Source: Anaerolineae bacterium (GTDB lineage: Bacteria; Chloroflexota; Anaerolineae; Aggregatilineales; UBA3940). From it: a stretch of DNA of 64,000 nucleotides. Numbering within the stretch: position 1 is the first letter of the stretch; each line of letters opens with the position of its first letter. This document shows, one piece after another, positions 1 through 64,000 of the stretch. The stretch covers positions 2,835 to 66,834 of the forward strand of contig DAOTYH010000052.1 of NCBI GenBank assembly GCA_034435015.1, written 5' to 3'. The notes under the pieces are model-generated. The model saw only the letters and a program-made list of their open reading frames with translations, was not told the origin of the DNA and ran no database searches. The position numbers were made by a program, and so were the translations under genes.

Positions 1-59
1 CATGAGTCTTTATCGCCTCACTCGCATCATCCAAGACAGGTGCTTGCCATAGCCGGCAC

Positions 60-1292
60 TTAGCCTGTCTTGGCATTCTTCTTACGTTTCATCCCCTCGA
101 TCAGCACCTGGCTGACTTCCGGGCGGGTAAACTCCTCCGGCAGCATTTCACCGCGCTCCAACATCTCACGTACCTGTGTACCTGACAGGGTCACATGCTC
201 AGACTCGTCGTGCGGGCAGGTCTTGGCGCTGACGATGCCGCCGCACTTGCGGCAGTAGAAAGTGTTGTCGAAGAACAGGGGGATGATCCCAATGGCCTCT
301 TTGTCAAACTCGTCAAAGATGTAGTGGGCGTCAAAACTGCCGTAGTATCCCTTGACGCCTGCATGATCACGCCCGACGATGAAGTGGGTACACCCGTAGT
401 TCTTGCGGGCAATGGCATGGAAGATGGCTTCCCGCGGGCCGGCATAGCGCATGGCCGCCGGAAAAACCCCCAGCAGGACGCGGTCGGGCGGATAGTAGTC
501 ACGCAGGATGGCCTGATAGCTCTCAATCCGCACATCAGCCGGGATGTCATCCTCCTTCGTTTCGCCGACCAGCGGGTGCAAGAACAGCCCGTCTACGATC
601 TCAAGGGCTGTCTTCTGAATGTATTCATGGGCGCGGTGGATGGGGTTGCGGGTCTGGAAGCCGACGATCCGGCGCCAGCCTGCACGTGCAAACAGCCGGC
701 GTGTCTGGGCGGGGGTGTGGCGCAGTTCTGGGAACTCCGTCTTGGCCGCCAGCGGGAGGTCAAACAGCCAGATGTCGCCGGCCAGCAGGACATTCCCCTG
801 CCTGTAGAGTCGGGCCACGCCGGGGTGCTTGTCTTCAGTGGTACGGTACACCAGCTCCGCCTCGATGTTCTTGTAGTAGGTGTACTTGTCGCTGACTTCC
901 AGCACACCCATCAAGTGGGTGTTGCCGTCAGGCGCAGGTTCTGCCAGCGCTACCGACTGCCCGGTTTTGATCTCGTTGGCAGTCTCCTCATCTACTGGCA
1001 GGGTGATCGGGATCGTCCATGGCAGGCCGTTCACCAGGTGCATATCATAGACCACGCTGTGGTAGTCGGCTGGCCCCATAAAACCAGTCAGCGGGCTGAG
1101 CGCACCGGTGGCGATCAGTTCGACATCTGAGACGTTCATCGGCGAGAGGATGATGGCCTTCAGGCCGAGAGCCATCTCGCGGGCGGCTTCGGCCATGTCC
1201 CCGCGCAACAGCCGGTTGATCAGTGTGCCGCCGTGCGGCGCGATAGCCCCGACATAGCCGGGGGAGGATTGAGAGGGGGTGTGATCGTTCAA
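60..1292 (-). CDS. sat: sulfate adenylyltransferase (ATP sulfurylase)
   Basis: 410-aa ORF with the ATP-sulfurylase signatures GFQTRNPIHRAHEYIQ and CTHFIVGRDHAG. Stand-alone form with no fused APS kinase. Confidence 0.9.
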   Translation of the reverse strand: MNDHTPSQSSPGYVGAIAPHGGTLINRLLRGDMAEAAREMALGLKAIILSPMNVSDVELIATGALSPLTGFMGPADYHSVVYDMHLVNGLPWTIPITLPVDEETANEIKTGQSVALAEPAPDGNTHLMGVLEVSDKYTYYKNIEAELVYRTTEDKHPGVARLYRQGNVLLAGDIWLFDLPLAAKTEFPELRHTPAQTRRLFARAGWRRIVGFQTRNPIHRAHEYIQKTALEIVDGLFLHPLVGETKEDDIPADVRIESYQAILRDYYPPDRVLLGVFPAAMRYAGPREAIFHAIARKNYGCTHFIVGRDHAGVKGYYGSFDAHYIFDEFDKEAIGIIPLFFDNTFYCRKCGGIVSAKTCPHDESEHVTLSGTQVREMLERGEMLPEEFTRPEVSQVLIEGMKRKKNAKTG

Positions 1293-1328
1293 CGAATTAC
1301 CTCACAGCGCACATGTGATTCACGCGCG

Positions 1329-1364
1329 AAAAGCACGCATCTGCGCGCTCCTTGATGCGTGCTC
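1329..1364 (-). terminator. hairpin plus short U-run between the small membrane-protein gene and sat
   Basis: On the minus strand: AGCACGCATC, 12-nt loop, GATGCGTGCT, then TTTC. The 10-bp stem is perfect. It lies only about 40-70 nt upstream of the sat start, so it could be a terminator or a leader attenuator. Confidence 0.35.
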
Positions 1365-1442
1365 GTAGTAAACTATACCACATCTAGGGGATGAAGTCCA
1401 CGAAGTTGAGCGTGTGAAAGGGTTGTCAGTGCAGACCTGCGG

Positions 1443-1826
1443 TTACCTGCCCCGCTTGTTGAACTCCTCAACCGCTTCTTTGATCGCCGTCCGGATGCGT
1501 TCATCCGGTATATCGTCCACGTTGTCATACTGCTTCTTGTTGACCCAGATGTCTATTGTGCCGTCAGCCGCCGTGCCGAAATCCAGCACAGTGTCGGCCA
1601 GATCAGGATACTGAGCCAGCCTGCCCTTGACCATCTCCTCGATCTGCTCCGACACTATACTGGAGGGGCGCTCATATTCCTCAACTTTGGCATCAGCGAC
1701 CATCAGCCGTGTGCTGAACGGCTCTTGGGTTTTGCTCCGCCGGCTGGAGATGAAGACGGCCAGCAGTGCTACCAGCAACAGCACCAGAACACCGATCAGG
1801 ATACCCAGCACAATCAGATTCGCCAT
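1443..1826 (-). CDS. hypothetical single-pass membrane protein
   Basis: The ORF track gives 1443..1871. An internal ATG (MANLIVLGILIGVLVLLLVALLAVFI...) is preceded by GAGGAAA at RBS distance. One N-terminal TM helix and a soluble acidic C-terminal domain of about 95 aa. No family recognised. Confidence 0.5.
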   Translation of the reverse strand: MANLIVLGILIGVLVLLLVALLAVFISSRRSKTQEPFSTRLMVADAKVEEYERPSSIVSEQIEEMVKGRLAQYPDLADTVLDFGTAADGTIDIWVNKKQYDNVDDIPDERIRTAIKEAVEEFNKRGR

Positions 1827-2002
1827 GAGATGTTTCCTCTGCTTGATATGGACCAGTTCCAATACCATCAACTCTAATACCTCTATCGTCTGGCGGCAAG
1901 TGCTCCTGATGCCTGTGCGGTATATGGTTCTGTGCCCTTTGTCAGCCAGATTGGCTGAGCCGATGTGATTCTCTTTCCATTAGAGTTACCCAATTACTAA
2001 GC

Positions 2003-2031
2003 TTGCCCCTGTATCGCTTGTCCCCTATAAT
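2003..2031 (+). promoter_or_regulatory. sigma70-like promoter candidate (TTGCCC-17 nt-TATAAT)
   Basis: Read directly in the 314-nt AT-richer spacer upstream of the receiver/GAF gene train. Correct 17-nt spacing and a perfect -10 hexamer. Confidence 0.3.
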
Positions 2032-2085
2032 GGCTAGGTAATCATCTAATGGTGCTTCTTTGACTGAGCGGCATCTCTTCTGCAC

Positions 2086-2114
2086 TTACCTGCCCCGCAA
2101 ATTGGGGTTATAAT
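2086..2114 (+). promoter_or_regulatory. second sigma70-like promoter candidate (TTACCT-17 nt-TATAAT)
   Basis: Perfect TATAAT about 115 nt upstream of the probable start of the first receiver gene. The -35 hexamer is weaker. Confidence 0.3.
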
Positions 2115-2230
2115 CGAGACAATGATCATAAAGGTTGTAATCGTACCGTAACGCCTTGTTCCGGCTCTTCATGTTACACTAATTATTGAAACGAGGTCAT
2201 GTTGGAGTCCGATGGAGGCGGCAGAGCGTT

Positions 2231-2611
2231 ATGACACGAGGACGTATCCTCTACGTGGAGGACAATTTTGATAACCGCATTCTGATCAAGCGTGTTCTGG
2301 AGGTAGAGGGGTATACAGTTATCGAGGCTGACTGCGGGAGAGCAGGTCTCGAACTCGCTCTGTCTGCCCGTCCGGACTTGATCTTGGTGGATATCAACTT
2401 GCCTGACATTGACGGGTATGAAATCACGCGCCGTTTGCGCCAAACGGAAGGTTTTGATCAGGTCCCGATTGTGGCGCTGACCGCCAATGCGCTGGAGGGA
2501 GATCGGCAGAAAGCCTTAAATGCAGGCTGTGACGGTTATATCTCGAAGCCGGTAGACATTGATGCTCTGCCCATGCAGGTAGAGTCTTTTCTGAATCACC
2601 GTGCTGGTTAG
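2231..2611 (+). CDS. single-domain response regulator (CheY-like receiver)
   Basis: ILYVEDNFDNRILI..., phospho-acceptor context LILVDINLPDIDGYE, ALTANA and the conserved Lys in YISKPVD. No output domain. The ORF track starts at TTG 2186; ATG 2231 follows a GGAGG. Confidence 0.85.
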   Translation: MTRGRILYVEDNFDNRILIKRVLEVEGYTVIEADCGRAGLELALSARPDLILVDINLPDIDGYEITRRLRQTEGFDQVPIVALTANALEGDRQKALNAGCDGYISKPVDIDALPMQVESFLNHRAG

Positions 2612-2706
2612 CGCTTCTGTGCACTAGCGCGTTGGCAGTGCGGATGTCAGAAAGGTGTCTGCCCGTTTGATGACAGGCTTAAGTTAACAAGGGTCAAAGC
2701 GGCAAG

Positions 2707-3255
2707 ATGACACAAGACGATCCGAAAGTTCAAGATAATCAGCCTCAAAAACCGGACCAGCAGAGGCCACCGGTAACACAACCCTTGAAGCCTCTCCCTG
2801 ACCTGCCAGGGAAGGACTCCCAGCCGGATAAGCCCAAACAACGTAAGCCTATAGACCCGTCGCAGGCTCATGTCTTGGTTGTGGAAGACAATGTGCCCAA
2901 TTTCGTTTTGATCGCCCGTATGCTGGCTTACATGGGTGTTCAGCGTTGCGAATGGAAGACCTCCGGCTGGCAGGTAGTCGAGTTTGCTGACACACTGCCG
3001 CGCATTGACTTGATCTTGATGGATATTCGTCTGCCGTATGAGGATGGTTTTCAGGCACTGGCCAAGGTAAGGGCTAACCCGCGTTTGAAGGACACGCTGG
3101 TTGTAGCAGTGACGGCGGAGGCCAGTGTTGAGCAGATGAGGCGGGCCAAGGAAGCAGGATTTGACGGGTTTTTGGGAAAGCCCCTTGACCCGGATCGCTT
3201 CCCTGACCAGATTAGGCGTGTGTTGAATGGCGAGCCTGTCTGGGAGATTCACTAG
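2707..3255 (+). CDS. response regulator receiver with an N-terminal Pro/Gln/Lys-rich extension of about 55 aa
   Basis: Receiver motifs VLVVEDN, LILMDIRLPYEDG, VAVTAEA, FLGKPLD. The N-terminal low-complexity segment reads PQKPDQQRPPVTQPLKPLPDLPGKDSQPDKPKQRKP. No output domain. Confidence 0.8.
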   Translation: MTQDDPKVQDNQPQKPDQQRPPVTQPLKPLPDLPGKDSQPDKPKQRKPIDPSQAHVLVVEDNVPNFVLIARMLAYMGVQRCEWKTSGWQVVEFADTLPRIDLILMDIRLPYEDGFQALAKVRANPRLKDTLVVAVTAEASVEQMRRAKEAGFDGFLGKPLDPDRFPDQIRRVLNGEPVWEIH

Positions 3256-3494
3256 CGTCTGGGGTTGTTGGGCTGGTCTTCCCCTTTCTCTGGTCGGCTC
3301 CCAGTTGCTCGGCGCTCAAGAGGTGATCTTAGTCATGAAGCAAATGGCGGGCCGCCTGTTTCTTTCTACAGCAGGGTCTTCCTTCTTAGTATCTCACAGT
3401 TTAAGCGGCGGCCCCTTGGCTCTGGATATGCAGAAAAGGGCTTCTTCTGTGATTCTGCCTGAGCGCTTCGATGTGTGCTTTTTGGAGGAAGGGC

Positions 3495-5012
3495 ATGGAC
3501 AGTAGTCCGTCTGCGCCGGAAGCGGCACTGCCTGAGGTCTCTGACTTACCGAACGACACCCTCTTTCAGATCGCGTCGGCCTCAACGCCCGATCAAATCC
3601 TGAATATTTTGCGCGGCTATGCCTCCCCAGATATTGACCGAATTTCCCTGACAGGGGCCAGCCTTGGGACTGCGACCGAGGCAGTTGCCGTGTGGGACCG
3701 AGACGGCATTGCGTTGGAAGATGGGTTGCCTGGGCCTATCCGCCAACTGATCGGAGCAAAGCCCCTGTTTATCACAAGCGACATTGACTTAGAGCAGTCT
3801 GCCGCGCTGTTCAGGGCCTATGTGGGCGGGACGTTACGGGCGAAGTCTCTGGCCGTTTTCCCGTTGAGCGGCCGGGAGCAGGTGGTCGGCTATCTGGAAC
3901 TTGCCAGCCGGCATCCCCGCTCTTACCCGGAACAGGAAGTTGAGCGCTGGAAGGCATTGGCGGCTTATGTGGGCGTGAACCTAGAGAAACTGCTGTTGCT
4001 TGATGCGCTGAGCCATCAGCTTGAGGAGGCTACTGTTCTGTACAGCACCTCGCTGGCGATGAATGCGGCCCAGAATCTGGAAGAAGTGTATGAGACGGCT
4101 CTCAATCAGGTTGCCTTTCTGAGTGAGGCCAGCCGGGTGTTGATCTATCTAGCCGGCCCCGACCCGCGCTCGGCGATTCAGTATGTGGAGCGAGCGGCGG
4201 TCTGGGAAAATGACCAGTTGGTGTATGTGCACCCCCCTGAGCGCTATGCCATAAGCGAGGTGCCCGTGCTTTCGCAATTTCCCATGTCGCGGGCCAATCT
4301 GGTTTTCAATGATCTTCAGGCTGACATGCGGCTGGAGGCTGGTCTGCGTTCCCGCTATGCCCAGCAAGGGATCAACGCCCTGGTGATGATCCCGCTGGCG
4401 ACCGGGTCGGCTTGGCTGGGTGCGCTTCTGCTCGAAGCCTCGCGCGGGCAGTTCTTCTCAAGCGAGCAGGTCAGGTTGTGCCGCAGTGTCGCGGATCAAG
4501 CGGCCCTGGCTGTTGACCTGCAAATGCTGTTGACACGTGCTCAGCAGACCGCCAAGCGGGAACGGGCTTTGCGCCAGATCATTGAGCATATCCGAAGCGC
4601 TGAGGATGTTGAGTCAATATTGCGCATTGCAGAGCAGGAACTGTCTGAGGCGCTGGGCAGGTCTCCAGATGAACTCGAGTCATTGCCGTGGCGTGATGAA
4701 AGTGTGTTGAGCGAGGGAGACTGGGACCTGGTTGAGGATGTAGGTAATCAGGTGGCGCTGGCAATTGAGAATCTCGAACTGCTTGAGAGCGCGCGACAGG
4801 ACGCCCTGCGGGGGCAGGTCGTCAGTGACCTGATGGCCAAGCTTCAGCGTGCAGTCAGTGTGGACGAAGTGATGGAGACAACGGCGCAAACTCTGCACAG
4901 CGTTCTCTCCGATTATAACATCTCGCTTCGCCTGTTGCCTCAGCGGCATGGATCAAGGGGAAAGGACGAGACCTCCCCGCCAGAGAACAGCTATGCCGGT
5001 GAGACGGAGTGA
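3495..5012 (+). CDS. cytosolic multi-GAF protein without output domain (first of six)
   Basis: No TM segment. Two GAF-like modules (..VVGYLELASRHPRSY.., ..ALVMIPLATGSAWLGALLLEASRGQFFS..), then a reduced module ending ALAIENLELLE and the C-terminal stub shared with the next five genes. ATG 3495 follows GGAGGA; the ORF track starts at 3471. Confidence 0.7.
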   Translation: MDSSPSAPEAALPEVSDLPNDTLFQIASASTPDQILNILRGYASPDIDRISLTGASLGTATEAVAVWDRDGIALEDGLPGPIRQLIGAKPLFITSDIDLEQSAALFRAYVGGTLRAKSLAVFPLSGREQVVGYLELASRHPRSYPEQEVERWKALAAYVGVNLEKLLLLDALSHQLEEATVLYSTSLAMNAAQNLEEVYETALNQVAFLSEASRVLIYLAGPDPRSAIQYVERAAVWENDQLVYVHPPERYAISEVPVLSQFPMSRANLVFNDLQADMRLEAGLRSRYAQQGINALVMIPLATGSAWLGALLLEASRGQFFSSEQVRLCRSVADQAALAVDLQMLLTRAQQTAKRERALRQIIEHIRSAEDVESILRIAEQELSEALGRSPDELESLPWRDESVLSEGDWDLVEDVGNQVALAIENLELLESARQDALRGQVVSDLMAKLQRAVSVDEVMETTAQTLHSVLSDYNISLRLLPQRHGSRGKDETSPPENSYAGETE

Positions 5013-5053
5013 ACGGGGTTGAAAGCAGGACCTCTGCAGATTGATCAAGGGTA

Positions 5054-6700
5054 ATGTCTATGAGTGCAAACCTCTCGTCGAAGCGAACCCTCTGGCAGTT
5101 TCTTACCGAGCCTCATTCTGCTGTCAGAAGAGAAGAAGAGCGGCAACGGGCGCGGGTGCTGGCCGTCGTCTCGCTGGTGCTGGTGCTGGTTGGCCTGCCT
5201 ATTGCTGTGATGGGGACGCTGAATGTAGGCAGTAGCGGATGGCCGATGTGGCTCGTTCTCGTTCTTTGGGCAGCCTCTTATCTGCTGAGCCGTTCATCCA
5301 GACCTCAGGTCGGGGCCGGCCTGCTTGTTTTCGGCTTGGCGGCGCTGGACCTTGGAGCGCTCGTAGCGATGGGCGACGCCGCCGGCGCGGCCCGGACCGT
5401 CATGTTCATGTTGATGCCGATCCTGCTCTCCCTGTTGTTGATGCCTGCCCGTGTCACAGTCGGGCTGGCGGTCGTGGTTGTGGCGGTTCTGCTGGGGATG
5501 TCATTTTTTATTCCATGGTTTTCCATTCGTCAGCTTGCTGTGCCGATGGTTGTGATCGTGCTGATCTCACTGCTGGCAAGCGCGGCGGCTGTCCTGCGTG
5601 ACCGTGATATAGAGACTATCCGCCGGCAGGCGGCTGACCTGAGCCAATACAGCCAGTCGCTTCAGGCCGAGGTTGATCAGCGCACGCGCAATATATTGGC
5701 CATCTCTGAGATCGGTCAGGCCATTACCGGCGCACGCGATCTGGAGGCCCTGCTGAAGCAGGTTGTCAACCTGATCACTGAGCGGTTTGGCTTCTACCAT
5801 GCACAGGTTTTCCTGATTGATGAGGAAGGGCGCTACGCTGTTTTGAAAGCCAGCACTGGTCAGGCTGGCCAGGAACTGCTGGCACGCGGCCACAAGCTGG
5901 AGGTCGGGTCGCGCTCTGTCATTGGGCAGGTCACCTCACGCGGTGAGGTGGTCATTGCCTCTGACACGGACACTGATCCAATCCATCGCCGCAATGAACT
6001 GTTGCCGCATACCCGCTCTGAGATAGCTCTTCCATTACAAGTTGGCGGACGGATCATCGGGGCGTTAGATATTCAGAGTGTGACCCCCAATGCCTTCACC
6101 GAGGCAGATGTACCGGCCTTCCGTACCATGGCTGATCAGTTGGCGATTGCTATTGAGAATGCCCGCCTGTTTGAGCGTGCTCAGCGCGACCTGCGGGATA
6201 TTGAGTTGTTGAACCGTCAGTTGACTGGCGAGGCATGGCGCAAGTATGTCAGCGGGCGTTCGGGTGCTGTCCCTGTTGGCTATGAGGCCAATGAACGGGG
6301 TGTTCATCCCATTCTTCCTGATGCGGCCGCGGTTGATGCGGCTGGAGGGGACGGTACGGTCAGCCTGCCGCTGACCGTACGCGGCGAGACCATAGGTGTC
6401 ATTGATCTAACACCGCGCTCCGGGGAGGAGCCGGATGAGGAGACTCGTACCATCCTTCAGGCTGTGGCTGAGCGTGTGGCGCTGGCACTGGACAGCACCC
6501 GCCTGAGCGAGCAGGCACGCAGTCAAGCCGAACGTGAACAGATTCTGAGCCGCCTCTCGGCAGAGCTTCAAGCGACTACTGATCTCAATATCATTCTAAA
6601 GACAGCGGCGCGGGAAGCCAGCCGGGCGCTGGGGACGCCCAGAGGATTTGTCCACTTGCAGGTTGAGTATGGGCCAAGGGAGCAGGAAGAGAAAACGTGA
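5054..6700 (+). CDS. polytopic-membrane (about 6 TM) GAF sensor protein without output domain
   Basis: N-terminal hydrophobic helices. A conserved GAF-A module (FGFYHAQVFLIDE..HRRNELLPHTRSE..IGALDIQS..IENARLFE). A linker LNRQLTGEAWRKY. A short second GAF-like module (LPLTVRGETIGVIDL..ALALDSTRL). A C-terminal stub. No kinase, cyclase, GGDEF or HTH motifs seen. Confidence 0.8.
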   Translation: MSMSANLSSKRTLWQFLTEPHSAVRREEERQRARVLAVVSLVLVLVGLPIAVMGTLNVGSSGWPMWLVLVLWAASYLLSRSSRPQVGAGLLVFGLAALDLGALVAMGDAAGAARTVMFMLMPILLSLLLMPARVTVGLAVVVVAVLLGMSFFIPWFSIRQLAVPMVVIVLISLLASAAAVLRDRDIETIRRQAADLSQYSQSLQAEVDQRTRNILAISEIGQAITGARDLEALLKQVVNLITERFGFYHAQVFLIDEEGRYAVLKASTGQAGQELLARGHKLEVGSRSVIGQVTSRGEVVIASDTDTDPIHRRNELLPHTRSEIALPLQVGGRIIGALDIQSVTPNAFTEADVPAFRTMADQLAIAIENARLFERAQRDLRDIELLNRQLTGEAWRKYVSGRSGAVPVGYEANERGVHPILPDAAAVDAAGGDGTVSLPLTVRGETIGVIDLTPRSGEEPDEETRTILQAVAERVALALDSTRLSEQARSQAEREQILSRLSAELQATTDLNIILKTAAREASRALGTPRGFVHLQVEYGPREQEEKT

Positions 6701-6753
6701 ACTAAAATAGAGACATGCATTCTACTTAGGGTAGAGCATGTTTTCCCACCTGT

Positions 6754-8592
6754 GTGGGGGTGTATTGTATGAATGATGAAAGCGTGAGCGTAACCCAATC
6801 ACAATGGCGGCGTGTCGTTGAGTGGCTGCTCTATACCCGCGTGCGTGATCCGGCGCTGGCCCGCCATAGCCGTCTAGCCGCCGCCATGCTGCTGGTCGGC
6901 GGAATCACGGCTCTGATAGGTCTGGGGCTGGGAATCGTGTTCTGGCTGAGCAGTTCCAGACTGCCCGCTTGGCGGCCCTACCTGATCGGCGCGGGTGTCT
7001 TCATGGTTCTGCTGGCAGTCATTTACCTGATCAACCGCCTTGTGAGTACGCCGCTGGCAGGCCTTTTGTTGGCTGTCCTGTTGCTGGCCGGCGACCTGCT
7101 CCTGCTGGTGGTTTCCGGGCCGGCCTCTCCGGTCTCTGTGGCCCTGATCGTGCCGGTCATTGTGGCCGGGCTGTTCAGCACGCCGGTTTCGGCAGTAGTG
7201 GTGGCCGCAGTGGCCGCAGTGGCCTATCTGCTCCTGAACCTGCGGGCTGACCCGGCTTACTTGACCCATCTTGTTCAGGGCGAAGCGGCTTTGCAGACCG
7301 GGTTGATGTACCTCAACCTGTTCTTTGTCTCTATCGTGTCATGGCAGTTTGCCCGCACGGCCCGTCAGGCCTTCAAAGAGAGCCAGCAGTTGAGCCTGGC
7401 TCTGGTCGAACAGCGTGAAGAACTGGAAGGACGGCTGGAGGCCCAGACCCGCCAGCTTCAGGCAACTGTTTCGGTAGCGCGGGCGGTAGCCGGCACACGC
7501 AATCTGGACAAACTTCTGGAAGATGTTGTCCGGCTGGTGCGCGAGACATTCGGTTACTACCATGTTCAGGTATTCATGGTAGATGAGGATCGTCAATATG
7601 CCGTCCTGCGCCAGAGTACCGGCGAGGTGGGGCAGAGACTGCTGGCAAGCGGACATCGGTTGCCGGTGGGTAGCCTGAGCGTGATCGGTCAGGTGACAGC
7701 CAGCGGGCGGGCGGTGGTGGCCCGCGATACAGACACCGACGCAGTACATCGGCGCAATGAATTGCTCCCCAATACCCGATCTGAGATGGCCGTCCCGCTT
7801 AGTGTGGGTGATCGGGTGATAGGTGCGCTGGATTTACAGAGTGTCGAGCCGGATGCCTTCCCTGAACAGGTCATCCCTACCTTGCAGGCCCTTGCCGACC
7901 AGATCGCTGTGGCTATTGAAAATGCCCGCCTGTTTGAGCAGGCTGAGCAGAACCTGCGTGAACTGCGGGAACTCAGCCATGAGGTCACTCAGCGCTCGTG
8001 GAGCGAGTTCTTGGCTGAGGCACGTGAGGAGGAAATACACCAATCTTACGGCCCAGAAACGAAGGCCATTGAGATATTCCGTAGCCGTGTGATTGAGCGG
8101 GTGTTGACATCTGGTACGGTGATTGTATCAACCGGTAAGGATGGGCGGCAGGCGTTTGTGGCCGCGCCCATCGTTGTGCGTAACGAAGTGATCGGCGTGC
8201 TGGGCGTAGAACCGGACGGGGTCCGGGAGTGGTCTCAGGATGACCTCCTGCTCATTCAGGGCATTGCTGATCGGACCGCCCTGGCTGTCGAAAATGCGCG
8301 GCTGTACCTGCAAGCACGGCGTGCCGCTGAACGCGAGCGTCTGGTCAGCTCCATTGCGGAGCGTCTCCAGCGTGCCCCCAGCCTTGCCCTCCTGCTGGAG
8401 AGTGCTACAAGGGAGCTGGCAGAGGCACTGGGCACGGAGAGTGTATACGCTGAGATCAACGTCGAACGCCCGCTCGCCCGTGCCCGTAAAGAGGTATCGG
8501 AAGAACCGGAAGTGGTGGAGGCCGAGTCGCGGCAATCGGCTGAGGATGCGGTTGCCCCGGACGAGCCTGAGGAGGCGAGAGCTGAATCATGA
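6754..8592 (+). CDS. polytopic-membrane GAF sensor protein without output domain
   Basis: Same architecture as 5054..6700. GAF-A reads FGYYHVQVFMVDE..HRRNELLPNTRSE..IGALDLQS..IENARLFE. The acidic C-terminal tail overlaps the next gene (ATGA). The true start may be ATG 6769. Confidence 0.8.
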   Translation: MGVYCMNDESVSVTQSQWRRVVEWLLYTRVRDPALARHSRLAAAMLLVGGITALIGLGLGIVFWLSSSRLPAWRPYLIGAGVFMVLLAVIYLINRLVSTPLAGLLLAVLLLAGDLLLLVVSGPASPVSVALIVPVIVAGLFSTPVSAVVVAAVAAVAYLLLNLRADPAYLTHLVQGEAALQTGLMYLNLFFVSIVSWQFARTARQAFKESQQLSLALVEQREELEGRLEAQTRQLQATVSVARAVAGTRNLDKLLEDVVRLVRETFGYYHVQVFMVDEDRQYAVLRQSTGEVGQRLLASGHRLPVGSLSVIGQVTASGRAVVARDTDTDAVHRRNELLPNTRSEMAVPLSVGDRVIGALDLQSVEPDAFPEQVIPTLQALADQIAVAIENARLFEQAEQNLRELRELSHEVTQRSWSEFLAEAREEEIHQSYGPETKAIEIFRSRVIERVLTSGTVIVSTGKDGRQAFVAAPIVVRNEVIGVLGVEPDGVREWSQDDLLLIQGIADRTALAVENARLYLQARRAAERERLVSSIAERLQRAPSLALLLESATRELAEALGTESVYAEINVERPLARARKEVSEEPEVVEAESRQSAEDAVAPDEPEEARAES

Positions 8593-10862
8593 CCACGCAA
8601 TCCAGACAACGAACACGTATTGATCTACGGGCGCTTCCCATTGCAGTGAAGCTGGCACTGACGCTGGGTCTTGTTCTGGCGCTCAGCGGTATCTTTACGG
8701 CTTGGCTGGTAGGGCGCTCATTGCGCGATGTTCAGACGCAGGTCTTTATGAGCGACCTCCAGTCTCTCAGCCGTGCTCAGGCTTTCCGGGTGGTAGATGC
8801 TCTCTCCCAAGAGATAACAGCCCTGAACCGCTTGGGGAATAATGTCAACCTGCGTGTGATTTTGGCACTGCGCCCTGTGGATGTGACCCCTTATCCCGGC
8901 ACGGCTGATCTGGGAAGCGACACGACGCTCAACGCCCTGATCAGCGGCTTCCGCGAGACGCACGGCGAGTTTCGCAGTGTAGCACTGGTGGACATCAGCG
9001 GTCAGTTGCTCGCGATTGACCCCTTGCCGCCGGCATTGGATCGTATCTCGACCGAGAACTGGACATGGTTTTACGAGGCTTATAACCGCGGGATGGGGGC
9101 GGCTTATATATCAGGTCCTCTGGATGACGGGTTAACCGGCCTGCGGGGTATCCATATTGCCGTGCCGATCTATAGCGGCACGGGCGATAATCGTCTGCTT
9201 GGTGTCCTGTACGGCATTTGGGATGCCAGCAATGTGCTGGGTGTTGCTCAGGCCGCCGGTCAGCGGGAGTCGTTGCTGGTCTCTCCAGAGGGTCTAATGC
9301 TGGCGGCGCCCGGCGATCTGATCGGCTCTCCCTTGCCTGCCGATCTAACGGCTCGGATAAATGCCTCTCCTTCTGGTGCTTTCCTGTACACTGACCCGGC
9401 TGGCAGGCGGTGGCTGTACGGGTATGTCAGCCTGAGTGAATTAGGGCTGGCGGAAGGGCCTGCCTCAAGCTTAGGCTGGGTGGCCATCACCCGCGAACCG
9501 TTCTCAGCAGTTGAGGCCACTGTAGCCGCCCTGCTGAACGCCTTGGCGCTGGCTACTCTGGCCAGCGGCGCCATGATTGTTCTGCTGACCCTGATCTTTA
9601 CCCGCATACTGCTCTCGCCACTGCGGCATCTGACACAGGCCGCCGTGCGGCTTCAGGCGGGCGAGCTGACTACTCCCGTCCCTGAGCTTCCTATGGATGA
9701 AGTGGGGCGTCTGGCGGACGTACTGCGCGGCTTGGTAGGGCGTCTGCTTTACCGGGTGGGTCAGCTTCGTGCCGCCGTGCAGGTTTCGCGTGTGACAGCC
9801 CAAACCCTCGACATCAACCAGTTGCTGGAAGGTGTTGCGCGGGCGCTGGCAGATCAGTTTGGCTACCCCCTCGTCCATATCTACCTGCTGGATGCTTCTG
9901 GTAAGAATGCCCGCCTCCATGCTGTAGCCGGTGATCGCGGCGGATACTGGTTGCGGGTCGGGCATCGCATCACGGTAGATGAGACCACGCCGGTAGGGCG
10001 GGCTATCCTGTTGCGTGAGACCCAGTTTAGTAGCGATCAGGAACTGCCGATCTGGCCCGGTGCGCCTGTCAAGCCGGCGCAACTGGCCCTCCCGTTGCAG
10101 GCCGGCGGACGCGCGCTGGGGGCCTTACATCTGATCACCAGGCCGATGACGGTGTTCGAACAGGAGGACATTGACCTGTTGCTCCTGATCGCCGACCAGC
10201 TCAGCGCGTCAGTTGAGAACGCGCGTCTGTTTGAGCAAAGCGCCGCTAACCTTGCTGAGATCGAGGCCCTGAACCGCCGCCTGACTCGTCAGGGGTGGGA
10301 AGAGTTTCTGGAGAGCAGGGGGGATGCTCTGCGCCATACGCTGGACCCCGATCAGCGCTGGCCTCAGACGCCTGAGGAAATCCGGCGGCGCAGTGAGGTA
10401 AAGGCGGTTGTCTATACAGATGCCGATGGGCGCTCGGTGTTGGCCGCCCCGCTGGTTCTGCGCGGCGAGACGGTCGGGACGCTGGCCGTGACCCGCCCTG
10501 CCGGGGAGGGCTGGTCGCGGGAAGAGGTGTCCCTGCTGGAATCCGTGGCGGCCCGTATGGCGATAGTAGCTGAGGGCATCCGTCTGGTCGAGGAGTCAAC
10601 ACGCCGCGCTGAGATTGAACAGCGTGTAAGCGAAGTCTCGGCTCAACTGCTCCAGCGTGCGGCCAGCGTGGATAGTGTCCTGCAAAATGCCTTGAGCCAG
10701 TTGAGCGGGGCGCTTGGCTCTGATCATGTGTCCCTGCGGATCGGCCCTCCGCCGGTTGAGGGCGATCATCAGATCTCGCCGCGCAGTACAGGCGGCACAG
10801 GCCCGGACGGCTTCGGCAAAGGCGGTGTTGAGGGGGATGGAGATTTGAGCAATGGCCGTTGA
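8589..10862 (+). CDS. TM-periplasmic Cache-like-TM-HAMP-GAF sensor protein without output domain
   Basis: Two TM helices flank a domain of about 290 aa (..LRGIHIAVPIYSG..LLGVLYGIWD..WLYGYVSL..). HAMP reads PLRHLTQAAVRLQAGELTT..EVGRLADVLRGL. A diverged GAF-A (FGYPLVHIYLLD..SVENARLFE), a second GAF-like module and the stub follow. The start overlaps the upstream stop (ATGA). Confidence 0.8.
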   Translation: MTTQSRQRTRIDLRALPIAVKLALTLGLVLALSGIFTAWLVGRSLRDVQTQVFMSDLQSLSRAQAFRVVDALSQEITALNRLGNNVNLRVILALRPVDVTPYPGTADLGSDTTLNALISGFRETHGEFRSVALVDISGQLLAIDPLPPALDRISTENWTWFYEAYNRGMGAAYISGPLDDGLTGLRGIHIAVPIYSGTGDNRLLGVLYGIWDASNVLGVAQAAGQRESLLVSPEGLMLAAPGDLIGSPLPADLTARINASPSGAFLYTDPAGRRWLYGYVSLSELGLAEGPASSLGWVAITREPFSAVEATVAALLNALALATLASGAMIVLLTLIFTRILLSPLRHLTQAAVRLQAGELTTPVPELPMDEVGRLADVLRGLVGRLLYRVGQLRAAVQVSRVTAQTLDINQLLEGVARALADQFGYPLVHIYLLDASGKNARLHAVAGDRGGYWLRVGHRITVDETTPVGRAILLRETQFSSDQELPIWPGAPVKPAQLALPLQAGGRALGALHLITRPMTVFEQEDIDLLLLIADQLSASVENARLFEQSAANLAEIEALNRRLTRQGWEEFLESRGDALRHTLDPDQRWPQTPEEIRRRSEVKAVVYTDADGRSVLAAPLVLRGETVGTLAVTRPAGEGWSREEVSLLESVAARMAIVAEGIRLVEESTRRAEIEQRVSEVSAQLLQRAASVDSVLQNALSQLSGALGSDHVSLRIGPPPVEGDHQISPRSTGGTGPDGFGKGGVEGDGDLSNGR

Positions 10863-12585
10863 TAGCCCGACTCAGGTTGAAAAGAAAGAAGGGGGTATCC
10901 GGCGCCTGTTCAGGTGGCTGTTCTCGGTGCACTACCCTTATGCAGACGTGTTGGAGCACCAGCGCGCTACGATAGCCGTAGTCATTACCGTGGTGCTGGC
11001 TGTGACAGGCCTGCTGGGGGGGATAGGCCTTAAGGTTATATTTGGCGGAGAGGCTTATTATACTGTCTCTGCCGGGCTTATACTGGCTGGTGTCTGTGCA
11101 TTGCTGTATCTCATGATACAGCGGGGGCGTCTCAGGGAGGCCAGCTATGGGCTGATACTTGCCCTGCTGACTCTCAGCTTTGTCCCGGAGTTGCCGGCTA
11201 CTATCCTTAAGCCGCTGTTCACGCCCTTTGTCCTTCCGGTGATGCTGGCCGCTTTTCTGCTTGGCACGTGGCCTGCCTTCATCACCGCGTTTGTCTCAGC
11301 GGTATTGATTGCTGTCGTCCTGTATGTGCATCTGCCCGGTTTTGCCACAGGCCTGCCCGCCGTACCGCCTGATCTGCTCTTTGAGGTTCTCTATCATCTG
11401 CTTACCTTACTGATGGTGTCGGCGCTGGCAGGCCAGATGGGCAACATCCTTAAGCGGTGGGCGCAATCGGCACAGCGCACAGCACGCCAGCTTGAGGCGG
11501 CGGCGGTCGTTAGTGAGACAGCCGCCACAGCGGCCAGCCTCAGCAAATTGCTGAATGTGGTGGTTGAACGTATCCGTGAAGCGTATGGCTTCTACCACGC
11601 TCAGGTCTTCCTGCTGGACCCGGAGCGGCGCATGGCCCGTCTTGAGGCCAGCACGGGCAAGGCCGGCGAGGTACTGCTGGCACGCGGTCACGCCCTGCCG
11701 GTGGGTTCGCAGTCAGTTGTAGGGCAGTGTACGTATCGGGGCGAGCCGGTGGTGGTCAACGACGTACTGCGCAGTACCATCCACCGCCGTAATGAGTTAT
11801 TGCCATTGACACGCGCCGAGCTGGCCCTGCCCCTGGTCGCAGGCGGGCGCGTGATCGGGGCGCTGGACGTGCAGAGTACGGTCCCCAATGCGTTCCAGCC
11901 GGACGATGTCCGCTCGATTCAGGCAATGGCCAATCAGCTTTCAACCGCCATTGAAAAGGCACGGCTGGTGGATGAGTTGCAGGCTCGTGCGGCAGAGAAC
12001 CAACGCCTCTACGAGGAGGCACAATCCAGCCTGCGTCAGTTTGAGGATTTGAGCCGCCGACTGACGCGCGAAGGCTGGAGTGATTACCTGCGCACCCGCC
12101 GCCTGCGTGGTTCGCTGGGATATACCCTCTCCGGTCAGCAAGTCCAGCACGACGCAGGATGGACTGCCCCCATGCGTCAGGCCTATCAGAGCGAGAGCAG
12201 TGTGGTGATCCGGCAGGGTCAGCAGGCCCATATTGCCGCCCTGCCCCTGCGCGTGCGCGGCGAGGTCATTGGTGTATTGGAGATCGAGCGGGGCGGCAAC
12301 CGTCCTTGGACGGACGATGAACTTGAGATGGCAGAAACATTAGTTGAGCGTCTTGCGCTGGCTGTTGAAAATGCCCGGCTCTATGAGCAGGCTACGCTCT
12401 CTGCCGAGCGTGAGCAATTGGTCAACCGCCTCACCCAGACCGTACAGCAGGCGGGGAGCATTGACGATGTTCTGCAGACCGCGCTGACAGAGCTTAGTTC
12501 GGTGCTGGGGGCTTCGCGCGGGGTAGTGCAGATCAGCCCGAAGGTGGAGCAGGCCTCCGGTGAACAGCCGGATAATGGCGCGTAG
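10852..12585 (+). CDS. polytopic-membrane GAF sensor protein without output domain
   Basis: About 6 TM helices, GAF-A (YGFYHAQVFLLDP..HRRNELLPLTRAE..IGALDVQS), linker LSRRLTREGWSDY, second module (LPLRVRGEVIGVLEI..ALAVENARLYEQ) and stub. The start overlaps the upstream gene by 11 nt. Confidence 0.8.
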   Translation: MAVDSPTQVEKKEGGIRRLFRWLFSVHYPYADVLEHQRATIAVVITVVLAVTGLLGGIGLKVIFGGEAYYTVSAGLILAGVCALLYLMIQRGRLREASYGLILALLTLSFVPELPATILKPLFTPFVLPVMLAAFLLGTWPAFITAFVSAVLIAVVLYVHLPGFATGLPAVPPDLLFEVLYHLLTLLMVSALAGQMGNILKRWAQSAQRTARQLEAAAVVSETAATAASLSKLLNVVVERIREAYGFYHAQVFLLDPERRMARLEASTGKAGEVLLARGHALPVGSQSVVGQCTYRGEPVVVNDVLRSTIHRRNELLPLTRAELALPLVAGGRVIGALDVQSTVPNAFQPDDVRSIQAMANQLSTAIEKARLVDELQARAAENQRLYEEAQSSLRQFEDLSRRLTREGWSDYLRTRRLRGSLGYTLSGQQVQHDAGWTAPMRQAYQSESSVVIRQGQQAHIAALPLRVRGEVIGVLEIERGGNRPWTDDELEMAETLVERLALAVENARLYEQATLSAEREQLVNRLTQTVQQAGSIDDVLQTALTELSSVLGASRGVVQISPKVEQASGEQPDNGA

Positions 12586-12597
12586 GGAGGGGCTGTT

Positions 12598-14793
12598 ATG
12601 CGGCGCTTCTTAAGCAGATTAGCTTGGAATAACCTGTCTATTCGGGTCAAGACAGGTTTGATGTTCTTGTTGCATATGTTCCTGATCAGCCTGATGGCTC
12701 TGGCGGCCTTCCTGTCTTTGCGTAATGTGAGCCAGCGGGTTGAGGGGGCTATTACCACGGCGGTTGAGATGCGCTCCCTGAGTCAGGATATGCAGCTTGA
12801 TACTCAGCGGCTTCAGAATCTAGTCTCCACTGTCCAGAGCAGTTTCGATACCCAGTTCTATACTCGTATGTCTGCGAACTGGCAGTCCAGTTATACGGAG
12901 CTGGCTCAGAGGATACTGGACAATGCCGCCCGCCTGGAAGATTTGAGCGATCAAGCTGTCAGCCCCTCTGACCGGATGGAGGTGCTCGCTGAGATTCGCG
13001 CCATCGAGGCCAATGTGACAGCCACCGAGCAGAGCTTCACGGCCATGCTGGACGCAGTGGCTCAACTCTCCACCCCGCGTGAGGGTGCCATCCCCTTGCT
13101 GGATGCCTACGGTGTTGCGCTGGAGGAAGTGACCATTGAGCAGGGCAACAACGACCTGCTTTCAAGATTTCTCCTTATGCGCAGTCTGGAGGAAACCTTG
13201 ATCGAGGCAGGCGATCAGACCGTCCTGGCCAGCTTCCGAGAGGCCGCCAATGCCTACCGGGAGGTGTACGACCGTATCCCCCTGACAGAGCGTCAGGCGG
13301 GCATTCCCACTGCCCTGAACAACTATGTGGCACAAGCCGAAGAGGTCGTCCGCCTTATAGGCCTCTTACGAAACAACCACGACGCCTCTCAGCTCTATCT
13401 GGGGTACGTTCGTGATGCGGCTTCCCGTCTGGGCACTATTACAAACGCCCAGTCCGCCTCTCAGCTTGCGGCTGTGCGGCAGATTCAGGGCGCGACTGTC
13501 TTCACCCTGTTGGCTGGCTTGATCATTACACTGGTCGTGGGCGGCACCTCCTCATATCTCTTTGGCCGCGCGATATTCAACAGCCTTAGCAACTTGCTTT
13601 ATGCCGCACAGTCACTGGAGAAGGGAAACCTCGACGCACGGGCTGAGGTAAACGGCGAAGACGAGTTCAACCGGCTGGCCGCCGCCTTCAATACGATGGC
13701 ACTTCAGCTTCAAGGGTTGATCAGCGGGTTGGAACAACGTGTCGCTGAACGTGCCCGCGACCTGAGCATCACGGCTGAGATTGGGCGGGCGGTAGTCGAG
13801 TTCACAGAGCCGCGCGAACTGATGAACAATGTGATTGAGCTGATCCGGCAGCGATTTGGCTTCTATCATGCGCAGGTCTTTTTGATTGATGACGCAGGAG
13901 AGAGAGCCAACCTTGTGGCCAGCACAGGGGCGGCAGGCCGGGCTTTGCTGGCCCGCCGGCACTACCTTGAAGTAGGATCGCGGTCGGTGATTGGTCAGGT
14001 GACGGCAACGGGTATGCCGGTGATCGCCTCTGATACCGATGTCAGCGCTATCCACAAGCGCAATGAGCTGTTGCCCGACACGCGCTCTGAGATGGCTCTG
14101 CCCATGCGTATTGGCGACAGAGTGATAGGCGCGCTGGATGTTCAGAGTGTGGCCCCTAATGCCTTTGATGAAAGCTCGGTGGCTGTCTTCCAGATCGTGG
14201 CTGACCAGCTCGCTATCGCGTTGGAGAGTGCCCGTCTTCATGCTCAGCTTTCTGATGCACTGGCTCAGCTTCGGGAGATCGAACGGCGTGCCACACTGGA
14301 AGCATGGCAGACCTTCCGCCAGTCCCGCAGCCCGAACGCTCCGCTTGGCTATCATCTGCGTGAGGGTGAGGTCATGCCCCAGCCTCCTGAGGCGATGCCC
14401 TCCCCCCTCAGTGAGGCTATTCGGACCGGGCGTGTCGTGAGCTGGCGGGATGGCGGTGAGGAGATCAATCTGGCTGTTCCCATTAAGGTACGAGGTGAGA
14501 CAGTTGGGGCCTTTGGCTTCGGAGGTGAGGCGCTGTACGATCTGACCGAGGAGGATATTGCACTGCTTGAAGCGGTAGCTGACCGTGTCGGGCTGGCGAT
14601 TGAGAACCTCCGTCTGGTAGAGCAGACCGCCCGTCGTGCCGAGCACGAGCAGATCGTGAACGAGATCACGGCCAAGATCGTAGGTTCAACCGATGTGAAC
14701 CAGATTTTGCAGACGACCGTAAGAGAGTTGGGCCGCGTGTTGCGTGCGCCCCAGACCAGCGTGCAACTGCGGAAAGAGTATGAGCAGAAATGA
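12598..14793 (+). CDS. TM-helical periplasmic domain-TM-HAMP-GAF sensor protein without output domain
   Basis: Two TM helices flank a predominantly helical domain of about 270 aa. HAMP reads LEKGNLDARAEVNGEDEFNRLAAAFNTMALQL. GAF-A reads FGFYHAQVFLIDD..HKRNELLPDTRSE..IGALDVQS. A second module and the stub follow. GGGAGG RBS before ATG 12598. Confidence 0.8.
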   Translation: MRRFLSRLAWNNLSIRVKTGLMFLLHMFLISLMALAAFLSLRNVSQRVEGAITTAVEMRSLSQDMQLDTQRLQNLVSTVQSSFDTQFYTRMSANWQSSYTELAQRILDNAARLEDLSDQAVSPSDRMEVLAEIRAIEANVTATEQSFTAMLDAVAQLSTPREGAIPLLDAYGVALEEVTIEQGNNDLLSRFLLMRSLEETLIEAGDQTVLASFREAANAYREVYDRIPLTERQAGIPTALNNYVAQAEEVVRLIGLLRNNHDASQLYLGYVRDAASRLGTITNAQSASQLAAVRQIQGATVFTLLAGLIITLVVGGTSSYLFGRAIFNSLSNLLYAAQSLEKGNLDARAEVNGEDEFNRLAAAFNTMALQLQGLISGLEQRVAERARDLSITAEIGRAVVEFTEPRELMNNVIELIRQRFGFYHAQVFLIDDAGERANLVASTGAAGRALLARRHYLEVGSRSVIGQVTATGMPVIASDTDVSAIHKRNELLPDTRSEMALPMRIGDRVIGALDVQSVAPNAFDESSVAVFQIVADQLAIALESARLHAQLSDALAQLREIERRATLEAWQTFRQSRSPNAPLGYHLREGEVMPQPPEAMPSPLSEAIRTGRVVSWRDGGEEINLAVPIKVRGETVGAFGFGGEALYDLTEEDIALLEAVADRVGLAIENLRLVEQTARRAEHEQIVNEITAKIVGSTDVNQILQTTVRELGRVLRAPQTSVQLRKEYEQK

Positions 14794-17700
14794 GTAGCAC
14801 AAAACCTTCTCAACCCAAGCGCAGGGCACGCAGCCTCCGGCGTACCCTGCAATTGATCTTCATTGCTCTGGTGGCTTTGCCGGTTCTGACGCTCACCGTC
14901 GTCTCAATGCTGAACTCGGTCAATAACAGCCGGCAGGCCGCTGTCAACCGTTTGAACACGCTTGCCGACATCCAGACCCAGGTGCTGGAGCAATGGGTCT
15001 CTGCCGCCCAGAACAACCTGAGCCAGAACCTCGCTAATCCGGTCATCGGCCCGATCATCGTCCGCTTGGTCACAACCCCTCCAGAGGAGATGACCACTGC
15101 CGCCTATGCCAGCAACCGTTTGATCTTCATTAACCATGCGCGCGTGGTGATCGGCGGGCCGGATTCGCCGTTCAGCCGTATTGTCCTGACGGATATGGAT
15201 GGTATCGTGCGCGGCGCCGACTTCCAGACCCTTCTGGGGCGCGACTGGAGCATGGAGCCGTGGTTCAATGCGGCCATACAGGCCGGTGATGCGGTTGCAT
15301 TGGTAGGCCCCTACCGCGACCCTGTAGACGGCAAGGACAGCCTGTATTTCTCAACCACAGTACGCACGTCTGAGGGTGTGGTAGTAGGCGTGTTGTGCGG
15401 CAGAGCGACGCTTGACCCCTTGAAGAGACTCATGGAACGAGTACCGCCGCTGGGTGAGACAGGGGAATACCTGCTGATCCGGCAGGGCCAGCAGTATGTC
15501 ACGCCGCCGCGCCATGACCCCGGCGCCCGGCTGGCAACTGATGAAATTGTCTCGACCGTCCTGAGTGGAAATAACGGTAGCGGCACTTGGCGCGATTATC
15601 GGGGAGAGGAAGTCATTGGGGCGTACCGTTGGGTTGCCCCGCTGAACATGGGCTTGATCGTCAAGCAGGACAGCGTCGAGGTACTAGGCGGCCTGTGGAG
15701 GCTGGTTAGCTCGTCGGCCATTATTGGTATGCTGTTTGTGGGGTTAGGCGCATTGCTTAGCTTTGTCTTCTCTGAGCGCCTGCTAGGCCCGCTGGAGGCC
15801 TTGAGCCGAGTAGCGATGCGTGTGTCCGCTGGCGACCTGAACCTGCGTGCGCCTGAAACGGATGCAACCGAGCTTAGGCGGCTGGCAGACTCGTTCAATG
15901 CGATGACCGCCCAGATCAGGTCTATGATCGAGAGCCGTGAGGAAACGATCCGAGAGAGGACCCGCGAGCTGGCTATTGTCGCCCAGATGGGCCGTGTGAT
16001 TGCCGCTGAAACGAACCTTGAGCGCCTGCTTGATCTGGCTATTGGCCTCATCCGCGACCGGCTGGGGTACTATCACGTTCAGATCTTCATGGTGGATGAC
16101 CTGAAGCAGAACGCGGTCCTGCGTGCCAGTACGGGCGAGGCCGGGCGTCAGTTGCTGGCTCTTGGTCACCGACTGCCGGTGGGGTCACGCTCGGTCGTTG
16201 GTCAGGCCGCTGGTCGGGGTGAGCCGGTGCTGGCATCGGATACCCGTTATGCGGACTATTGGCGGCCTAACCCCCTGTTGCCTGACACACGTGCCGAGCT
16301 GGCAATTCCCCTGCTCACGGGCGATCAGCTTATTGGGGTGCTTGACATCCAGTCTACCGAGCCGGAGACCTTCAGCGAAGACACGATTGCCGTGCTTCAG
16401 ACGCTGGCTGACCAGTTGGCGGTAGCTATCCGCAATGCGCAGTTGTTTGGGGAAAAGGAGAGCCTGCTGTCGGCCTCGCTTGACCTGACCCAGATGCTCA
16501 CCCGTGAGGGCTGGGGTGACTACGTGGCACAGCGCAGGGGCCAGAATGGCGCTATCGGCTTTGAGTATAACCTGAGCGAAGTACGTCCTCTGGATGGCTC
16601 CTCAGGAATATCGGGGCAGGGTATCAGCCTTCCCATTGCACTGCGTGGTGCGATCATCGGTCAGCTTGAAGCCCAGCTACCGGAAGGTGAGACTTGGACC
16701 GAGGAGGACAGACAGCTAGTCAGTCAGGTGCTCGACCGGGTGGCCCTGGCACTCGAAAACGCACGTCTGTTCGAGCAAACTCAGATTTCTCTGGCAGAGA
16801 CCAACCGCCTCTATCAGGCCAGCCAGCGGATCGCCGCCGCTGACACCGTCAAGGACCTGGTAGAGGAGTTGATTGACGTTGCCAAGATTGACATCGCCGA
16901 CCAAATCACCCTCTACCTGGTGGATGATCCGGCTGAGCCGCCCGGCGACCGGTGGGTTGAGGCGGCAGGGAGTTGGGTCCGTGACCCGCATAGCGCTTTG
17001 GGCCAAATGCCGTCCCGACTGCGCACCAGTCAGCCGCCCTTGAAGGGAATTGAGAGCATACCCCTTGACGGGCGGGTGATTGATGATCTGACTGCCGCTG
17101 AGGATATGGCTCCAGAAAGCCGTGCCCAGCTTCAGGAGCTGGGGGTCAGGTCTATGGCTGTCTTCCCGCTGGCGGCTGGCCGCCGCACGCTGGCCTGGCT
17201 GGTGATCTACAGCTCTGCTCAGGGTAGTGCTTTCACTGAGGGCGATGTCCGTTTCTTTGAGACGATCACCGACCAAGCGGCCTCAGCACTTGAAGGACTG
17301 CGTCTGTTCGAGCAGACTCAGATTCGTGCCCGCCGTTTGCAGGCCACCAATGAGGTCTCACGGGCGGCATCCTCGATCCTGAACCCCGACATCCTACTGC
17401 CGCTGATCGTAGATCGCATCAGCGAGGCGTTTGGATACTACCATGTCCAGATATTCCTGGTGGATGAGCTGGGCGAATGGGCTGTGCTACGGGCCAGCAC
17501 GGGTGAGGTCGGTCAGGAGCTGTTGCGTCGTAAACACGCATTGGCTGTCGGCTCGCGTTCGGTGATCGGGCAGGTGACGGCGCTGGGCGAAATCGTTATT
17601 GCCCGCGATACTGACGTGGACGCGGTCCACCGGCGCAACGAGTTACTGCCCAACACACGGGCTGAGATGGCAATCCCGCTCAAGACAGGCGACCGTGTCA

Positions 17701-20390
17701 TTGGGGCGCTGGATGTGCAAAGCACGCAGGTCAACGCCTTCGATGCAGAGGCTCAGGCCATCCTGCAATCACTGGCCGACCAGATTTCCGTGACTCTTGA
17801 GAATGCCCAGCTCTTCCAGGAAATCCAAGAGCGTGTGGCTGAGCTGACAACCGTTAACCTCGTTTCGCAGACAGTCTCTCGTGCTGAGACGTTGGACGAC
17901 CTGTATGAGGTCGTGACAACGCAACTGATGCGCACGTTCGGTGCTCAGTATGGCTTCTTGGGTGTGCTGGGCAAGGACAACCTGCTCCATTTCCCGATCT
18001 TCATTGAAGGAGGGGAGCGGCTCGAGTCCCCGCCGCCGCAGCCGCTGGGCGAGGGCCTCAGCGGCCACGTCATTCGTACCAAACAGGTGCTCCTGCTCAA
18101 TGAGAATCTCCCCCAAGAAGCTGAACGGCTGGGTGCGCGGATTATCGGCGAGATGCCTAAGAGCCTGCTGGCCGTCCCCTTGACCCTTGGGGATGAAGCT
18201 GTCGGCGTGCTGAGCATTCAGGATGCCGAGAAGGAACATGCCTACGGTGAGGCTCATATCCGCCAGTTGACCACGCTGGCCGCCTATATTGCCATCAAAA
18301 TCCGCAACGCCGAACTGCTTGAAGAGGCTCAGCGGCGGGCGGCTGAACTTGGCTTCCTGTTCAACCTGACACGGGCCGCCGTCTCCACTTCTGATCTGGA
18401 TGAGGCTCTCTCGCATGTGGCGGAGGTTCTGCACAGAGAGATCGAGGGGGCGGAAGCGGCAGTCATCTATCTGGCTAATGCTGAGGATAACTGCCTTGAC
18501 CCGCGTGCGGCAATCGGCTATGGACGTGACATTGCCCTTCGGCAGGGACGTATCGAGATGGGTGAAGGGCTGGTTGGTATGGTCGCTGTCCAGGGAAGGC
18601 CGCTGGTCATCGGCGATGCATGGCAGGAGGGGCCGGGCGGAAATGGTAGTGGCGGACGGACGCGATCAGCGGTGCTGGTTCCCCTCATGGTGGGCGATAT
18701 GCTGATCGGCGTCCTGACGGTTGAGAGCACACAGCCCAACGCCTTCGGCGAGAGCGAACTGCGTCTGCTGGAGGCGGCCTCTGGTACGCTGACGGCAGTG
18801 ATCCAGAATGACCGTCTGCTGGAGCAGATCACCCGTGCCAACGAGCAGTTGCGTGAGCTTGACAAGCTTAAATCCCAGTTCCTTGCCAACATGAGCCACG
18901 AGTTGCGCACACCCCTCAACTCGATCATCGGTTTCTCGCGTGTCATGCTGAAGGGGATAGACGGTCCGCTGAATGATCTTCAGGTTCAGGACCTCACTAC
19001 CATCCATCAGAGCGGCCAGCATCTGCTGGGGCTGATCAATGACATCCTTGACCTGTCCAAGATCGAGGCGGGCAAGATGGAGATTCAACCCGAATATATT
19101 GACTTGGTTGAGATCATTGAGGGTGTAATGTCCACCGCCAAGGGCCTGGTCAAAGATAAGCCCATCCAGCTCTTCAAGGAGGTCGAGGAGGGACTGCCTC
19201 AGGTCTATGGCGACCCGTTGCGCGTGCGGCAGGTACTGCTGAACTTGGTTTCTAATGCCGCCAAATTCACCAAAGAGGGGAGCATCACTGTTCGTGCCGT
19301 CCGCAAAGACTTCGATCCAGTCACGCTGGAGCCGCCGCGTGTTCAGGTTGATGTGGCCGATACCGGTATAGGGATCGCGCCGAAAGATATGGAGAAACTG
19401 TTTGTCGCCTTCCAGCAGGTGGACGGGTCAAGCACAAGGCAGGTCGGTGGAACAGGTCTTGGGCTGGCGATCTCTAAGCAGTTTATCGAGATGCATGGCG
19501 GGCGCATCTGGGTAGAGAGCCAGCTAGGGGTTGGCTCGACCTTCAGCTTCACCATACCGCTTCATCCTCCCAGCGTGCCGGTCGCTGAGCAGGAGCCTGT
19601 CGTTCTAAGGCCGGCTTCTAGTGAGGGACAGCCGGTTGTGCTGGCGGTAGACGACGAGCCGGGCGTGCTTGATCTGTATGCCCGTTATCTGGAAAAGGCA
19701 GGGTATGCCCTGATCGGGTTGAACAGCGCAAACGATCTCCTGCGGCATGTACGCGAGATGCACCCATCAGCTATCGTGATGGACCTGAACCTGCCGGGCA
19801 AGAGCGGCTGGGATGCTATCACCGATCTGCGCCGGTTCGATGATACCCGTAACGTGCCGGTCATCATTTGCAGTATCGAGGATGAGCGCCGGCGCGGCAG
19901 TCAGGTAGGGGTGGCTGACTATCTGGTCAAGCCGATCATCGAAGATGAGTTGCTGGAAGCCCTCAGCCGTGCGGTGAACGGCATGGTTTCGCCGCCTGCT
20001 ACGGGGCTGGATGTCTTGGATGTCCTGATCATTGACTCGGACGAACAGCATGCGCGTGCCGTTGAGGGCGTGCTTGTGCAGTCAGGCCGTTACGTGGTCC
20101 GCCGGGCCGCCATGGGCTTTGAGGGCTTGCAGGCTATTCAGGATCGTAAGCCGGACGTGGTTATCTTGGAGCTTGACTTGCCTGACATGGACGGCTATGG
20201 CCTGCTTGTCTCCATGCGTTCGCATGCCGATACACGTGATATTCCGGTCCTGATCATGACGGGGCGCGAGCTGACCAGCGATCAGCTTGGCCGCCTCGAC
20301 GGCAAGACAACGCGCTACCTGAGCAAGGCGATCTGTCAGGATGTGCGCTGGGCTGACCATCTGTCAGCGGCGCTTGAGAGTCTGCGTTAG
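14790..20390 (+). CDS. 1866-aa hybrid sensor histidine kinase (Cache-like, HAMP, six GAF-type modules, HisKA, HATPase, two receivers)
   Basis: TM, periplasmic domain, TM, then HAMP (..RLADSFNAMTAQI..). Two copies of the GAF-A module (LGYYHVQIFMVDD.. and FGYYHVQIFLVDE..HRRNELLPNTRAE..). H-box FLANMSHELRTPLNSI. ATP-lid DTGIGI and GGTGLGLAI. Receivers with IVMDLNLPGKSG and VILELDLPDMDG. The ATG overlaps the upstream stop (ATGA). Confidence 0.9.
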   Translation: MSSTKPSQPKRRARSLRRTLQLIFIALVALPVLTLTVVSMLNSVNNSRQAAVNRLNTLADIQTQVLEQWVSAAQNNLSQNLANPVIGPIIVRLVTTPPEEMTTAAYASNRLIFINHARVVIGGPDSPFSRIVLTDMDGIVRGADFQTLLGRDWSMEPWFNAAIQAGDAVALVGPYRDPVDGKDSLYFSTTVRTSEGVVVGVLCGRATLDPLKRLMERVPPLGETGEYLLIRQGQQYVTPPRHDPGARLATDEIVSTVLSGNNGSGTWRDYRGEEVIGAYRWVAPLNMGLIVKQDSVEVLGGLWRLVSSSAIIGMLFVGLGALLSFVFSERLLGPLEALSRVAMRVSAGDLNLRAPETDATELRRLADSFNAMTAQIRSMIESREETIRERTRELAIVAQMGRVIAAETNLERLLDLAIGLIRDRLGYYHVQIFMVDDLKQNAVLRASTGEAGRQLLALGHRLPVGSRSVVGQAAGRGEPVLASDTRYADYWRPNPLLPDTRAELAIPLLTGDQLIGVLDIQSTEPETFSEDTIAVLQTLADQLAVAIRNAQLFGEKESLLSASLDLTQMLTREGWGDYVAQRRGQNGAIGFEYNLSEVRPLDGSSGISGQGISLPIALRGAIIGQLEAQLPEGETWTEEDRQLVSQVLDRVALALENARLFEQTQISLAETNRLYQASQRIAAADTVKDLVEELIDVAKIDIADQITLYLVDDPAEPPGDRWVEAAGSWVRDPHSALGQMPSRLRTSQPPLKGIESIPLDGRVIDDLTAAEDMAPESRAQLQELGVRSMAVFPLAAGRRTLAWLVIYSSAQGSAFTEGDVRFFETITDQAASALEGLRLFEQTQIRARRLQATNEVSRAASSILNPDILLPLIVDRISEAFGYYHVQIFLVDELGEWAVLRASTGEVGQELLRRKHALAVGSRSVIGQVTALGEIVIARDTDVDAVHRRNELLPNTRAEMAIPLKTGDRVIGALDVQSTQVNAFDAEAQAILQSLADQISVTLENAQLFQEIQERVAELTTVNLVSQTVSRAETLDDLYEVVTTQLMRTFGAQYGFLGVLGKDNLLHFPIFIEGGERLESPPPQPLGEGLSGHVIRTKQVLLLNENLPQEAERLGARIIGEMPKSLLAVPLTLGDEAVGVLSIQDAEKEHAYGEAHIRQLTTLAAYIAIKIRNAELLEEAQRRAAELGFLFNLTRAAVSTSDLDEALSHVAEVLHREIEGAEAAVIYLANAEDNCLDPRAAIGYGRDIALRQGRIEMGEGLVGMVAVQGRPLVIGDAWQEGPGGNGSGGRTRSAVLVPLMVGDMLIGVLTVESTQPNAFGESELRLLEAASGTLTAVIQNDRLLEQITRANEQLRELDKLKSQFLANMSHELRTPLNSIIGFSRVMLKGIDGPLNDLQVQDLTTIHQSGQHLLGLINDILDLSKIEAGKMEIQPEYIDLVEIIEGVMSTAKGLVKDKPIQLFKEVEEGLPQVYGDPLRVRQVLLNLVSNAAKFTKEGSITVRAVRKDFDPVTLEPPRVQVDVADTGIGIAPKDMEKLFVAFQQVDGSSTRQVGGTGLGLAISKQFIEMHGGRIWVESQLGVGSTFSFTIPLHPPSVPVAEQEPVVLRPASSEGQPVVLAVDDEPGVLDLYARYLEKAGYALIGLNSANDLLRHVREMHPSAIVMDLNLPGKSGWDAITDLRRFDDTRNVPVIICSIEDERRRGSQVGVADYLVKPIIEDELLEALSRAVNGMVSPPATGLDVLDVLIIDSDEQHARAVEGVLVQSGRYVVRRAAMGFEGLQAIQDRKPDVVILELDLPDMDGYGLLVSMRSHADTRDIPVLIMTGRELTSDQLGRLDGKTTRYLSKAICQDVRWADHLSAALESLR

Positions 20391-20430
20391 GCAGGTTTTC
20401 TTGTCTGTATCAGTTAGGATTGTAATGGAT

Positions 20431-20460
20431 GGGTGCGGGTTTTCTCCTGCACCCTTCTAT
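20431..20460 (+). terminator. hairpin downstream of the hybrid kinase gene
   Basis: GGGTGCGGG, loop TTTTCT, CCTGCACCC (9 bp, one G-U), followed by the T-rich TTCTATT..CTTTTTATTT. Located about 40 nt after the kinase stop codon. Confidence 0.35.
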
Positions 20461-20510
20461 TACCCTTCTGCTTTTTATTTACAAGCTATTATTCCAAGAG
20501 AGCGTAGAGT

Positions 20511-22178
20511 ATGACCATTGTCCGTGTTCAGACCCATTGTCTGCGCTGTGGCTATGCAGAAGACTACGAACGTCCCCTGTTGGCTTGTCCGCAATGCGGC
20601 GAGACTTACTTGGATGCCCAGTATGTGCTGGAAGAGGGGCTTCCGTGGCCGGAGAGACTGCGGGATCGCCCCCCGACCATGTGGCGCTACCGCGAGTTGC
20701 TCCCCCTGCGCGACGACCTGAACATCGTCAGCTTGGGCGAGGGTGGTACTCCGCTGATCCGCTCCGAGAGTCTGGCCGCTATGCTGGGCCTGCGCCACCT
20801 GTATATTAAGGACGAGCGGCAGGGGCCGACTGCCTCGTTTAAGGATCGGCAGGCTTCGCTGGCCATTTCGACGATGCGCGAGCTGGGGATCACTGAGGCG
20901 GTAGTAGCCAGCACAGGTAATGTCGCCATCGCCTATTCAGCTTATGCGGCCCGCGCCGGCATCAAGCTGTGGGCTTTTATCATCAGCAGTATCCCCCCAG
21001 AGAAGATGCGTGAGATCACGCTCTATGGCACTGAGCTGGTCAAGGTGACCGGCACATACGATCAGGCCAAGCAGGTGGCTTCCCGCTTTGCTGAGAGCAA
21101 GGGTCTTTACCTTGATCGAGGCATCAGAAGCATCGCCGCTAAAGAGAGCATGAAGACGATTGCCTTTGAAATAGCGGAGGAGCTGGGGAAGATTTACGGC
21201 CCCTCGCCAAGCGGTACGCCGTGGCGTACCCCAGACTGGTACATTCAGGCTGTCAGCGGCGGGCTGGGGCCGATTGGCGTAGTCAAAGGCTTCCGTGAGC
21301 TGGAGGCCGCCGGCCTTTCCAACAGTGTGCCGAAGCTGGCCAACATTCAGTCTACTGGCTGTGACCCAATGGTTCAGGCTTTCCGCGCCGGTCTGGAAGA
21401 TGCGCCTCCCTTCCCGTATCCCAAGACCCGTATTGCCACAGTGGCTACCGATGTGCCCGGTGTGGCCTATAAACTGCTCCGGCAAGAAGTGCTGGAGAAC
21501 GGGGGGGTCTTTGAGTCAGTCAGTGATGAGGAGGCTTTCCGCGCCCTCAAAACGGTTGCCCGGCTGGAGGGGCTGTCGGTTGAGCCGGCGGCGGCGCTGG
21601 CTTTTGCGGGCCTGTTTAAGATGGTCCGCCAGAAAATGATTGACCCGGACGAGATCGTGGTGGTCAATTGTAGCGGTCATACTTTCTCAGTTGAAAAGCA
21701 CATCCTGGGCGATGAACTGGGCCGTGACGTGGATGTGACACCCGCCGCACGGCCTGCCGTGCCGCATGAAGGCCTGCTGGCCGCGCTGGAGACAGTGGAT
21801 CGGCAGATCAGCAAGGTGGTGGTGATTGAAGATGACCGGAGCGCCTCCGAACTGATGGCCCGTATCTTGCAGGCCTACGGCGTCCCGGAGGTATTGCAGG
21901 CCCCGGACGGGAGCGCGGGCATCCAGATGGTACGTCAGGTGCGCCCTGATCTGGTGGTGCTCGACCTGATGATGCCGGGGATAGACGGGTTCGGCGTCCT
22001 TGACCACCTAAAAAGTGATGAGAGGCTCCGCGATGTGCCGGTAATCGTTGTTACCGCCAAAGACCTGACCAATGAGGAACGCGCCCGTCTGAAGGGGCGT
22101 GTGCAAAGCCTGCTTCAGAAGGGTTCATTTATTGACGAGGCGATCCTGCAAGGGTTGATTGATGAGAAGCTGGGTTAG
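20511..22178 (+). CDS. threonine-synthase-like fold-type-II PLP enzyme fused to a C-terminal response-regulator receiver
   Basis: N-terminal Cys4 ribbon CLRCG..CPQCG. WRYRELLP, SLGEGGTPLI, the PLP-lysine motif TASFKDRQAS and the glycine loop AVSGGLGP. From about nt 21812 a complete receiver: VVVIEDD, LVVLDLMMPGIDGF, VIVVTAKD. Confidence 0.8.
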   Translation: MTIVRVQTHCLRCGYAEDYERPLLACPQCGETYLDAQYVLEEGLPWPERLRDRPPTMWRYRELLPLRDDLNIVSLGEGGTPLIRSESLAAMLGLRHLYIKDERQGPTASFKDRQASLAISTMRELGITEAVVASTGNVAIAYSAYAARAGIKLWAFIISSIPPEKMREITLYGTELVKVTGTYDQAKQVASRFAESKGLYLDRGIRSIAAKESMKTIAFEIAEELGKIYGPSPSGTPWRTPDWYIQAVSGGLGPIGVVKGFRELEAAGLSNSVPKLANIQSTGCDPMVQAFRAGLEDAPPFPYPKTRIATVATDVPGVAYKLLRQEVLENGGVFESVSDEEAFRALKTVARLEGLSVEPAAALAFAGLFKMVRQKMIDPDEIVVVNCSGHTFSVEKHILGDELGRDVDVTPAARPAVPHEGLLAALETVDRQISKVVVIEDDRSASELMARILQAYGVPEVLQAPDGSAGIQMVRQVRPDLVVLDLMMPGIDGFGVLDHLKSDERLRDVPVIVVTAKDLTNEERARLKGRVQSLLQKGSFIDEAILQGLIDEKLG

Positions 22179-22213
22179 CCTGCAAGCTTGCCCCTACCAA
22201 AGGAACAGGTTCT

Positions 22214-23257
22214 GTGGATCAGGCCGCAAATCGCGCCAAGGGAGTGGCCGCCGCACTGCTGACACCAGTGCTGATGGGTATGGCTCCCATCTTTGGCAAG
22301 CTGGCGCTCCGCTCTGGTGTTGACCCTTATACGCTGACTGCGTTACGCACCTGTCTGGCGGCACTAGCGCTGTGGGTGATCTTTGCCCTGTTTTACCGGC
22401 GTTACCTGTATATCTTCCCTGCCGGCCTGATCGGCACGGTCGCAGTAGGGGCCATCAACGGGCTGGGTTCACTGCTGTATTACAACGGCCTCCTGCTGCT
22501 GGATAATGCTTCGCTGGCTCAGCTCCTCAACATGCTGTATGTCGTCTTCGTCATGCTGTTGACACGCTTCTATGGCCATCAAATCTCGAAGTTGAGCCTG
22601 CTCAGGATAGCCCTAGCTCTGACAGCGGTCTATTTGCTGGTAGCGCCGACTGAAGGCTATGCCCGGCCTCCTCTTCATTGGGCAGGGGTAGGTTTGTTGA
22701 TCGGGGCGGCCTTCGCGTATGCCCTGCATGCCTTCCTGAGCCAGCGTGTTATGTATGAAATGCCCGCCCCTACTATGGCGTTGTATGCCCTGACATGGAT
22801 GGGGGCAACCGTTCTGCTTGCCCGGCTGGTTTATGGCGTACTTTTCCCGCTGAGGTGGGAGCCGGTTGTGCCGGACGGCTGGTGGTTTGTCATGGGGCTG
22901 ACGCTGGTTACAGCCGTGGGGCGGGTGACTCTTTTTGCCGGCGTAAGGACTCTGGGTAGCCTGCAAACACTCCTGCTCAATGTGGGTGAATTGGGCGTGA
23001 CGCTGCTGGCCGCGTTCATGTGGCTGGGGGAGCGGATGACGCCCATTCAGTGGGTCGGGATGGCCGTACTGGTGTTGAGCATGATGCTTTCGCGCTGGGA
23101 TGGGCAGGTACGCGATGATGTGTACCGCCCCCTGCCCCATCCCGTCCCTTTTGGCGGCCTGCCCAGAGACAGAGGCCCTCTGAAGCCCAACGCTTTCTCG
23201 ACCGTGTCGCGGGTATACCGGCGCAGGCCCGGTACCGGCTCAGACGGGCAGAAATAG
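22214..23257 (+). CDS. EamA/DMT-superfamily transporter
   Basis: About ten hydrophobic helices in two similar halves with a C-terminal hydrophilic tail. Begins 35 nt after the ThrC-like-REC gene. Confidence 0.7.
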   Translation: MDQAANRAKGVAAALLTPVLMGMAPIFGKLALRSGVDPYTLTALRTCLAALALWVIFALFYRRYLYIFPAGLIGTVAVGAINGLGSLLYYNGLLLLDNASLAQLLNMLYVVFVMLLTRFYGHQISKLSLLRIALALTAVYLLVAPTEGYARPPLHWAGVGLLIGAAFAYALHAFLSQRVMYEMPAPTMALYALTWMGATVLLARLVYGVLFPLRWEPVVPDGWWFVMGLTLVTAVGRVTLFAGVRTLGSLQTLLLNVGELGVTLLAAFMWLGERMTPIQWVGMAVLVLSMMLSRWDGQVRDDVYRPLPHPVPFGGLPRDRGPLKPNAFSTVSRVYRRRPGTGSDGQK

Positions 23258-23259
23258 GC

Positions 23260-24591
23260 TTATGCGGGCATGCGGGCCGCTTTGTTAAACCCCTGCCAAG
23301 CCAGAGCGTACAGCACCCCCTGCCTCCTTCCCACACGAGCTGAGCGCACCTGTTCCAGCCAGCGGGCTTCCGCCCGGTCGGCTTCTGTGAAACAACGTGC
23401 CGAATAGACAGCCCGATCCTCAATAGGCGCAGTCCTGAGGGCCTGCGCTTCTTCAATGAAGCGGCGCTCAAGCTGATCGCGCTCTTCCCTGTAAAGAGCT
23501 GTCAGGGCAGAGTAGTTGCGCAATGTGGCACGGTGGAGTGCCTCGTGACGCCAGTAGAGTGTCGCCTGATCGTATGTCTTAGAGGGAATCGGGCCGGTGT
23601 CGGGCAGGTCGGCCCCCAGCCATACCGGCTTGAAGATGCTGGTGCAAGGGGCCGCTGTGCCTGTCACGTAGTGAGTCTGGACATCCGTTCCTAGATGCGA
23701 GACCAGCGACCCGGCTGACTGACTGCCCCGAATCGGGCCGAAGCCTGCATGAGCGCACACTTCGAAGTTTGTCAGGCCGTAGGCAGGACTCCAATCGGGG
23801 CCTGCCTTCGGGCCGTGATCGCGCAGTGCCTGCATGACCGTTTCCACCGTGATCTTCCCCGCCTGTGACTCCAGCAAATCGGTTGTGCGGCAGTGGCGCT
23901 CTCTGGAACGGCTGAAAGTCGTGTAGATGAAGTCGGAGTAGCAACGGGCAAAATGGAAATCCTCGCGCCCTTTGCACCATCCCCGCTCGATGGCGGTGCT
24001 GACCAGCCCCTCGGAGGCCAGGTCCCATCGGTCGCCTATGGTCAGCCCGTTTGAGATAGTCCGGATACCCTTGACCTGCTCGGCAACCCATTGACGACCA
24101 ACTGTTTCGAGCACCCAAGCGTCGGTTGGATCAGCAATCAGAAAGCTGTTGTGGTAGTAGGTGGGATGATCCATCCCGCAGTTGCCGCCCTGTCCGTAGG
24201 TTTCAAGCAACGAGGTGATCACATTCAGCGCCTCGCGTGCGGTCCGGGCGCGTTCCAATGCCAGCCGCAGGAAGTCCATCCCGATCAAGCCCGGCTTCTT
24301 CTCGTAGGGCAGTTTAGCAAACACGGCCTCGTTGCCAATTGTGACGCCATGCTCGTTAGTGCCCATTTCAGCGCCCCATATCCAGAAGGGCTTAGCAAGC
24401 AGTACCTCATAAGTTTCCTCGACCTGGGGTATCTTGATGTAGGTGCATTGAACCATGCTGTCGGCTGGATGGCATGTCCGTGGGATACGCAGCAGATGGT
24501 GAGCCTCATTGGGTTCTCGGTCGGAGTTTTTGCCGAAAACGGTCACGCCGTCAGCGGTTACACTGCCAGTTGCGACAACTGTATCACACAT
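23260..24591 (-). CDS. peptidase C69 family (secernin/dipeptidase-like Ntn hydrolase)
   Basis: The N-terminus MCDTVVATGSVTADGVTVFGKNSDREPNEAH matches the Cys-nucleophile start of C69/secernin-type enzymes. The ORF track extends to 24630, but the Met-Cys start is the functional N-terminus in this family. Confidence 0.65.
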   Translation of the reverse strand: MCDTVVATGSVTADGVTVFGKNSDREPNEAHHLLRIPRTCHPADSMVQCTYIKIPQVEETYEVLLAKPFWIWGAEMGTNEHGVTIGNEAVFAKLPYEKKPGLIGMDFLRLALERARTAREALNVITSLLETYGQGGNCGMDHPTYYHNSFLIADPTDAWVLETVGRQWVAEQVKGIRTISNGLTIGDRWDLASEGLVSTAIERGWCKGREDFHFARCYSDFIYTTFSRSRERHCRTTDLLESQAGKITVETVMQALRDHGPKAGPDWSPAYGLTNFEVCAHAGFGPIRGSQSAGSLVSHLGTDVQTHYVTGTAAPCTSIFKPVWLGADLPDTGPIPSKTYDQATLYWRHEALHRATLRNYSALTALYREERDQLERRFIEEAQALRTAPIEDRAVYSARCFTEADRAEARWLEQVRSARVGRRQGVLYALAWQGFNKAARMPA

Positions 24592-24790
24592 ATCATTCTT
24601 CTCCATGAAGATAGAACGGCTGATTACCAAAGGGGAAGCGCGAGAGATAGAAAAAAGCCCTCTTTGCCACGCATAGTATATCGTGTGGCATAGTCCCTAC
24701 AAGCTATGGTCTGTTTGAGGACATCGAATCTCACTTGCCAGATGCCCTCTTTCTGAGTAGACTGGTCTCATCCAACCCATCCTATTCTAT

Positions 24791-25726
24791 ATGCGAGGTT
24801 TTGTGAATCGTCGATCTTCACTGAGTCTAACAGGGGTAATGGTCCTGCTTGCCGGCCTGATACTGGCTGGTTGTGGGGCAGGAGCCTCTCCCTCTGCCCC
24901 CATTGCCGCTCCTGAGTCTCCTCAGGCGGGCGGGGATGTAGTCCTGACGCCTCAGCTTGTAGCTGTTGTCAACGGACAGCCTATCACGATGGATTCCCTC
25001 CAGCGTGAGCTGGCCCGCTTTGAGGCCGGGCAGGCCGCCCTGGGCTTTGAGGTGTCTGACCCGGCAGGCTATCAACAGCAGGTGCTTGATCTGCTGATCG
25101 AGCAGGAATTGATCCGGCAGGAAGCCGCCCGGCAGGGCATCTCCGTTTCTGATGAGGCGGTGGACGCTGAGATCAACAGCATGATTCAGGAGAGCGGGCA
25201 GGACTATTTCAACGCTTGGCTGGCAAGCAACTATTACACGCTGGACGAGTTCCGCGAAGTGATCCGGCTTGACCTGATCACCAGCCAGCTTGTTGCCCCG
25301 ATTGCCCAGTCTGTCCCGTCGGTTGCCGAGCAGGTACATGCCCGGCATATTCTGGTCAATTCTCAGGCACAGGCGGATGAGATTCTAGGCCGCCTGATGG
25401 CCGGTGAGGACTTTGCGGCGCTGGCGGCTCAGTACTCGGTTGATGTGACCACCCGTGCCAATGGCGGCGACCTGGGCTGGTTTCCGCGCGGCGGCTTGCT
25501 CGTTCCGGAGGTTGAGGAGGTGGCATTCAGCCTTCAGCCGGGGCAGACCAGCGGCGTAGTTGCCACCGCGTGGGGATTCCATATCGTGCAAACCCTAGAG
25601 TACGATCCAAACCGCGAGGTCGCGCCGGAAACCCTTCAGCGGCTGGTCGAGAAAGCCATTGAGGAATGGCGTTTGGGCTTGCGCAACGGCGCGTCCATTC
25701 AGCAATTTGTTTCCTTCACGCCCTAA
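24791..25726 (+). CDS. secreted lipoprotein peptidyl-prolyl isomerase (PpiC/parvulin, SurA/PrsA-like)
   Basis: Lipobox LILAGCGA. An N-terminal chaperone-like region and the parvulin core HARHILV..GGDLGWF..GFHIVQ. Confidence 0.8.
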   Translation: MRGFVNRRSSLSLTGVMVLLAGLILAGCGAGASPSAPIAAPESPQAGGDVVLTPQLVAVVNGQPITMDSLQRELARFEAGQAALGFEVSDPAGYQQQVLDLLIEQELIRQEAARQGISVSDEAVDAEINSMIQESGQDYFNAWLASNYYTLDEFREVIRLDLITSQLVAPIAQSVPSVAEQVHARHILVNSQAQADEILGRLMAGEDFAALAAQYSVDVTTRANGGDLGWFPRGGLLVPEVEEVAFSLQPGQTSGVVATAWGFHIVQTLEYDPNREVAPETLQRLVEKAIEEWRLGLRNGASIQQFVSFTP

Positions 25727-25764
25727 GGGCTTGTGATCCTGAGAACGGGCGGTAAGGAGCACGC

Positions 25765-26532
25765 ATGGCCGCAGGGAGTCACCCCTCAGACCGGACTCGG
25801 TTGTATATTTTCATCACGCGGTTGATGCTTGTGCTGACCGCACTGATGGCCTGCCTGGTGGTGGTGCTGGCAGTCACGTTGCCGCGTTCCCGCCCTCAAC
25901 AGCAGGCTGTCGGCCCCACACCGACGCTGTTTGTTCTGCCCAGCCTGACTCCTTCTGACACGCCCACCGCAACCGATACGCCGACCCGGACGCCCCTGCC
26001 TAGTGTCACGCCGACTCGTACACCGACCCTAACCCGCACTCCCACCCTGACCCGTACACCCCGTCCAACCCTGACGCCAACCAACACGGCTACGCCTACA
26101 GCTACCCTGACTCCGACCCCCACCCGCACGCTGACGCCTACCCCCACGGCGACACGCGCCCCCTATGACTACGTTTTGCGCGGAGGGACGGTTAACTTTA
26201 TGCAGTCCCTCTATGCCGCCAACCCCGGTATCGGGTGTAACTGGGCCGGGCTGGCAGGGCTGATCTACAGCTTGGGCGGGAGTCCCCGGCAGGGGATTGT
26301 GGTACATGTCACCGGCACGAATTTCGACCGGCGCGTTACATCGGGCAGTGCGCCTGCCTATGGGCCAAGCGGCTGGGAAGTGGCTGTCGGCAACAGCCCC
26401 TCAAGCGGGGTGTTCCGTGTTCAGCTTGAGGATGCCAGCGGAAGACTGCTCTCGGACGTGGTCAGCGTCCAAATGCGGGCTAACTGTAACGAGAACCTGG
26501 CCGTCTTGGTCTTTGACCAGATTCAGGAGTGA
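25765..26532 (+). CDS. membrane-anchored protein: TM, Pro/Thr linker, C-terminal Cys-containing domain of about 115 aa
   Basis: AGGAG RBS. One TM ([20 protein letters not shown]) and a 70-aa (T/P)-rich linker. The C-terminal domain is paralogous to that of 27004..27777 (..[28 protein letters not shown]). Confidence 0.6.
25941..26160 (+). repeat. coding low-complexity ACN/CCN (Thr-Pro) repeat tract
   Basis: Encodes [49 protein letters not shown]. Degenerate short-period repeats at DNA level. Confidence 0.8.
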
Positions 26533-26978
26533 GCATCATGGAGCCTTCTGAGCGCAGGCAGATCAATGTCTATGACGTGATCAGTATAGGGATGGTCATA
26601 CTGGCTGGCATCGTTGCCTGCGTGGTCGTGGTGCTGGCCCTCACAGCCCCGCGCTCTGCCCGGCAGGCCGGCGGCGAGCCGACTGTGTTTGTGCTTCCGA
26701 CCTTTACGCCGACGCTGGAAGGGCCGACCGCCAACCCAACCTGGACACCTTCCCCGACGGCGACGGGTACCAGCACGCCCCGCCCGACCAACACGCCGAC
26801 CATCACGCCTACTTTTACACCGACCATGACCTCAACTGCCACCCTGACTCCTACTCCCACGAATACTTCTACACCAACCTCCACGCCGACGGCTACCTTG
26901 ACGCCGACGGCTACTCCTATTCCGACCAATACGCCCATCCCGACCGCCACCAAGAAACCCGGCAGTACTGTCCCATAA
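26529..26978 (+). CDS. membrane-anchored Pro/Thr-linker protein lacking a C-terminal globular domain
   Basis: The start overlaps the upstream stop. The TM ([17 protein letters not shown]) and juxtamembrane segment ([11 protein letters not shown]) are paralogous to those of the flanking genes. The rest is about 90 aa of T/P-rich sequence. Confidence 0.5.
26698..26952 (+). repeat. coding low-complexity Thr-Pro repeat tract
   Basis: Encodes [75 protein letters not shown]. Confidence 0.8.
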
Positions 26979-27003
26979 ACCATGCCTGTATATTGAGGCC
27001 CTC

Positions 27004-27777
27004 ATGAGCAACTTTGACCTGTTTGATGAATACGAGCCGGAACAGCCCGCTACGTTAGAGGAGGAGAAGCCGTCCCGCCAAGGAGATGCAGGAGGCGGAT
27101 GTCAAGCTGTATTCTACAACCTTGTTTCGATCTTCTTCCTGCTGGCAACGGCGGTAGTCTGCGGGGCAACCATCCTGCTGATCCAAAACCCGACCCTGCC
27201 CTTCAATCCTTTCCCGCCGGCAACCCTCGCCCCGACGCCCACCCTGTTTGATCTGGATGTGATGGCGCAGTCTCTGGCGACTATTGTGCCTCCCTCCGCC
27301 ACCCCGACTGATATTCCGGCTACACCCACTCCTCTCAGGCGGGCAACCGGGACGCCTGCCGCCACCGCTACCGGCGGAGCCGCCCTCTCTATGACCGGCT
27401 TGCCGTCCGAGTTCCCGTTTGTGTTACAAGATGATGCCGTCACCTATACCCAGCACCCTGAAGGATGTACGGGGTTGTGGCTTGTTGGTCAGTTGTTTGA
27501 TATGAACGGCGGCCCGTTTCCCGGCACAATCTATATCTCAGTCAGAGGCGAGAATTTTGAACAGCTTGTGTTCTCCGGCACTGCCCCCCAATGGGGCGAG
27601 TCGGCCTACGAAGTCTCTTTGAACTCGACCCCCATCGAAGCCGAGTTTGAACTGCGCCTGCTGGCCGCAACCGGTATGCCTCTCTCTGAGCCGATCATTG
27701 TGCGGACGCTTTCTTCATGCGAGAGCAATGTGGCTGTGGCTAACTTCATTCAAGTACGCGGCCTGACCACGCCCTAA
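27004..27777 (+). CDS. membrane-anchored protein: TM, Pro/Thr/Ala linker, C-terminal domain paralogous to 25765..26532
   Basis: TM LVSIFFLLATAVVCGATILLI. The C-terminal domain (..GCTGLWLVGQLF..NFEQLVFSGTAPQWG..C.SNVAVANFIQ) aligns by eye with the first gene of the trio, including both Cys. Confidence 0.6.
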   Translation: MSNFDLFDEYEPEQPATLEEEKPSRQGDAGGGCQAVFYNLVSIFFLLATAVVCGATILLIQNPTLPFNPFPPATLAPTPTLFDLDVMAQSLATIVPPSATPTDIPATPTPLRRATGTPAATATGGAALSMTGLPSEFPFVLQDDAVTYTQHPEGCTGLWLVGQLFDMNGGPFPGTIYISVRGENFEQLVFSGTAPQWGESAYEVSLNSTPIEAEFELRLLAATGMPLSEPIIVRTLSSCESNVAVANFIQVRGLTTP

Positions 27778-27844
27778 CCGGCCATGAGAGGTCCCGGCGG
27801 GCGTCATGATCGCTCACTGTCCTGAGACCCTGTTCTCATAACTG

Positions 27845-28669
27845 GTGCGGATGGGTACTCTATACATCGTTCCCACACCGATTGGCAATCTGGAGGACAT
27901 TACTCTGCGGGCCTTGCGTGTCCTGCGTGAGGTTGCGCTGATTGCCGCTGAGGACACCCGTACTACCGGCGGCCTGCTCCGCCATTATCAGATTAAAACA
28001 CCCCTCACCAGCTACCATGAGCATAACAAACTGACCAAGCTTGATGTCATCCTGTCCGCGTTGCAGAGCGGCGATGTCGCGTTAGTATCAGATGCCGGCA
28101 CACCCGGCCTGTCCGATCCCGGTTATGAGCTGATTCGGGCTGTGATTGAGCGGGGCTTTCCGATTGTGCCGTTGCCCGGCCCTACCGCCTTGATCCCTGC
28201 ATTGGTTTCGTCCGGCCTGCCGGCTGACAGCTTCGTCTATCTGGGATTCCTGCCCCGCCGCACGCCGGCCCGGCGGGCGTTGCTGGAATCGGTGCGCCAT
28301 GAGCCGCGCACTTTGGCGCTGTATGAGGCTCCTCATCGCCTGCTGGAGACGCTTGCCGATTTGCGTACCGTATTAGGACCGCGGCAGATAACTGTCGCAC
28401 GTGAGTTGACCAAGCTCCATGAGGAAATATGGCGCGGCACGCTGGATGAGGCACTGGCTTATTTCGGCAGGGGCACGCCGCGCGGTGAGATCACGCTTAT
28501 CATTGCGGGTGCTTCGCCTGCCATGCCGGAAGCTTGGTCGGAAGAGAGGGTACGTGCGGCGCTGGCTGAACGTCTTGCGCGCGGCGAGCCGCGCAGTTCC
28601 GCCGCCAGCGCGGTGGCCGCTGAGTCCGGCTGGCCCCGCCGGCGTGTGTATGATCTGAAAGTAGACTAA
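27845..28669 (+). CDS. rsmI: 16S rRNA (cytidine1402-2'-O)-methyltransferase
   Basis: LYIVPTPIGNLEDITLRALRVL, AEDTR, SDAGTPGLSDPG and YEAPHR. This is the tetrapyrrole-methylase-fold RsmI signature. Confidence 0.85.
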   Translation: MRMGTLYIVPTPIGNLEDITLRALRVLREVALIAAEDTRTTGGLLRHYQIKTPLTSYHEHNKLTKLDVILSALQSGDVALVSDAGTPGLSDPGYELIRAVIERGFPIVPLPGPTALIPALVSSGLPADSFVYLGFLPRRTPARRALLESVRHEPRTLALYEAPHRLLETLADLRTVLGPRQITVARELTKLHEEIWRGTLDEALAYFGRGTPRGEITLIIAGASPAMPEAWSEERVRAALAERLARGEPRSSAASAVAAESGWPRRRVYDLKVD

Positions 28670-28741
28670 TCGTGCAGATTTTGGGTGCGTGGTCTTTACA
28701 GCCCCGTGCAGATATGATAATATAGTGGTGGCCCTGATCCC

Positions 28742-28779
28742 ACGAACTTAGCATCATGCTCAGTTCGTCTTATTTTTAT
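28742..28779 (+). terminator. intrinsic-terminator-like hairpin 1 in the rsmI-greA spacer
   Basis: ACGAACT, 13-nt loop, AGTTCGT, followed by CTTATTTTTA. Confidence 0.4.
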
Positions 28780-28795
28780 CTGAATCTGCCCATCA

Positions 28796-28827
28796 TGACC
28801 CGCTGAATCTGGCCGGGTCAGGTTTTT
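28796..28827 (+). terminator. intrinsic-terminator-like hairpin 2 in the rsmI-greA spacer
   Basis: TGACCCG, 11-nt loop, CGGGTCA, followed by GGTTTTTA. Confidence 0.4.
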
Positions 28828-28858
28828 AAGTCATATTTGGCGCTTTTTCGCCCGTTTT

Positions 28859-28884
28859 GATCGCCCGGTGGGGCGGTCTTTTTT
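28859..28884 (+). terminator. intrinsic-terminator-like hairpin 3, 29 nt upstream of the greA ATG
   Basis: GATCGCCC, loop GGTG, GGGCGGTC (8 bp, one G-U), immediately followed by TTTTTT. This is the strongest terminator signature in the window. Confidence 0.55.
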
Positions 28885-28912
28885 AGTCTGTTCGGGTAAG
28901 GACGTTGAAGGG

Positions 28913-29401
28913 ATGTCTGATCAAATTGTTCATCTGACGAAGGAAGGTTTCGAGAAGTTTGAGATCGAACTGAACTATCTTCGGACGGTACGCCGCAGTG
29001 AGGTGGCCGAGCGGCTGCGTCAGGCCCTCGAAGAGGGAGGCGACCTGGTTGAAAACGCCGAATACGAGGATGCCAAGAACGAGCAGTCCTTCGTTGAGGG
29101 GCGTATCCAGTATCTGGAGGGACTGCTGAACCGCGCCCGCATCATTGATGAGGCAGAGCTGGCCGCCGCCAATCTTGACACGGTGCGCCTCAACAGCATT
29201 GTCACGATTCAAGAGCCGGGCGGTGAACCAGAGACCTTCCGTATCGTTGGCCCTGCCGAGGCCGATCCGCGCCAGCATCGGATCAGCGATGCATCACCGC
29301 TTGGCAAGGCACTGCTTGGTAAGCGGGTTGGTGAGACGGTAACGGTCAACGCGCCGGATGGTACATTTGAATACCTCATCTTAGCCATTGACAGTGACTA
29401 G
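28913..29401 (+). CDS. greA: transcription elongation factor GreA
   Basis: LTKEGFEKFEIELNYLRTVRRSEVAERL, then the acidic tip ..EGGDLVENAEYEDAK.., then the C-terminal globular domain ..SPLGKALLGKRVGETV... The ORF track begins at GTG 28868, which would run through the terminator hairpin. Confidence 0.85.
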   Translation: MSDQIVHLTKEGFEKFEIELNYLRTVRRSEVAERLRQALEEGGDLVENAEYEDAKNEQSFVEGRIQYLEGLLNRARIIDEAELAAANLDTVRLNSIVTIQEPGGEPETFRIVGPAEADPRQHRISDASPLGKALLGKRVGETVTVNAPDGTFEYLILAIDSD

Positions 29402-29428
29402 GACTCACTCTCTTAAGGAAGATAGCCT

Positions 29429-30952
29429 GTGTGGCAACCCAGTGAACTCGAAAAACAGCGGCTGGAAAAACTGAACCGCATTAAGGCGCGGGGCATTGAG
29501 CCGTATCCTCTGCGTGTCGAGCGGACTCATACCATTGCTGAAGCTGTCACTGCCTTCCAGAAGGCGGAAGCAACCGCTTCAGGGGATCAGCCTGAGCCGG
29601 TGCCGGTGACTGTCTGCGGGCGGATTGTGTCTCACCGCCCGCAGGGAAAATCCTCATGGGCGCACATCGAGGACGGCTCCGGGCGTGTCCAGATATGGGT
29701 CAAGCAGGACTTAGTCGGCCCGGAGGCACAAGCTCTCTTTAATGACGACCTTGACCTGTTTGACTTTATTCAGGCCCAGGGAACAATGATGCGCACCAAG
29801 CGCGGTGAGATAACCGTGCTGGTTACGTCTTATAAGTTGCTGGCTAAGTCTCTCAGCCCCCTGCCGGTGGTCAAGGAACGCCGGCTCGAAGACGGCACGG
29901 TTGAGCGTTACGGCGGTTTCACCGATCCGGAGGAACGCTATCGTCAGCGCTATGCTGATCTGGCTGTTAACCCCGATGTGCGCGAGATATTTGTGACACG
30001 TGCCCGTGCTGTGAGGGCCGTCAGGCAGTTTCTGGACAGCGAGGGGTTTTTGGAGGTTGAAACGCCGATTCTTCAGCCGATTTACGGGGGGGCCGCGGCG
30101 CGGCCCTTTGTCACTCATCACAATCAGCTTAAGCAGGACCTGTACCTGCGCATCAGCTTCGAGCTGTACCTGAAGCGCCTGCTGGTGGGGATGTATGACG
30201 CAGTCTACGAGATCGGGCGTGACTTCCGCAATGAGGGGGTCTCCCGCAAGCACAACCCGGAGTTCACGCAGGTTGAGTTCTACAAGGCCTACATTGACTA
30301 CTTCGGCGTGATGGACATCACGGAGCGTCTGATTGCCTATGTAGCTCAGGAGGTCAAAGGAAGTACCACGATCACCTATCAGGGGCATACGATTGATCTG
30401 CGCCCCCCTTGGCGGCGGGTCACCCTGCGGGATGCGATCCGCGAAGCCGCTGGTATAGATTACGTCCAGTATCCAGATGCTCAGTCATTGGCGGGACGTA
30501 TGCGTGAGCTAGGGAAACAGCCGGCCCCAGACAGCACATGGGGGAAGCTGGTTGACTCACTGCTCAGCACCGAGGTAGAGCCAAACCTGATCCAGCCGAC
30601 GTTCATCATGGACTATCCGCGTGACATCAGCCCGCTGGCCAAGATGAAACCCGATGACCCGACCCACGTCGAGCGGTTTGAGTTCTTCATTGCCGGTGTG
30701 GAGATGGGCAATGCCTTCACCGAGTTGAATGATCCGCTTGATCAAGAACAGCGCTTTCTGGAGATGGGACGCCTCTACGGCGAGGACAGCGAAGAAGGAC
30801 ATCCGGTGGATGAGGACTACCTGCGTGCCATGCGGTACGGTATGCCTCCCTGCGGCGGTTGGGGCATGGGCGTTGATCGGCTGGTTATGCTCCTGACCGA
30901 CCGGCCCAACATCCGCGAGGTATTGCTGTTCCCGCATCTGCGTACCGAATAG
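29429..30952 (+). CDS. lysS: lysine--tRNA ligase, class II
   Basis: N-terminal OB anticodon-binding part (..VCGRIVSHRPQGKSSWAHIEDGSGRVQIW..). Class II motifs ..FLEVETPIL.., ..YEIGRDFRNEG.., ..GMPPCGGWGMGVDRLVMLL... Confidence 0.92.
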   Translation: MWQPSELEKQRLEKLNRIKARGIEPYPLRVERTHTIAEAVTAFQKAEATASGDQPEPVPVTVCGRIVSHRPQGKSSWAHIEDGSGRVQIWVKQDLVGPEAQALFNDDLDLFDFIQAQGTMMRTKRGEITVLVTSYKLLAKSLSPLPVVKERRLEDGTVERYGGFTDPEERYRQRYADLAVNPDVREIFVTRARAVRAVRQFLDSEGFLEVETPILQPIYGGAAARPFVTHHNQLKQDLYLRISFELYLKRLLVGMYDAVYEIGRDFRNEGVSRKHNPEFTQVEFYKAYIDYFGVMDITERLIAYVAQEVKGSTTITYQGHTIDLRPPWRRVTLRDAIREAAGIDYVQYPDAQSLAGRMRELGKQPAPDSTWGKLVDSLLSTEVEPNLIQPTFIMDYPRDISPLAKMKPDDPTHVERFEFFIAGVEMGNAFTELNDPLDQEQRFLEMGRLYGEDSEEGHPVDEDYLRAMRYGMPPCGGWGMGVDRLVMLLTDRPNIREVLLFPHLRTE

Positions 30953-30985
30953 ACCCAGAAGAAGGCTTCCGCTTCATTGGCATAT

Positions 30986-31010
30986 AGCACGCCTCAAAGC
31001 GTGCTTTTTT
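30986..31010 (+). terminator. intrinsic terminator after lysS
   Basis: AGCACGC, loop CTCAAA, GCGTGCT, followed by TTTTTT, about 35 nt after the lysS stop. Confidence 0.55.
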
Positions 31011-31085
31011 GTCTCCTAAGTCGGTATACTTAGTGTAGTTCAGAATGGGTATTTTTTTTCACAAGCCATGAAGGAGTAAACCTCG

Positions 31086-31538
31086 ATGAGACGTTATCTG
31101 TTAGCCGCGTTTGTATTGATCGGTGTAACAGCGCTGGCGCTGGCAGGTTGCGCAACCAGCACACCGGCTTCCGGCTCGACGATTGTGGTCGAGGATGTGT
31201 GGGCGCGCCCCTCGCCGATGATGGCAGGGAACGGAGCGGCGTACATGGTGATTCGGAACACGGGCGGGACAAATGATGCGTTGATCGGTGCGGCCAGCGA
31301 TGTTGCCGAAACAGTTGAGTTGCACGAGACAACAATGGAAGGCAGTATGGCCGGTATGCATCATGTCGAGGCGATCCCGGTGCCAGCCGGCGGAAGTGTC
31401 ACCCTCGAACCGGGGGGCTATCATGTCATGCTGATCGGGTTGAAGCAGGAGCTTCAGGCCGGCCAGATGATCACCCTCACATTGACCTTTGAGAAGGCGG
31501 GGCAAATCACGGTACAAGCAGAAGTCCGTGAGGAATAA
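31086..31538 (+). CDS. copper chaperone PCu(A)C (DUF461) lipoprotein
   Basis: Lipobox LALAGCAT. His/Met copper motif ..VELHETTMEGSMAGMHHV... Size is about 150 aa. Confidence 0.7.
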   Translation: MRRYLLAAFVLIGVTALALAGCATSTPASGSTIVVEDVWARPSPMMAGNGAAYMVIRNTGGTNDALIGAASDVAETVELHETTMEGSMAGMHHVEAIPVPAGGSVTLEPGGYHVMLIGLKQELQAGQMITLTLTFEKAGQITVQAEVREE

Positions 31539-31545
31539 AAAAGGC

Positions 31546-31575
31546 AGGGAGTGGCCGGATGGTCACTCCCTTTTA
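31546..31575. terminator. bidirectional hairpin between convergent genes
   Basis: AGGGAGTG, 10-nt loop, CACTCCCT, flanked by AAAAAA on the left and TTTTATTT on the right. Confidence 0.5.
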
Positions 31576-31576
31576 T

Positions 31577-32212
31577 TTATGGACGAGCGATGCCCCACAC
31601 ATGGGGGCTGACAATGGCCGGGAAGCCGGCCTCAAAGGCGTTGATCTGGACCTCACTGAAGCCCGCCGTTTGGATGGCTGTGCCGGTGTCGCGCGTCAGG
31701 TGGCACCCCTCCCCGACCAGCTTCCAGGCGGGGTTAATCAGGTGTTGCAGGCGGTAAACAAATGTCTGGGGCGGTGCGGCCACATGTTCCAGAAACAGGA
31801 ACATCCCCTGCGGGCGCAGTACCCGCCTGATCTCGGCCAGCACACGGGCCTGATCCCTGACTGAGCACAATACATGGGTCGCTACCACCGTATCGAAAGC
31901 ATGATCAGGAAAAGGAAGCTGTTCGCCGTACCCCTCGACGATCAGGGTACATTTTGCGCCATGGGTCCGGCAGGCCTGCTTGAGATAGGCGATCATATAC
32001 GGGTTTGGCTCCAGCAAGGTCAGGGATACCCCGCGGGGGTACAGCGGCAGGTTGCCGCCGTCGCCAGCGCCGATCTCCAGCACGTCCCCGCGTGCCTGAC
32101 TGAGCAGCGGCACACGAATGTCTCGGCTGAGCGGATCGCTCAGGTCCGGCCTTCCTCTGCCGTTGAGCAGGTTATGATACATCCATGCGAACAGGCGCTT
32201 GTATATGCCCAA
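31577..32212 (-). CDS. class I SAM-dependent methyltransferase
   Basis: Motif I VLEIGAGDGGNL, an acidic post-I LLEPN, and ..FDTVVATHVLCSV.. / LRPQGMFLFLEH, typical of the Methyltransf_11-type fold. Confidence 0.75.
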   Translation of the reverse strand: MGIYKRLFAWMYHNLLNGRGRPDLSDPLSRDIRVPLLSQARGDVLEIGAGDGGNLPLYPRGVSLTLLEPNPYMIAYLKQACRTHGAKCTLIVEGYGEQLPFPDHAFDTVVATHVLCSVRDQARVLAEIRRVLRPQGMFLFLEHVAAPPQTFVYRLQHLINPAWKLVGEGCHLTRDTGTAIQTAGFSEVQINAFEAGFPAIVSPHVWGIARP

Positions 32213-32246
32213 GTCGAGCCGTCCTAGTTGAGGGAATGTTTCCCTC

Positions 32247-32921
32247 TTAGTCTATGTCCGCTGTCTCTATCTGGGCCTTCCCGTCTTCTTTGGCCATGCC
32301 GTGTGTGATGTGGCGATAGACATAGTAAGCGAAGCCCGCCGCCAAAACGATCAAGATCGGGATGTCAAAGGGGCGCATGATAGCCCTCAGCTCTTCCCAG
32401 CGCGACCCAAAGAACCAGCCGCCTAGTGCCAGTCCGCCGCACCAGATGACCGATCCGAGGAACGAGAGGAGTGTGAAGCGCCAGAACCTAATACGGGTTA
32501 CTCCTGCAGGGAAGGAGATAAAGGTACGCACAATCGGGAGCAAGCGCGACAGAAAGGCTGTCCAGTCGCCCCAGCGGGCAAACCAGCGGTCAGCCCGTTC
32601 AAGGTCTTTGTGGCTGATCATGATATATTTGCCGTACTTTGTGACGAGCGGGCGTCCTCCATAGTACCCCAGCGCGTAGTTGATCACACTGCCAATGGTG
32701 CACCCGACACCGCCCCACAGCCCGCCGAGCAGGAGGGCCTGCCACCATGTCCCGCCGCGGGCCTGTACCAGCAGCCAGCCTGCCAGCGGCATGGTCACCT
32801 CAGAGGGAATCGGGATGTTGGCGCTTTCCAGCGTCATGATCACAACCACACCAGCCCAGTCAATGGTCTGGAATAGATTAGTCAAAAACTCGATAATGGC
32901 TTGTTCCCATGCGTGCGGCAT
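32247..32921 (-). CDS. DedA (SNARE-associated/VTT) family membrane protein
   Basis: ESANIPIPSEVTMPLAGW.. and ..LSRLLPIVRTFISFPAG.. are characteristic DedA re-entrant-loop motifs. Size is about 220 aa. Confidence 0.8.
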   Translation of the reverse strand: MPHAWEQAIIEFLTNLFQTIDWAGVVVIMTLESANIPIPSEVTMPLAGWLLVQARGGTWWQALLLGGLWGGVGCTIGSVINYALGYYGGRPLVTKYGKYIMISHKDLERADRWFARWGDWTAFLSRLLPIVRTFISFPAGVTRIRFWRFTLLSFLGSVIWCGGLALGGWFFGSRWEELRAIMRPFDIPILIVLAAGFAYYVYRHITHGMAKEDGKAQIETADID

Positions 32922-33085
32922 TTGAAAGCATTCTCCTGAAGTTGATCTCGCGCCAGAAACTGGAGTCTGGCACGGGCAAACGTGGGGCAGAGTATAACAA
33001 GAAGGGGCTGAATCTTACACCTTTTCAACCTGTATTGGCTTAAAATGGCTGGGGGAGAGGGCGACACCCAATAGGGGGAACACAA

Positions 33086-33106
33086 CGGGGGTCGTTCAGA
33101 CCCCCG
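33086..33106 (-). terminator. hairpin downstream of the SPFH gene
   Basis: CGGGGGTC, loop GTTCA, GACCCCCG: 8-bp GC-rich perfect stem. The U-run on the minus strand is weak (TTGTGTT). Confidence 0.3.
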
Positions 33107-33142
33107 CTGGTTCAAGAAAAGGACAGTCTATCCGCCGCCTGC

Positions 33143-33937
33143 CTATTGGCCGTCGGTGCGCTTGGCGATGCTTCGCGCCATCTCAGAGAAGGCAGTAAAC
33201 ACATCAATGGGGACAGGGAAGATGATCGTGCTGTTCTTCTCGGCGGCGATCTCAGTCAGTGTCTGCAGGTAACGCAGTTGGATAGCGGCAGGCTCTTGGG
33301 CGAGGGTCTCAGCCGCCTCGCGCAACTGCTGGGAGGCCTGATACTCGCCTTCGGCGTGGATGATCTTGGCTCGCTTCTCGCGCTCGGATTCGGCCTGACG
33401 GGCCATAGCCCTCTGCATCGTCTGGGGCAGTTCAACATCCTTGACCTCAACGAGGCTGACCTTGACACCCCACGGCTCAGTGGCCTCGTCAATGATCTGG
33501 GCAAGCCGGTCGTTGATACGGTCGCGGTGGGCCAGCAGTTCGTCAAGGTCGGCCAGACCGATGACGCTCCGCAGGCTGGTCTGGGAGATCTGCCAAGTGG
33601 CACGCCGGTAGTCCTCAACTTGGACGACCGCTTTCTCAGGGTCAATCACACGAAAATAGGCCACCGCGTTCACCTTAACGGTTACGTTGTCATGGGTAAT
33701 GGCCTCTTGGGTAGGGACGTCGAGGGTGACGGTACGCAGGTCAATCTTGACCATGCGGTCAATGATGGGGATGATGAAGAACAGGCCGGGGCCTTTTGCT
33801 CCAACGAGGCGGCCCAGACGAAAGACCACCCCGCGCTCGTATTCCTGAACAACACGCACTGCCGACGCAAGCAGTGCCACGATGACAACGATAGCGGCGA
33901 CAACAATACAGACTAGCAGGCCAAAGATGTTGCCCAT
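33143..33937 (-). CDS. SPFH/Band-7 (stomatin/slipin-like) membrane protein
   Basis: N-terminal TM, ..[15 protein letters not shown].., ..IDLRT..LDVP.Q..ITKDN-like core, and a C-terminal coiled region [15 protein letters not shown]. Confidence 0.85.
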
Positions 33938-34024
33938 AGGCGCTCCCTCTCTACGCTAGAAAACGAACCCAAATCGGCACGCAGTCGCACATACCTAATT
34001 ATAGCCGAAAACCGACGGTTCGGG

Positions 34025-34741
34025 CTACAAATCTCGGCGGCGGTAGCAAAGCCGGAAAGTCAAGACAGCTAGTATAAATGCCTCAAGCAGACTGCCGCCA
34101 AAGACCAGCACAAAGGCGTCTATCCAGAACTGCTCCGGGAAGAGACGGATGAGCGTGTCAGAGGTAGGGAAAATCCAGCTATCGCCGACAAAGAAGAGGG
34201 CGTGGAATTGGGTGAACAACCAATCAAAGGACGAAGCGACTGCTGCCAGCCCCAGAAGGATCAGGGCGATAGTCAAGAGACTGCCCCAGAACACAGCACG
34301 GAAGAGGGTGGGGCGTGCGGGAGGGCTGGCCGCCATCAGCGCGGCGCTCAGCGTATAGACCGCCAGTAACCCCAGCCCAAACCGTATCAGCCCCTGCGTG
34401 ACGGCCTTAACATCGTCCATGTGCGAGAGGGCACGCTCGCTGTAGAGCGGAGAGCCGTCCGGGAAGGTCTGCTCAGCGAGGAACTCGATCCCCGCGTCGT
34501 TGAACAGGTAGGCAAGGGCCAGCGGTGCATAGGTGAGCCGATCTTCGCGGGTAAAGCCGTAAGGGTCGGGCGGGAAGTTGGGGCGGTTATACTCCCAGCG
34601 GAGGTAAGCATTGCTCATCATCAGGCGGGCATTGATCAAGATCAGGAGTATGGGCAAAGTCGCCGTCAGGATGACGTGCAAGGCAACCTCCAGCCAGCGG
34701 GGGAGGGAAAAGGGCGGCAACAGATGAGACGAGTGGGTCAT
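34025..34741 (-). CDS. TIGR01906/DUF1461-family integral membrane protein
   Basis: Topology of one TM, an extracytoplasmic segment of about 70 aa, then three TMs. The motif ..ERALSHMDDVK.. is what I associate with DUF1461, the family reported to include lipoprotein intramolecular transacylase Lit. Assigned from memory of the motif only. Confidence 0.5.
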   Translation of the reverse strand: MTHSSHLLPPFSLPRWLEVALHVILTATLPILLILINARLMMSNAYLRWEYNRPNFPPDPYGFTREDRLTYAPLALAYLFNDAGIEFLAEQTFPDGSPLYSERALSHMDDVKAVTQGLIRFGLGLLAVYTLSAALMAASPPARPTLFRAVFWGSLLTIALILLGLAAVASSFDWLFTQFHALFFVGDSWIFPTSDTLIRLFPEQFWIDAFVLVFGGSLLEAFILAVLTFRLCYRRRDL

Positions 34742-34785
34742 ATTGTTTCGCTCCCAATAGCTTATGAGAATGATCCTTCTGGAAA

Positions 34786-35472
34786 CTAATACCGAGACAG
34801 CCAGAAACTAAGTAAACCCACAGTCAGCAGGGCAAAAGGCATCCAGATCAAGGAGAGGGCCTGGCGCCCGCCGTTGAGTCCCATGCCGATCAGCGCTACG
34901 ACAAGCAGGCCGCCGGCCAGAACCAGAAACGTCAGGGTCGTGCCAAGCGCCGGAAGCAGGACGAGTACGGGAAGAAATGTGCCCACAATACTGCCAATGG
35001 TTGAGACGGCATACAGCCGGCCTGAGACATGGCCCGCGCTGGCTGTGTCTCGGATGGACAGGCGGACCGCGAACGGTGAGGCCGTCCCCAGCAGGGTGAC
35101 GGGCACAATGAAGAGGATCAGCATTGTGCCAAGTGAGCCGATCAGGACGGCGGCTCCGGAGTTCTGGGCGATGCGGGCGGCAAGATGGATCAGCGGCCTG
35201 CCTGCTACTGGCACGAGGCCGGCGGTAAAAGCTCCCCATGCGATGACGCGGTAAAAGGTGGCCGGGTAGGGTGAGCGGTCGGCGAGGTAGCCCCCTAGAA
35301 AGTAGCCTGCTGTAAGGTAAAGCAGAATGAGGCCGATGATAGAGGCCCAGACGACATTGCTTGTCCCGAAGGCGGTACCCAGTAAGCGTGAGGCGCTCAG
35401 CTCGATGCCCAGTGTCACCAGCCCGGACGTGAAGACTGTCAGGTAGAGATAGCGCTGTTGCCGCAGATTCAA
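34786..35472 (-). CDS. polytopic membrane protein resembling the N-terminal membrane module of fused membrane/spermidine-synthase-like proteins
   Basis: YLYLTVFTSGLVTLGIELSASRLLGTAFGTSNVVWASIIGLILLYLTAGYFLG is typical of that module. No methyltransferase-fold domain follows in this ORF. Confidence 0.45.
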   Translation of the reverse strand: MNLRQQRYLYLTVFTSGLVTLGIELSASRLLGTAFGTSNVVWASIIGLILLYLTAGYFLGGYLADRSPYPATFYRVIAWGAFTAGLVPVAGRPLIHLAARIAQNSGAAVLIGSLGTMLILFIVPVTLLGTASPFAVRLSIRDTASAGHVSGRLYAVSTIGSIVGTFLPVLVLLPALGTTLTFLVLAGGLLVVALIGMGLNGGRQALSLIWMPFALLTVGLLSFWLSRY

Positions 35473-35545
35473 GGAAGGCTCCTGAAGTAAGATAGGCTCA
35501 TTATAGCCTGAGGGTGAATTTCTACCTAGAGGACGCGGAGTACAG

Positions 35546-35668
35546 GCTCTGGCTGGATCGCCAGAGCGCCATTGTCAAAATAAACACAATGCTGTATGAT
35601 CAATGTAGTTATCCCCCCTGCCGCTTCGGTGGCAGGGTGCGAAGCCGCGAAAGCGGCTTCTGCGTTTT
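35546..35668 (+). other. cluster of three stable hairpins (two with canonical tetraloops) ending in a U-run
   Basis: Hairpin 1 (35546-35567): GCTCTGGC, 6-nt loop, GCCAGAGC. Hairpin 2 (35616-35637): CCCTGCCGC(TTCG)GTGGCAGGG. Hairpin 3 (35641-35660): GAAGCCGC(GAAA)GCGGCTTC. Then TGCGTTTT. Intergenic and locally AT-richer. Confidence 0.4.
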
Positions 35669-35677
35669 ATAGGCTGG

Positions 35678-36068
35678 ATGTGTATGGTCACGAACATATA
35701 CGTTGACGCCTTCAACCTCTACTATGGCTGTCTCAAGGACACTCCATACCGCTGGCTCAATCTTGCCGAGTTATGCCGATTGATGCTCCCCTACGACACC
35801 ATCAATCAGATCAAGTACTTCACGGCTAAAGTATCAGCCCGGCCCAGCGACCCCAATCAACCAGTGCGACAGCAGACTTACCTGCGGGCGCTTCAGACGA
35901 TCCCCAATCTATCCATCATTTACGGCCAATTCAAGACAAGCACCGCATGGATGCATCTTTGCAGCACGTCACTTTCATGAAAGCCATTCGTAAAGGTGTT
36001 CTGGCCGCCAGCCAATTCCCTCCCACGCTAACTGACCAGCACGGCACCTTCCACAAACCGAGTACGTG
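35678..36068 (+). pseudogene. decayed NYN-domain (LabA/DUF88-like PIN-fold) gene
   Basis: The 100-aa ORF 35678..35980 encodes an NYN N-terminus (NIYVDAFNLYYGCLK..YRWLNL..IKYFTAKV). It ends prematurely before the catalytic middle part. A shifted frame continues with a typical family C-terminus (..MKAIRKGVLAASQFPPTLTDQHGTFHKPSTW*). This implies an internal deletion plus a frameshift. Confidence 0.5.
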
Positions 36069-36365
36069 GTAGCTATCCTCTCCCTTATGCCACGGACGGA
36101 TCCACCGGTACCGGCTCCGGCCATACCTCCAACTGGCTCGCATCTGGGACAGGGAGCAGGTAACGTCATAGATATCCTCACGCACGAACAGCAACGATCT
36201 CAAACATCTGATAATTTATCCACTCCCGTCCCATTTTTACCCCGCCCCTGATCCGAAGCCTGATGTATAATAGGGGTGAGCAAGCTCCACGCTCATCCAT
36301 CGAGCAAGGCCCATTAACGTGAGTACAATTCACCATTTAACCCGCCTTTGATGAAAGGAAATGGT

Positions 36366-37493
36366 ATGTCTGCAAGCCACTCTTCGCGTTTCCCTGATCT
36401 CGACCCCTCCCCGCGCCTCCTGCTAGGTCCCGGCCCCAGCATGGTACATCCCCGCGTGCTCCGTGCGATGGCTACCCCTCTGCTGGGCCATCTTGACCCG
36501 CAGTTTATCCACCTGATGAACGAGATTCAGGATTTGTTGCGCATGGTTTTTGAAACCAACGCCCGTTTGGTGGTGCCCGTCTCAGGTACCGGCAGTGCCG
36601 GCATGGAAGCGGCTCTGTGCAACTTCATCGAACCGGGTGACTCGGTCCTGATCTGCGTTGCCGGTTATTTTGGCGAGCGTATGGTTGACATGGCTGGACG
36701 GTACGGGGCAAAGGTCAGCCGCATTGACGCGGCATGGGGGGATGTGTTTTCCGCCAAGCAGGTCGAGGAAGCCGTCAAGACGCATCGTCCCAAGCTGGTA
36801 GCCATCGTCCACGCGGAAACCTCTACCGGCGCGCTCCAGCCGTTGGAGGAGATCGCGGAGGTTGTCCATAAGCACGGCGCATTGCTGTTGGTGGATGCGG
36901 TCACCTCACTGGGCGGTGTGCCGGTGCGCATGGATCAGACCGGTATTGACATTTGCTACAGCGGCACGCAGAAGTGCCTCAGTTGCCCGCCCGGCCTAGC
37001 CCCTCTGGCTATCAACGAACGCGCAGAGGAAGTCCTGAAAGCACGTAAGACGCCGGTCGCCAACTGGTACCTCGATATGACCATGATCCAGAAATACTGG
37101 GGGTCTGAGCGCACCTATCACCACACCGCGCCGATCAGCATGAACTACGCTCTGCGCGAGGCGCTCAGGCTGGTAGAGGAAGAGGGCCTAACCGCCCGCT
37201 TTGAACGCCATGCCCGCAATGCCCAAATGCTCTGGGACGGCCTGTCTGCGCTCGACTTGACTCTGCACGTCCCTGCCGAACACCGTCTGCCCAGCCTGAC
37301 CACTGTCCGCGTACCGGACGGTGTGGATGAAGCCGCTGTCCGCCGCCGCCTGCTGGAAGAGTACAACATCGAGATCGCCGGCGGTCTGGGCACACTGAAG
37401 GGCAAGATCTTCCGTGTCGGCTTGATGGGCTTCTCCAGCCGCGCCGAGAACGTCGTCACCTTGCTGGGTGCGCTGGAGCGCATCCTGGCCTAG
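36366..37493 (+). CDS. class V aminotransferase (alanine-glyoxylate / serine-pyruvate aminotransferase type)
   Basis: LLGPGPS..P.VL.AM, ..VPVSGTGSAGMEA.., the PLP-lysine context YSGTQKCLS, and ..FRVGLMG... The ORF track starts at 36348. Confidence 0.85.
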   Translation: MSASHSSRFPDLDPSPRLLLGPGPSMVHPRVLRAMATPLLGHLDPQFIHLMNEIQDLLRMVFETNARLVVPVSGTGSAGMEAALCNFIEPGDSVLICVAGYFGERMVDMAGRYGAKVSRIDAAWGDVFSAKQVEEAVKTHRPKLVAIVHAETSTGALQPLEEIAEVVHKHGALLLVDAVTSLGGVPVRMDQTGIDICYSGTQKCLSCPPGLAPLAINERAEEVLKARKTPVANWYLDMTMIQKYWGSERTYHHTAPISMNYALREALRLVEEEGLTARFERHARNAQMLWDGLSALDLTLHVPAEHRLPSLTTVRVPDGVDEAAVRRRLLEEYNIEIAGGLGTLKGKIFRVGLMGFSSRAENVVTLLGALERILA

Positions 37494-37562
37494 CAAACAC
37501 CATCTCGCCCGTTCCTCGCAGGGAATGATGTCTCTGTGAGTAACCATCCAAGGGGATACTTT

Positions 37563-40484
37563 ATGATCAAACACGAACAAGCACCCCAGGCAAGTAAAGA
37601 GCTGATCCATGATTTAAGCGCCGCGCTGGCTGACGTGAAGTTCGACTGGATGACACGCCTGCTGTACAGCACCGACGCCAGTATCTATCAGGTACTGCCT
37701 ATCGGCGTGGGCTTCCCCCGCAACGCTGATGAGGCCGCCGCGGCAGTTGAGATCGCTGCCCGGCATGGTGTACCGGTGTTGCCACGCGGCGGAGGCAGTA
37801 GTCTAGCCGGCCAGACGGTTAATCAGGCGCTGGTGCTTGACTTCACCCGTTACATGGATCAAATCATCGAGATAAACCCTGAGACTCAGACCGTCCGGGT
37901 CCAGCCCGGCATTGCCCTCGACAACCTGAACCGGGCGCTCCTGAAGCAGGGTTTCATGTTCGGCCCTGATCCGGCCAGCTCGGATCGGGCCACCATGGGC
38001 GGTATCATTGGCAACAACTCAACCGGCTCACACTCCATCGTGTACGGCATGACGGTTGATCACGCTGTCGCCATGGACGTGATCCTCTCCGATGGCAGTC
38101 GTGCCCGTTTTGATGCTCTCAACGGTGACACTTGGGAAAGTCGGAGCAAACGCCCCGGCCTTGAGGGGGCGATCTACCGTTCGATGCCCGCCATCCTTGA
38201 GAAGTACCGCCGGCTGGTCGAAGAGCGCTACCCCGAAACATGGCGGCATGTTGCAGGTTACAACCTCAACCAGCTCATCAAAGATCAATCGCCCAACCTT
38301 GCCAAACTCATCGTCGGCTCAGAGGGGACGCTGGTAACCATCACAGAGGCCACATTGGGCATTGTACGCCCCCCCAAGATGAAGCGTCTGACACTGGTGC
38401 ACTTCTCTGATCTGCGCCCCTCGCTGGAGGCCGTCCCGGTCATATTGGAGAGCGATCCGGCCGCGGTCGAGCTGATCGAGAAGTTCATGCTGGACCTGAC
38501 CCGTGACAAGCTTGAGTACCGCCGTCTGCTCACCTTCATCGAAGGTGACCCGCGCGTTGTTCTAATCGTCGAACACACCGGCGACACCGAAGCCGAGTTG
38601 GACGCTAAGGCAGAACGGCTACAGAAGTTGCTGAAGCGGATCAATCACCATGATCCGGTAGTCGTCGTCTCGGACCCCAAACAGCAGGCCAATGTCTGGT
38701 ATGTCCGTAAAGTCGGCCTTGGCCTGATGATGAGCATCCGCGGCGACGCCAAGCCCTTCAACTTCATTGAGGACGCCGCCGTGCCGGTTGAGCATCTAGC
38801 CGATTACGTGATCAAGGTGATCGAGGCGTGCCACGACGTGGGATGCGAGCTTGTTCCCATGTATGCCCATGCCAGCGCAGGCTGTATCCACATCCAGCCG
38901 ATGATTGACCTCAAGACCGCCGACGGCGTACGGCAACTCCGCCAGATCGCGGAGGCATCGGCCAGTTTGGCGGTCTCCTACGGCGGCACGACCAGCGGCG
39001 AGCACGGGGACGGGATTGTACGGGCTGAGTTTCTTGAGAAGCTGTACGGCCCGGAGATCGTTCAGGCCTTCCACGAAGTGAAGGCTGTCTTCGATCCGCG
39101 CAACTTGATGAACCCAAACCGGATTCTGGATACCCCCCGCCTGGATGACGAGTCAATCCTGCGCTTTGGCACGGACTACCGGACACCGCTGGAGCCAAGC
39201 GCCACTATCCTCAGTTTCGAGTCCGACGGCGGGTTTGCCCGTGCGGTTGAGATGTGCAACGGTCAGGGGGTCTGCCGCAAGATCGGCGCAGGGGTCATGT
39301 GTCCTTCCTACATGGCCACCCGTGACGAGGCGCATTCCACCCGCGGGCGGGCTAACGCCCTTCGCTCAGCCATGATGGGTCTGCTGGGGCCTGAGGGGAT
39401 GACCTCCAAAGAGCTGTATGAGATTTTTGATCTATGCTTGTCATGCAAAGCCTGCAAGAGCGAATGCCCTTCAGCGGTGGACATGGCCAAGATCAAGGCT
39501 GAGTTTGTCTATCACTACTATCAGAAACACGGCGTCCCTCTGCGCTCAAAGCTGTTTGCCAATATTGCCTCCCTGAACGCACTGGCTCAGCCGTTCCAGC
39601 CTATTTCTAATGTGATGCTGGCCGGCCCCGTCAAATGGATCATGACTGGACTTGGCGTCCACGAAAAGCGCACCCTCCCCAAGCTGGCCCCCCAGACCTT
39701 CACCGGCTGGTACAGACAGCATCTCCGCAGTTTGAACGGAGGCCGCCCCAAGGCAGGCAAGCAGGTGGTCTTCTTCCACGATACCTTCATGCAACATAAC
39801 TCACCGGAGATCGGGCAGGCGGCTATTCGAGTGCTTGAGGCCGCCGGCTACGACATCATCATCCCATGGAATCGGAAGTGTTGCGGACGGCCCGCTCTCT
39901 CCAAAGGGCTGTTGGATGAAGCGGCTAAGCTGGCACGGCACAATGTCAAAGTGCTGGCGCCCTTTGCCCAGCAAGGCATTCCAATTGTCGGCTGTGAGCC
40001 AAGCTGTATGGCCGCGCTGGTGGATGAATATCCCTCGCTGGTGCCCGGCCCGGAGGCAAAGGCCGTCGCGGAGATGGCCGCCACGATTGATGTCTTCCTG
40101 GCGCGTGAGGCTGAAGCCGGCCAACTCGATCTTCACTTTGACGAGACACCGCGCAAGGTCCTGTTGCACGGCCAGTGCATCCAGAAGGCCATCTTCGGGA
40201 CAGCCAGTACCCACGCCATGTTAAAGCTGATCCCGAACTGCACAGTCGAGGAGGTCAACTCAAGCTGTTGCGGTATGGCAGGGTCATTCGGCTATGAGGC
40301 TGAACACTATGATCTCTCAATGAAACTGGCTGAGATGTCGCTTGCGCCAGCCGTGAGAGCGGCCCCGCCGGATACGCTGATCGTCGCGCCCGGCACATCC
40401 TGCCGCGAGCAGATTCATCATACTACCGAGCGGGAAGCGATCCATCCTATCCAGGTGCTGGCCGCCGCGCTCAAATCCGAATAA
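37563..40484 (+). CDS. fused FAD-binding oxidase (GlcD/D-lactate dehydrogenase-like) and Fe-S/CCG-domain subunit (GlcF-like)
   Basis: FAD PCMH motif PVLPRGGGSSLAGQ. VAO-type C-terminal part HASAGCIH..GGTTSGEHGDG. A ferredoxin-like cluster CLSCKACKSECPS and two Cys-rich CCG motifs (KCCGRP, SCCGMAG). The ORF track starts at GTG 37536. Confidence 0.85.
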   Translation: MIKHEQAPQASKELIHDLSAALADVKFDWMTRLLYSTDASIYQVLPIGVGFPRNADEAAAAVEIAARHGVPVLPRGGGSSLAGQTVNQALVLDFTRYMDQIIEINPETQTVRVQPGIALDNLNRALLKQGFMFGPDPASSDRATMGGIIGNNSTGSHSIVYGMTVDHAVAMDVILSDGSRARFDALNGDTWESRSKRPGLEGAIYRSMPAILEKYRRLVEERYPETWRHVAGYNLNQLIKDQSPNLAKLIVGSEGTLVTITEATLGIVRPPKMKRLTLVHFSDLRPSLEAVPVILESDPAAVELIEKFMLDLTRDKLEYRRLLTFIEGDPRVVLIVEHTGDTEAELDAKAERLQKLLKRINHHDPVVVVSDPKQQANVWYVRKVGLGLMMSIRGDAKPFNFIEDAAVPVEHLADYVIKVIEACHDVGCELVPMYAHASAGCIHIQPMIDLKTADGVRQLRQIAEASASLAVSYGGTTSGEHGDGIVRAEFLEKLYGPEIVQAFHEVKAVFDPRNLMNPNRILDTPRLDDESILRFGTDYRTPLEPSATILSFESDGGFARAVEMCNGQGVCRKIGAGVMCPSYMATRDEAHSTRGRANALRSAMMGLLGPEGMTSKELYEIFDLCLSCKACKSECPSAVDMAKIKAEFVYHYYQKHGVPLRSKLFANIASLNALAQPFQPISNVMLAGPVKWIMTGLGVHEKRTLPKLAPQTFTGWYRQHLRSLNGGRPKAGKQVVFFHDTFMQHNSPEIGQAAIRVLEAAGYDIIIPWNRKCCGRPALSKGLLDEAAKLARHNVKVLAPFAQQGIPIVGCEPSCMAALVDEYPSLVPGPEAKAVAEMAATIDVFLAREAEAGQLDLHFDETPRKVLLHGQCIQKAIFGTASTHAMLKLIPNCTVEEVNSSCCGMAGSFGYEAEHYDLSMKLAEMSLAPAVRAAPPDTLIVAPGTSCREQIHHTTEREAIHPIQVLAAALKSE

Positions 40485-40573
40485 AAAAGGTCACAGGGGA
40501 CATCCTATGCCCCCTGTGCTCAACTGACTGGTTCATGGGGCGGGCATCAAAACCCGCCCCGCGTTTCCTCCCC

Positions 40574-41119
40574 TCATCCGCCAACCGCCCCGCCCAGATA
40601 GCGGGCCGCCCATACCAGCCCAATGATTGTCTTGCTGTCATCAATCTTGTTACTGATGGCATACTCCAGCGCTGTACGGAAGGGTATCCGCTCGACGGCT
40701 ATCCGCTCATCCTGGTCGCCCTCCAAACGGGAAGGGCGCAAGCTGCGGGCCAGATAGATCGTGATGTACTCGGTTGTATAGGAGGCGGCTACGTAGTATC
40801 CCCCCAGCTCGACCAGTTCTTCCGGGTAGTAACCGACTTCCTCCTGCAACTCACGTCTGGCGCACTCATGGCGCGGCTCGCCCGGCTCCAGACCGCCGGC
40901 GGGCAGTTCGAGCAGTACCTTCCCTGCGCCTGCGCGGTACTGCCGCACCAGAATCACATTGCCCTCTTCATCCAGCGGCACGAGCGCCACTGCCCCATGA
41001 TGCTGGATAATCTCGCGCTCGTAGGTTTGCCCATCCTCCAGCTCGACCGTGTCAACCCGCAAGTGAACGACCCGCCCTTTAAAGATGTCCCGGCTGTGGA
41101 CAATACGCTCATCCGGCAT
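40574..41119 (-). CDS. NUDIX hydrolase (ADP-ribose pyrophosphatase type)
   Basis: Nudix box GGLEPGEPRHECARRELQEEVGY. Size and flanks resemble NudF/ADPRase. Confidence 0.85.
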   Translation of the reverse strand: MPDERIVHSRDIFKGRVVHLRVDTVELEDGQTYEREIIQHHGAVALVPLDEEGNVILVRQYRAGAGKVLLELPAGGLEPGEPRHECARRELQEEVGYYPEELVELGGYYVAASYTTEYITIYLARSLRPSRLEGDQDERIAVERIPFRTALEYAISNKIDDSKTIIGLVWAARYLGGAVGG

Positions 41120-41142
41120 GCTGTTCTCCCTTGCACAAGTTT

Positions 41143-41167
41143 CAGGGCAGGTTTGCTACCTGCCCTG
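41143..41167. terminator. perfect 10-bp hairpin between the LysM gene and the NUDIX gene
   Basis: CAGGGCAGGT, loop TTGCT, ACCTGCCCTG. No clear U-run on either strand, so terminator function is uncertain. Confidence 0.3.
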
Positions 41168-41222
41168 AGAATGTCTTCCTGTCAATAGGGATGGCCTGCT
41201 TACCTAATCTGGCTGAGGAATG

Positions 41223-41987
41223 CTACCGGGCCGGGATACGGATGACCTGCCCGACCGAGATCTCGCTGGGGTTGGCTATACCGTTGTAGGCCGCCAGCTC
41301 CTGATAGGTCAGGCCGTAACGCAGGGCGATACGGAACAGGTTCTCACCTGCCTGCACCGTATGGAGGATGTCTCCGTTGGCATCAACCGTGTCGCCTGCC
41401 TGCGGGCCGATCGCCCCCGTCCCTGGCGCACTAGTTGCCGCAGGCTGGGCGCCGCCGCATCCGGGGATGGTCAACACCGTTCCAGCCGCGATCAGGTTGG
41501 GGTTCGTGATCCCATTGGCCGCCGCCAGCTCCTGATAGGTCAGGCCGTAGCGCAGGGCAATCCGAAATAGATTCTCGCCGGCCTGCACCGTATGGGTAGC
41601 AGGGCACCCGCCTGTCGTCTGGGGAATCGGCGTAGCTGTTGCGGGCAGTATGGGTGTGGTGACCGCCGGCGGCGTAATCCCGCCAGCCGCGCCGGGGATA
41701 GTCCCCTCCGCCCCCGGCGTCACAAGACCTTCCGGCGCGACAGGCGCCATAGCTGTCAGCGTCCCAAAGGCATCAATTGGGCCGCTGACAGTAGGCACAG
41801 GCAGAGTCGCTGTTGCATCCATAAACGGCGGGACGGTCTCCGGCGCAAAGGGCGTACCAATTGTGCCCGGCCCGGCAGGTGTGAGAGGAGCCGCGCTTGC
41901 CCCTGCCAGCGTGCAGCCCGTCATGGACAGGGCTAACAGCAGTAAACCCGTCATCAAGACAAACACACGGCGCTCAGTTCTCTTCAT
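41223..41987 (-). CDS. secreted lipoprotein with two C-terminal LysM peptidoglycan-binding domains
   Basis: Lipobox LSMTGCTL and a Pro/Thr/Ala-rich spacer. Two LysM repeats share an identical 25-aa core (HTVQAGENLFRIALRYGLTYQELAA) and about 85 nt of clearly similar (not identical) DNA. Confidence 0.8.
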   Translation of the reverse strand: MKRTERRVFVLMTGLLLLALSMTGCTLAGASAAPLTPAGPGTIGTPFAPETVPPFMDATATLPVPTVSGPIDAFGTLTAMAPVAPEGLVTPGAEGTIPGAAGGITPPAVTTPILPATATPIPQTTGGCPATHTVQAGENLFRIALRYGLTYQELAAANGITNPNLIAAGTVLTIPGCGGAQPAATSAPGTGAIGPQAGDTVDANGDILHTVQAGENLFRIALRYGLTYQELAAYNGIANPSEISVGQVIRIPAR

Positions 41988-42306
41988 GTCGAGCCTCCCC
42001 CTGACAGGCGGTCATACTGACTAAGTCATTGTTACAGCACTATAACATTGCTTATCAGGCAGTGCAACTCTGGAGAGTGGATAAGAATCTGGGCACAGGT
42101 GAAATAGGGGCATGGACACACCTCCCCTGTAACAACCTCTTACTCGCCAGGGGCTGTCCTGCCTCTGGATTTGCTCCTGCCGGGGCGGTGCGGCCTCGGT
42201 GAACTCACCCGGCAGGCCGGAACGTACGTTCGATTGCAGGATGTCCCAGAAGCCCTATAATGAATCGGGTGGATCTTTCTGCGGCCCTGTGGAGCGCTAT
42301 ACGCCT

Positions 42307-43182
42307 ATGCGTCGCGTCTTACCTATCGTCGTCGTTGCAGGGATAGTTGTCGCAGGGATCGGCATTCTGGCCAGCCGGCAGGATGCTTTTTCCCCGATGC
42401 GCTACTTTCCTGAGACCGGTCATGTAGTCCGCGAGCCGTTCCTGTCCTTCTTTGAGGAGCGGGGCGGCCTTGCCATGTTCGGTTTTCCGCTCAGCGATGC
42501 CTATACCACTGCCGATGGTGTCCTTGTCCAGACTTTCCAGCGTGCCCAGATGCAGTTAACTGTGCGGGGCGTTGAGCTGGCACCCGTCGGGCGGCTGTTG
42601 CATCTGGGAGATGGTGAAGGAAGTTTTACGGCGGCCCCGCCTTTCCGGGAGTTCTATGAGGCGCAAGGGGGGGCGTCCTTCTTTGGGCCTCCGCTTGGTC
42701 GGGCGCGGGAGGAGAACGGCGTCCTGATTCAAGACTTCGAACGGGCAAGGCTGGTGCTGGATACTCTAGGCGGGGTGCGCATGTATGAGCTGGGGTCGGT
42801 CTATCTGGCCGCCTTCCCGCCTGCTGAGGGCGGCATTCAGGCTAACATTCGCCTGCGCGGCACTCCCTTGCCTCCCTCCGGTGTGCGGGCCAGCGTATCC
42901 GTGGAAAAGCCGACGATCAGCCAGAGCGAAGTCCAAACCCTCTATCTCTATGTTGAAGATGTGAACGGCAACCCGGTTGCAGGTGCGCAGGCGTTGGCTG
43001 TCTTGAGCTATGATGGTGTCACCGCCGAAGTAGTCATGCCGGATACCGACGAACGCGGGCTGGCCAGCGCCTCTTTTGTGGCGCCGCCTGCCGAGCCGGG
43101 GTCGCGCGTGATCGTCGAGATGCATGTGCTGGCCGGGGAAACCTTCCTGACAGTGGAGACGGCTTACTTCCAGTGGTGGTGA
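42307..43182 (+). CDS. membrane-anchored protein with two LGFP-like repeats and a C-terminal Ig-like domain
   Basis: TM LPIVVVAGIVVAGIGILA. Repeats FFEERGGLAMFGFPLSDAY..DGVLVQTFQRAQM and FYEAQGGASFFGPPLGRAREENGVLIQDFERARL resemble LGFP cell-wall repeats. The ORF track starts at 42199. Confidence 0.45.
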   Translation: MRRVLPIVVVAGIVVAGIGILASRQDAFSPMRYFPETGHVVREPFLSFFEERGGLAMFGFPLSDAYTTADGVLVQTFQRAQMQLTVRGVELAPVGRLLHLGDGEGSFTAAPPFREFYEAQGGASFFGPPLGRAREENGVLIQDFERARLVLDTLGGVRMYELGSVYLAAFPPAEGGIQANIRLRGTPLPPSGVRASVSVEKPTISQSEVQTLYLYVEDVNGNPVAGAQALAVLSYDGVTAEVVMPDTDERGLASASFVAPPAEPGSRVIVEMHVLAGETFLTVETAYFQWW

Positions 43183-43204
43183 TTTCAACAACGGCGATAT
43201 ATCA

Positions 43205-43235
43205 AATCGAGGCGGCCCGCGTGGCCGCCTCGATT
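43205..43235. terminator. perfect 13-bp hairpin between convergent genes
   Basis: AATCGAGGCGGCC, loop CGCGT, GGCCGCCTCGATT. Confidence 0.5.
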
Positions 43236-43248
43236 GATTCTTCGATGG

Positions 43249-43563
43249 TTACTGCGTCTTACGCCTTTTAGAAGGCCGAGAAGGCTTCTCTGGAGGGGCT
43301 GGCTCTTCGGCCTCGCTGTCTTTGTCTTCCCAGCTAATGATCCAGACACAGGCGCCCGCTACCAGAATCGTCGCTGTGATCAGCGCGACCCACTGGCCGG
43401 GCAGTAGACCCACATCACGTGCCTCGATCACCAGCAGGATCACCATGCCCAATGCCAGCACGATCCATGCCGACAGGCGCGGGTGGGCTTCAACCCAGCG
43501 TACCAGCGGCCCCAACGGCCCACTGCGCAGATTGTCAAGTGTGCGGTTCAAGAATTCGGACAT
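43249..43563 (-). CDS. small two-TM membrane protein with a charged C-terminal tail
   Basis: Two hydrophobic helices (LSAWIVLALGMVILLVI; WVALITATILVAGACVWII) and the tail ..DKDSEAEEPAPPEKPSRPSKRRKTQ. No family recognised. Confidence 0.45.
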   Translation of the reverse strand: MSEFLNRTLDNLRSGPLGPLVRWVEAHPRLSAWIVLALGMVILLVIEARDVGLLPGQWVALITATILVAGACVWIISWEDKDSEAEEPAPPEKPSRPSKRRKTQ

Positions 43564-43600
43564 ACTTTATCCCTGCGGATACCTCGTTTTCTCGGTTTCT

Positions 43601-44755
43601 TTAGATCGGTTTCAGGACGCGGTCTTCGCGCAGCCGCTTGGTCAGCAGATACGAATTGGGCGGCATGGATTCTTCAGCGGCCTGCCGCCAGTCAGGGACA
43701 CGCCCCAGATCGGCGGGGGTACGCCGTTCGTAGTCCAGCGCTTCGATGGCCTTAGATACCGGCTCAGGTGTGTTGTTGGCTAGAAACACGAGAGCGATCT
43801 CTGCCTGCAGGTCGCTGGCGGCCTTCTCGATGCTCTCCATCAGGCCGCGTACCACCGCGTTGGCCGGGGCGCCCGGCAGGAGGAGGAACTCATCTACCCG
43901 CGCGATCAGGTTCTCTACCTGAAGCCCTGCCAGCCCGATCAACTGATCATTTGCCAGGGCCATCATGTAGGCCTTTTGGCCAAAACGATCAATGACGTTG
44001 GTACGTGTCAGCGAGCCGCCCTGCATCTTGTTGAGGAAGGCGGCGATCATCTCAGCCTGTTTGGGGCCGCCGCGCTGGATGGTGATAGCGGCCTCCCCAG
44101 GCAGGGACACCGTTGAGACCTGAGGGGCAGGTTCGGGAGGAGCTTCTTTGACGCCCAGCAGAGCGTTGAGATGCCGCTGAACTTGTTCTAGTGTGGTCTC
44201 GTAGCCGCCCGTGTTGTTGATGATGACTTGCGCCCTGGCGAGCTTGTCGGACTGGGGCGCCTGAGCGGCTATCCGCATCCGGGCATCTGCTTCGCCGAGC
44301 TTGCGGTCGCGCATCAGGCGGCGTAATTGGACATCCGGAGGGGCATCAACCACCCAGATCGTGTCACAGTCCTTGGCAATGCCGGACTCGAACAGCTTAA
44401 TGGCCTCAATGGCGATCACCCGCTGTTTAGCCCGCCGGACAAGCAGATCGATCACCTCCAGCACAATAGGGTGGACGATTGCCTCCAGCCGCGCCATTGC
44501 ATCAGGGTCGGTGAAGACAATCTTACCCAGCTTTTCACGGTCAATCTGCCAATCGGGGGTCAGAATCCAGCGGCCAAAGGTATCCACAATGGGCTGGTAT
44601 GCCGGTGCACCCGGTGACATGGCTCGGTGGGCGAGGCCGTCTGCGTCAATGCCGAAAGCGCCCAGATGTTCCAGCATGCGTCGTACAAGGCTTTTCCCTG
44701 TTGCGATGTTTCCCGTCAGTCCGATGACAATTTTTCCGGGCCAGCGGTTGCTCAC
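43601..44755 (-). CDS. coaE: dephospho-CoA kinase with a C-terminal extension of about 180 aa
   Basis: P-loop IGLTGNIATGKS and CoaE core ..AIEAIKLFESG....IWVVDAP..QL.RLM.R. in the first 200 aa or so. Residues from about 205 to 384 form an extra domain with an acetyltransferase-like alternation of strands and helices. Confidence 0.8.
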   Translation of the reverse strand: MSNRWPGKIVIGLTGNIATGKSLVRRMLEHLGAFGIDADGLAHRAMSPGAPAYQPIVDTFGRWILTPDWQIDREKLGKIVFTDPDAMARLEAIVHPIVLEVIDLLVRRAKQRVIAIEAIKLFESGIAKDCDTIWVVDAPPDVQLRRLMRDRKLGEADARMRIAAQAPQSDKLARAQVIINNTGGYETTLEQVQRHLNALLGVKEAPPEPAPQVSTVSLPGEAAITIQRGGPKQAEMIAAFLNKMQGGSLTRTNVIDRFGQKAYMMALANDQLIGLAGLQVENLIARVDEFLLLPGAPANAVVRGLMESIEKAASDLQAEIALVFLANNTPEPVSKAIEALDYERRTPADLGRVPDWRQAAEESMPPNSYLLTKRLREDRVLKPI

Positions 44756-44848
44756 GGCCCCCTCCCAGCGATGATGTAAAGAAGATCACGGATGATATAA
44801 AACATCTGGCGGGTATTCTAGCCCCGCCCCAGTTATGCGTCAAGCGGT

Positions 44849-44879
44849 GCGAGCAGGTGGAAACCTGCCCGCCCTTTTT
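44849..44879 (+). terminator. terminator-like hairpin inside the 5' leader of the OsmC-family gene
   Basis: GCGAGCAGGT, loop GGAA, ACCTGCCCGC (10 bp, one mismatch), followed by CCTTTTTG. There is no upstream plus-strand gene to terminate. It lies about 100 nt before ATG 44983. Confidence 0.4.
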
Positions 44880-44982
44880 GCTCCTCCATGCAACTATCGG
44901 GTGTATTGTGCATCTAAAAACCTGAATGGGAAAGTGAAACCCGGCCATAAACCGGGGTGACAACTCTAAGTATCAGGAAGGA

Positions 44983-45384
44983 ATGAGCACAATGCGATCG
45001 GAAATGGAAATCGTTTTTCCCGGCGGGGCGCGTGTAGATGCTGTGGCCAACGGTATGGTGATCACGACCAATCAGGACGGCACAGCGCCGGCCCCCTTTG
45101 GGCTTTTTCTGGCCTCAATCGGCACTTGCGCTGGGATATATGTGCTGAGCTTCTGCAAACAACGCGGCCTGCCTGCTGACAACATCCGGATCATCCAGCG
45201 GATGGACATGAATCCTGTTACACATATGATCGAACATATCGAGCTGGATATTCAACTGCCTCCCGACTTTCCGGAGCAGTATAAAGAGGCTGTCGTGCGT
45301 TCAGCCGAACTGTGCGCCGTCAAGAAGCATCTTGAAAATCCCCCTGCCTTTGATGTGCATGTATCTGTGCTTCAGACGGCTTAA
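44983..45384 (+). CDS. OsmC/Ohr-family (peroxiredoxin-like) protein
   Basis: 133 aa with the two family cysteines in ..SIGTCAGI.. and ..AELCAVKKH... AGGAAGGA RBS. Confidence 0.7.
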   Translation: MSTMRSEMEIVFPGGARVDAVANGMVITTNQDGTAPAPFGLFLASIGTCAGIYVLSFCKQRGLPADNIRIIQRMDMNPVTHMIEHIELDIQLPPDFPEQYKEAVVRSAELCAVKKHLENPPAFDVHVSVLQTA

Positions 45385-45433
45385 CCCTTCTTTTGGGGGC
45401 AGGCAAATGGGGACAGGCGAACCAGCCTGCCCC

Positions 45434-46414
45434 TTACTGTTCATAGCGGGGGTAGGCGGCGATCACAACAGGCAATGGCACGTAAGAGGGGATAAAGGCT
45501 CCCCCGCCCGGCAATGCGGCTATCAGCCCGCTAGATCGCCCGCCGTCCAGATTAAGCGCGACCTCAAGGTTCAGGCCTGACGCGGCCAGCCAGTGTGATA
45601 ACTCATAGAGCGAGAAAATCGGCAGGTCGCTCAACAGGACAACTACTCTCCCCTGTGTATCCAGCGCAATGACAGTGCGGCGGGCACGCTCGCCGGTCTC
45701 GGTCAAGTAGGTGGGCTGGCCGCCCGGCAACAGCAGGATAGGGTAAGACTCGACCGCCTGATCAAAGCGCATCCCGCGCGGGTTGTAATTCCCTCTTCCC
45801 AGTACGTGAATCTGTACTTCATCCTCTAGGACGGTGAACAGCCCGGCTACGCCGATAGTCCGTTCACCGTAGTTAAGCGGCGCACCGTATAATGTGCCAT
45901 CCGACACGATCCTCCCAACAGGTGTTCCCTCACCAGAGAAGAAGCCTCCGTTGAAAAGAATCGGGGCACCGGTGAGGGCCTGCCATTCATCTATCATGTG
46001 AGGCTCACGGCGGTCATAGTGGACCTGAAAGACCATCTGGTCTGGGTCGATCCGCAGAGCATAGACGTAGGAAAGCACCTCTGCGCCCGGGGTAGGGGCT
46101 GTAAGATAGGTCTGGCTGACTCCGGCCCGCAGTGTCTGCCACACCGGCGGAGTTGGCGTCAGGGTTGGCGTGCGGGTGTAGGTAGGAGTTAAGGGAGTGG
46201 AAGTAGAAGTCGGGCTGGTCGCTGGGGCGGGAGTAGAGGTTGTGGTCGCTGTAGGGGCAAGCGGGGACTGGGTAGGGGCTGGTATGGCGGGCGGCGCTGT
46301 CGGGTCGGCCCCGTGCGGGGGGCGGGTACAGCCTGCCAGCAACAGGAGAGCCATGAAAGAGAGAAAAAAATGTTTCTTCACCTGACTTGCCCGTGTTGAC
46401 TGAACGTCATACAA
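45434..46414 (-). CDS. secreted phosphodiester glycosidase-family (DUF2233) protein with a Pro/Thr linker
   Basis: Lipobox LLAGCT and a PT-rich linker. The C-terminal domain carries ..PILFNGGFF.. and ..ALNLDGGRSSG.., as in DUF2233/NAGPA-like proteins. Confidence 0.55.
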   Translation of the reverse strand: MYDVQSTRASQVKKHFFLSFMALLLLAGCTRPPHGADPTAPPAIPAPTQSPLAPTATTTSTPAPATSPTSTSTPLTPTYTRTPTLTPTPPVWQTLRAGVSQTYLTAPTPGAEVLSYVYALRIDPDQMVFQVHYDRREPHMIDEWQALTGAPILFNGGFFSGEGTPVGRIVSDGTLYGAPLNYGERTIGVAGLFTVLEDEVQIHVLGRGNYNPRGMRFDQAVESYPILLLPGGQPTYLTETGERARRTVIALDTQGRVVVLLSDLPIFSLYELSHWLAASGLNLEVALNLDGGRSSGLIAALPGGGAFIPSYVPLPVVIAAYPRYEQ

Positions 46415-46510
46415 TCACACAAGGGAGGGGGGTGTTTCGGGCACACTTGCAGTTTCGTATAACTCGTTGCATAATCTCAACACGACCTATTCCTACCCCA
46501 GTGGTATGTA

Positions 46511-49500
46511 ATGGCAGAGATCAGTCTTCGGGCTTACATAGAGTATATTCAAAATCGCCTGAACCAAGATGCCCTGACCGAGGTTGTGGCCCAGTGCCGT
46601 CATGTTCTTGAATCCTACCCCAAGTGCGTCGAGGTGTACAAGCTCCTGGCCCGTGCGCTGGTTCAGCAACAGGAATATCAGGACGCGCTTGACCTGTTCC
46701 AGCGTGTTTTAAGTGTTGACCCCAACGACTTCATCGCTCATGTTGGCATCAGTGACTGCTACCGCGAGACAGGCGCCATCGCGGAGGCGATCTGGCATCT
46801 TGAGCGTGCCTTTGAGCAAGTTCCCAGCAATCAGGACCTTCAGGACGAGATCAAGAAGCTGTACGTCCAACGCGGAGAAAAGCCGCCCCGTAAGATTCAG
46901 TTAACGGGCGGGGCGCTGGCCCGTCTGTACGTCAAAGGCAAACTCTATCCGCAGGCTATTCAGGAGTTAAACAAGGCTATCAACCGTGATCCTGAGCGCT
47001 TGGATTTGCAGGTTCTTCTGGCTGATGTGCTGTGGAACGCCCATCAGGAAGTTCAGGCCGGTAAGGTTGCGGCTGAGGTTCTTAAGCGTCTCCCTTACAG
47101 CGTTGATGCCAATCGTATTCTGGCCCAGCTATGGCTGAAGGCCGGACAACCTGCTGAGGCTCGTCCCTTCCTTGAGCGCGTCAAGGAGGTTGACCCTTAT
47201 CTGGGGTATCAGCTTGAACACAACGGCCAGAACGCGCCGGTGGATATGTTCCGCCTGATGATGCTGGACTTCGCGGCGGAGCGGTATGCGGCTGTCGGTG
47301 CGGCGGACTGGGTTTCACAAATTGGGGCAATTGAGAAGAAAGAAGGCGTTACAGGCCCTCTAAAGCCCAAATCCGGCCCTCTCCGTGCCACCGCTGATGC
47401 GCTTGCCTCTAGGGCGGCGGCTGAGCCTCTTCCTGAACCTGCCGCTGTCCCCTCGTGGTTGCAGGAGGTCTTCGGCCCGCCGGAGGGAGTGCCCCCGCCG
47501 CAGGAACAAGAGGCCGGCCTGCCCTCAGAACCGGGGAAGGTCTCTGCGCCCAGCCCCGAAGAGCCTGAATGGCTCCGTGAGGCTCTGGGCGAGGTCAAAG
47601 CGCCCGCCCCTCCAGAACCTGCCCCTGAGGGCCTGTCAGAGGAGAAGCCGGACTGGCTGAAGGAGGTCTTGGGCGAGACTGCGCCGCCTCCAGCGCCTGT
47701 GGGGCTGAGTCCTGTGGAATCTGCTCCTGCGCCTGACTGGCTGGCAGAGGTTCTCAATGAGGAGACACCTGCCCCTGCCCCGGTCGAGATGAAGAGTCAA
47801 CAGCCCGCCGAGGTCAAGGAGCGCGATGTGCCTGAGTGGCTGGATGAGATTTTAGAGCAAGGTCCAGCCCCCCTGCCTGCGAAGCAGGAAGAGGAGCCAG
47901 CTCCGGCTGTTGTCTCAGACGACTGGCTGGAACAGATTCTCTCCAGCGGGACGCCCGCCATAGTTGAGGCTGAGGAAGAGGCTGTCCCCTCTGCGGACGC
48001 AAAACTCCCCGGTTGGCTGGGGGAGATAACTGCACCGGCTGTTGCTCCTTCTGGAGCAGTTGAGTTACCGAGTGAATGGGGTGACCTAGAAACATGGGAC
48101 ACTCCGCCATTGGCAGTCGAAAGAGTTGAAGCACCGAAACCTAGCGAAGGCGAGGCAATGCCTGACTGGTTGCAGGCAGGGTCTGTTCAACCTCAGGGTA
48201 CGGCATCGGCGCTTCAGGAGGAAAAACACGTGGTACCACCAACTGGCGACGAAGAGATTCCCGATTGGCTGGCGGAAGGCGATCTAGATAGCGACGAGGC
48301 GATGGCTTGGCTGGAGGAGATTGCGGCCAAATACGATCCCACCTTTAAGGGGGAAACAGCCGAGAAGGAAGCCGCCGCCGCTCCAGCCCCATCCTCCGCT
48401 GAAGGGGAGGGCTTGCCAGACTGGCTGGTCGAAGAAACGCCGTCCAAGCCTGCACCGGAGCCTGCTCTACCTGTAGCGGAGCCTGCTCCGGCGGCAGAGG
48501 AATTACCAGACTGGCTGGTTGAAGAAGCGCCGTCCAAGCCCGCACCAGAGCCTGCGCCGGCCAAGGCAGAAGGCTTACCGGACTGGCTGAAGGCCGAAGC
48601 TCCACCGGAGCCTGCGCCGGCCAAGGCAGAAGGCTTACCGGACTGGCTGAAGGCCGAAGCTCCATCGGAGCCTATGCCGGCCAAGGCAGAGGGCCTGCCG
48701 GACTGGCTGAAGGCCGAAGCTCCGCCCGAACCTGCGCCGGCCAAGGCAGAAGGCTTACCGGACTGGCTGAAGGCCGAAGCTCCGCCGGAGCCTGCGCCGG
48801 CCAAGGCAGAGGCCTTGCCGGACTGGCTGAAGGCTGAAGCTCCAGAGCCGGCTGGCGAGGAATTAGACTGGTTGCGTAAGCCGCTGGAGGAACTGCCAGC
48901 CGCCGAGCCTGCTGAAGAACTGCCAAGCTGGTTGCTTGGCGAGGAGGAAAAGCCCTCACCGGCTGTAACCGAGCTGAAAGGTGAGGAGGCGCTCTCATGG
49001 CTTGACCGGCAGGTCGAGGCTCAGGGAGTCAGCCCAGAGGCTGTGATCTCTGAGGCATTGGCCCCTGAGAAGCTGCCGGTCGGGCCAGCCGTCGTGCCTC
49101 CGCCGGACGCTAAGGCTGAGCCGATTTCGGAAGAGGAACTGCCCGACTGGCTGAAGGGCGCAGGCGTCGAAGAGGAGATGGCGAAGGCTCTTGAAGCGCC
49201 GACTGCTGTCTCTGAGATGGCCGGGCTGGAACTGCCGGTTGAGAAAGAAGAACTGGAATGGTTGAATGCGGCCTTAAAGGCTGAGGAGGCTCCCGCTCTG
49301 AAGGCAGAGGAGGAAGAGGAGGAAGAGCTTCCGTCGTGGCTGAAGGCGCCGGTCGAGGAAGCACCCGCTCCTGCTCCCGCTCTGAAGGCAGAGGAGGAGG
49401 AAGAGCTTCCGTCGTGGCTGAAGGCGCCGGTTGAGGAAGCACCCGCTCCTGCTCCCGCTCTGAAGGCAGAGGAGGAAGAGGAAGAAGAGCTTCCGTCGTG

Positions 49501-50290
49501 GCTGAAGGCGCCGGTTGAGGAAGCACCCGCTCCTGCTCCCGCTCTGAAGGCGGAGGAGGAAGAGGAAGAAGAGCTTCCGTCATGGCTGAAGGCGCCGGTT
49601 GAGGAAGCGCCTGCCCCTGCCCTGAAGGCGGAGGAGGAAGAGGAGGAAGAGCTTCCGTCGTGGCTGAAGGCGCCGGTTGAGGAAGCGCCTGCCCCTGCCC
49701 TGAAGGCAGAGGAGGAAGAAGAGCTTCCGTCATGGCTGAAGGCGCCGGTTGAGGAAGCGCCTGCCCCGGCTCCGGCAGTCCCTGCGCCGCCGCCAGCCGT
49801 TGAGGAAGTGCCGCTCCCATCGTGGTTACAGGCTCCAGCAGAGCCGGTTGATGCAGGCCTAGAGGAGTTTCTCAAGACGACTGCCCCGGCCGCACCCCCT
49901 GCTCCTGAGCCGGCTATGCCGCCTGCTCCTGCCCCAGCCGTGCCGCCGGTGTCGAAGCCGGAGCCTGTGTCTGCGCCTGCGCCTGCCCCTGCCCCTGTTG
50001 CACCTCCAACACCTGTGGCGGCTGGGGAGGCTCTCCCTCAGCTTCAGACAGCACGTCAGCACCTGTCAGCCAACGAGATTGACGCGGCCCTTCAGGTCTA
50101 TGAGAGGCTGGTGGCGGGCGGCCAGTTGTTGGATGAGACCGCCCGTGACCTGAACGGCCTGCTCAAGTCGCTTGGGCCGCGTGCCAAGGCTGGGCCGCGT
50201 GTGCGCCGCCTGCTGGGCGATACCTTCATGGCTCAGGGCAAGTTGCAGGAAGCGTTGGAGATGTACCGTACCGCCCTGGACCAGTTGTAG
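46511..50290 (+). CDS. TPR-repeat protein with an acidic/proline-rich central region of about 900 aa carrying about 29 [LV]P[DSE]WL motifs
   Basis: N-terminal TPR-like helices of about 250 aa (..[38 protein letters not shown]..). The C-terminal 80 aa or so are also TPR-like (..ALQVYERLV....[22 protein letters not shown]). The middle is low complexity with a reiterated xPxWL motif. Confidence 0.8.
48541..48840 (+). repeat. five tandem, near-identical 60-bp in-frame repeats
   Basis: The unit GCNCCNGAGCCTGCGCCGGCCAAGGCAGAAGGCTTACCGGACTGGCTGAAGGCCGAAGCT ([20 protein letters not shown]) repeats with only a few substitutions per copy. More diverged copies lie upstream from about 48400. Confidence 0.9.
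49298..49775 (+). repeat. six tandem 78/84-bp in-frame repeats
   Basis: The unit encodes ALKAEEEEE(EE)[15 protein letters not shown](AP). Unit starts counted at about 49298, 49382, 49460, 49544, 49622 and 49700. Length variation comes from GAG/GAA and GCN-CCN codon gain or loss. Confidence 0.9.
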
Positions 50291-50409
50291 AAACACATCA
50301 CACCAGAGCAATTGACAGAGGCGGGTCATCACAGTGGCCCGCCTCTGCTGTGTGGACTCATCTGCCCTGCTGTTGCGAAACATCCGCAATCACATTCAGG
50401 AGGATCACT

Positions 50410-50862
50410 TTGGAGCGCACATTGGTTTTAGTCAAGCCCGATGGGGTTCAGCGTGGGCTGGTCGGCGAGGTGATCAGCCGTTTTGAGAGGCGCGGCCTGC
50501 GCCTGGCTGGAATGAAGTTCATGTGGATGAGCCGCGAGCTGGCGGCCCGTCACTATCATGAGCACGAGGGTAAACCCTTCTACGAGGGGCTGGTGAATTA
50601 CATTACATCGGGTCCCATTGTGGCGATGGTATGGGAAGGCAGACAGGCTATCGAAGTGGTACGCCAGACCATGGGCAAAACCAGACCCGCTGAGGCCGCG
50701 CCGGGGACTATCCGGGGTGATTTGGGGCTTGAGGTCGGGCGCAATGTCGTTCATGGTTCAGACGGCCCGGAGTCAGCCGCCTATGAGATCAGTCTGTTCT
50801 TCCGTGAGGATGAGCTGTTCTCGTGGAAGCGGGACATAGACCCGTGGGTCTTTGAAGGATAA
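50410..50862 (+). CDS. ndk: nucleoside-diphosphate kinase
   Basis: [25 protein letters not shown], ..[14 protein letters not shown].. and the active-site NVVHGSD. A TTG start at 50410 follows AGGAGGA. The ORF track extends to 50350. Confidence 0.9.
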
Positions 50863-50884
50863 ACAGATAGTCCCCGTTAGGGAG

Positions 50885-50910
50885 GCAGGGGCGGCAACGC
50901 CCGCCCCTGC
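50885..50910. terminator. GC-rich hairpin between convergent ndk and rsfS
   Basis: GCAGGGGCGG, loop CAACGC, CCGCCCCTGC: perfect 10-bp stem. Confidence 0.45.
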
Positions 50911-50945
50911 GGGTATCGCCTGAACTGATCCGGCTGAGGTCTATG

Positions 50946-51323
50946 TCACTGCATCTTCAGCAGGACTGCGGCTTCATGCCACAATTCTTCGAGGTTGTAG
51001 TAAGCGCGCACACTGGGCGCAAAAATATGGACGATAATGTCCCCGTAGTCAATGAGTACCCAGCCGCCCTCCGCTTTGCCTTCCACGCGATAGGCGGGGA
51101 CTTGGTGATTCTGCTTGACTGCTTCGGTGATCCCCTCGGAGATGGCTTTTAGCTGTCGTTCGCTGGTGCCGCTACAGATAATAAAGTAGTCTGCAATGAT
51201 AGTCTGCCGGCGGACATCCAGCAGAACAATATCCTCCCCTTTTTTGTCGGCGATCAGGTCAACAATATAGCGTGCCAGATCAACTGTTTCTATAGTTACC
51301 TTCTCCTTGCCTGTGCTTATCAT
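50946..51323 (-). CDS. rsfS: ribosome silencing factor RsfS (iojap family)
   Basis: ..KKGEDIVLLDVR....ADYFIICSGTSERQ..AI...I......EG...G.WVLIDYGDIIVHIF....R.YY.LE.LW. Confidence 0.85.
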   Translation of the reverse strand: MISTGKEKVTIETVDLARYIVDLIADKKGEDIVLLDVRRQTIIADYFIICSGTSERQLKAISEGITEAVKQNHQVPAYRVEGKAEGGWVLIDYGDIIVHIFAPSVRAYYNLEELWHEAAVLLKMQ

Positions 51324-51366
51324 CTATTATTTGCTCAGGCATTTTATCACGAGCCGTATCATGCTA

Positions 51367-51861
51367 TCAACCCGCCGCCCTGTTGTTCGGATGGTTGTGC
51401 GGGCTTCCCGTCCGCTCCCGAATGGCCTGCCAGTGTGATCCGGCCCAGTAAACCCGATGGCAGTCGGGGCAGGCTGAGAAATCCTTTTCGGTGCGCCAGA
51501 CATAAGGCGGCACCCGGCCCTGAGCCGCCTCATGGGAGAGCGGGATGAGGGGCACATTACAGATGGCGCAACGGGGTGTACGCGGCTCTGGCGGAGGGCC
51601 GGCCTGTGCCTTCACTTGCGCGATCTGCTCATCTAGTGCCTGACTGCGGATGAGGATTGTCTGTGTGCCGCGGCGCATGGACAGCTTGCGCGAGCGGGTC
51701 AAGATAACTCTCCCCTCCGCACGAGCCATCCGGATCAGGGCCAGGTCATCGGCGGTGGAGAGGAATGCCGCATCGTATCCCATCAACCGGAGCCAGCGGG
51801 CTAACCGTCCAAGGGTGGCGTCCGCCAAGAGAGGGGGAGCCGCAGAAGGGGAATCGGTCAT
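51367..51861 (-). CDS. Mut7-C (DUF82) PIN-like RNase-domain protein
   Basis: ..LGRLARWLRLMGYDA.., ..EGRVILTRSRKL.., and a C-terminal zinc ribbon CAICN....CPDCHRVYWAGSHW. The start overlaps the thpR stop. Confidence 0.7.
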   Translation of the reverse strand: MTDSPSAAPPLLADATLGRLARWLRLMGYDAAFLSTADDLALIRMARAEGRVILTRSRKLSMRRGTQTILIRSQALDEQIAQVKAQAGPPPEPRTPRCAICNVPLIPLSHEAAQGRVPPYVWRTEKDFSACPDCHRVYWAGSHWQAIRERTGSPHNHPNNRAAG

Positions 51862-52439
51862 AGCTTGACTTGATGAACCTCAGTATACACGGCGCCGTCG
51901 GGCTTCAACTGACTGCGCATCAGGCTGACAGCCTCAACACGCCAGCGCGCCGCCTGACCGATGTCTGTCTGCTCGGCAGCACGGCCCAGTACAGCGATCT
52001 CTTCGCGCCCGGCTTGGCGGGCAGTGCGGGCCAGCGTCAGGTGAGGGCTGAAGGTATCACGCTCTGTGGGGTAGCCGAGCGGCGCGATAAACTGCTCAAC
52101 AGCGGACTGTAGCGCACTCAGACGGGGCAGGTCGCCTCCTACCCCTGCCCACAGTACCCGCGGGCGCTGGGTGTTGGGGAAGCATCCCAGCCCCCGAATC
52201 TCCAACTCAAACGGACTGTGACCATCAGCCGCCTGCTCCAGCGCAGTTTTCAGGTCAGCCAGTTGACTGACCGGTACATCGCCCAGAAACTTGAGCGTCA
52301 GATGAATCCCCTCCGGCTGGACCCAACGGACAGCGCCAGAGGGGATGCTCCGCTTGAGGCTGGATTGGATGCGGGCGAGGGTAGTCAGCACGTTTTGGGG
52401 AAGCTCAAGCGCAACAAACAGACGCCATGCTTCGCTCAT
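51858..52439 (-). CDS. thpR: RNA 2',3'-cyclic phosphodiesterase (2H family, LigT/ThpR)
   Basis: Two H-x-T-x motifs: GIHLTLKFLG and SPHLTLART. Size is about 190 aa. Confidence 0.8.
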   Translation of the reverse strand: MSEAWRLFVALELPQNVLTTLARIQSSLKRSIPSGAVRWVQPEGIHLTLKFLGDVPVSQLADLKTALEQAADGHSPFELEIRGLGCFPNTQRPRVLWAGVGGDLPRLSALQSAVEQFIAPLGYPTERDTFSPHLTLARTARQAGREEIAVLGRAAEQTDIGQAARWRVEAVSLMRSQLKPDGAVYTEVHQVKL

Positions 52440-52586
52440 GTTTAATGCCTCGGAGGGGTAGAAATCTTAGCCGTTAGGGCGTAGTATAGCATACTGATCA
52501 GGCGGAGGACAGGTTGCGGGTTGTAGAAGTTTGAGAATGGTTAGGGTAGAATCTGGACTGCATAGCACTACCAGGAGAGAATAACC

Positions 52587-52889
52587 GTGAGCATACAGGA
52601 TAAAGTCTGGCACGTCTATGTGGGGCAGTCGTGGATCGGTACATTGACACCCACCAACGCCGATGCAAACTGGTATTATGCGACCTTCACCCCCGGTGAT
52701 GCATGGGGTAACTTTGCCCCGTGGTTTCAGAAAGCTGTAGAAGCCCATAAAGCAGGTGATGAAGCCGGCTGGCAACAGTGGTATTCGCAACTCACGACTA
52801 TGGGTGTTTCGATAGCCGCTGATGACGGGGAGAGCTATCAGAACCCCACTATCCACATTGACGGCGGGAATGCGTGGTTCGTGGTGTAA
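52587..52889 (+). CDS. hypothetical small Trp-rich protein
   Basis: GTG start preceded by AGGAGA. 100 aa with 9 Trp (..WHVYVGQSWIGTL..NWYYATF..AWGNFAPWF..GWQQWY..). Ends 6 nt before uvrC. No family recognised. Confidence 0.4.
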   Translation: MSIQDKVWHVYVGQSWIGTLTPTNADANWYYATFTPGDAWGNFAPWFQKAVEAHKAGDEAGWQQWYSQLTTMGVSIAADDGESYQNPTIHIDGGNAWFVV

Positions 52890-52895
52890 GAGGCC

Positions 52896-54776
52896 ATGAG
52901 TGTCGCGTCTGCCCGCATCCAAGAGATTCTTGACAATCTGCCCGCCCGGCCCGGCGTCTATATCATGAAGGACGCTCAGGGCAGGGTGATCTATGTGGGC
53001 AAGGCAGTTAACCTGCGCAATCGGGTACGCTCGTACTTTCAGCCTGCTGTACTGCGTGCCTCAGGTGTGACCAGCAAGACGGCCCGTCTGGTGCAGGATG
53101 TGGCAGATATTGAAGTGATCGTCGTGGACTCAGAGCTTGAAGCTCTGCTGACCGAGATCAACCTGATCAAAGCTCATCAGCCGCGCTATAACATCCGTCT
53201 CAAGGACGACAAGCGCTACCCTTACATCAAAGTTCACTGGGCCGACCCCTATCCGGCGGTGACGGTGACGCGGCGCATGGTTCAGGACGGCTCACGTTAC
53301 TTTGGCCCTTATACCAGCGCCGCCGCCGTCTATCAGACGCTTGATGTTTTGCGGCGGGCCTTTCCCTTCCTGACGTGTGACCGCGAGATCACAGGGCGTG
53401 ATGAGCGGGCCTGCCTGTATTACGACATCAAGCTGTGCAATGCTCCCTGTGTGGGGGCTGTGACTCAAGAACAGTACCGGGCCACCATCCAAGCGTTGAT
53501 GGACTTCCTGCAAGGCCGTTCAGATGCCATCATCAAGCAGTTGGCCGCTGAAATGCAAGCCGCCTCTGATCGGCTGGAGTTTGAGAAGGCCGCCCGCCTC
53601 CGTGACCGCCTCCGCGCGGTTGAGCAGATCGTCCAGCGGCAGAAGGTCGTTTCGGGCGTAGAGACCAATCAGGATGTGATTGCCTTCGCCCGTGAGAATG
53701 GTGATGCCTGTGTCCAGATTTTTTTCATCCGCGCGGGCAAGATCATCGGGCGGGAACATTACGTGCTGGAGGGGATCACCGAGGAGGAAGACCCCGCCAG
53801 AGTGATGACCGGCTTCCTCAAGCAGTTCTATGATCGGGCCGCCGATGTTCCCCCAGAGGTCTTACTGCCGCATGAGGTCGAGGAGGCCCAGATCATAGAA
53901 AGCTGGTTGCGCAGTAAACGCGGCGACAAAGTGGTGTTGAAAGTCCCTCAGCGCGGCCAGAAACGTGATCTGGTCAGGCTGGCCTCCGAGAATGCCGCTG
54001 AGATGCTGTCTATGTTGCGGGCGCAGTGGCAAGCCGACACAACCAAGCAGGAGACAGCGCTCAGGGAGATTCAGGAGGCGCTCGGCCTGCCGGCTCTGCC
54101 AGCCCGCATCGAGTGTTTTGATGTCAGCAACATGCAGGGGACGGCCATTTCTGCCAGCCGGATCGTGTTTGTGCAGGGGGTGGCTCGCAAAAGCGAGTAC
54201 CGCAAGTTCAACATCCGCACAGTAGCCGGCCATCCGGATGACTATGCTTCCATGCGCGAGGCGCTTGATCGGCGCTTCCGGCGGTGGCAGGAAGCGCAGG
54301 AAGAAACGGGCAGGCCTCCCGGCCAGAAGTCCGACCCGACGTGGGCGCTACTGCCCGACCTTCTGATCGTGGATGGCGGCAGAGGACAGCTCGGCGTGGC
54401 GGTTGAAGTGCTGGAGAAGTATGGGCTGACAGAGCGTGTGCCGGTAGCCGGGCTTGCCAAACAGCAAGAAGAAATTTTCGTGCCGGGGCAGAGCAGGCCC
54501 CTTATACTGCCCCGCCGCTCGCAGGGGCTGTACCTGCTCCAGCGCATTCGGGATGAAGCTCATCGCTTTGCTATTGCCCAGCACCGTGAGCGCCGGGCCA
54601 AGATGGGTATAGCCTCTCAGCTTGATGCGATTCCGGGCATTGGGCCGGCACGCCGCAAGGCACTGCTGGCCGCCTTTGGATCGCTGAGCGCTATTCGTGC
54701 GGCAAGTGTGGAGCAGATCGCCTCTGTGCCGGGCATAGGGCCGGCGCTGGCGGCAGTGATCAAGGCCGAATTGTGA
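52896..54776 (+). CDS. uvrC: excinuclease ABC subunit C
   Basis: GIY-YIG N-terminus (PGVYIMKD..GRVIYVGKAVNLRNRV), UVR domain (..LEFEKAARLRD..), the RNase-H-like endonuclease part and a C-terminal HhH2 (..IPGIGPARRKALL..VPGIGPALA). Confidence 0.92.
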   Translation: MSVASARIQEILDNLPARPGVYIMKDAQGRVIYVGKAVNLRNRVRSYFQPAVLRASGVTSKTARLVQDVADIEVIVVDSELEALLTEINLIKAHQPRYNIRLKDDKRYPYIKVHWADPYPAVTVTRRMVQDGSRYFGPYTSAAAVYQTLDVLRRAFPFLTCDREITGRDERACLYYDIKLCNAPCVGAVTQEQYRATIQALMDFLQGRSDAIIKQLAAEMQAASDRLEFEKAARLRDRLRAVEQIVQRQKVVSGVETNQDVIAFARENGDACVQIFFIRAGKIIGREHYVLEGITEEEDPARVMTGFLKQFYDRAADVPPEVLLPHEVEEAQIIESWLRSKRGDKVVLKVPQRGQKRDLVRLASENAAEMLSMLRAQWQADTTKQETALREIQEALGLPALPARIECFDVSNMQGTAISASRIVFVQGVARKSEYRKFNIRTVAGHPDDYASMREALDRRFRRWQEAQEETGRPPGQKSDPTWALLPDLLIVDGGRGQLGVAVEVLEKYGLTERVPVAGLAKQQEEIFVPGQSRPLILPRRSQGLYLLQRIRDEAHRFAIAQHRERRAKMGIASQLDAIPGIGPARRKALLAAFGSLSAIRAASVEQIASVPGIGPALAAVIKAEL

Positions 54777-54792
54777 TCGGTGTGCGGTGTGC

Positions 54793-55542
54793 CTACTTTT
54801 GTTCCCTGCCCAGCACTTCTTTGATCAGCCCCTGCATACGCTCGTAATGGGAGCCTTTCCAGTAGACCTGTCCGCAGGATTGACACTGGCGAAACTCATC
54901 GTGGTAACGGGCTGTGTCAGGCAGAATCTGATCGAGGATGGCCGTCTTCTCAACTGTTCGGAGCAGGCCGTTGCATTTCATGCACCGCATGAAAAGCTTC
55001 ACCTTGTCTATCAGGTTGAACCGCTCTAGAACCTCCACGATCTGCCGGCGCGGGATGGTGCTCCGCACGTAGTAGCCGTGGATCACAAGACTCCGTTTGA
55101 GGAGGCCGACATCCCGCGTCAGCAGAATGCGCCCCTCGCGGTGGGCAATCAGTGCAAGGTCCTGATCGAGTGAGTTGTTGTTATACAGCGTGTCAAAACC
55201 CATCATGCGCAGGTAGGATGCCAGCCGCCCTAGATGAACGTCGAGCACAAATCCGGGGTCGTCGGGCAGAGGAGGGCGCAGGTCTATGCGGGCAGGCAGT
55301 TCCACCGCCTCTGTACAAGGGTAAATGTCAATCCTGTCGCCGCCCTGGACAATGTGATCGAATCCGACTGATCGGCCATTCACGACGATCAGATTAATCT
55401 CTGCGTGGGGAACACCCAGCGACTCGATCATGTCTTTAATAGATGCCCGCCAGTCAAACTGGCGCTCAATGATAGTCCGGCGTTGGCGGCGGGGAAGGAA
55501 GTCGTTGAGCGAACCGTGAAAATGAAAGTAAGCGCAGTCCAT
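54793..55542 (-). CDS. Mut7-C ubiquitin-like domain plus Mut7-C (DUF82) RNase-domain protein
   Basis: N-terminal beta-grasp-like part (..FHGSLNDFL....ASIKDMIESLGVPHAEI..IVVNG......V.GGDRIDIYP). Then ..HLGRLASYLRMMGFDT.., ..EGRILLTRD.. and the zinc ribbon CMKCN...CQSCGQVYWKGSHY. Confidence 0.7.
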   Translation of the reverse strand: MDCAYFHFHGSLNDFLPRRQRRTIIERQFDWRASIKDMIESLGVPHAEINLIVVNGRSVGFDHIVQGGDRIDIYPCTEAVELPARIDLRPPLPDDPGFVLDVHLGRLASYLRMMGFDTLYNNNSLDQDLALIAHREGRILLTRDVGLLKRSLVIHGYYVRSTIPRRQIVEVLERFNLIDKVKLFMRCMKCNGLLRTVEKTAILDQILPDTARYHDEFRQCQSCGQVYWKGSHYERMQGLIKEVLGREQK

Positions 55543-55660
55543 ATCCTTTAGTAAAATTGTACCGCATTGCCTGCGTCGGCGCTGAGCAGAGTGGCCGCTC
55601 TATCTGGATAGAACACTGCCGATTGTGCTTTCGGTGTGCTTTGAGGATACAATTCGCCTT

Positions 55661-55999
55661 ATGGTCAAGTTACTTGTTTTGTTCCGGGCGGGTGCACATT
55701 CGCCGCAATACGACGAAGGATACAATGACTTCCTGATGAAGCTGGAGCGTTTGCCGGGCCTGCGCCGGAAGGCTGTCAGTACTGTCTATGCCGGGCCGGG
55801 CGGGCGGATGCCGTTCGGCGCTGTGGTCGAAGCCTGCTTTGAGAGCCGTGCCGCCTTGGAGGCCGCCCTGACCTCGCCGGCAGGTGTCGAAGCCGGGCAG
55901 GCTCTCCTGAGCTTTGCAGGGCCGGATGCAGTCATCCTCTTTGCCGACGTGATGGAGGAGTCGTTCGACAGCGATGACGCCGCCAGCCAGCAGGGTTAG
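55661..55999 (+). CDS. EthD-like (TIGR02118-type) small protein
   Basis: MVKLLVLFRAG.....YDEGYNDFLMKLERLPGLRR.....VYAGPGG...F..VVEACFESRAALEAAL is the pattern I associate with EthD-domain proteins. Weak, motif-level call. The ORF track starts at GTG 55625. Confidence 0.4.
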   Translation: MVKLLVLFRAGAHSPQYDEGYNDFLMKLERLPGLRRKAVSTVYAGPGGRMPFGAVVEACFESRAALEAALTSPAGVEAGQALLSFAGPDAVILFADVMEESFDSDDAASQQG

Positions 56000-58900
56000 G
56001 ACCCGCTTCTTCCGAATCATTCGATCCAGACCGGCGCAGACGGCGGGTCTGCTGGCGGTGATCAGCGCCCTGTCCCTGACCGCCCTTCACCCCTTGATGT
56101 TTGGAGCATTGCCCGCCAGCCCCGATGGGCCGCTCCATCTGTACCGGCTGGTGGCGCTGGATCATGCCGTGCGGCATGGCCTGCTGTGGCCGCGCTACCT
56201 GCCGGGGATGCTGTATGGCTATGGTGTCCCTCTCTTCAACTACTATTCACCGCTGTATCTTTACCCCTCCGAGCTGTTCCGTCTGGCAGGCTTATCCTTC
56301 GTCAACTCACTGCTGGCGGGTCTGGCCTTGTATATGCTTCTAGGGGCGCTGGGCGCTTATCTGCTGGGGCGTGCATGGAATGGCCCGGTAGCAGGAATAG
56401 GAGTAGCAGGGGCATACCTCTATGCGCCTTATCTGCTCTACGAAGCGTTACGGCGCGGAGTGCTGGCGCAGTATGCCGCGCTGGCGATCCTGCCGTGGGT
56501 GTTATGGGCGTTCTGGCGGACAGCCAGACAGGGCCGGCGCCGGGACCTCCTGCTGGCGGTGATCTGCTACAGCCTGTTGATTTTGATGCATAACATCACC
56601 GCGCTGTACGGTACGGCCTTGCTGGCGGCCTGTTGCCTCTATTTGTGGTGGACCAGCCCCGATCCGCCGCGTGCCTTCCTGCGGCTGGCTGTTGCGTTGA
56701 TCCTGCCGCTGGGACTGACTGCTTTTTTCTGGTTGCCCGCCCTGGCCGAGACAAGCTATGTCCATATCGAGCGTGTAACGCACTATGTGCCGGTGCTTGA
56801 CTTTCACAACAACTTCCAGTCGCTGGGCGAGATATTCGCTCCCCCGTTGACGGCTGACCTGACACAGCTTCATCCGCCGGTGCCACGCACGCTGGGCTGG
56901 CCTCAGATTACACTGGCCCTGCTGGGTCTCGCTTTGATCGTGTGGCCGGGCGCCGCATCCCCAGATGAGCGCAAGAGGCTGTACGCTCCCTCTTTGCTGG
57001 CCTTGGGAGCGTTGGCGGGACTTATCTTTCTCGACACACGCGCCTCAGGCTGGATATGGCAGATCGTGCCGTTGATGCACTATATCCAGTTCCCGTGGCG
57101 GTTGCTTGGCCCTGCCAGCCTGTTGCTGGCGTTGCTGGCCGGCACGGGTGTTGTGATGGTTGCGCGGCGCATCCCCTGGGCGGCTGGACGGGCTGTCTGG
57201 GTAGCGGTGTGCCTGATCACCTTCATCGGCTACGGCCTGCCATGGTTGTACGGTGTCTATCTGCCGGACCAGCCAACCTCCATTGTGGATGCACAGAACT
57301 TTGAACGAGAAACAGGCTGGCTGGCCGGCACAGGTGAAGGGGAGTACGTCCCCCGCTGGACAACCGAACTGCCTGACCCCGCCCGTCTGATCGGCCTGTA
57401 TGCACAGAATGAAGTCATCCCTCGACTGCAACCCAACCCGCAGATCAGCGTTGAGACGGCAGACTGGGGGCTGACTCGTGCCGCTCTGACTTTTACAGCC
57501 CGTACAGATACGACACTGGTCTTTGACTGGATATACTTCCCCGGCTGGTGGGCACGCCTTGACGGGGAGAAGGTGCTGATCGTACCTGCCAATCCGCAGG
57601 GATTGATCCGCGTTGATGTGCCGGCAGGGACCCATCAGTTGGAACTAGGTTTTGGCCTGACACCCCTCCGGCTGGGAGCGCTCATCGGCAGTGGCCTCTC
57701 GCTGGCATTGACAGCCGGAGCAATGATGCTTCCTATCTACCGATCAGGCCGAAGCGAGATGGAGGAGACCCCTCAAGCTCAAGTGTTAGGACAACGTTCG
57801 GCGGCGGCTGTGATGATTGCAACGGCGCTGGTCGGGGTGCTGATGTTCGCTGGAAAGGTCTTTCTGGTGGATAACCTTGAGACCCCTATCAAGCGGGAGC
57901 GGTTCGCCAATGGGTTGCAGGCAGGCTTGCAGACGCCCGTACAGGCCAATTTCAACCATGAGATCACCCTGCTGGGCTGTGACCTGCCGAACAACCGGAT
58001 CGCTTCGGGGAGTCCAACACGGCTGGCGCTGTACTGGCAGCTCTCAGGCGGGATGGTAAACGAGGATTACTCCAGTGTGGTTTATCTGCGTGACGCGGCG
58101 GGTCACATTGTGTGGCAGACTATCTCTCAGCATCCCGGCGGCTACCCTACCACCGACTGGGTGCCCGGCTTCTATGTTCAGGAGCGGGTTACGTTGCAGG
58201 TCCCCTCTGGAACCCCGCCCGGAATATACACTATCGAGGTTGGGTTGTACTCGCATACGGCTGGCCGGAATCTCGATGTCTTTGATGCAGGCGGAAATCC
58301 GCTGGGGGTGACAGCCCCCATTGGGACGCTTGAAGTCACCCGTCCTCCGCGCCCTGCCCGGCTGAATGATCTGGGGTATGAGCAAGGGTTCAATGCTCAT
58401 CTGACAGACGATCTGACCTTTTTAGCCATGACTCCTCTGCCAGAGAACGGTGAGGTGGGCCAGCCATTGGCTGTGATCTGGGCATGGCGGGCACGCTCGA
58501 ATCTGCAACAGGTCTATCACGCCCGCCTGATCTGGCTGGATCAGAGCGGAGTAGTAGCGGCTTCTTCGCCGGCTGTGCCGCCGGCTACCGGCTACCCGAC
58601 TGATCAATGGCGGCGGGGCGATGTGTGGCGGGGAGTCCATCTGCTGTATATCCCCGGCAGGCTGGAGCAGGGGACATATCAGGTCGCCGTTCAATTGACC
58701 GATGCCTCCGGCGGTCCGGTCGGGGAGTATTTTGTGATCGGAGAGATGGCAGTCAGCACGCCGGAGCGTCATTTCGAGGCGCCGCCAATGGCTGTTACAG
58801 CCAACACAGCTTGGGAGAATGGGATCGTTCTGCTGGGGTATGACCTGCCCCGCAGGCGGGTATCACAGGGGGACGGCCTGCACCTGATCCTATACTGGCA

Positions 58901-59195
58901 ACCCCAGAATGAAATCACGCAAAGCCTAACTGTGTTCGTCCACCTCTACGACAGCGAGGGGCATATCGCCGCTCAGCAGGACCATATTCCGGTGAACGGC
59001 TCGCGTCCTACTGCCGGCTGGGCACCTGCTGAGGTCGTGAGCGATCCTTATTCGCTGTTTATCAGCTCGGATGTCCCCCCCGGACGCTATCATCTGCGGG
59101 TGGGCTGGTATGATGCTGTGACAGGTGTGCGGGTCCCCCTGACGGGCGGGGGTGACTTCTGGGCACTGCCCGACACGATCACCGTGATACCTTGA
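55974..59195 (+). CDS. large polytopic membrane protein (GT-C-fold glycosyltransferase-like) with three C-terminal repeat domains of about 110 aa
   Basis: About 13 TM helices in the first 620 aa or so, with an early loop HLYRLVALDHAVRHGLLWPRY. The C-terminal part has three paralogous modules (ITLLGCDLP..LALYWQ..; LTFLAMTPLP..VIWAWR..; IVLLGYDLP..LILYWQ..VFVHLYD..GRYHLRVGWYD). Confidence 0.6.
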   Translation: MTPPASRVRTRFFRIIRSRPAQTAGLLAVISALSLTALHPLMFGALPASPDGPLHLYRLVALDHAVRHGLLWPRYLPGMLYGYGVPLFNYYSPLYLYPSELFRLAGLSFVNSLLAGLALYMLLGALGAYLLGRAWNGPVAGIGVAGAYLYAPYLLYEALRRGVLAQYAALAILPWVLWAFWRTARQGRRRDLLLAVICYSLLILMHNITALYGTALLAACCLYLWWTSPDPPRAFLRLAVALILPLGLTAFFWLPALAETSYVHIERVTHYVPVLDFHNNFQSLGEIFAPPLTADLTQLHPPVPRTLGWPQITLALLGLALIVWPGAASPDERKRLYAPSLLALGALAGLIFLDTRASGWIWQIVPLMHYIQFPWRLLGPASLLLALLAGTGVVMVARRIPWAAGRAVWVAVCLITFIGYGLPWLYGVYLPDQPTSIVDAQNFERETGWLAGTGEGEYVPRWTTELPDPARLIGLYAQNEVIPRLQPNPQISVETADWGLTRAALTFTARTDTTLVFDWIYFPGWWARLDGEKVLIVPANPQGLIRVDVPAGTHQLELGFGLTPLRLGALIGSGLSLALTAGAMMLPIYRSGRSEMEETPQAQVLGQRSAAAVMIATALVGVLMFAGKVFLVDNLETPIKRERFANGLQAGLQTPVQANFNHEITLLGCDLPNNRIASGSPTRLALYWQLSGGMVNEDYSSVVYLRDAAGHIVWQTISQHPGGYPTTDWVPGFYVQERVTLQVPSGTPPGIYTIEVGLYSHTAGRNLDVFDAGGNPLGVTAPIGTLEVTRPPRPARLNDLGYEQGFNAHLTDDLTFLAMTPLPENGEVGQPLAVIWAWRARSNLQQVYHARLIWLDQSGVVAASSPAVPPATGYPTDQWRRGDVWRGVHLLYIPGRLEQGTYQVAVQLTDASGGPVGEYFVIGEMAVSTPERHFEAPPMAVTANTAWENGIVLLGYDLPRRRVSQGDGLHLILYWQPQNEITQSLTVFVHLYDSEGHIAAQQDHIPVNGSRPTAGWAPAEVVSDPYSLFISSDVPPGRYHLRVGWYDAVTGVRVPLTGGGDFWALPDTITVIP

Positions 59196-59219
59196 CCCCT
59201 GCGCCTGCCCCGCAGGAGG

Positions 59220-60176
59220 CTACAGGAACGAGTATAACTGCGCCGGTCGAACAGGCTCTTCCCCTTCGCCCTTATAGACAGCCTGCATCCATCGGATTGT
59301 TCTGGGGATGCCTTCAGCCAGCCTGACCTCGCACCTGTGATCGAGGTCGCGGATTGCTTTGGTAAGGTCCACCTTCTTGTCTTTGGTCGTGAATGGCTCT
59401 CCCTCGACGTACTCAACCAGACGGTCATCCTTGCCGAGGTAATTCAGAATCAGGTCAGAGACCTGCTTCATGTCGTGGTATTCATCCCCGCCGATGTTAT
59501 AGACCTCGCCCGGCTGGAAGTTGTTGATGATGTTGGCCAGAGTGCGGACGGTGTCGGTTACATAGGTCGAGGTACGGTGATGCCCTAGATATACCCTGTA
59601 GGGCATATCGTGGAGAGCATGGTAGATGAACTTGCAGATCGCACTGCGGTATGTGCTGTAATACTCGCCGGGGCCGTAGGTGTTGAACAGGCGTACCCGG
59701 ACTGTCTCCGTGCCGAACTGGGCGGCAGAGTTCATGATCTGTAGCTCGCCTACCCACTTGGTGATGGCGTAGTCGTTGAGTTGTCGGACTTCATATTTGT
59801 CCATCACATCCTCTGACATGACCCCGTCCCAGTCACCGTAAACCTCGGACGAACTGAAGAAGATCATGCGGAACTTGTATCGTTCCTGAAGCCTCAGCAG
59901 GTTCTTGGTCCCGATCACGTTACTACGCCAGAGGGTGTCGTAAAAGTCCTCGCCGTTCCAGCGGCCAAACTCAGCCGCCAGATGATACACATAGTCATAC
60001 TGATTGGCCTCAAAGACGCGCTGAAGCTGATAGAAGCTCCCCACGTCACAGCGATGGTAGAAAGGATCATGATGATGGGGGAGATCAAGCACGTGTACCT
60101 CATGGCCGCGTTTCCGCAACTCAAGCACCAACACGTGCCCGACTGTCCCCAGTCCTCCGGTAGCTAGAATCTTCAT
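59220..60176 (-). CDS. NAD-dependent sugar-nucleotide epimerase/dehydratase (SDR family)
   Basis: Rossmann motif MKILATGGLGTVGHVL and the catalytic YAITKWVGE (YxxxK). The ORF track extends to 60224. Confidence 0.85.
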   Translation of the reverse strand: MKILATGGLGTVGHVLVLELRKRGHEVHVLDLPHHHDPFYHRCDVGSFYQLQRVFEANQYDYVYHLAAEFGRWNGEDFYDTLWRSNVIGTKNLLRLQERYKFRMIFFSSSEVYGDWDGVMSEDVMDKYEVRQLNDYAITKWVGELQIMNSAAQFGTETVRVRLFNTYGPGEYYSTYRSAICKFIYHALHDMPYRVYLGHHRTSTYVTDTVRTLANIINNFQPGEVYNIGGDEYHDMKQVSDLILNYLGKDDRLVEYVEGEPFTTKDKKVDLTKAIRDLDHRCEVRLAEGIPRTIRWMQAVYKGEGEEPVRPAQLYSFL

Positions 60177-60211
60177 GCGTTTTCCTCGATCTGATGTGCT
60201 CTCGATTTGGT

Positions 60212-61588
60212 TCACGACCGCCAAGTATCCCCCCTCCGGCCATAAATATCAAGCAGTGACAGCCCCAGACGCGGCATGGCGTACACCACTATCATGAGGA
60301 TCATCACCCCCATGATGATATCAAAGGTCAGGGCGGCTCCTACAGCGCCCAAGTAATGGATGAACGGTATTAACAGCGCAATCCTTAGCAGGATCGTGGC
60401 GATGCTGTAGTAGGTGACGATGGGCAGTTTGTTCTGAGCCATTGCCATCGGGCGTACCCAGCGGAAGACGCTGTCCAGCACGACGCCAAAGCCGAGAATA
60501 CGGATCAAAAGAGCGACGGGCGCGTAGGCCTCGCCGTAGAAAAGCCATACCAGCCAGTCAGCGGTGACGATCAGGAACAGCCAGCAGGCTGAGCTGACGG
60601 CAAGGCTGATCAGTGAGAACCGCCTGATCAGGGATTTGCTCCGCTTGGTATCCTGACGTGCCCACGCTTCATTCAACTCCGGGTAGATCACGCTGATGGC
60701 GGGCACAGTCGGGATGGCGATCAGGGTGGCCGCGTTGTGCGCGATGTTGAAGTAACTCACCTCGGCGGCAGTGCGCAGTGCTCCCAGCAGAAGCACATCT
60801 ACATTAGCTGAGATCGCTTTGAGTGAGGCGATCACGCTGGTGTGAAATGCAAACGGCAGGAACTGCCGCCAAGCTCCTATATAATCGGCCCGGCCTATTT
60901 TCCCTTCCAGCCGCCCGATATTTGAGATCAACAGCCACAACCCGACCACGGCCCACAGCACAAACGAGAAGGCTGAAACGATAACATATCCCCACATCAC
61001 AGCCACAAGGCCGTGAGGGGCCAGCAGAGTCAGCGTGATCGTGCGGCACAGGCTGATCAGGATCATGCCGGAGGCCAGCAGGTTAAAGCGCTTATAGACG
61101 TTGACCAGTGCTGTGAAGGATTCCTCCAGTGTGGAGAAGGGGATGGTAAGGAGATAGATCAGCACCAGCCGGCGTACTAGTTCGGGTTCGGGATACAGGC
61201 GTGCAGAGAGGGGAGCTATGATGGCTGACACAAGCAAGGTGGCCAGCATAAGGGCTATATCGGCGCTGACACCTACGTAGAAGAATGAGACCGCCTCACG
61301 TCGTTCCTCCCGCGCCAGCGCGTTGCCCACAAAACGGACTATCCCCTCACCGACGCGGATGTCGAGAAAGTTGACAATTGTGCCAACAATGGTATAGGCA
61401 ATGATCACCAGCCCATAGTTGGTCGGCCCCAGCAGGCGGGCCAGAACAAACGAGGTCACCATAGCAAGTGCTGTTGTCACCCAGTTGGCGATCAACAGCA
61501 TCGAAGAGTGACGCGCTATACGGCTCTGTATGACACGTTTAGCCAGAGCTTTAGCCTGTTGTATCACTGGAGGTATCTCCCCCTGCAT
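60212..61588 (-). CDS. polysaccharide/oligosaccharide flippase (MOP/Wzx family)
   Basis: 458 aa with about 12-14 TM helices. Position and topology are typical of Wzx-type exporters in glycan clusters. Confidence 0.7.
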   Translation of the reverse strand: MQGEIPPVIQQAKALAKRVIQSRIARHSSMLLIANWVTTALAMVTSFVLARLLGPTNYGLVIIAYTIVGTIVNFLDIRVGEGIVRFVGNALAREERREAVSFFYVGVSADIALMLATLLVSAIIAPLSARLYPEPELVRRLVLIYLLTIPFSTLEESFTALVNVYKRFNLLASGMILISLCRTITLTLLAPHGLVAVMWGYVIVSAFSFVLWAVVGLWLLISNIGRLEGKIGRADYIGAWRQFLPFAFHTSVIASLKAISANVDVLLLGALRTAAEVSYFNIAHNAATLIAIPTVPAISVIYPELNEAWARQDTKRSKSLIRRFSLISLAVSSACWLFLIVTADWLVWLFYGEAYAPVALLIRILGFGVVLDSVFRWVRPMAMAQNKLPIVTYYSIATILLRIALLIPFIHYLGAVGAALTFDIIMGVMILMIVVYAMPRLGLSLLDIYGRRGDTWRS

Positions 61589-61617
61589 ACCGAATGCGCA
61601 TCATAGCTGTCCCTTCG

Positions 61618-62829
61618 TCACTCTCTGAGAATCATCTCTACGATCCGTCGGGCGCGTGCCTCCCATGTATAGGCCTGCACATCCTCCTGCGCCTGCCTTG
61701 CCAGCCGCCTGCCTAGTTCCGGATCATCCCGCAGGCGCCGCAGAGCCTCCGCCAGCGCTTCTGGGTCGCCGGGCGGAACAAGCAGGCCGTTCCTGCCGTC
61801 GCGGATGATCTCAGCAGTGGATGGCAGATCAGTGGCCGCCAGCGGACTGCCGGAGGCCATGTACTCAAACAGCTTGAGCGGCGAGGTGTAATAGGCAAAG
61901 AACTCGTTGTAGGGTGAGACAATGGTGCATACATCGAAGGCCCGCAGATAGGCCGGCACATCGGCAGGCGGTACTTGCCCGGCATATAGGATCAGGTCAG
62001 GGGAAAAACCCTGCCTGACCAGCCGCTCCCGCAGGCGTTCTACCCGTTCGGCGGGGCCTCCGACCAGTCCCAGCCGGGTTGGCCCCTCGCGGCTCAGCGC
62101 GGCGACTGCCTCCCCCAGCACATCGAGGCCCTTATCTCCCCCTACCGACTCGAAACGGCCTGCGTACCCTACGATGAAGTCATCAGCCGGCCAGCCCAGC
62201 CGTGACCGCCAGTAAGCCCGATCCCCTTCAATGGCAAACCGTGCCGGTCGGAAGCCGTCATGCGCTGTCAACAGCCGCTCTGGCGGCACACCCATCGAAG
62301 CGTACCGCTCGCGCAAATGCTCCGTGATCACGATTGTCCCGCCGATCCGCTGGGCTAGCGCCTTCCGCAGGGACAACCCCGCCCGCGTGGAAGGGAAGGT
62401 GTGTGCCTCGAAGAACAATTGCCGCGCCCGATGCGGCCATCGCCTTGCGATCAGGTAGAGCGAGAGAGGATCGCGTGAGTAGATGACCGCATCGCCTTCG
62501 CCGGCCAGACGGGTAAGCAGTGACAGGTTGAACGTCGGGATGAGCAGCGCCGCCGCCAGATGGGTGTACAACCCGGCCAGCGTTCTCGGCATCTTCTCGG
62601 CCAGAGGGTAAATGTTCAAGCCGGCCAACTGCTCGGCCCGAAAGAGGCGTTCTACACCGTAGTAGCCCCAGATGTCCTCAGTGTGCAGGCCGGCGGGATT
62701 GCGGTGTCTCCGATACAGCAGGGTGACCTCTACGCCGAGCTGGGCAAAAGCCTCGCACATCTGGACGATCTGGTAGGGGTGAGCCTTCTCGCTGGGAATA
62801 CGGGCCGTGGTGGTGTAGATCAGTCTCAT
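61618..62829 (-). CDS. glycosyltransferase family 4 (GT-B fold)
   Basis: C-terminal E-x7-E region ..SPLKLFEYMASGSPLAATDLPSTAEIIRDGRNGLLVPPGD... Confidence 0.8.
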   Translation of the reverse strand: MRLIYTTTARIPSEKAHPYQIVQMCEAFAQLGVEVTLLYRRHRNPAGLHTEDIWGYYGVERLFRAEQLAGLNIYPLAEKMPRTLAGLYTHLAAALLIPTFNLSLLTRLAGEGDAVIYSRDPLSLYLIARRWPHRARQLFFEAHTFPSTRAGLSLRKALAQRIGGTIVITEHLRERYASMGVPPERLLTAHDGFRPARFAIEGDRAYWRSRLGWPADDFIVGYAGRFESVGGDKGLDVLGEAVAALSREGPTRLGLVGGPAERVERLRERLVRQGFSPDLILYAGQVPPADVPAYLRAFDVCTIVSPYNEFFAYYTSPLKLFEYMASGSPLAATDLPSTAEIIRDGRNGLLVPPGDPEALAEALRRLRDDPELGRRLARQAQEDVQAYTWEARARRIVEMILRE

Positions 62830-63914
62830 CGCTCTCTATGCCCTCTGGTCTCGTGCCGGCTGATGACCTCTTCGAACACGGCTGTCAGTTTGTCCATTAA
62901 ACCGTCAAGGCTGTATTCTGCCTGCACTCGTAGGGCTAGTTTCCTGCCCAGCGCAAGCCGTGCCTCTGGCGGTTGGCTCAACAGGCCGGCTATGCGGTCG
63001 GCGATCTGATCGGGGTCAAGCGTTTCGCACCACAGGGCGGCGGCCTCTTCTCCCAGCAACGGCAGGAAGGTCTGGTTATGGACGATGACAGGCACGCCGC
63101 TGGCCATGCTCTCCAGCACGGCCTTGTCTAACCCGCCGGTAGGACACAGGTTGACGGTCAGGGCGGCACGCTGATACAGGGCAGGGATGTCCGCATGGGG
63201 CACTGCCCCTAGAAAGGAGACCCGTCCCTCGACCCCCAGTTCGCGTGCCAGCGCGTAAAGGGCGGAGGGATGGTCTGGATTTTCAGGCGTCTCGCCGCCG
63301 GCGATGGCAAACCGGACGTCCTCGAAGCCGGGGCGGCTGGCCAGCCGCGCGGCGGCCCTCAGCAAGGCGTCATGATTTTTGATCGGCGAGAGCCGTCCGA
63401 CAGACAGGATCAAGCGTTCGGGGCTGGGATGGTCAGCAGGGCGAAACTGCGAGAGGTCAATGCCGTGCCCTAGGATGGTCACCTTGCGGCTGGGCAGGGT
63501 GAAGCTTTCCGGTGAGGCTGTCACCACCCGGTCGGCCAGCGCGTGGGCAAGACGCAGTTCAAGGCTGACGTTCCGATGGACAAACCACAACACCTGCGGT
63601 TTGTTGAACAGCTTGGCGTAGGGGGCGGCTACCCATGTATAGCGCGGCGTCATGTGGGTAAAAATCACGTCTGTATGAGGCACAGTACGAGCCAGCGCAC
63701 GGTTGAACTCCCACAGCTCCCGAAGGCGGCTGTATCCGCGTTCCTTGCCCATAGACTGGACGGTTACATTTTCCGGCAGGCTGGCCTGACCCCGTTCCAG
63801 CGTGATCACGTCAACCTGCGCCACCCGTGCCGCTAGTGCTCGTACCCAGTTCAGGATAAATGCCCTGAGCCAGTCGCGTTCATCGAGTTGCTGGACAAGC
63901 ATCAGCACACGCAT
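62826..63914 (-). CDS. glycosyltransferase family 4 (GT-B fold)
   Basis: ..GGLDKAVLESMASGVPVIVHN.. and ..RLSPIKNHDALL... The stop overlaps the start of the downstream GT4 gene. Confidence 0.8.
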   Translation of the reverse strand: MRVLMLVQQLDERDWLRAFILNWVRALAARVAQVDVITLERGQASLPENVTVQSMGKERGYSRLRELWEFNRALARTVPHTDVIFTHMTPRYTWVAAPYAKLFNKPQVLWFVHRNVSLELRLAHALADRVVTASPESFTLPSRKVTILGHGIDLSQFRPADHPSPERLILSVGRLSPIKNHDALLRAAARLASRPGFEDVRFAIAGGETPENPDHPSALYALARELGVEGRVSFLGAVPHADIPALYQRAALTVNLCPTGGLDKAVLESMASGVPVIVHNQTFLPLLGEEAAALWCETLDPDQIADRIAGLLSQPPEARLALGRKLALRVQAEYSLDGLMDKLTAVFEEVISRHETRGHRER

Positions 63915-64000
63915 CAGGCCTGCCCCCTGAGGCGATGGACTAAATCCTGATAGCCGTGTGCATAGGCCGCGATGACGCTGTCGGCATCGAACCCCTGCAC
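63911..64000 (-). CDS. 3' end of an upstream minus-strand CDS that continues beyond the window
   Basis: An open minus-strand frame (..VQGFDADSVIAAYAHGYQDLVHRLRGQA*) whose stop overlaps the GT4 start codon. Function cannot be determined from about 28 residues. Confidence 0.3.

Follow-up and report, generated by a model that had tools for sequence, protein, structure and literature searches.

What do sensor proteins that lack a kinase domain do in a gene cluster that encodes a single histidine kinase? In the usual picture of two-component signalling, each sensor kinase has a single regulator as its partner. The question is raised by a window of 64,000 nt (the whole stretch of DNA that was analysed, from contig DAOTYH010000052.1 of assembly GCA_034435015.1, Anaerolineae bacterium), whose positions are used throughout. 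An operon-like cluster of ~21 kb was located at 2186-23257 from ORF coordinates, with all genes on the plus strand, and the domain content of its proteins was taken from Pfam and NCBIfam profile searches. It encodes two receivers (R1 and R2), six GAF-only proteins (G1-G6), one 1866-aa hybrid histidine kinase (HK), a receiver-fused PLP enzyme (PLP-REC) and an EamA/DMT transporter, and a DNA-binding regulator is absent from it. The genes are as follows.

2186..2611, plus strand: R1, single-domain response regulator, receiver only (Pfam Response_reg 1.7e-28)
2707..3255, plus strand: R2, single-domain response regulator whose N-terminal extension is rich in Pro, Gln and Lys (Pfam Response_reg 8.6e-19)
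3471..5012, plus strand: G1, soluble protein with degenerate GAF domains, ending in the family tail (Pfam, GAF only)
5054..6700, plus strand: G2, ~5-TM domain, GAF, long helix, mini-GAF and tail, no output domain (Pfam, NCBIfam, TM prediction)
6754..8592, plus strand: G3, 4-6-TM domain, GAF, long helix, mini-GAF and tail, no output domain (Pfam, NCBIfam, TM prediction)
8589..10862, plus strand: G4, TM, periplasmic dCache_1, TM, HAMP, GAF, mini-GAF and tail, no output domain (Pfam dCache_1, HAMP, GAF)
10852..12585, plus strand: G5, 6-TM domain, GAF, 70-residue helix, mini-GAF and tail, no output domain (homologues, AF2, Foldseek)
12598..14793, plus strand: G6, TM, helical periplasmic domain of ~255 residues, TM, HAMP, GAF, mini-GAF and tail, no output domain (Pfam, NCBIfam, TM prediction)
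14790..20390, plus strand: HK, 1866 aa, TM, dCache, TM, HAMP, 5-6 GAF-type domains, HisKA, HATPase_c, REC and REC (Pfam, sequence reading)
20511..22178, plus strand: PLP-REC, 4-Cys zinc ribbon, ThrC-family fold-type-II PLP domain, ~30 disordered residues and receiver (Pfam PALP 5.6e-63, Response_reg; AF2 model)
22214..23257, plus strand: EamA/DMT-family transporter, the last gene of the cluster (Pfam EamA 1e-18)

The intergenic gaps from G1 to HK are 41, 53, -4, -11, 12 and -4 nt. HK is separated from PLP-REC by 120 nt and PLP-REC from the transporter gene by 35 nt. These figures agree with an earlier note on this DNA, which gave the same two distances and three overlaps in the GAF/kinase part, but the ten genes that it counted between 2186 and 20390 are reduced to nine credible ones before PLP-REC. 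The extra gene is probably a 92-aa ORF (3227-3505) which was predicted by a single automatic gene caller, has no match among 77 related loci and is uncalled in a related annotated contig. The true start of R1 is probably ATG 2231 (126 aa, as in the gene call) rather than TTG 2186.

A GAF domain was defined as an antiparallel sheet of five to six strands with helices on its flanks, together with a Pfam GAF match above cut-off, and GAF, GAF_2 and GAF_3 were found above cut-off in G1-G6 and HK. HAMP was found in G4 and G6 and dCache_1 in G4, whose TM segments are predicted at residues 18-36 and 319-337. No output domain was detected by Pfam or NCBIfam in G1-G6 or their larger relatives, and no HisKA H-box or N, G1 or G2 box in G1-G6. 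The best 93 matches of G5 are mostly near full length with 46-84% identity and contain GAF families only, save MASE6 in three; in one scanned orthologue (P0044) the membrane domain matched Pfam MASE6 with 33.3 bits. When the AF2 model of G5 (pLDDT 90) was compared with the PDB using Foldseek, only GAF, phytochrome and PDE2A-type tandem-GAF matches were observed, the GAF structures of PtsP and fRMsr reaching TM 0.8-0.87 over the target, and no catalytic fold was among them. The G6 orthologues are 720-743 aa long with 59-70% identity, and the match reaches their C-terminus. The description of these GAF proteins as output-less was therefore borne out by the profile searches on the window proteins and their larger relatives and by the predicted fold of G5. 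The accompanying statement that all six carry sensory input was found to be only partly correct, as GAF modules are present in all but G1 has no input domain beyond its degenerate GAFs. G1 shows one weak hydrophobic window, located within a GAF, and no membrane segment; it stands first in the array and is divergent, and its tail is 37% identical to that of G6.

The sensors share a cytoplasmic module consisting of a GAF, a helix of 70 residues, a mini-GAF and a tail that represents the opening helix and strand of another GAF. G2-G6 were found to be paralogues, 32-46% identical over ~350 residues. The same module is present inside HK at residues 378-692 and 821-1051 (36-54% similarity to G2-G6), and the GAF subtype of the sensors occurs twice in HK, at ~405-548 and 865-1010. 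A single tail consensus and the same stop point were observed in 242 GAF-only proteins, and this consensus holds no conserved His. The tail aligns with the linker and first helix and strand of a GAF in the solved tandem-GAF kinases 8w26 and 6oap. At E <= 1e-30 the module was matched in 8382 cluster representatives. Some modules stand alone and others are strung together, with as many as 14 matched stretches in one protein of 1100-3200 aa, which points to functional coupling as in a Rosetta-stone-type argument.

In HK, Pfam identifies dCache-HAMP, five GAF domains, HisKA (1.3e-21), HATPase_c (1.4e-29) and two REC domains. The H, N, G1 and G2 boxes are intact on reading the sequence (SHELRTPL, NLVSNAAKFT, DTGIGI and GGTGLGL), which makes it a kinase of the HisKA/HATPase_c type. 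The earlier note had placed the sole transmitter in this protein. This stands for the window cluster, where no H-box or related motif occurs in G1-G6, but it is not universal, as a second GAF kinase was observed upstream of R1 in several relatives (L007, L010, L021, L031, L034 and L071). No Hpt domain was matched by Pfam in the cluster proteins, so the cluster does not classify as a phosphorelay with Hpt; with regard to the two receivers attached to HK, this absence weighs against the phosphorelay reading given below.

Receivers were recognised by an acidic pair, a phospho-acceptor Asp, a Thr/Ser and a Lys at CheY positions 12, 13, 57, 87 and 109. These residues are complete in R1, R2, HK-REC1 and PLP-REC; HK-REC2 of the window falls outside the definition with Glu at position 57, where its orthologues have Asp. 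In 37 loci an orthologue of R1 (45-71% identity) lies directly 5' of the R2 gene. No other protein of the cluster is as conserved as R2: its receiver core is 69-95% identical across 40 loci, and more than 120 clusters formed at 90% identity match it at 82-100% identity. These are labelled DivK at JGI.

The solved structures nearest to PLP-REC are threonine synthases (TM 0.82-0.85 over the target, 28-32% identity), and its zinc-ribbon N-terminus is covered by the cysteate synthase 9k3c. The SFKDR lysine and the ASTGN motif were found to be invariant in 118 homologues. In fold, in these motifs and in the zinc-ribbon N-terminus the enzyme thus resembles ThrC and cysteate synthase, but it differs from them in its C-terminal receiver, in scores below the cut-offs and apparently in the residues at the phosphate-site positions. 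Its best NCBIfam match is PRK08197 with 248 bits (cut-off 303), TIGR00260 gives 152 (cut-off 167), and none of the NCBIfam cut-offs for ThrC and cysteate synthase is reached. Assignment as a ThrC equivalog was rejected on this ground, as every curated ThrC cut-off in NCBIfam lies above its scores. In T. thermophilus ThrC, the phosphate of O-phosphohomoserine is bound by N154, S155, R160 and N188. These align to R, G, A and G in PLP-REC, in a pairwise alignment that is gapped there, and the same alignment places invariant D-R-G-I-R/K-S and S-G-G-L/M-G-P in this region instead. The invariant Arg/Lys near the site could substitute for the ThrC residues.

The order REC-REC, soluble multi-GAF protein, 3-9 GAF-only sensors, hybrid kinase, PLP-REC and DMT was observed in 77 loci of the class Anaerolineae, covering about 70 species of filamentous bacteria overall and including the cultured Bellilinea caldifistulae, and independent JGI and ENA gene calls gave the same order. 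The synteny that the earlier note had proposed as a check is therefore strong across the class, and chance is far from explaining a gene order that dozens of species share. GAF-type gene junctions have a median gap of -4 nt and are <=60 nt in 296 of 317 cases. One-to-one positional orthologues of G1-G6 and HK (34-62% identity) were found in L003, L004, L005, L008 and L020, and the paralogues must therefore be old and maintained. As an example, the values are 34-53% for G2, 52-62% for G3 and 39-46% for G1 (the last in L003, L004 and L020). The number of sensors per cluster varies with lineage from 3 to 9, whereas the kinase core, the R1/R2 pair and PLP-REC are each present once; in the fetched loci, complete GAF ORFs number 356 without a kinase domain versus 36 with one. 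The catalytic core of HK is 58-81% identical in 34 loci. PLP-REC follows the kinase in 25 of the 26 loci with enough downstream sequence, and the DMT gene follows PLP-REC in all eight fetched loci that reach that far and also in L080 and L081.

Among the 31 relatives with an intact kinase N-terminus, 21 have a kinase with no predicted TM segment, and nearly all GAF-only proteins have one. In these 21 soluble-kinase loci the kinase-less proteins are the only membrane sensors of the cluster. The soluble kinases of relatives start with half a mini-GAF, and a ParA-like ATPase precedes the kinase in 17 of the 21 loci.

On balance, we consider it probable, by no means certain, that the region forms a single phosphorelay unit with multiple inputs, conserved in the Anaerolineae, in which the sensors act on one HK and HK acts on the receivers and PLP-REC. 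Five membrane sensors and one soluble protein would collect differing inputs through a polytopic MASE-like domain, a dCache-HAMP unit or a helical periplasmic domain with HAMP. The sensors, devoid of catalytic output, all end in the common module of GAF, long signalling helix, mini-GAF and orphan GAF alpha1/beta1 tail, and their state would be passed to HK, which has the same modules, by module-to-module or tail-to-module contact between the proteins. HK would then phosphorylate R1, R2 and the receiver of the ThrC-like PLP enzyme. For R2, the probable target is a conserved cellular component that does not belong to the cluster, and the amino-acid-type product or substrate of the putative PLP reaction may be handled by the adjacent DMT transporter. 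The earlier proposal of one kinase served by kinase-less sensors thus gains from the absent outputs, the synteny, the shared module, the varying sensor number against a single core and the frequent soluble kinase; the coupling itself we infer from sequence. A scheme of many receptors and one kinase is consistent with the conservation pattern, and the cluster suggests an undescribed way to feed many signals into one kinase.

Alternatively, the GAF-only proteins might signal alone and not via HK, with a ligand in the GAF pocket and a tail that acts on R1/R2, unlinked kinases or membrane machinery, and their clustering would reflect common descent and co-regulation. Residues of the pocket region (YH.GIFL, NP.LP.TRSE and IGALDVQS) are near-invariant across the paralogues, and such conservation could stem from a small ligand common to them and not from a common interface; the NKFDE-like motif of cNMP-binding GAFs (PDE/CyaB type) was found in 0 of 302 GAF-only module proteins. 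The final residues of the conserved tail are predicted to be disordered in the manner of a docking peptide (AF2 model of G5, tail consensus). Furthermore, no kinase lies within 10 kb of the arrays in the fetched loci L026, L037 and L079, and these arrays, together with the loci with a second GAF kinase, imply that the sensors could have other partners. Independent signalling is nevertheless unlikely in view of the class-wide synteny with the same kinase, R1/R2 and PLP-REC, the soluble-kinase variants with no membrane input of their own, and the presence of the same module in HK.

A further explanation is that the GAF-only proteins are truncated kinase paralogues which act as negative regulators, forming inactive heterodimers or capping assemblies and so setting a threshold. 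G4 has the architecture of the N-terminal third of HK (it aligns to HK residues 128-716), the end of the proteins coincides exactly with the point at which a multi-GAF kinase would go on to its next GAF, and long helices of the parallel-dimer type are predicted in the AF2 model of G5. We regard this role as quite improbable, as the inputs are diverse (MASE-like, dCache and helical periplasmic) and each paralogue has long been kept, which fits distinct signals better than a generic brake, and as the sensor and kinase architectures of the soluble-kinase lineages are too unlike for simple heterodimers. That the array is evolutionary debris, functionless tandem duplicates or decaying HK fragments beside an ordinary hybrid kinase, might be suggested by tandem paralogues that end inside a would-be GAF domain, but this is effectively refuted by conservation, since the paralogues are old at merely 32-46% identity, each has length-conserved orthologues (34-84% identity) in many species, the stop point is identical in all 242 proteins and the reading frames are intact.

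No published description of such a cluster was found in the literature. The claim of the earlier note that it lacks precedent holds for a system with these parts but not in principle, as kinase-less sensors serving a kinase are known from NreA-NreB, chemoreceptor-CheA arrays and the RsbR paralogues with RsbT. Chemoreceptor arrays (MCP-CheW-CheA) likewise combine many receptors of diverse input, one conserved cytoplasmic module and one kinase, with single-domain receivers as output and a lineage-dependent receptor number. The gene order of cyanobacterial pix/tax loci is receiver, receiver, GAF-containing MCPs and hybrid CheA. In addition, a ParA-like ATPase adjoins the kinase in 21 related loci, comparable to PpfA and ParC, the ParA-like ATPases of chemoreceptor clusters (PMC6829392). 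The kinase of the cluster is however of HisKA type and the shared module GAF-based, and the two systems are analogous, not homologous. A chemosensory system proper was rejected, as Pfam gave no match at E <= 0.01 to an MCP signalling domain, CheW or a CheA-type kinase (Hpt, P5) in the 11 proteins.

The stressosome comprises RsbR paralogues, RsbS and the kinase RsbT. Its RsbR paralogues lack a kinase, vary at the N-terminus and share a conserved C-terminal domain; they assemble with one another and control the one kinase (PMC9765535, PMC9237128). Paralogous kinase-less sensors with one shared domain and a single kinase are common to both systems, but in the stressosome the shared domain is STAS, the kinase is a serine kinase and the complex is cytoplasmic; it was rejected as a candidate, with no Pfam match to STAS in the cluster proteins. 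NreA reportedly modulates the kinase NreB (work of Niemann et al. in 2014). In NreABC of Staphylococcus carnosus, as in the cluster, an output-less GAF protein, the nitrate receptor NreA, is encoded next to the sensor kinase, NreB (PMC8199190). NreA is however one soluble GAF of ~150 aa, whereas the cluster has 3-9 mostly membrane-bound tandem-GAF proteins with their own inputs, and NreC is DNA-binding, unlike any regulator of the cluster. An NreA-type nitrate receptor was rejected on this architecture and because the 17 matches named in the PDB sequence search (E <= 0.01) do not include NreA. Plant ethylene receptors heteromerise via GAF. They resemble the sensors in containing GAF domains and in that some have degenerate kinase domains, and they occur in high-molecular-mass complexes (PMC2799528), but they are eukaryotic, every member retains a kinase-like domain and the input is a membrane copper/ethylene site.

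We tentatively propose, as a possibility on the unlikely side, that chemoreceptor arrays and stressosomes have a third counterpart among bacterial receptor assemblies, in which kinase-less membrane sensors would dock on a HisKA-type hybrid kinase via GAF modules. Docking could be the trans-completion of a partial GAF, between the orphan alpha1/beta1 of the sensor and the half mini-GAF of soluble kinases, and the ParA-like ATPase might position the assembly in some lineages. As output it would have the highly conserved single-domain receiver together with a PLP enzyme that is controlled by phosphorylation and paired with an exporter; a secreted amino-acid-derived signal might result.

Anaerolineae are abundant in wastewater sludge, sediments and hot springs, and hard to grow. 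This class-wide unit of 15-20 kb, in which most sensors are kinase-less and the outputs are other than transcription factors, is a dominant conserved signalling unit and thus a lead to the control of their behaviour. If the sensors do feed the single kinase, it would be a new structural solution to signal integration, built from GAF domains and following a logic like that of chemoreceptor arrays, and would provide a proposed role for hundreds of proteins whose sole label is "GAF domain-containing protein", including the complete ones counted above. Two subjects that merit biochemical work are also defined by it: a family of receiver-fused ThrC-like enzymes and a single-domain receiver of exceptional conservation.

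Two elements were noticed outside the coding regions.

2003..2031, plus strand: promoter-like site TTGCCC-17-TATAAT upstream of R1, the best consensus match in the region (10/12)
20431..20454, plus strand: terminator-like GC-rich hairpin between HK and PLP-REC, with a 9-bp stem, 7 GC pairs and a poor T tract

Promoter-like sites in the region do not exceed the shuffled expectation in number, and the first element weakly suggests a possible start of the transcription unit. The hairpin parts HK from PLP-REC and as such counts against reading the cluster as a single unit; it hints, also weakly, at what is possibly a partial termination or RNA-stability element.

The genes from R1, a single-domain receiver, to DMT, an EamA/DMT transporter, were found by ORF listing and translation to form a same-strand run in the window.

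Cluster genes of the window (coordinates, strand, product, Pfam matches)
2186-2611, +, receiver R1; Response_reg only
2707-3255, +, single-domain receiver R2; Response_reg only
3471-5012, +, GAF protein G1; GAF families only; soluble
5054-6700, +, GAF protein G2; GAF families only
6754-8592, +, GAF protein G3; GAF families only
8589-10862, +, GAF protein G4; dCache_1, HAMP, GAF
10852-12585, +, GAF protein G5; GAF families only
12598-14793, +, GAF protein G6; HAMP, GAF
14790-20390, +, hybrid histidine kinase HK, 1866 aa; dCache_1, HAMP, five GAF stretches, HisKA, HATPase_c, two receivers
20511-22178, +, ThrC-like PLP enzyme fused to a receiver, PLP-REC; PALP, Response_reg
22214-23257, +, transporter DMT; EamA

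The GAF and kinase genes are spaced by 41, 53, -4, -11, 12 and -4 nt, and the 120 nt between HK and PLP-REC and the 35 nt between PLP-REC and the transporter agree with the earlier note, whose observation on this cluster was confirmed with minor corrections only. The same-strand cluster is real but the count of ten genes was reduced to nine. The ten probably included an ORF at 3227-3505 (92 aa), reported by one automatic caller, which was dropped as it showed no similarity in 77 related loci and has no equivalent in the gene calls of a related contig. The true start of R1 is most likely the ATG at 2231. A GC-rich hairpin (20431-20454; 9-bp stem, 7 GC pairs, poor T tract) lies between HK and PLP-REC, where it may act in partial termination or mark a site of RNA processing. 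The remaining window genes are those of an ordinary chromosome (ATP sulfurylase, a class II aminoacyl-tRNA synthetase of the D/K/N type, UvrC and CoaE).

We consider, with moderate confidence, that this cluster is one unit. Several kinase-less sensors with different inputs and a common GAF-based cytoplasmic module would control one hybrid kinase that carries the sensors' own module, and the kinase would in turn signal to the two single-domain receivers and to the receiver-fused PLP enzyme, which is paired with the DMT transporter.

The interpretation in the earlier note agrees with the two computational checks that it proposed, on output domains and on gene order, and has gained further indirect support, although its central mechanism is a proposal. 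The GAF proteins had been described as free of output domains, and both profile and fold searches agree. No hidden output domain was found in the sensors by Pfam (to E 1 on the N- and C-terminal parts), NCBIfam, a PDB sequence search or AF2 with Foldseek. These searches gave only GAF, HAMP, dCache, PAS and MASE6, NCBIfam added no domain beyond Pfam, and larger relatives of G1 and G4 were observed to contain only GAF, PAS, HAMP and dCache. As an example, the AF2 model of G5 (83 homologues, mean pLDDT 90) consists of membrane helices followed by a GAF domain (residues 230-342), a 70-residue helix (350-419), a small GAF (424-481), a 46-residue helix (488-533), a short helix (537-552) and a disordered end. 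Foldseek of this model against the PDB gave no matches other than GAF domains and sensory modules of the tandem-GAF or phytochrome type, and therefore no catalytic domain is hidden in the G5 fold. The best 93 matches of G5 are mostly near full length, share 46-84% identity with it, come from Anaerolineae metagenome bins and contain no families other than GAF, with the exception of MASE6 in three; the membrane domain matched MASE6 (Pfam) in the single orthologue scanned, and a precomputed list gives this accession for two further matches.

All six GAF proteins had also been credited with sensory input. This holds for G2-G6, which have predicted transmembrane (TM) segments, but not for the soluble G1. 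A hydropathy scan predicts 4-6 TM segments in each of G2, G3 and G5, and two segments around a periplasmic domain in G4, G6 and HK. Some residues of the large GAF hardly vary among 302 proteins. Cyclic-nucleotide (cNMP) binding by this domain was rejected as the NKFDE motif is missing from the 302 proteins. The dCache domains were provisionally rejected as amino-acid sensors for the product of the PLP enzyme, since G4 and HK lack the motif Arg (EPWF and ENWTWF, sequence read directly).

The sensors share a module that consists of a GAF, a long helix, a mini-GAF and a tail. G2-G6 are 32-46% identical to each other over about 350 C-terminal residues and G1 is a divergent member of the family. 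HK carries the module at residues 378-692, with a second copy of its GAF at 821-1051. We infer a contact between sensors and kinase. We regard it as unlikely that the sensors act independently of the kinase, and a mainly inhibitory or decoy role for them as a little less likely again. As a separate observation, the module is found in 8382 50%-identity cluster representatives of the public protein universe at E <= 1e-30, where the best-scoring matches are giant proteins (1100-3200 aa) with up to 14 matched stretches in series.

Conservation was followed by a scan of one genome per species, which gave more than 583 related stretches; 77 loci were fetched with 10-kb flanks, their ORFs called and then annotated by HMMs made from the window's own domains. 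The gene order, whose conservation the earlier note had proposed to check, was found to recur across the fetched loci as two receivers, a soluble multi-GAF protein, between 3 and 9 GAF-only sensors (whose inputs are MASE-like, dCache-HAMP or HAMP), a multi-GAF hybrid kinase, PALP-REC and DMT. Among the taxa of these loci are Bellilinea caldifistulae GOMI-1 (L063), Levilinea, Ca. Villigracilis, Aggregatilineales, Ardenticatenia, Thermoflexales and Phototrophicaceae. Gene calls made independently by JGI and ENA, with their precomputed Pfam matches, give the identical order. In our simple longest-ORF calls, long antisense ORFs sometimes took the place of cluster genes, for example at the L028 kinase and at R2 of the window, and the loci were therefore re-counted by tblastn. 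The R1-R2 pair was found in 37 loci, always upstream of the array, and the kinase catalytic core in 34 (58-81% identity). A PLP domain follows the kinase in 25 of the 26 loci with enough downstream sequence, the exception being L028, and DMT follows PLP-REC in all eight loci long enough to include it. Consecutive GAF-type genes are separated by a median of -4 nt, with 296 of 317 junctions at 60 nt or less. The antisense ORFs, which are probably an effect of composition, include one of 201 aa over R2 (window 2647-3252, -) and a remarkably long one of 2232 aa over almost the whole kinase gene of L028 (9770-16468, -).

In the nearest clade (L003, L004, L005, L008 and L020) G1-G6 and the kinase are each matched by a clear positional orthologue with 34-62% identity, which indicates that the paralogues are old and individually maintained; that they are non-functional remnants has almost no probability. 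Lineages further away differ in how many sensors they have and of which types, while the core is constant. Complete GAF ORFs without a kinase domain outnumber those with one by 356 to 36 in the fetched loci. The sensors are the least conserved cluster proteins, and together with the stronger conservation of R2, PLP-REC and the kinase core this suggests variable inputs into a constant core.

The C-terminal 60-90 residues of 242 GAF-only proteins follow one tail consensus, LALENARLFEExQRRAxRERxxxEIxxRxxxxxDxxxxLxTAVxELGxALGAxxVxIxL. The tail aligns with the inter-GAF linker and with the opening helix and strand of the GAF that comes after it in the solved tandem-GAF kinases 8w26 and 6oap, and so the sensors stop at a fixed point just inside a would-be further GAF. 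In the AF2 model the tail consists of two helices, the second of them short, and ends in disorder. A circularly permuted GAF made of mini-GAF and tail is unsupported for the monomer, where AF2 shows the mini-GAF as a compact sheet flanked by helices of its own. That the tail is a phosphotransfer element of the Hpt or DHp kind was rejected as the consensus has no conserved His.

The kinase boxes of HK are intact as read from the sequence. Among the loci the whole kinase is only 21-57% identical, compared with the higher identity of its catalytic core. No TM segment was predicted in the first 450 residues of 21 of the 31 kinases with an intact N-terminus, whereas nearly all GAF-only proteins in these soluble-kinase clusters have predicted TM segments. 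On these predictions, the kinase-less proteins are the sole membrane sensors encoded in such clusters. A ParA/MinD-type ATPase gene (AAA_31 and CbiA; about 261 aa) is present in a total of 21 loci and with few exceptions lies immediately upstream of the hybrid kinase; in 17 of the 21 soluble-kinase loci it holds this position. It is missing from the window, where HK is membrane-anchored.

ParA/MinD-type ATPase genes
L063, 14361-15143
L059, 15654-16439
L032, 11028-11813
and 18 further loci

Starts of soluble kinases
L059, from 16405
L060, from 14561
L032, from 11773
L043, from 11920
L063, from 15112

At the N-terminus of the inspected soluble kinases lies a conserved peptide rich in Lys (M[SP]KKK..KRLDKLF), followed by a low-complexity Pro/Gln-rich linker and half a mini-GAF, of which only the last two strands and the final helix are present. 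The GAF start in the sensor tail and the mini-GAF end in the soluble kinase might together make up a whole domain in trans. Lys-rich N-terminal peptides are typical partners of ParA-type ATPases. Cytoplasmic chemoreceptor clusters are positioned by ParA-like proteins (PMC6829392).

Phosphotransfer from the kinase would lead to R1, R2 and PLP-REC. The phospho-acceptor residues are intact in these three and in the first C-terminal receiver of HK. The second HK receiver has Glu for Asp at this position (ILELDLPD, HK residues ~1790-1800); Asp was observed in 25 of the 27 orthologous receivers aligned and Ala in one. Neither an Hpt domain nor a DNA-binding regulator was detected by Pfam among the cluster proteins, the latter as previously noted. 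The R2 receiver core is 69-95% identical over 40 loci, a much higher conservation than that of the kinase and sensors encoded beside it, and more than 120 90%-identity clusters match it at 82-100% identity (labelled DivK by JGI), while its N-terminal 50 residues are a variable low-complexity Pro/Gln/Lys stretch. This suggests that R2 has a conserved target beyond the cluster.

The 120 listed homologues of PLP-REC, all of them PALP-REC fusions, share 58-78% identity with it. Its PLP domain is nearest to threonine synthases, both by sequence (1uim, E 4e-42) and by predicted structure (TM 0.82-0.85 over the target). The second-closest solved relative of the enzyme is a cysteate synthase, the zinc-ribbon N-terminus is covered by cysteate synthase 9k3c, and the protein reaches no curated NCBIfam cut-off. 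Four zinc-ribbon Cys, PT(G)SFKDRQ, ASTGNV, D-R-G-I-(R/K)-S and QAVSGG(L/M)GP are invariant or nearly so in 118 homologues. The last two of these motifs appear to take the place of the residues with which threonine synthases bind the phosphates of substrate and cofactor. The enzyme therefore looks competent for catalysis. About 30 disordered residues join the catalytic domain to the receiver in the AF2 model. The putative role of the enzyme would be that of an output of the kinase. An ATP sulfurylase gene (60-1292, -) lies divergently upstream of the cluster. A link between it and a cysteate-synthase-like reaction was rejected since upstream neighbours vary between loci, and the adjacency is probably coincidence.

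The cluster is alike in logic to chemoreceptor arrays, the stressosome (PMC9765535, PMC9237128) and NreA-NreB (PMC8199190). It belongs to none of these families, nor to the ethylene receptors. No MCP, CheW, CheA, STAS or Hpt domain was found by Pfam in the cluster proteins, and NreA is not among the PDB sequence-search matches. GAF domains of ethylene receptors mediate heteromeric contacts. These receptors have been found in high-molecular-mass receptor complexes (PMC2799528). Literature searches, with most subscription journals outside their scope, gave no description of the cluster, of receiver-ThrC fusions or of Anaerolineae GAF arrays, nor did those on GAF in Anaerolinea and on MASE6 turn one up, in keeping with the earlier remark that no such system was known. 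In the cluster, known domains are arranged into a form of multi-component two-component signalling whose organisation is undescribed and is conserved across the class.

Further variation was observed at individual loci. L028, on a contig labelled uncultured Pleurocapsa sp. (a cyanobacterial bin), has R1, R2 (87% identical to that of the window), GAF sensors and a 2215-aa kinase with no PLP-REC after it; the cause is mis-binning or else horizontal transfer. L007, L010, L021, L031, L034 and L071 have an additional GAF kinase (950-1130 aa) upstream of R1. Downstream of DMT, a convergent pair consisting of a 244-aa receiver protein and a REC-GAF kinase of 525-630 aa is present in L032, L045, L053 and L062.

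Follow-up and report, generated by a model that had tools for sequence, protein, structure and literature searches.

GAF domains related to the one considered here are found in free methionine-(R)-sulfoxide reductases (fRMsr, MsrC or YebR; COG1956; PDB 3mmh, 1vhm, 3ksf, 1f5m and 4mmn), stand-alone enzymes that hold the amino group of their substrate through a Glu and an Asp, and in PtsP (EI-Ntr; 3ci6, 3trc), where the domain leads a signalling protein, is regulatory and non-catalytic, and reportedly responds to glutamine and 2-oxoglutarate. The GAF domain of NorR is a non-haem-iron GAF. GAF subfamilies with no assigned ligand are common in bacterial signalling, and the one described below, as it stands, is one more. 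The catalytic cysteine of fRMsr lies in the motif H[IV]xCD (E. coli Cys118, yeast Cys125), and the catalytic and substrate-binding residues are listed in a secondary source (bioRxiv 10.1101/2021.02.26.433065).

Seven GAF-A copies in a conserved operon

The window, a stretch of 64 kb of DNA analysed as a whole, carries one GAF subtype, here termed GAF-A, in exactly seven in-frame copies within six consecutive + strand genes (5054-20390; Anaerolineae, Chloroflexota). The genes of the operon and the copies, with their scores against the GAF-A profile, are as follows.

2186-2611 and 2707-3255, + strand: two single-domain response regulators at the operon head, a pair also present in the orthologous loci
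3471..5012, + strand: g1, soluble, carrying two GAF domains of generic (non-A) type; the operon's first GAF gene
5054..6700, + strand: g2, multi-pass membrane N-terminus, long helix, GAF-A, connector helix, half-GAF, tail
5702..6175, + strand: GAF-A copy 1, g2 aa 217-374, 264 bits
6754..8592, + strand: g3, architecture as g2
7465..7941, + strand: GAF-A copy 2, g3 aa 238-396, 263 bits
8589..10862, + strand: g4, dCache_1, HAMP, diverged GAF-A, half-GAF, tail
9774..10238, + strand: GAF-A copy 3, diverged, g4 aa 396-550, 183 bits
10852..12585, + strand: g5, membrane N-terminus, GAF-A, half-GAF, tail
11500..11976, + strand: GAF-A copy 4, g5 aa 217-375, 244 bits
12598..14793, + strand: g6, membrane/helical N-terminus, HAMP, GAF-A, half-GAF, tail
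13768..14244, + strand: GAF-A copy 5, g6 aa 391-549, 254 bits, lid HKRNELLP
14790..20390, + strand: g7, hybrid histidine kinase, dCache_1, HAMP, GAF-A, half-GAF, GAF, GAF-A, GAF, GAF, HisKA, HATPase_c, REC, REC
15975..16451, + strand: GAF-A copy 6, g7 aa 396-554, 244 bits, lid WRPNPLLP
17346..17822, + strand: GAF-A copy 7, g7 aa 853-1011, 254 bits

Against a profile built from the seven, the copies reach 183-264 bits, with domain E values from 1e-55 to 1e-80; no eighth copy was found in the 64 kb, where all remaining GAF-like stretches score at most 51 bits. A preliminary description of this DNA had reported seven modules, and the profile envelopes place all of them in the frame of long + strand open reading frames, at the positions first given; the start at 17345 is 2 nt out of codon phase. 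The copies had also been called near-invariant and roughly two-thirds identical, which is too strong. Compared in pairs, the six close copies share 47-63% identity, 54% on average, and copy 3, the dCache-linked copy of g4, shares 25-33% with the others. Strict retention of HRRNELLPxTR[SA]E was likewise overstated: the motif is exact in four of the seven (copies 1, 2, 4 and 7), reads HKRNELLP in copy 5 and WRPNPLLP in copy 6, and is gone from copy 3. Two further observations were borne out. GAF-A is more conserved among the paralogues (54%) than the N-terminal input regions (22%), the linker and half-GAF (33%) or the tail (27%), and a conserved Cys is absent, six copies having none and the single Cys of copy 4 not being conserved across paralogues.

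The six GAF-A genes are translationally coupled and belong to an old operon, conserved in Anaerolineae, in which only the last gene encodes a kinase. An output domain is found in g7 alone; the other five GAF-A proteins (g2-g6) lack one, Pfam giving GAF alone for g2. In all six consecutive genes GAF-A is the first cytoplasmic domain after the membrane, dCache or HAMP input module, the element immediately before it being in every case HAMP or a long transmembrane-exit helix. Three distant relatives (loci L001, L081 and L082) keep the order of the operon and the sizes of its genes, with g2 identity down to 42%, and full-length g2 orthologues are widespread in Anaerolineae.

Family membership

The module is a GAF domain by Pfam, matching GAF_2 (PF13185) above the gathering score: the five small GAF-A proteins reach 71-101 bits against a cut-off of 28.6 and the hybrid kinase g7 reaches 277 bits over five stretches, with matches also to GAF (PF01590). 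AF2 models contain the elements a1-b1-b2-a2-b3-a3-b4-lid-b5-b6-a5 of the GAF fold, in which an N-terminal and a long C-terminal helix flank an antiparallel sheet of six strands (domain pLDDT 93-97), and Foldseek aligns them to many solved GAF domains with a probability of 1.00 and TM scores of 0.75-0.85. No characterised GAF subfamily of known ligand is matched. NCBIfam returned no family above cut-off, the far sub-threshold matches being to NifA, MadS, the Tlr1612-family c-di-GMP phosphodiesterase and NorR, and the nearest solved structures are 24-26% identical. Searches of the literature on GAF domains in Anaerolineae and Chloroflexi and on the ligand residues of NifA GAF domains found nothing on the GAF-A subtype.

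Named homologues all belong to Chloroflexota among the matches listed. At E <= 1e-30 the GAF-A profile recovers approximately 14,600 50%-identity clusters, a count inflated by multi-GAF proteins because whole proteins are scored. Giant proteins carry up to nine consecutive intact GAF-A domains separated by gaps of 12 residues. One homologue (P0104) is annotated as 'putative methionine-R-sulfoxide reductase with GAF domain'. GAF-A belongs to Pfam GAF_2, within the fRMsr/PtsP branch, as a subfamily without a name that is expanded in Chloroflexota. The repeat is real, yet as a bacterial sensor domain GAF-A is of an ordinary kind.

Likeness to fRMsr and the proposed site

The best PDB sequence match of GAF-A is the fRMsr 3mmh (E 2e-11), followed by the PtsP GAF (3ci6/3trc). 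Foldseek also ranked fRMsr first for two independent AF2 models (E 3.5e-9 and 2e-10, TM 0.77-0.80, rmsd 2.0-2.2 Å; TM 0.77-0.83 at about 2 Å for fRMsr as a family), with PtsP second for one model and third and fourth, behind type II fRMsr (4mmn), for the other. The layout of strands and lid is the same, and the motifs xSE-x-x-xPL and IGxLDxxS are common to both, at an identity of only 24-26%. Contact residues of fRMsr were taken from the secondary source (bioRxiv 10.1101/2021.02.26.433065) and the E. coli msrC sequence. HMMER alignment to 3mmh and E. coli MsrC pairs N99 of GAF-A with Cys118, H34 with Trp62, F38 with Tyr66, E108 with Glu125, D124 with Asp141 and Q126 with Asp143. Glu125, Asp141 and His115 of fRMsr are retained as E108, D124 and H96, and the position of Tyr66 is aromatic in GAF-A too. 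In contrast, the catalytic Cys118 is replaced by Asn in six copies (motif H-R-R-N-E) and by Gln in copy 3, while the resolving Cys84 falls on G64/H65 and Cys94 on I/V75. From the strict substrate-binding set only the Glu and the first Asp are kept, Trp62 having changed to His, Tyr66 to Phe and Asp143 to Gln. As three contact residues are changed and identity is approximately 25%, the ligand is not transferable from fRMsr. The setting differs as well: whereas fRMsr stands alone, GAF-A is a module of membrane sensors and a hybrid kinase and has an extended alpha5 connector.

The proposed site in copy 1 (g2 numbering) comprises the following.

5984..6022, + strand: lid and start of strand beta5, H311-RRNELLPHTRS-E323
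proposed site residues: H249, Q251, F253, H280, S286, S288, N314, T320, R321, E323, D339 and Q341

F253 is an invariant aromatic residue and the others are invariant polar residues; N314 aligns with the fRMsr catalytic Cys and E323 with Glu125. The mapping combines the alignment with the DSSP string and assumes the strand alternation and adjacency that GAF domains show in general. It places the residues on the lid between beta4 and beta5 and on strands beta1, beta5 and beta6, neighbours in the canonical GAF sheet. The AF2 model of g2 (m4f871f40dc99) has a pLDDT of 93-97 in the domain core and a lower value, 71-73, in the loop 301-320. Across 506 domains taken from 150 giant proteins, conservation at the site positions is 83-97%. 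A tally of six orthogroups, which leaves out the small seventh (that of copy 7), finds them invariant in five, with almost no paralogue-specific positions. The exception is the g4 orthogroup, in which the polar site residues have been lost together. In copy 3 they are substituted or missing (H34L, S71/S73 deleted, N99Q, T105K, R106P, E108Q, D124H, Q126I) while G54, G57, P112, G121, F133, Q147 and N154 are kept, and the site positions are also poorly conserved among g4 orthologues. Within the lid, the R-R and the E of HRRNELLP are lineage-specific, the wider family reading FLPNPLLP, near the WRPNPLLP of copy 6; conservation of H65 and H96 does not extend to the wider family.

Helix alpha5 extends as helix 350-401 in the g2 model, a connector of approximately 50 residues, and the elements xxF, ADQ... 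and ENARLFE lie outside any pocket since they are within it. The preliminary description had spoken of a putative pocket signature and had taken the retention of H-R-R-N-E-L-L-P-x-T-R-S/A-E to suggest a shared ligand pocket or interface. Homology supports this for the polar residues, which align with the fRMsr site and lie on strands and lid, but not for the end of the signature, which belongs to the connector helix. In the AF2 model of a small 'GAF-A + tail' protein (P0315, alignment A3), considered for docking of the tail on GAF-A, the last strand-like segment is disordered (pLDDT below 50-60).

A shared ligand site as the favoured explanation

GAF-A probably keeps a small-molecule pocket, as its conserved residues suggest. 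The site residues occupy fRMsr positions and are lost together in copy 3 with the fold kept, which favours a shared, non-catalytic ligand site. We give about an even chance to the reading that GAF-A is a non-catalytic sensor-type GAF with one lidded site, binding the same small polar ligand in all paralogues, and that helix-relayed signals converge on one phosphorelay. The invariant residues, which by alignment occupy the fRMsr active-site positions although all three catalytic and resolving Cys are gone, would form a single lidded site, and every paralogue would bind one and the same cytoplasmic ligand, small and polar. The best guess for that ligand would be an amine-bearing metabolite, for example a free amino acid, because the retained Glu and Asp hold the amino group in fRMsr. 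Occupancy may order the HRRNELLP lid and shift helix alpha5 (ADQLAIAIENARLFE), which runs on as a helix of approximately 50 residues into the next module, and in the hybrid kinase the shift could reach HisKA. The five output-less paralogues would most likely find partners in the kinase or in one another via the equally conserved alpha1/alpha5 helices, so that one phosphorelay might receive several membrane inputs together with a single cytoplasmic cue; we infer the pairing with the kinase purely from synteny and shared modules.

The fuller proposal, in which GAF-A is a receptor that arose from an fRMsr-type active site now dead and binds a free amino acid or other amine metabolite that is new as a GAF ligand, and in which the five kinase-less membrane GAF proteins and the kinase constitute a heteromeric multi-input sensor held together by their GAF-A and connector helices, is unlikely. 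If true, the heteromeric sensor would be a Chloroflexota-wide signalling architecture, with giants of at least nine tandem GAF-A domains as its single-chain versions. Should the site bind a metabolite, assigning its ligand once would give an annotation to thousands of sensor proteins in Chloroflexota. Five output-less sensors before one hybrid kinase make a tractable case of kinase-less sensors feeding a phosphorelay.

Alternative explanations

Similarity among the seven copies could reflect recent duplication or gene conversion (concerted evolution) rather than selection on a functional site, as tandem genes on one strand and short DNA repeats detectable between the copies would suggest. DNA identity between copies is nevertheless just 60-74% even in the best-conserved stretches, so the similarity has been maintained at the protein level. 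Each copy is 56-79% identical to its positional orthologue (79% for copy 2 against L001) vs 44-66% to its paralogues, and the gene order is common to three distant relatives. That every copy is nearest to its own positional orthologue in a conserved operon excludes gene conversion; the identity matrix together with the low DNA identity rules out this origin, which is scarcely conceivable, and judged by these comparisons the GAF-A duplications are old. It is also very improbable that GAF-A is still an enzyme, whether a free methionine-sulfoxide reductase or another catalyst with a His/Asn/Glu/Asp site. That view draws on fRMsr being the top match by both sequence and fold and on the reductase annotation of one homologue, and is opposed by the change of Cys118 to Asn and of the resolving Cys to Gly/His and Ile/Val, by the lack of any Cys in six of the seven copies, and by the embedding of GAF-A in multi-domain sensor proteins. 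Catalytic fRMsr function was rejected on the absence of the catalytic Cys.

A more serious, though still rather unlikely, alternative is that GAF-A binds nothing and serves as a spacer for dimerisation and signal transmission, the polar residues (R106, E108, D124, Q126 and N99) forming an internal network of hydrogen bonds and salt bridges, filling the old active site and stabilising the lid, and conservation across paralogues reflecting a need for stacking or pairing among GAF-A domains. Runs of up to nine GAF-A domains with 12-residue gaps in the giants fit such a role, as do the very strongly conserved alpha1/alpha5 helices with their Ala-rich faces and Q147 and N154 seven residues apart, and the missing output domain in five of six GAF-A proteins; an Arg and two acids on adjacent strands could moreover pair together. 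Against it, the g4 copy keeps the fold and the helix residues though the polar cluster is lost, so the cluster is not needed for either, and the cluster coincides with the proven ligand site of the nearest solved homologue. The long runs in the giants speak against a one-ligand receptor, and a structural or cofactor role fits them at least as well. Quite unlikely is a site that holds a metal ion or constitutive cofactor through His, Glu, Asp, Gln and Asn ligands and acts as a redox, gas or metal sensor in the manner of the NorR GAF. H34 and H/Q36 (beta1), E108 (beta5) and D124 (beta6) do form a His- and carboxylate-rich patch, the same site recurs in many tandem copies as in cofactor-binding GAF arrays, and the C-terminal part gives a weak NCBIfam match to NorR. 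However, apart from E108, the residues that would be ligands reach just 68-85% conservation in the family, H34 is often Tyr, Cys is absent, and the NorR match spans beta5 to alpha5 only and is far under the family cut-off.

Comparison with other GAF domains

The cNMP-binding GAF domains (PDE2/5/6/10, CyaB and Lcd1, 5w10) share the fold, Lcd1 ranking fifth to tenth by Foldseek, but their sequence matches to GAF-A are marginal (E 0.003). Neither an NK dipeptide nor an NK...F...DE pattern occurs in any of the seven copies, and cNMP binding was rejected on the absence of the NKFDE motif. With the haem-binding DosS/DosT GAF-A only the beta5-to-alpha5 part aligns (E 0.005), and the polar nature of the conserved residues, as aligned, argues against membership of that group, which is marked by a proximal His ligand and a hydrophobic haem pocket. 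No chain of NreA, the nitrate-binding type, was present among PDB sequence matches with E <= 0.01 or the top 50 Foldseek matches.

PtsP ranks second by sequence and within the first four by fold (E 2e-9, TM 0.80-0.85). Its lid, HERFAYLPETGEE, resembles the HRRNELLPxTRSE of GAF-A in the pattern H-x-R-x-x-x-L-P-x-T-x-x-E, and the Gln of its LVVQN corresponds to Q126. GAF-A D124 and N99 are not found in PtsP, which has Val and Phe there, a 5-residue insertion before beta5 and a single GAF copy. The partner domains of PtsP are PEP-utilising enzyme I domains, none of which Pfam detects in any array gene, and the likeness is confined to the GAF domain.

Phytochrome-type GAF domains differ in that their chromophore Cys/CH motif is absent from GAF-A, whose conserved residues are polar and not of the bilin type; phytochrome matches in Foldseek are weaker and helix-driven. 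The earlier view that a bilin-binding phytochrome or cyanobacteriochrome function is unlikely agrees with the six copies without Cys and with the absence of a CH dipeptide from every copy, and a bilin-binding function was rejected because the chromophore Cys is missing. In their architecture, cyanobacteriochrome/phytochrome arrays set GAF domains of the same subtype, each with the same pocket, on continuous helices in one sensor kinase, and they resemble the giant GAF-A relatives with up to nine consecutive domains.

Organisation of the GAF gene array

The copies of GAF-A, the repeated GAF subtype, lie in a run of seven GAF genes (3471-20390, + strand), one in each of g2-g6 (copies 1-5) and two in g7 (copies 6 and 7).

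60-1292, - strand: ATP sulfurylase (PUA_2 and ATP-sulfurylase), upstream of the operon on the opposite strand
3471-5012, + strand: g1, soluble GAF protein
5054-6700, + strand: g2, multi-pass membrane N-terminus, long exit helix, GAF-A, ~50-residue helix, degenerate half-GAF, conserved C-terminal tail
6754-8592, + strand: g3, arranged as g2
8589-10862, + strand: g4, dCache_1, HAMP, then GAF-A to tail as in g2
10852-12585, + strand: g5, arranged as g2
12598-14793, + strand: g6, HAMP, then GAF-A to tail as in g2
14790-20390, + strand: g7, dCache_1, HAMP, GAF-A, half-GAF, GAF, GAF-A, GAF, GAF, HisKA, HATPase_c, REC, REC
20511-22178, + strand: threonine-synthase-like PLP enzyme with C-terminal REC, directly downstream of the hybrid kinase g7

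In every case GAF-A is the first cytoplasmic module behind the membrane or HAMP input, and an output domain is absent from all five of the proteins g2-g6. Start and stop codons overlap at the g3/g4 (8589-8592, 4 nt), g4/g5 (10852-10862, 11 nt) and g6/g7 (14790-14793, 4 nt) junctions, which suggests translational coupling inside the array. Two single-domain response regulators are encoded upstream. The product of 20511-22178 scored 213 bits for PALP, 68 bits for REC and 248 bits against NCBIfam threonine synthase PRK08197, under the cut-off of 303 for that family; the phosphorelay could have this enzyme as an output.

The source genome is of Anaerolineae-type Chloroflexota, the phylum of all named homologues among the matches listed. 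The entire operon (2186-20390 in the window) was found again in three other Anaerolineae lineages (orthologous loci L001, L081 and L082), with g2 identity down to 42% and a conserved order of two response regulators, a soluble multi-GAF protein, five kinase-less GAF proteins (~540, 612, 745 [dCache], 577 and 730 aa, in fixed order) and the hybrid kinase, the last being ~1860 aa in L081 and L082 and divided between two genes in L001. The ATP sulfurylase neighbour is also present at L001 and L082.

Number and conservation of the GAF-A copies

The preliminary description had named seven stretches, and each translates in the frame of its ORF to an alignable module of ~158 aa. Their number is likewise borne out, since all seven score 183-264 bits against their own profile, other GAF-like stretches in the 64 kb reach at most 51 bits and no eighth copy was found. 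Across 81 related loci the domain scores fall into two groups, most of them at 200-250 bits or under 60 bits, indicating that GAF-A is a discrete subtype. The estimate of roughly two-thirds identity was too high: pairwise identity is 47-63% (mean 54%) among the six close copies and 25-33% between these and the diverged copy 3. HRRNELLP, described as strictly retained, occurs unchanged in four copies; it is replaced by HKRNELLP in copy 5 and by WRPNPLLP in copy 6, and is missing from copy 3. The flanks are indeed far less conserved (N-terminal inputs 22%, linker with half-GAF 33%, tail 27%), and the reported lack of a conserved cysteine holds, six copies having none and copy 4 a single, non-conserved one.

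Window copies share 56-79% identity with their positional orthologues and 44-66% with paralogues, the orthologue always being nearest, while DNA identity among window copies is just 60-74% even in the best stretches. It follows that the copies arose by old duplications and that purifying selection, not gene conversion, maintains their similarity. Concerted evolution is refuted by the same values.

Linker, half-GAF and tail

6176-6511, + strand: linker helix and degenerate half-GAF of g2, with equivalents in g3-g7
6527-6664, + strand: conserved tail of g2
~8310-8450 (g3), ~10600-10740 (g4), ~12400-12530 (g5), ~14640-14780 (g6), + strand: equivalent C-termini

In g2-g7 the long helix behind GAF-A carries a conserved L-T-x-E-G-W-x-x-Y/F-L motif and is followed by the half-GAF. 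Similarity of the latter to the GAF-A profile is confined to strands b5-b6 and helix a5 (profile positions 104-160), with window copies scoring 15-27 bits, and in AF2 models it has four strands and one helix (pLDDT 50-80). Each output-less protein closes with a conserved tail of ~45 aa (E-R/H-E-x-L/I-V ... L-Q ... I-L ... E-L ... A-L-G ... V-x-L), which also ends many small Chloroflexota proteins composed of GAF-A and tail. It resembles a truncated GAF domain consisting of helix alpha1 and strand beta1. None of 65 g2 orthologues departs from F532 or L535, the last strand is disordered in AF2 monomer models, and the tail may dock in trans. Judging from synteny and the shared modules, the output-less paralogues would probably use the conserved helices to pair with the kinase.

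Distribution and consensus

At E <= 1e-30 the GAF-A profile matches 14,610 clusters (50% identity), a count that scores whole proteins and is inflated by multi-GAF proteins. The best-scoring proteins are 1,200-3,800 aa long and match over as many as 20 stretches; small proteins of GAF-A and tail (220-250 aa) exist as well. Giant Chloroflexota proteins (P0121, P0123, P0125 and others) contain as many as nine GAF-A-type domains in succession, repeating every 170 aa with 12-residue gaps, and other giants show a 297-aa period of GAF-A and a ~140-aa spacer. The consensus of 506 giant-protein domains runs F-x-L-Y-H-A-H-I-Y-L-L-D ... G-x-x-G ... G-H ... S-L-V ... N-D-V in the N-terminal part, F-L-P-N-P-L-L-P-D-T-R-S-E-x-A-x-P ... 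I-G-V-L-D-V-Q-S from lid to beta6 and F ... A-D-Q-I-A-V-A-I-Q-N-A-R-L-F at the end. A polar cluster is kept in nearly all of these copies (E108 97%, T105 95%, Q126 93%, D124 85%, N99 83%); HRRNELLP departs from the consensus in its Arg-Arg and Glu, a lineage variant seen in ~2% (8/506).

The putative binding site

The 3mmh alignment and the E. coli msrC sequence from MG1655 were used to map GAF-A onto free methionine-(R)-sulfoxide reductase (fRMsr), whose literature numbering equals the current 165-aa msrC annotation + 18.

Table. GAF-A positions and aligned fRMsr residues
H34: Trp62
F38: Tyr66
G64/H65: Cys84
I/V75: Cys94
H96: His115
N99: catalytic Cys118
E108: Glu125
D124: Asp141
Q126: Asp143

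In the AF2 model of g2 the mapped positions lie in beta1 (249-255), beta5 (322-330), beta6 (333-342), the start of alpha3 and a lid (304-321) with the lowest pLDDT within the domain (71-73). By general GAF topology, beta1, beta5 and beta6 would adjoin and present alternate residues on one face. The proposal that the whole signature marks a pocket fails for its final part (F133, A145, Q147, N154, L157), which sits in alpha5 and is a connector or dimer-helix signature, the helix running on (350-401 in g2) into the next module.

GAF-A may bind one common small polar ligand in an fRMsr-derived site from which the chemistry has gone, with occupancy relayed via alpha5. By analogy with fRMsr complex structures, the retained Glu/Asp pair would suggest an amine-bearing ligand. 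Residual catalysis is very unlikely. Alternatively, the domain might bind no ligand and serve as a spacer whose polar residues satisfy one another, a reading favoured by the nine-fold tandem arrays, or the site might hold a metal or cofactor. The cluster is invariant in five of the six orthogroups having enough members, with almost no paralogue-specific positions, and is lost together in the g4 orthogroup. The dCache-linked g4 is the sole paralogue in the array to have lost it: the window copy (9774-10238) shows H34L, deletion of S71/S73, N99Q, T105K, R106P, E108Q, D124H and Q126I, and conservation is relaxed at the same positions in its orthologues. Since g4 still has F30, D41, G54, G57, P112, G121, F133, Q147 and N154, the cluster is not needed for the fold or the helices. 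Such a pattern is what a ligand or cofactor site would be expected to leave once abandoned. The g4 signal may stem only from the periplasmic dCache domain.

Relationship to characterised GAF domains

The module is assigned to GAF_2/GAF/GAF_3 by Pfam, and NCBIfam yielded no named family. Among PDB sequences, GAF-A matched N. meningitidis fRMsr 3mmh best (E 2e-11); the PtsP GAFs 3ci6 and 3trc came next. Foldseek queries with two independent AF2 models, full-length g2 (pLDDT 84.7) and P0315, a small protein of GAF-A and tail (pLDDT 86.1), both ranked fRMsr first (TM 0.77-0.80, rmsd 2.0-2.2 A, 24-26% identity), above PtsP, other fRMsr structures and the cAMP-binding Lcd1 GAF. Membership tests rejected GAF-A as an fRMsr, bilin-binding, cNMP-binding or PtsP GAF; no characterised ligand-defined GAF subfamily matches it and a literature search returned nothing on the subtype. 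GAF-A is a genuine GAF_2 domain, an uncharacterised representative of a very familiar domain class. The more unusual aspect, though outside the finding originally described, is the conserved operon of seven GAF genes with its five kinase-less sensors.

Follow-up and report, generated by a model that had tools for sequence, protein, structure and literature searches.

The gene at positions 20511-22178 of the window, by which we mean the whole stretch of 64,000 nucleotides of Anaerolineae DNA that was analyzed, encodes a threonine synthase (ThrC)-like, pyridoxal phosphate (PLP)-dependent enzyme that is fused to a complete phospho-receiver (PALP-REC). It belongs to a conserved family of such fusions, which is linked to histidine kinase genes and to a gene for an EamA transporter. 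We interpret the product as a response regulator with a PLP enzyme as its output: enzyme activity would be gated by phosphorylation, the substrate would be a non-phosphorylated amino acid and the flux would be linked to transport. This interpretation is in our judgement reasonably, though far from securely, probable.

PALP-REC is apparently a so far undescribed instance in which a signaling pathway targets an amino-acid enzyme directly. Enzymes with a fused receiver are already known, and what seems new is the ThrC-like PLP enzyme as the partner. In response regulators of the CheB, PleD, RpfG and PP2C types, the receiver gates a covalently linked enzyme that is encoded beside a kinase, whereas in PALP-REC the output would be a PLP enzyme of amino-acid metabolism and the receiver is C-terminal. 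The outputs of two-component systems are overwhelmingly transcription, c-di-GMP turnover and chemotaxis, and a large, clade-wide family of receiver-PLP enzymes would extend this list to small-molecule metabolism that is controlled directly and post-translationally. The literature searched yielded no paper on a regulator that combines PALP and REC, on the fused clade or on ThrC in Anaerolineae, and no description of a kinase-enzyme-kinase-transporter module, in keeping with the original prediction that a PLP enzyme as a two-component output is uncharacterized. Anaerolineae are filamentous, abundant and poorly cultured bacteria that are common in wastewater sludge and sediments, and PALP-REC offers a tractable entry into their signaling.

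Architecture of the fused gene and its surroundings

The following features are located in the window:

2186-2611 and 2707-3255, + strand: two single-domain receiver proteins (Response_reg, E 1.7e-28 and 8.6e-19)
3471-14793, + strand: six tandem, partly overlapping GAF/HAMP/dCache genes (Pfam)
14790-20390, + strand: hybrid histidine kinase of 1866 aa (Pfam: dCache, HAMP, five GAF, HisKA, HATPase and two REC domains)
20431-20454, + strand: GC-rich hairpin, terminator- or attenuator-like (fold of the 120-nt spacer)
20511-22178, + strand: PALP-REC gene, ATG start, 555 aa
20538-20597, + strand: Cys4 zinc ribbon C10/C13/C26/C29 (invariant in 111 homologs; codons checked)
20727-21671, + strand: ThrC-like fold-type-II PLP domain, residues 73-387 (Pfam, PDB sequence and fold matches, clade motifs)
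20841-20843, + strand: PLP lysine K111
20850-20852, + strand: Q114, the Q of DRQ
21681-21809, + strand: linker, disordered over residues 391-420 and followed by the helix EGLLAALE at 420-427 (AF2 pLDDT, conservation in 111 homologs)
21810-22175, + strand: receiver domain
21963-21965, + strand: phospho-acceptor D485
22214-23257, + strand: EamA/DMT transporter of 347 aa (Pfam: EamA E 1e-18, two repeats)

The genes in 2186-23257, from the two receivers through the six GAF proteins and the kinase to PALP-REC and EamA, read as one signaling cluster. Within the 555-aa product, the Cys4 ribbon and the fold-type-II PLP domain that follows it are joined to a complete receiver by a disordered linker. 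Pfam assigns residues 73-387 to PALP (E 5.6e-63) and residues 436-538 to Response_reg (E 7.6e-19; 68.4 bits against a cut-off of 30.2), which bears out the original prediction of a PLP enzyme joined to a receiver in a single reading frame. The motifs quoted at that stage are all present, both in the PLP part (C10/C13/C26/C29, SLGEGGTPLI, TASFKDRQAS with K111, and AVSGGLGP) and in the receiver (VVVIEDD, VVLDLMMPGIDGF and VVTAKD). The four Cys residues, K111, Q114, E440, D441, D485, T515 and K537 are invariant in the full-length homologs (111/111). The last five align with D12, D13, D57, T87 and K109 of CheY, respectively, and form the full phospho-acceptor quintet; by this alignment and this invariance, the canonical receiver with an acidic pocket that had been proposed holds. 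The AF2 model has a mean pLDDT of 80.4, with values below 50 for residues 391-420. In the helix that precedes the receiver, G421, L422, L423 and L426 are invariant among the 111 homologs. The linker with EGLLAALE is missing from relatives that lack a receiver (REC-less), and we therefore assign this helix to the receiver module.

The six GAF-array proteins (513-757 aa) carry no kinase core or other output domain. In most of the related (Anaerolineae) loci, the kinase is likewise preceded by homologous GAF genes, and L041, L052, L071 and L072 have the same pair of receiver genes upstream of their GAF genes. A hybrid kinase directly before the fused gene had been predicted as well, and it is confirmed by its Pfam domains and its kinase boxes: the H-box (SHELRTPL) and the N, G1 and G2 boxes are intact, and both receivers have their acceptor Asp. 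The kinase core spans about residues 1355-1600, and no HPt domain is detected by Pfam in this 1866-aa kinase. The idea of an amino-acid-sensing dCache, by which the system would sense its own product, is unsupported, as the kinase carries EPWF at the position where the dCache_1AA motif presumably has RxWY.

The spacer between the kinase and PALP-REC (20391-20510; 120 nt) folds at -42 kcal/mol (z = -4.8) and is more stable than 200 out of 200 shuffles. Seven of the 9 bp in its hairpin stem are GC pairs, and behind the stem lies a weak T-rich tail. The terminator-like hairpin that had been noted at 20431-20460 is thus real, with its boundaries at 20431-20454. A riboswitch or leader reading of the spacer was dropped, as no Rfam family matches it. 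This structured spacer is specific to the clade with a gap between the kinase and PALP-REC. On the other side of the fused gene, the EamA gene starts with GTG at 22214, exactly the 35 nt past the stop codon at which a DMT gene had been reported. A gene for a Peptidase_C69 dipeptidase (23260-24630, - strand) is convergent with EamA and is conserved only among the close relatives of the window (L001-L005 and L008).

A conserved kinase-enzyme-transporter module

The ORFs of 86 loci were annotated with profiles that derive from the proteins of the window. Module counts refer to the 85 non-redundant loci in which a fused gene is present, the denominators being those among them with enough flanking DNA. 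A recurrent order is observed, comprising GAF-only proteins, a giant multi-GAF hybrid kinase (1200-2900 aa), PALP-REC, a REC-HisKA-HATPase kinase (~420 aa) and EamA. The giant kinase ends at the start of the fused gene in 56 of the 67 loci, and the kinase link is thereby much stronger than the single window shows. Many of these junctions overlap by 1-4 nt or leave less than 10 nt, and in the deep-branching P0121 the start overlaps the end of a kinase gene that encodes 2753 aa. The REC-kinase lies directly downstream of PALP-REC in 47 out of 69 loci, the ORF at 11662-12906 of L006 being one example, and EamA is found downstream in 55 out of 69, by which the transporter gene that had been put forward as a partner proves to be conserved. 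No other family is common to more than 10 loci in an all-against-all clustering. The window's clade has lost the second (REC-)kinase and contains the 120-nt hairpin spacer.

This linkage (56/67 loci) suggests the adjacent multi-GAF hybrid kinase as the cognate kinase, which would phosphorylate D485; in most relatives, the small downstream REC-kinase may add to this phosphorylation. The phosphorylated receiver, together with its N-terminal helix (420-427), would then shift its contacts or its dimerization, and the ThrC-like domain would thereby be turned on or off. Such gating of the enzyme by receiver phosphorylation is what the architecture points to. Among the points in favor of the output-enzyme reading is the neighborhood of REC-less relatives, which includes amino-acid transport genes: some of these relatives are convergent with genes for an SDF transporter and for an amino-acid-binding protein (SBP_bac_3/PG_binding), and others adjoin a GAF-PAS gene. 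The reading is weakened by the C-terminal position of the receiver, which is unusual in regulators with an output domain, and by the absence of an HPt domain while the kinase is a hybrid. Deviations in the receiver itself weaken it further, as the position of the switch aromatic residue (Y106 in CheY) is an invariant Leu in the fused clade and the usual Lys-Pro of receivers is Lys-Gly. Finally, it is weakened by the AF2 model of the 555-aa protein, in which four of the five receiver β-strands are seen, β5 and the α4-β5-α5 region are of low confidence and no interface between the receiver and the PLP domain is given.

A C-terminal receiver is also found in hybrid sensors, and PALP-REC may accordingly belong to a phosphorelay, with its PLP domain as the input and with amino-acid binding or turnover tuning the (de)phosphorylation of the receiver. 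The receiver would in that case be a phosphate sink, or a connector from the large kinase to the REC-kinase. The position of the gene between two kinases in 47 of the 69 loci fits such a role, as does the module itself, in which neither an HPt domain nor a DNA-binding regulator is conserved. Nonetheless, we regard it as unlikely. The invariance of all PLP catalytic residues suggests that the enzyme really turns over a substrate; in the window's clade, the gene and EamA are still kept without the second kinase; and the REC-less relatives persist as stand-alone enzymes.

The PLP domain in relation to threonine synthase

The best sequence match in the PDB is the ThrC 1uim (E 4e-42), in which K61 aligns with K111. 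The predicted fold compares to ThrC 2zsj and 1uim with a TM score of 0.84-0.86 (0.86 for 2zsj) and to the cysteate synthase CapA2 (9k3c) with a TM score of 0.73. The fold-type-II PLP fold and the Schiff-base lysine of ThrC are thus both present. Conserved in the fused clade are the PLP lysine and N137, together with the glycine loop and, where the pyridine N1 is contacted, a Ser/Thr. The scores on curated models are all below their cut-offs: 248.3 bits against 303 for PRK08197 (Zn-ribbon ThrC), which is the closest model, 152.4 against 167.1 for TIGR00260 and 114.5 against 324.9 for TIGR03844 (cysteate synthase). Of the archaeal-type ThrC/cysteate-synthase branch to which the enzyme had been assigned, the ThrC-like part stands, while cysteate synthase is rejected on its TIGR03844 score. 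Like PALP-REC, cysteate synthase is ThrC-derived and has an N-terminal extension, but the two are only 24% identical.

Five solved ThrCs have in common the motifs DRG, STGNT(S/A)A, NSxN(P/S)xRxEGQKT and GN(A/L)GN, which we take to be the O-phosphohomoserine phosphate and PLP phosphate sites. The fused clade instead has DRQ, STGNVA, D-R-G-x6-7-KESMKT and SGGLGP, which are invariant or nearly so. PALP-REC is like the bacterial ThrCs (1uim, 2zsj, 2d1f and 6cgq) in its PLP fold, the Lys in SFKDR, the STGN loop and the pyridine-N1 Ser/Thr. It differs from them by STGNVA for STGNT(S/A)A, SGGLGP for GNAGN and a replaced NSxNPxRxEGQKT, and further by its N-terminal Zn ribbon, DRQ instead of DRG, its C-terminal receiver and its signaling-operon context. 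In the Thermus ThrC structures of Omi et al. 2003, T88, N154, S155 and R160 reportedly hold the phosphate of the substrate. In a loop alignment that contains a one-residue indel, the Thr88 position is an invariant Val and the Asn154 position an invariant Asp in the fused clade, and no conserved basic substitute for the lost phosphate-site residues is found in this clade.

Because the curated cut-offs are missed and the ThrC signature is replaced, we read the PLP domain as a diverged paralog of ThrC and not as the housekeeping enzyme. DRQ had originally been seen as pointing to a paralog, and it indeed marks a distinct paralogous clade. In an NJ tree (no support values), the fused clade falls within the Zn-ribbon ThrC-like radiation, apart from canonical ThrC. 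The PRK08197 family shares with PALP-REC the Cys4 ribbon and a ThrC-like domain (248 bits), yet a true member such as P0180 has the canonical motifs and reaches 337 bits on TIGR00260, and the same tree sets the fused clade on a branch of its own. The nearest canonical Zn-ribbon ThrC, P0170, comes from Thermoplasmata archaea. As members of the fused clade score 142-181 bits on TIGR00260 and straddle the cut-off, their names in public records switch from ‘threonine synthase’ to ‘pyridoxal-phosphate dependent enzyme’ and back. An annotation that hinges on a few bits at a cut-off could mislead predictions of threonine prototrophy for Anaerolineae.

PALP-REC could also be the genuine housekeeping ThrC of Anaerolineae, equipped with a regulatory receiver in the way that plant ThrC has a SAM-binding domain. 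In favor are the ThrC fold and best matches to ThrC, a very wide distribution and good conservation of the gene within the class, some members that score above the TIGR00260 cut-off and bear the name threonine synthase, and the LeuA allosteric domain present in related ThrC-like proteins of the Zn-ribbon kind. Against this stand the replaced signature, including the invariant Asp and Val, TIGR00260 scores of about half those of true ThrC, and the gene context, which in the loci examined is always a signaling operon and never adjacent to hom or thrB. In addition, the same clade is rarely found, in REC-less form, on cyanobacterial-looking contigs, whereas cyanobacteria are reported to have other ThrCs (PMC12172450); the ‘moonlighting ThrC’ of Microcystis described in that paper belongs to a different cyanobacterial lineage. 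A housekeeping role is in our view quite improbable. Neither hom, thrB nor a canonical thrC is seen in the 86 loci, and a motif scan for SFKD[RL]G or N..R.EGQKT in all ORFs of these loci and the window finds no canonical ThrC. A different, non-canonical Zn-ribbon ThrC-like paralog (SYKDRG, without the NPxR motif) is present at 13937-15034 of L034, ~4 kb downstream of the PALP-REC module in one Chloroflexota MAG.

For PALP-REC as a phosphorylation-gated output enzyme, the ThrC-like domain would have a remodeled distal pocket. Its substrate would most likely be a non-phosphorylated, Ser/Thr/homoserine-type amino acid, on which it would carry out a β/γ-elimination or replacement; the formation of threonine from O-phosphohomoserine would be less likely. 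Flux through the enzyme may be coupled to the neighboring EamA carrier, which may export the product. In a bolder extension, the module is a self-contained signal-production circuit of filamentous Chloroflexota, in which a PLP enzyme, switched on by a multi-GAF kinase through direct phosphorylation, makes an amino-acid-derived product for export by EamA. This product might serve as a signal between cells that the dCache/GAF sensors detect in turn. We consider this extension speculative and doubtful; if true, it would represent a kinase-gated autoinducer-type synthase without a transcription step.

Regulatory domains on a ThrC-type core also occur in plant ThrC (SAM domain) and in LeuA_dimer fusions. 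In those proteins a bound metabolite exerts control, whereas the control of PALP-REC would proceed by phosphotransfer. P0232, P0261 and P0270 (~611 aa) are the LeuA_dimer cases, in which this allosteric domain is attached to a Zn-ribbon ThrC-like enzyme; the Pfam scan covered P0232.

Distribution of the fusion and its variants

The 120 best homolog clusters (58-100% identity, ~555 aa) contain both domains without exception (120/120). A second homolog search added ~105 fused clusters, which brings the total to more than 200 protein clusters. The spread and neighborhoods of the PALP plus Response_reg architecture, which the original prediction had singled out for a search, comprise at least 597 species-representative genomes with a relative of the fused gene (one genome per species) and the conserved signaling module described above. 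The best 80 of these at least 597 genomes, for which taxon names are available, are all Chloroflexota and nearly all Anaerolineae in the broad sense. Among these 80 are Anaerolineales, Aggregatilineales, Promineifilaceae, Ardenticatenaceae, Caldilineaceae, Thermoflexia and Phototrophicaceae, and a few are labeled just Chloroflexota or Chloroflexia. Complete Anaerolineae genomes with the gene include CP070811.1 and CBDCXQ010000001.1, and the 1.3-Mb JGI contig Ga0226835_1000002 has it as well. Clustering at 50% yields several deep fused lineages, of which P0121 and P0122 have a second receiver. These data support a fusion that is genuine and ancient. An assembly or frameshift artifact, a concern raised from the start, is practically out of the question, as a single ORF with an identical layout and an invariant linker motif recurs in hundreds of independent assemblies.

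The NJ tree (no support values) places REC-less proteins within the fused clade, and this position implies that their receiver was probably lost secondarily. Three such members (L087, L089 and L090), which are rare, lie on contigs that look cyanobacterial by their neighboring genes (phycobilisome linker, DUF561 and DUF2301). A degenerate-looking receiver is seen in P0128 (562 aa), a deep-branching fused member, with a Pfam score of 27 bits, under the cut-off, and VLVAHSDD in place of the acidic pair.
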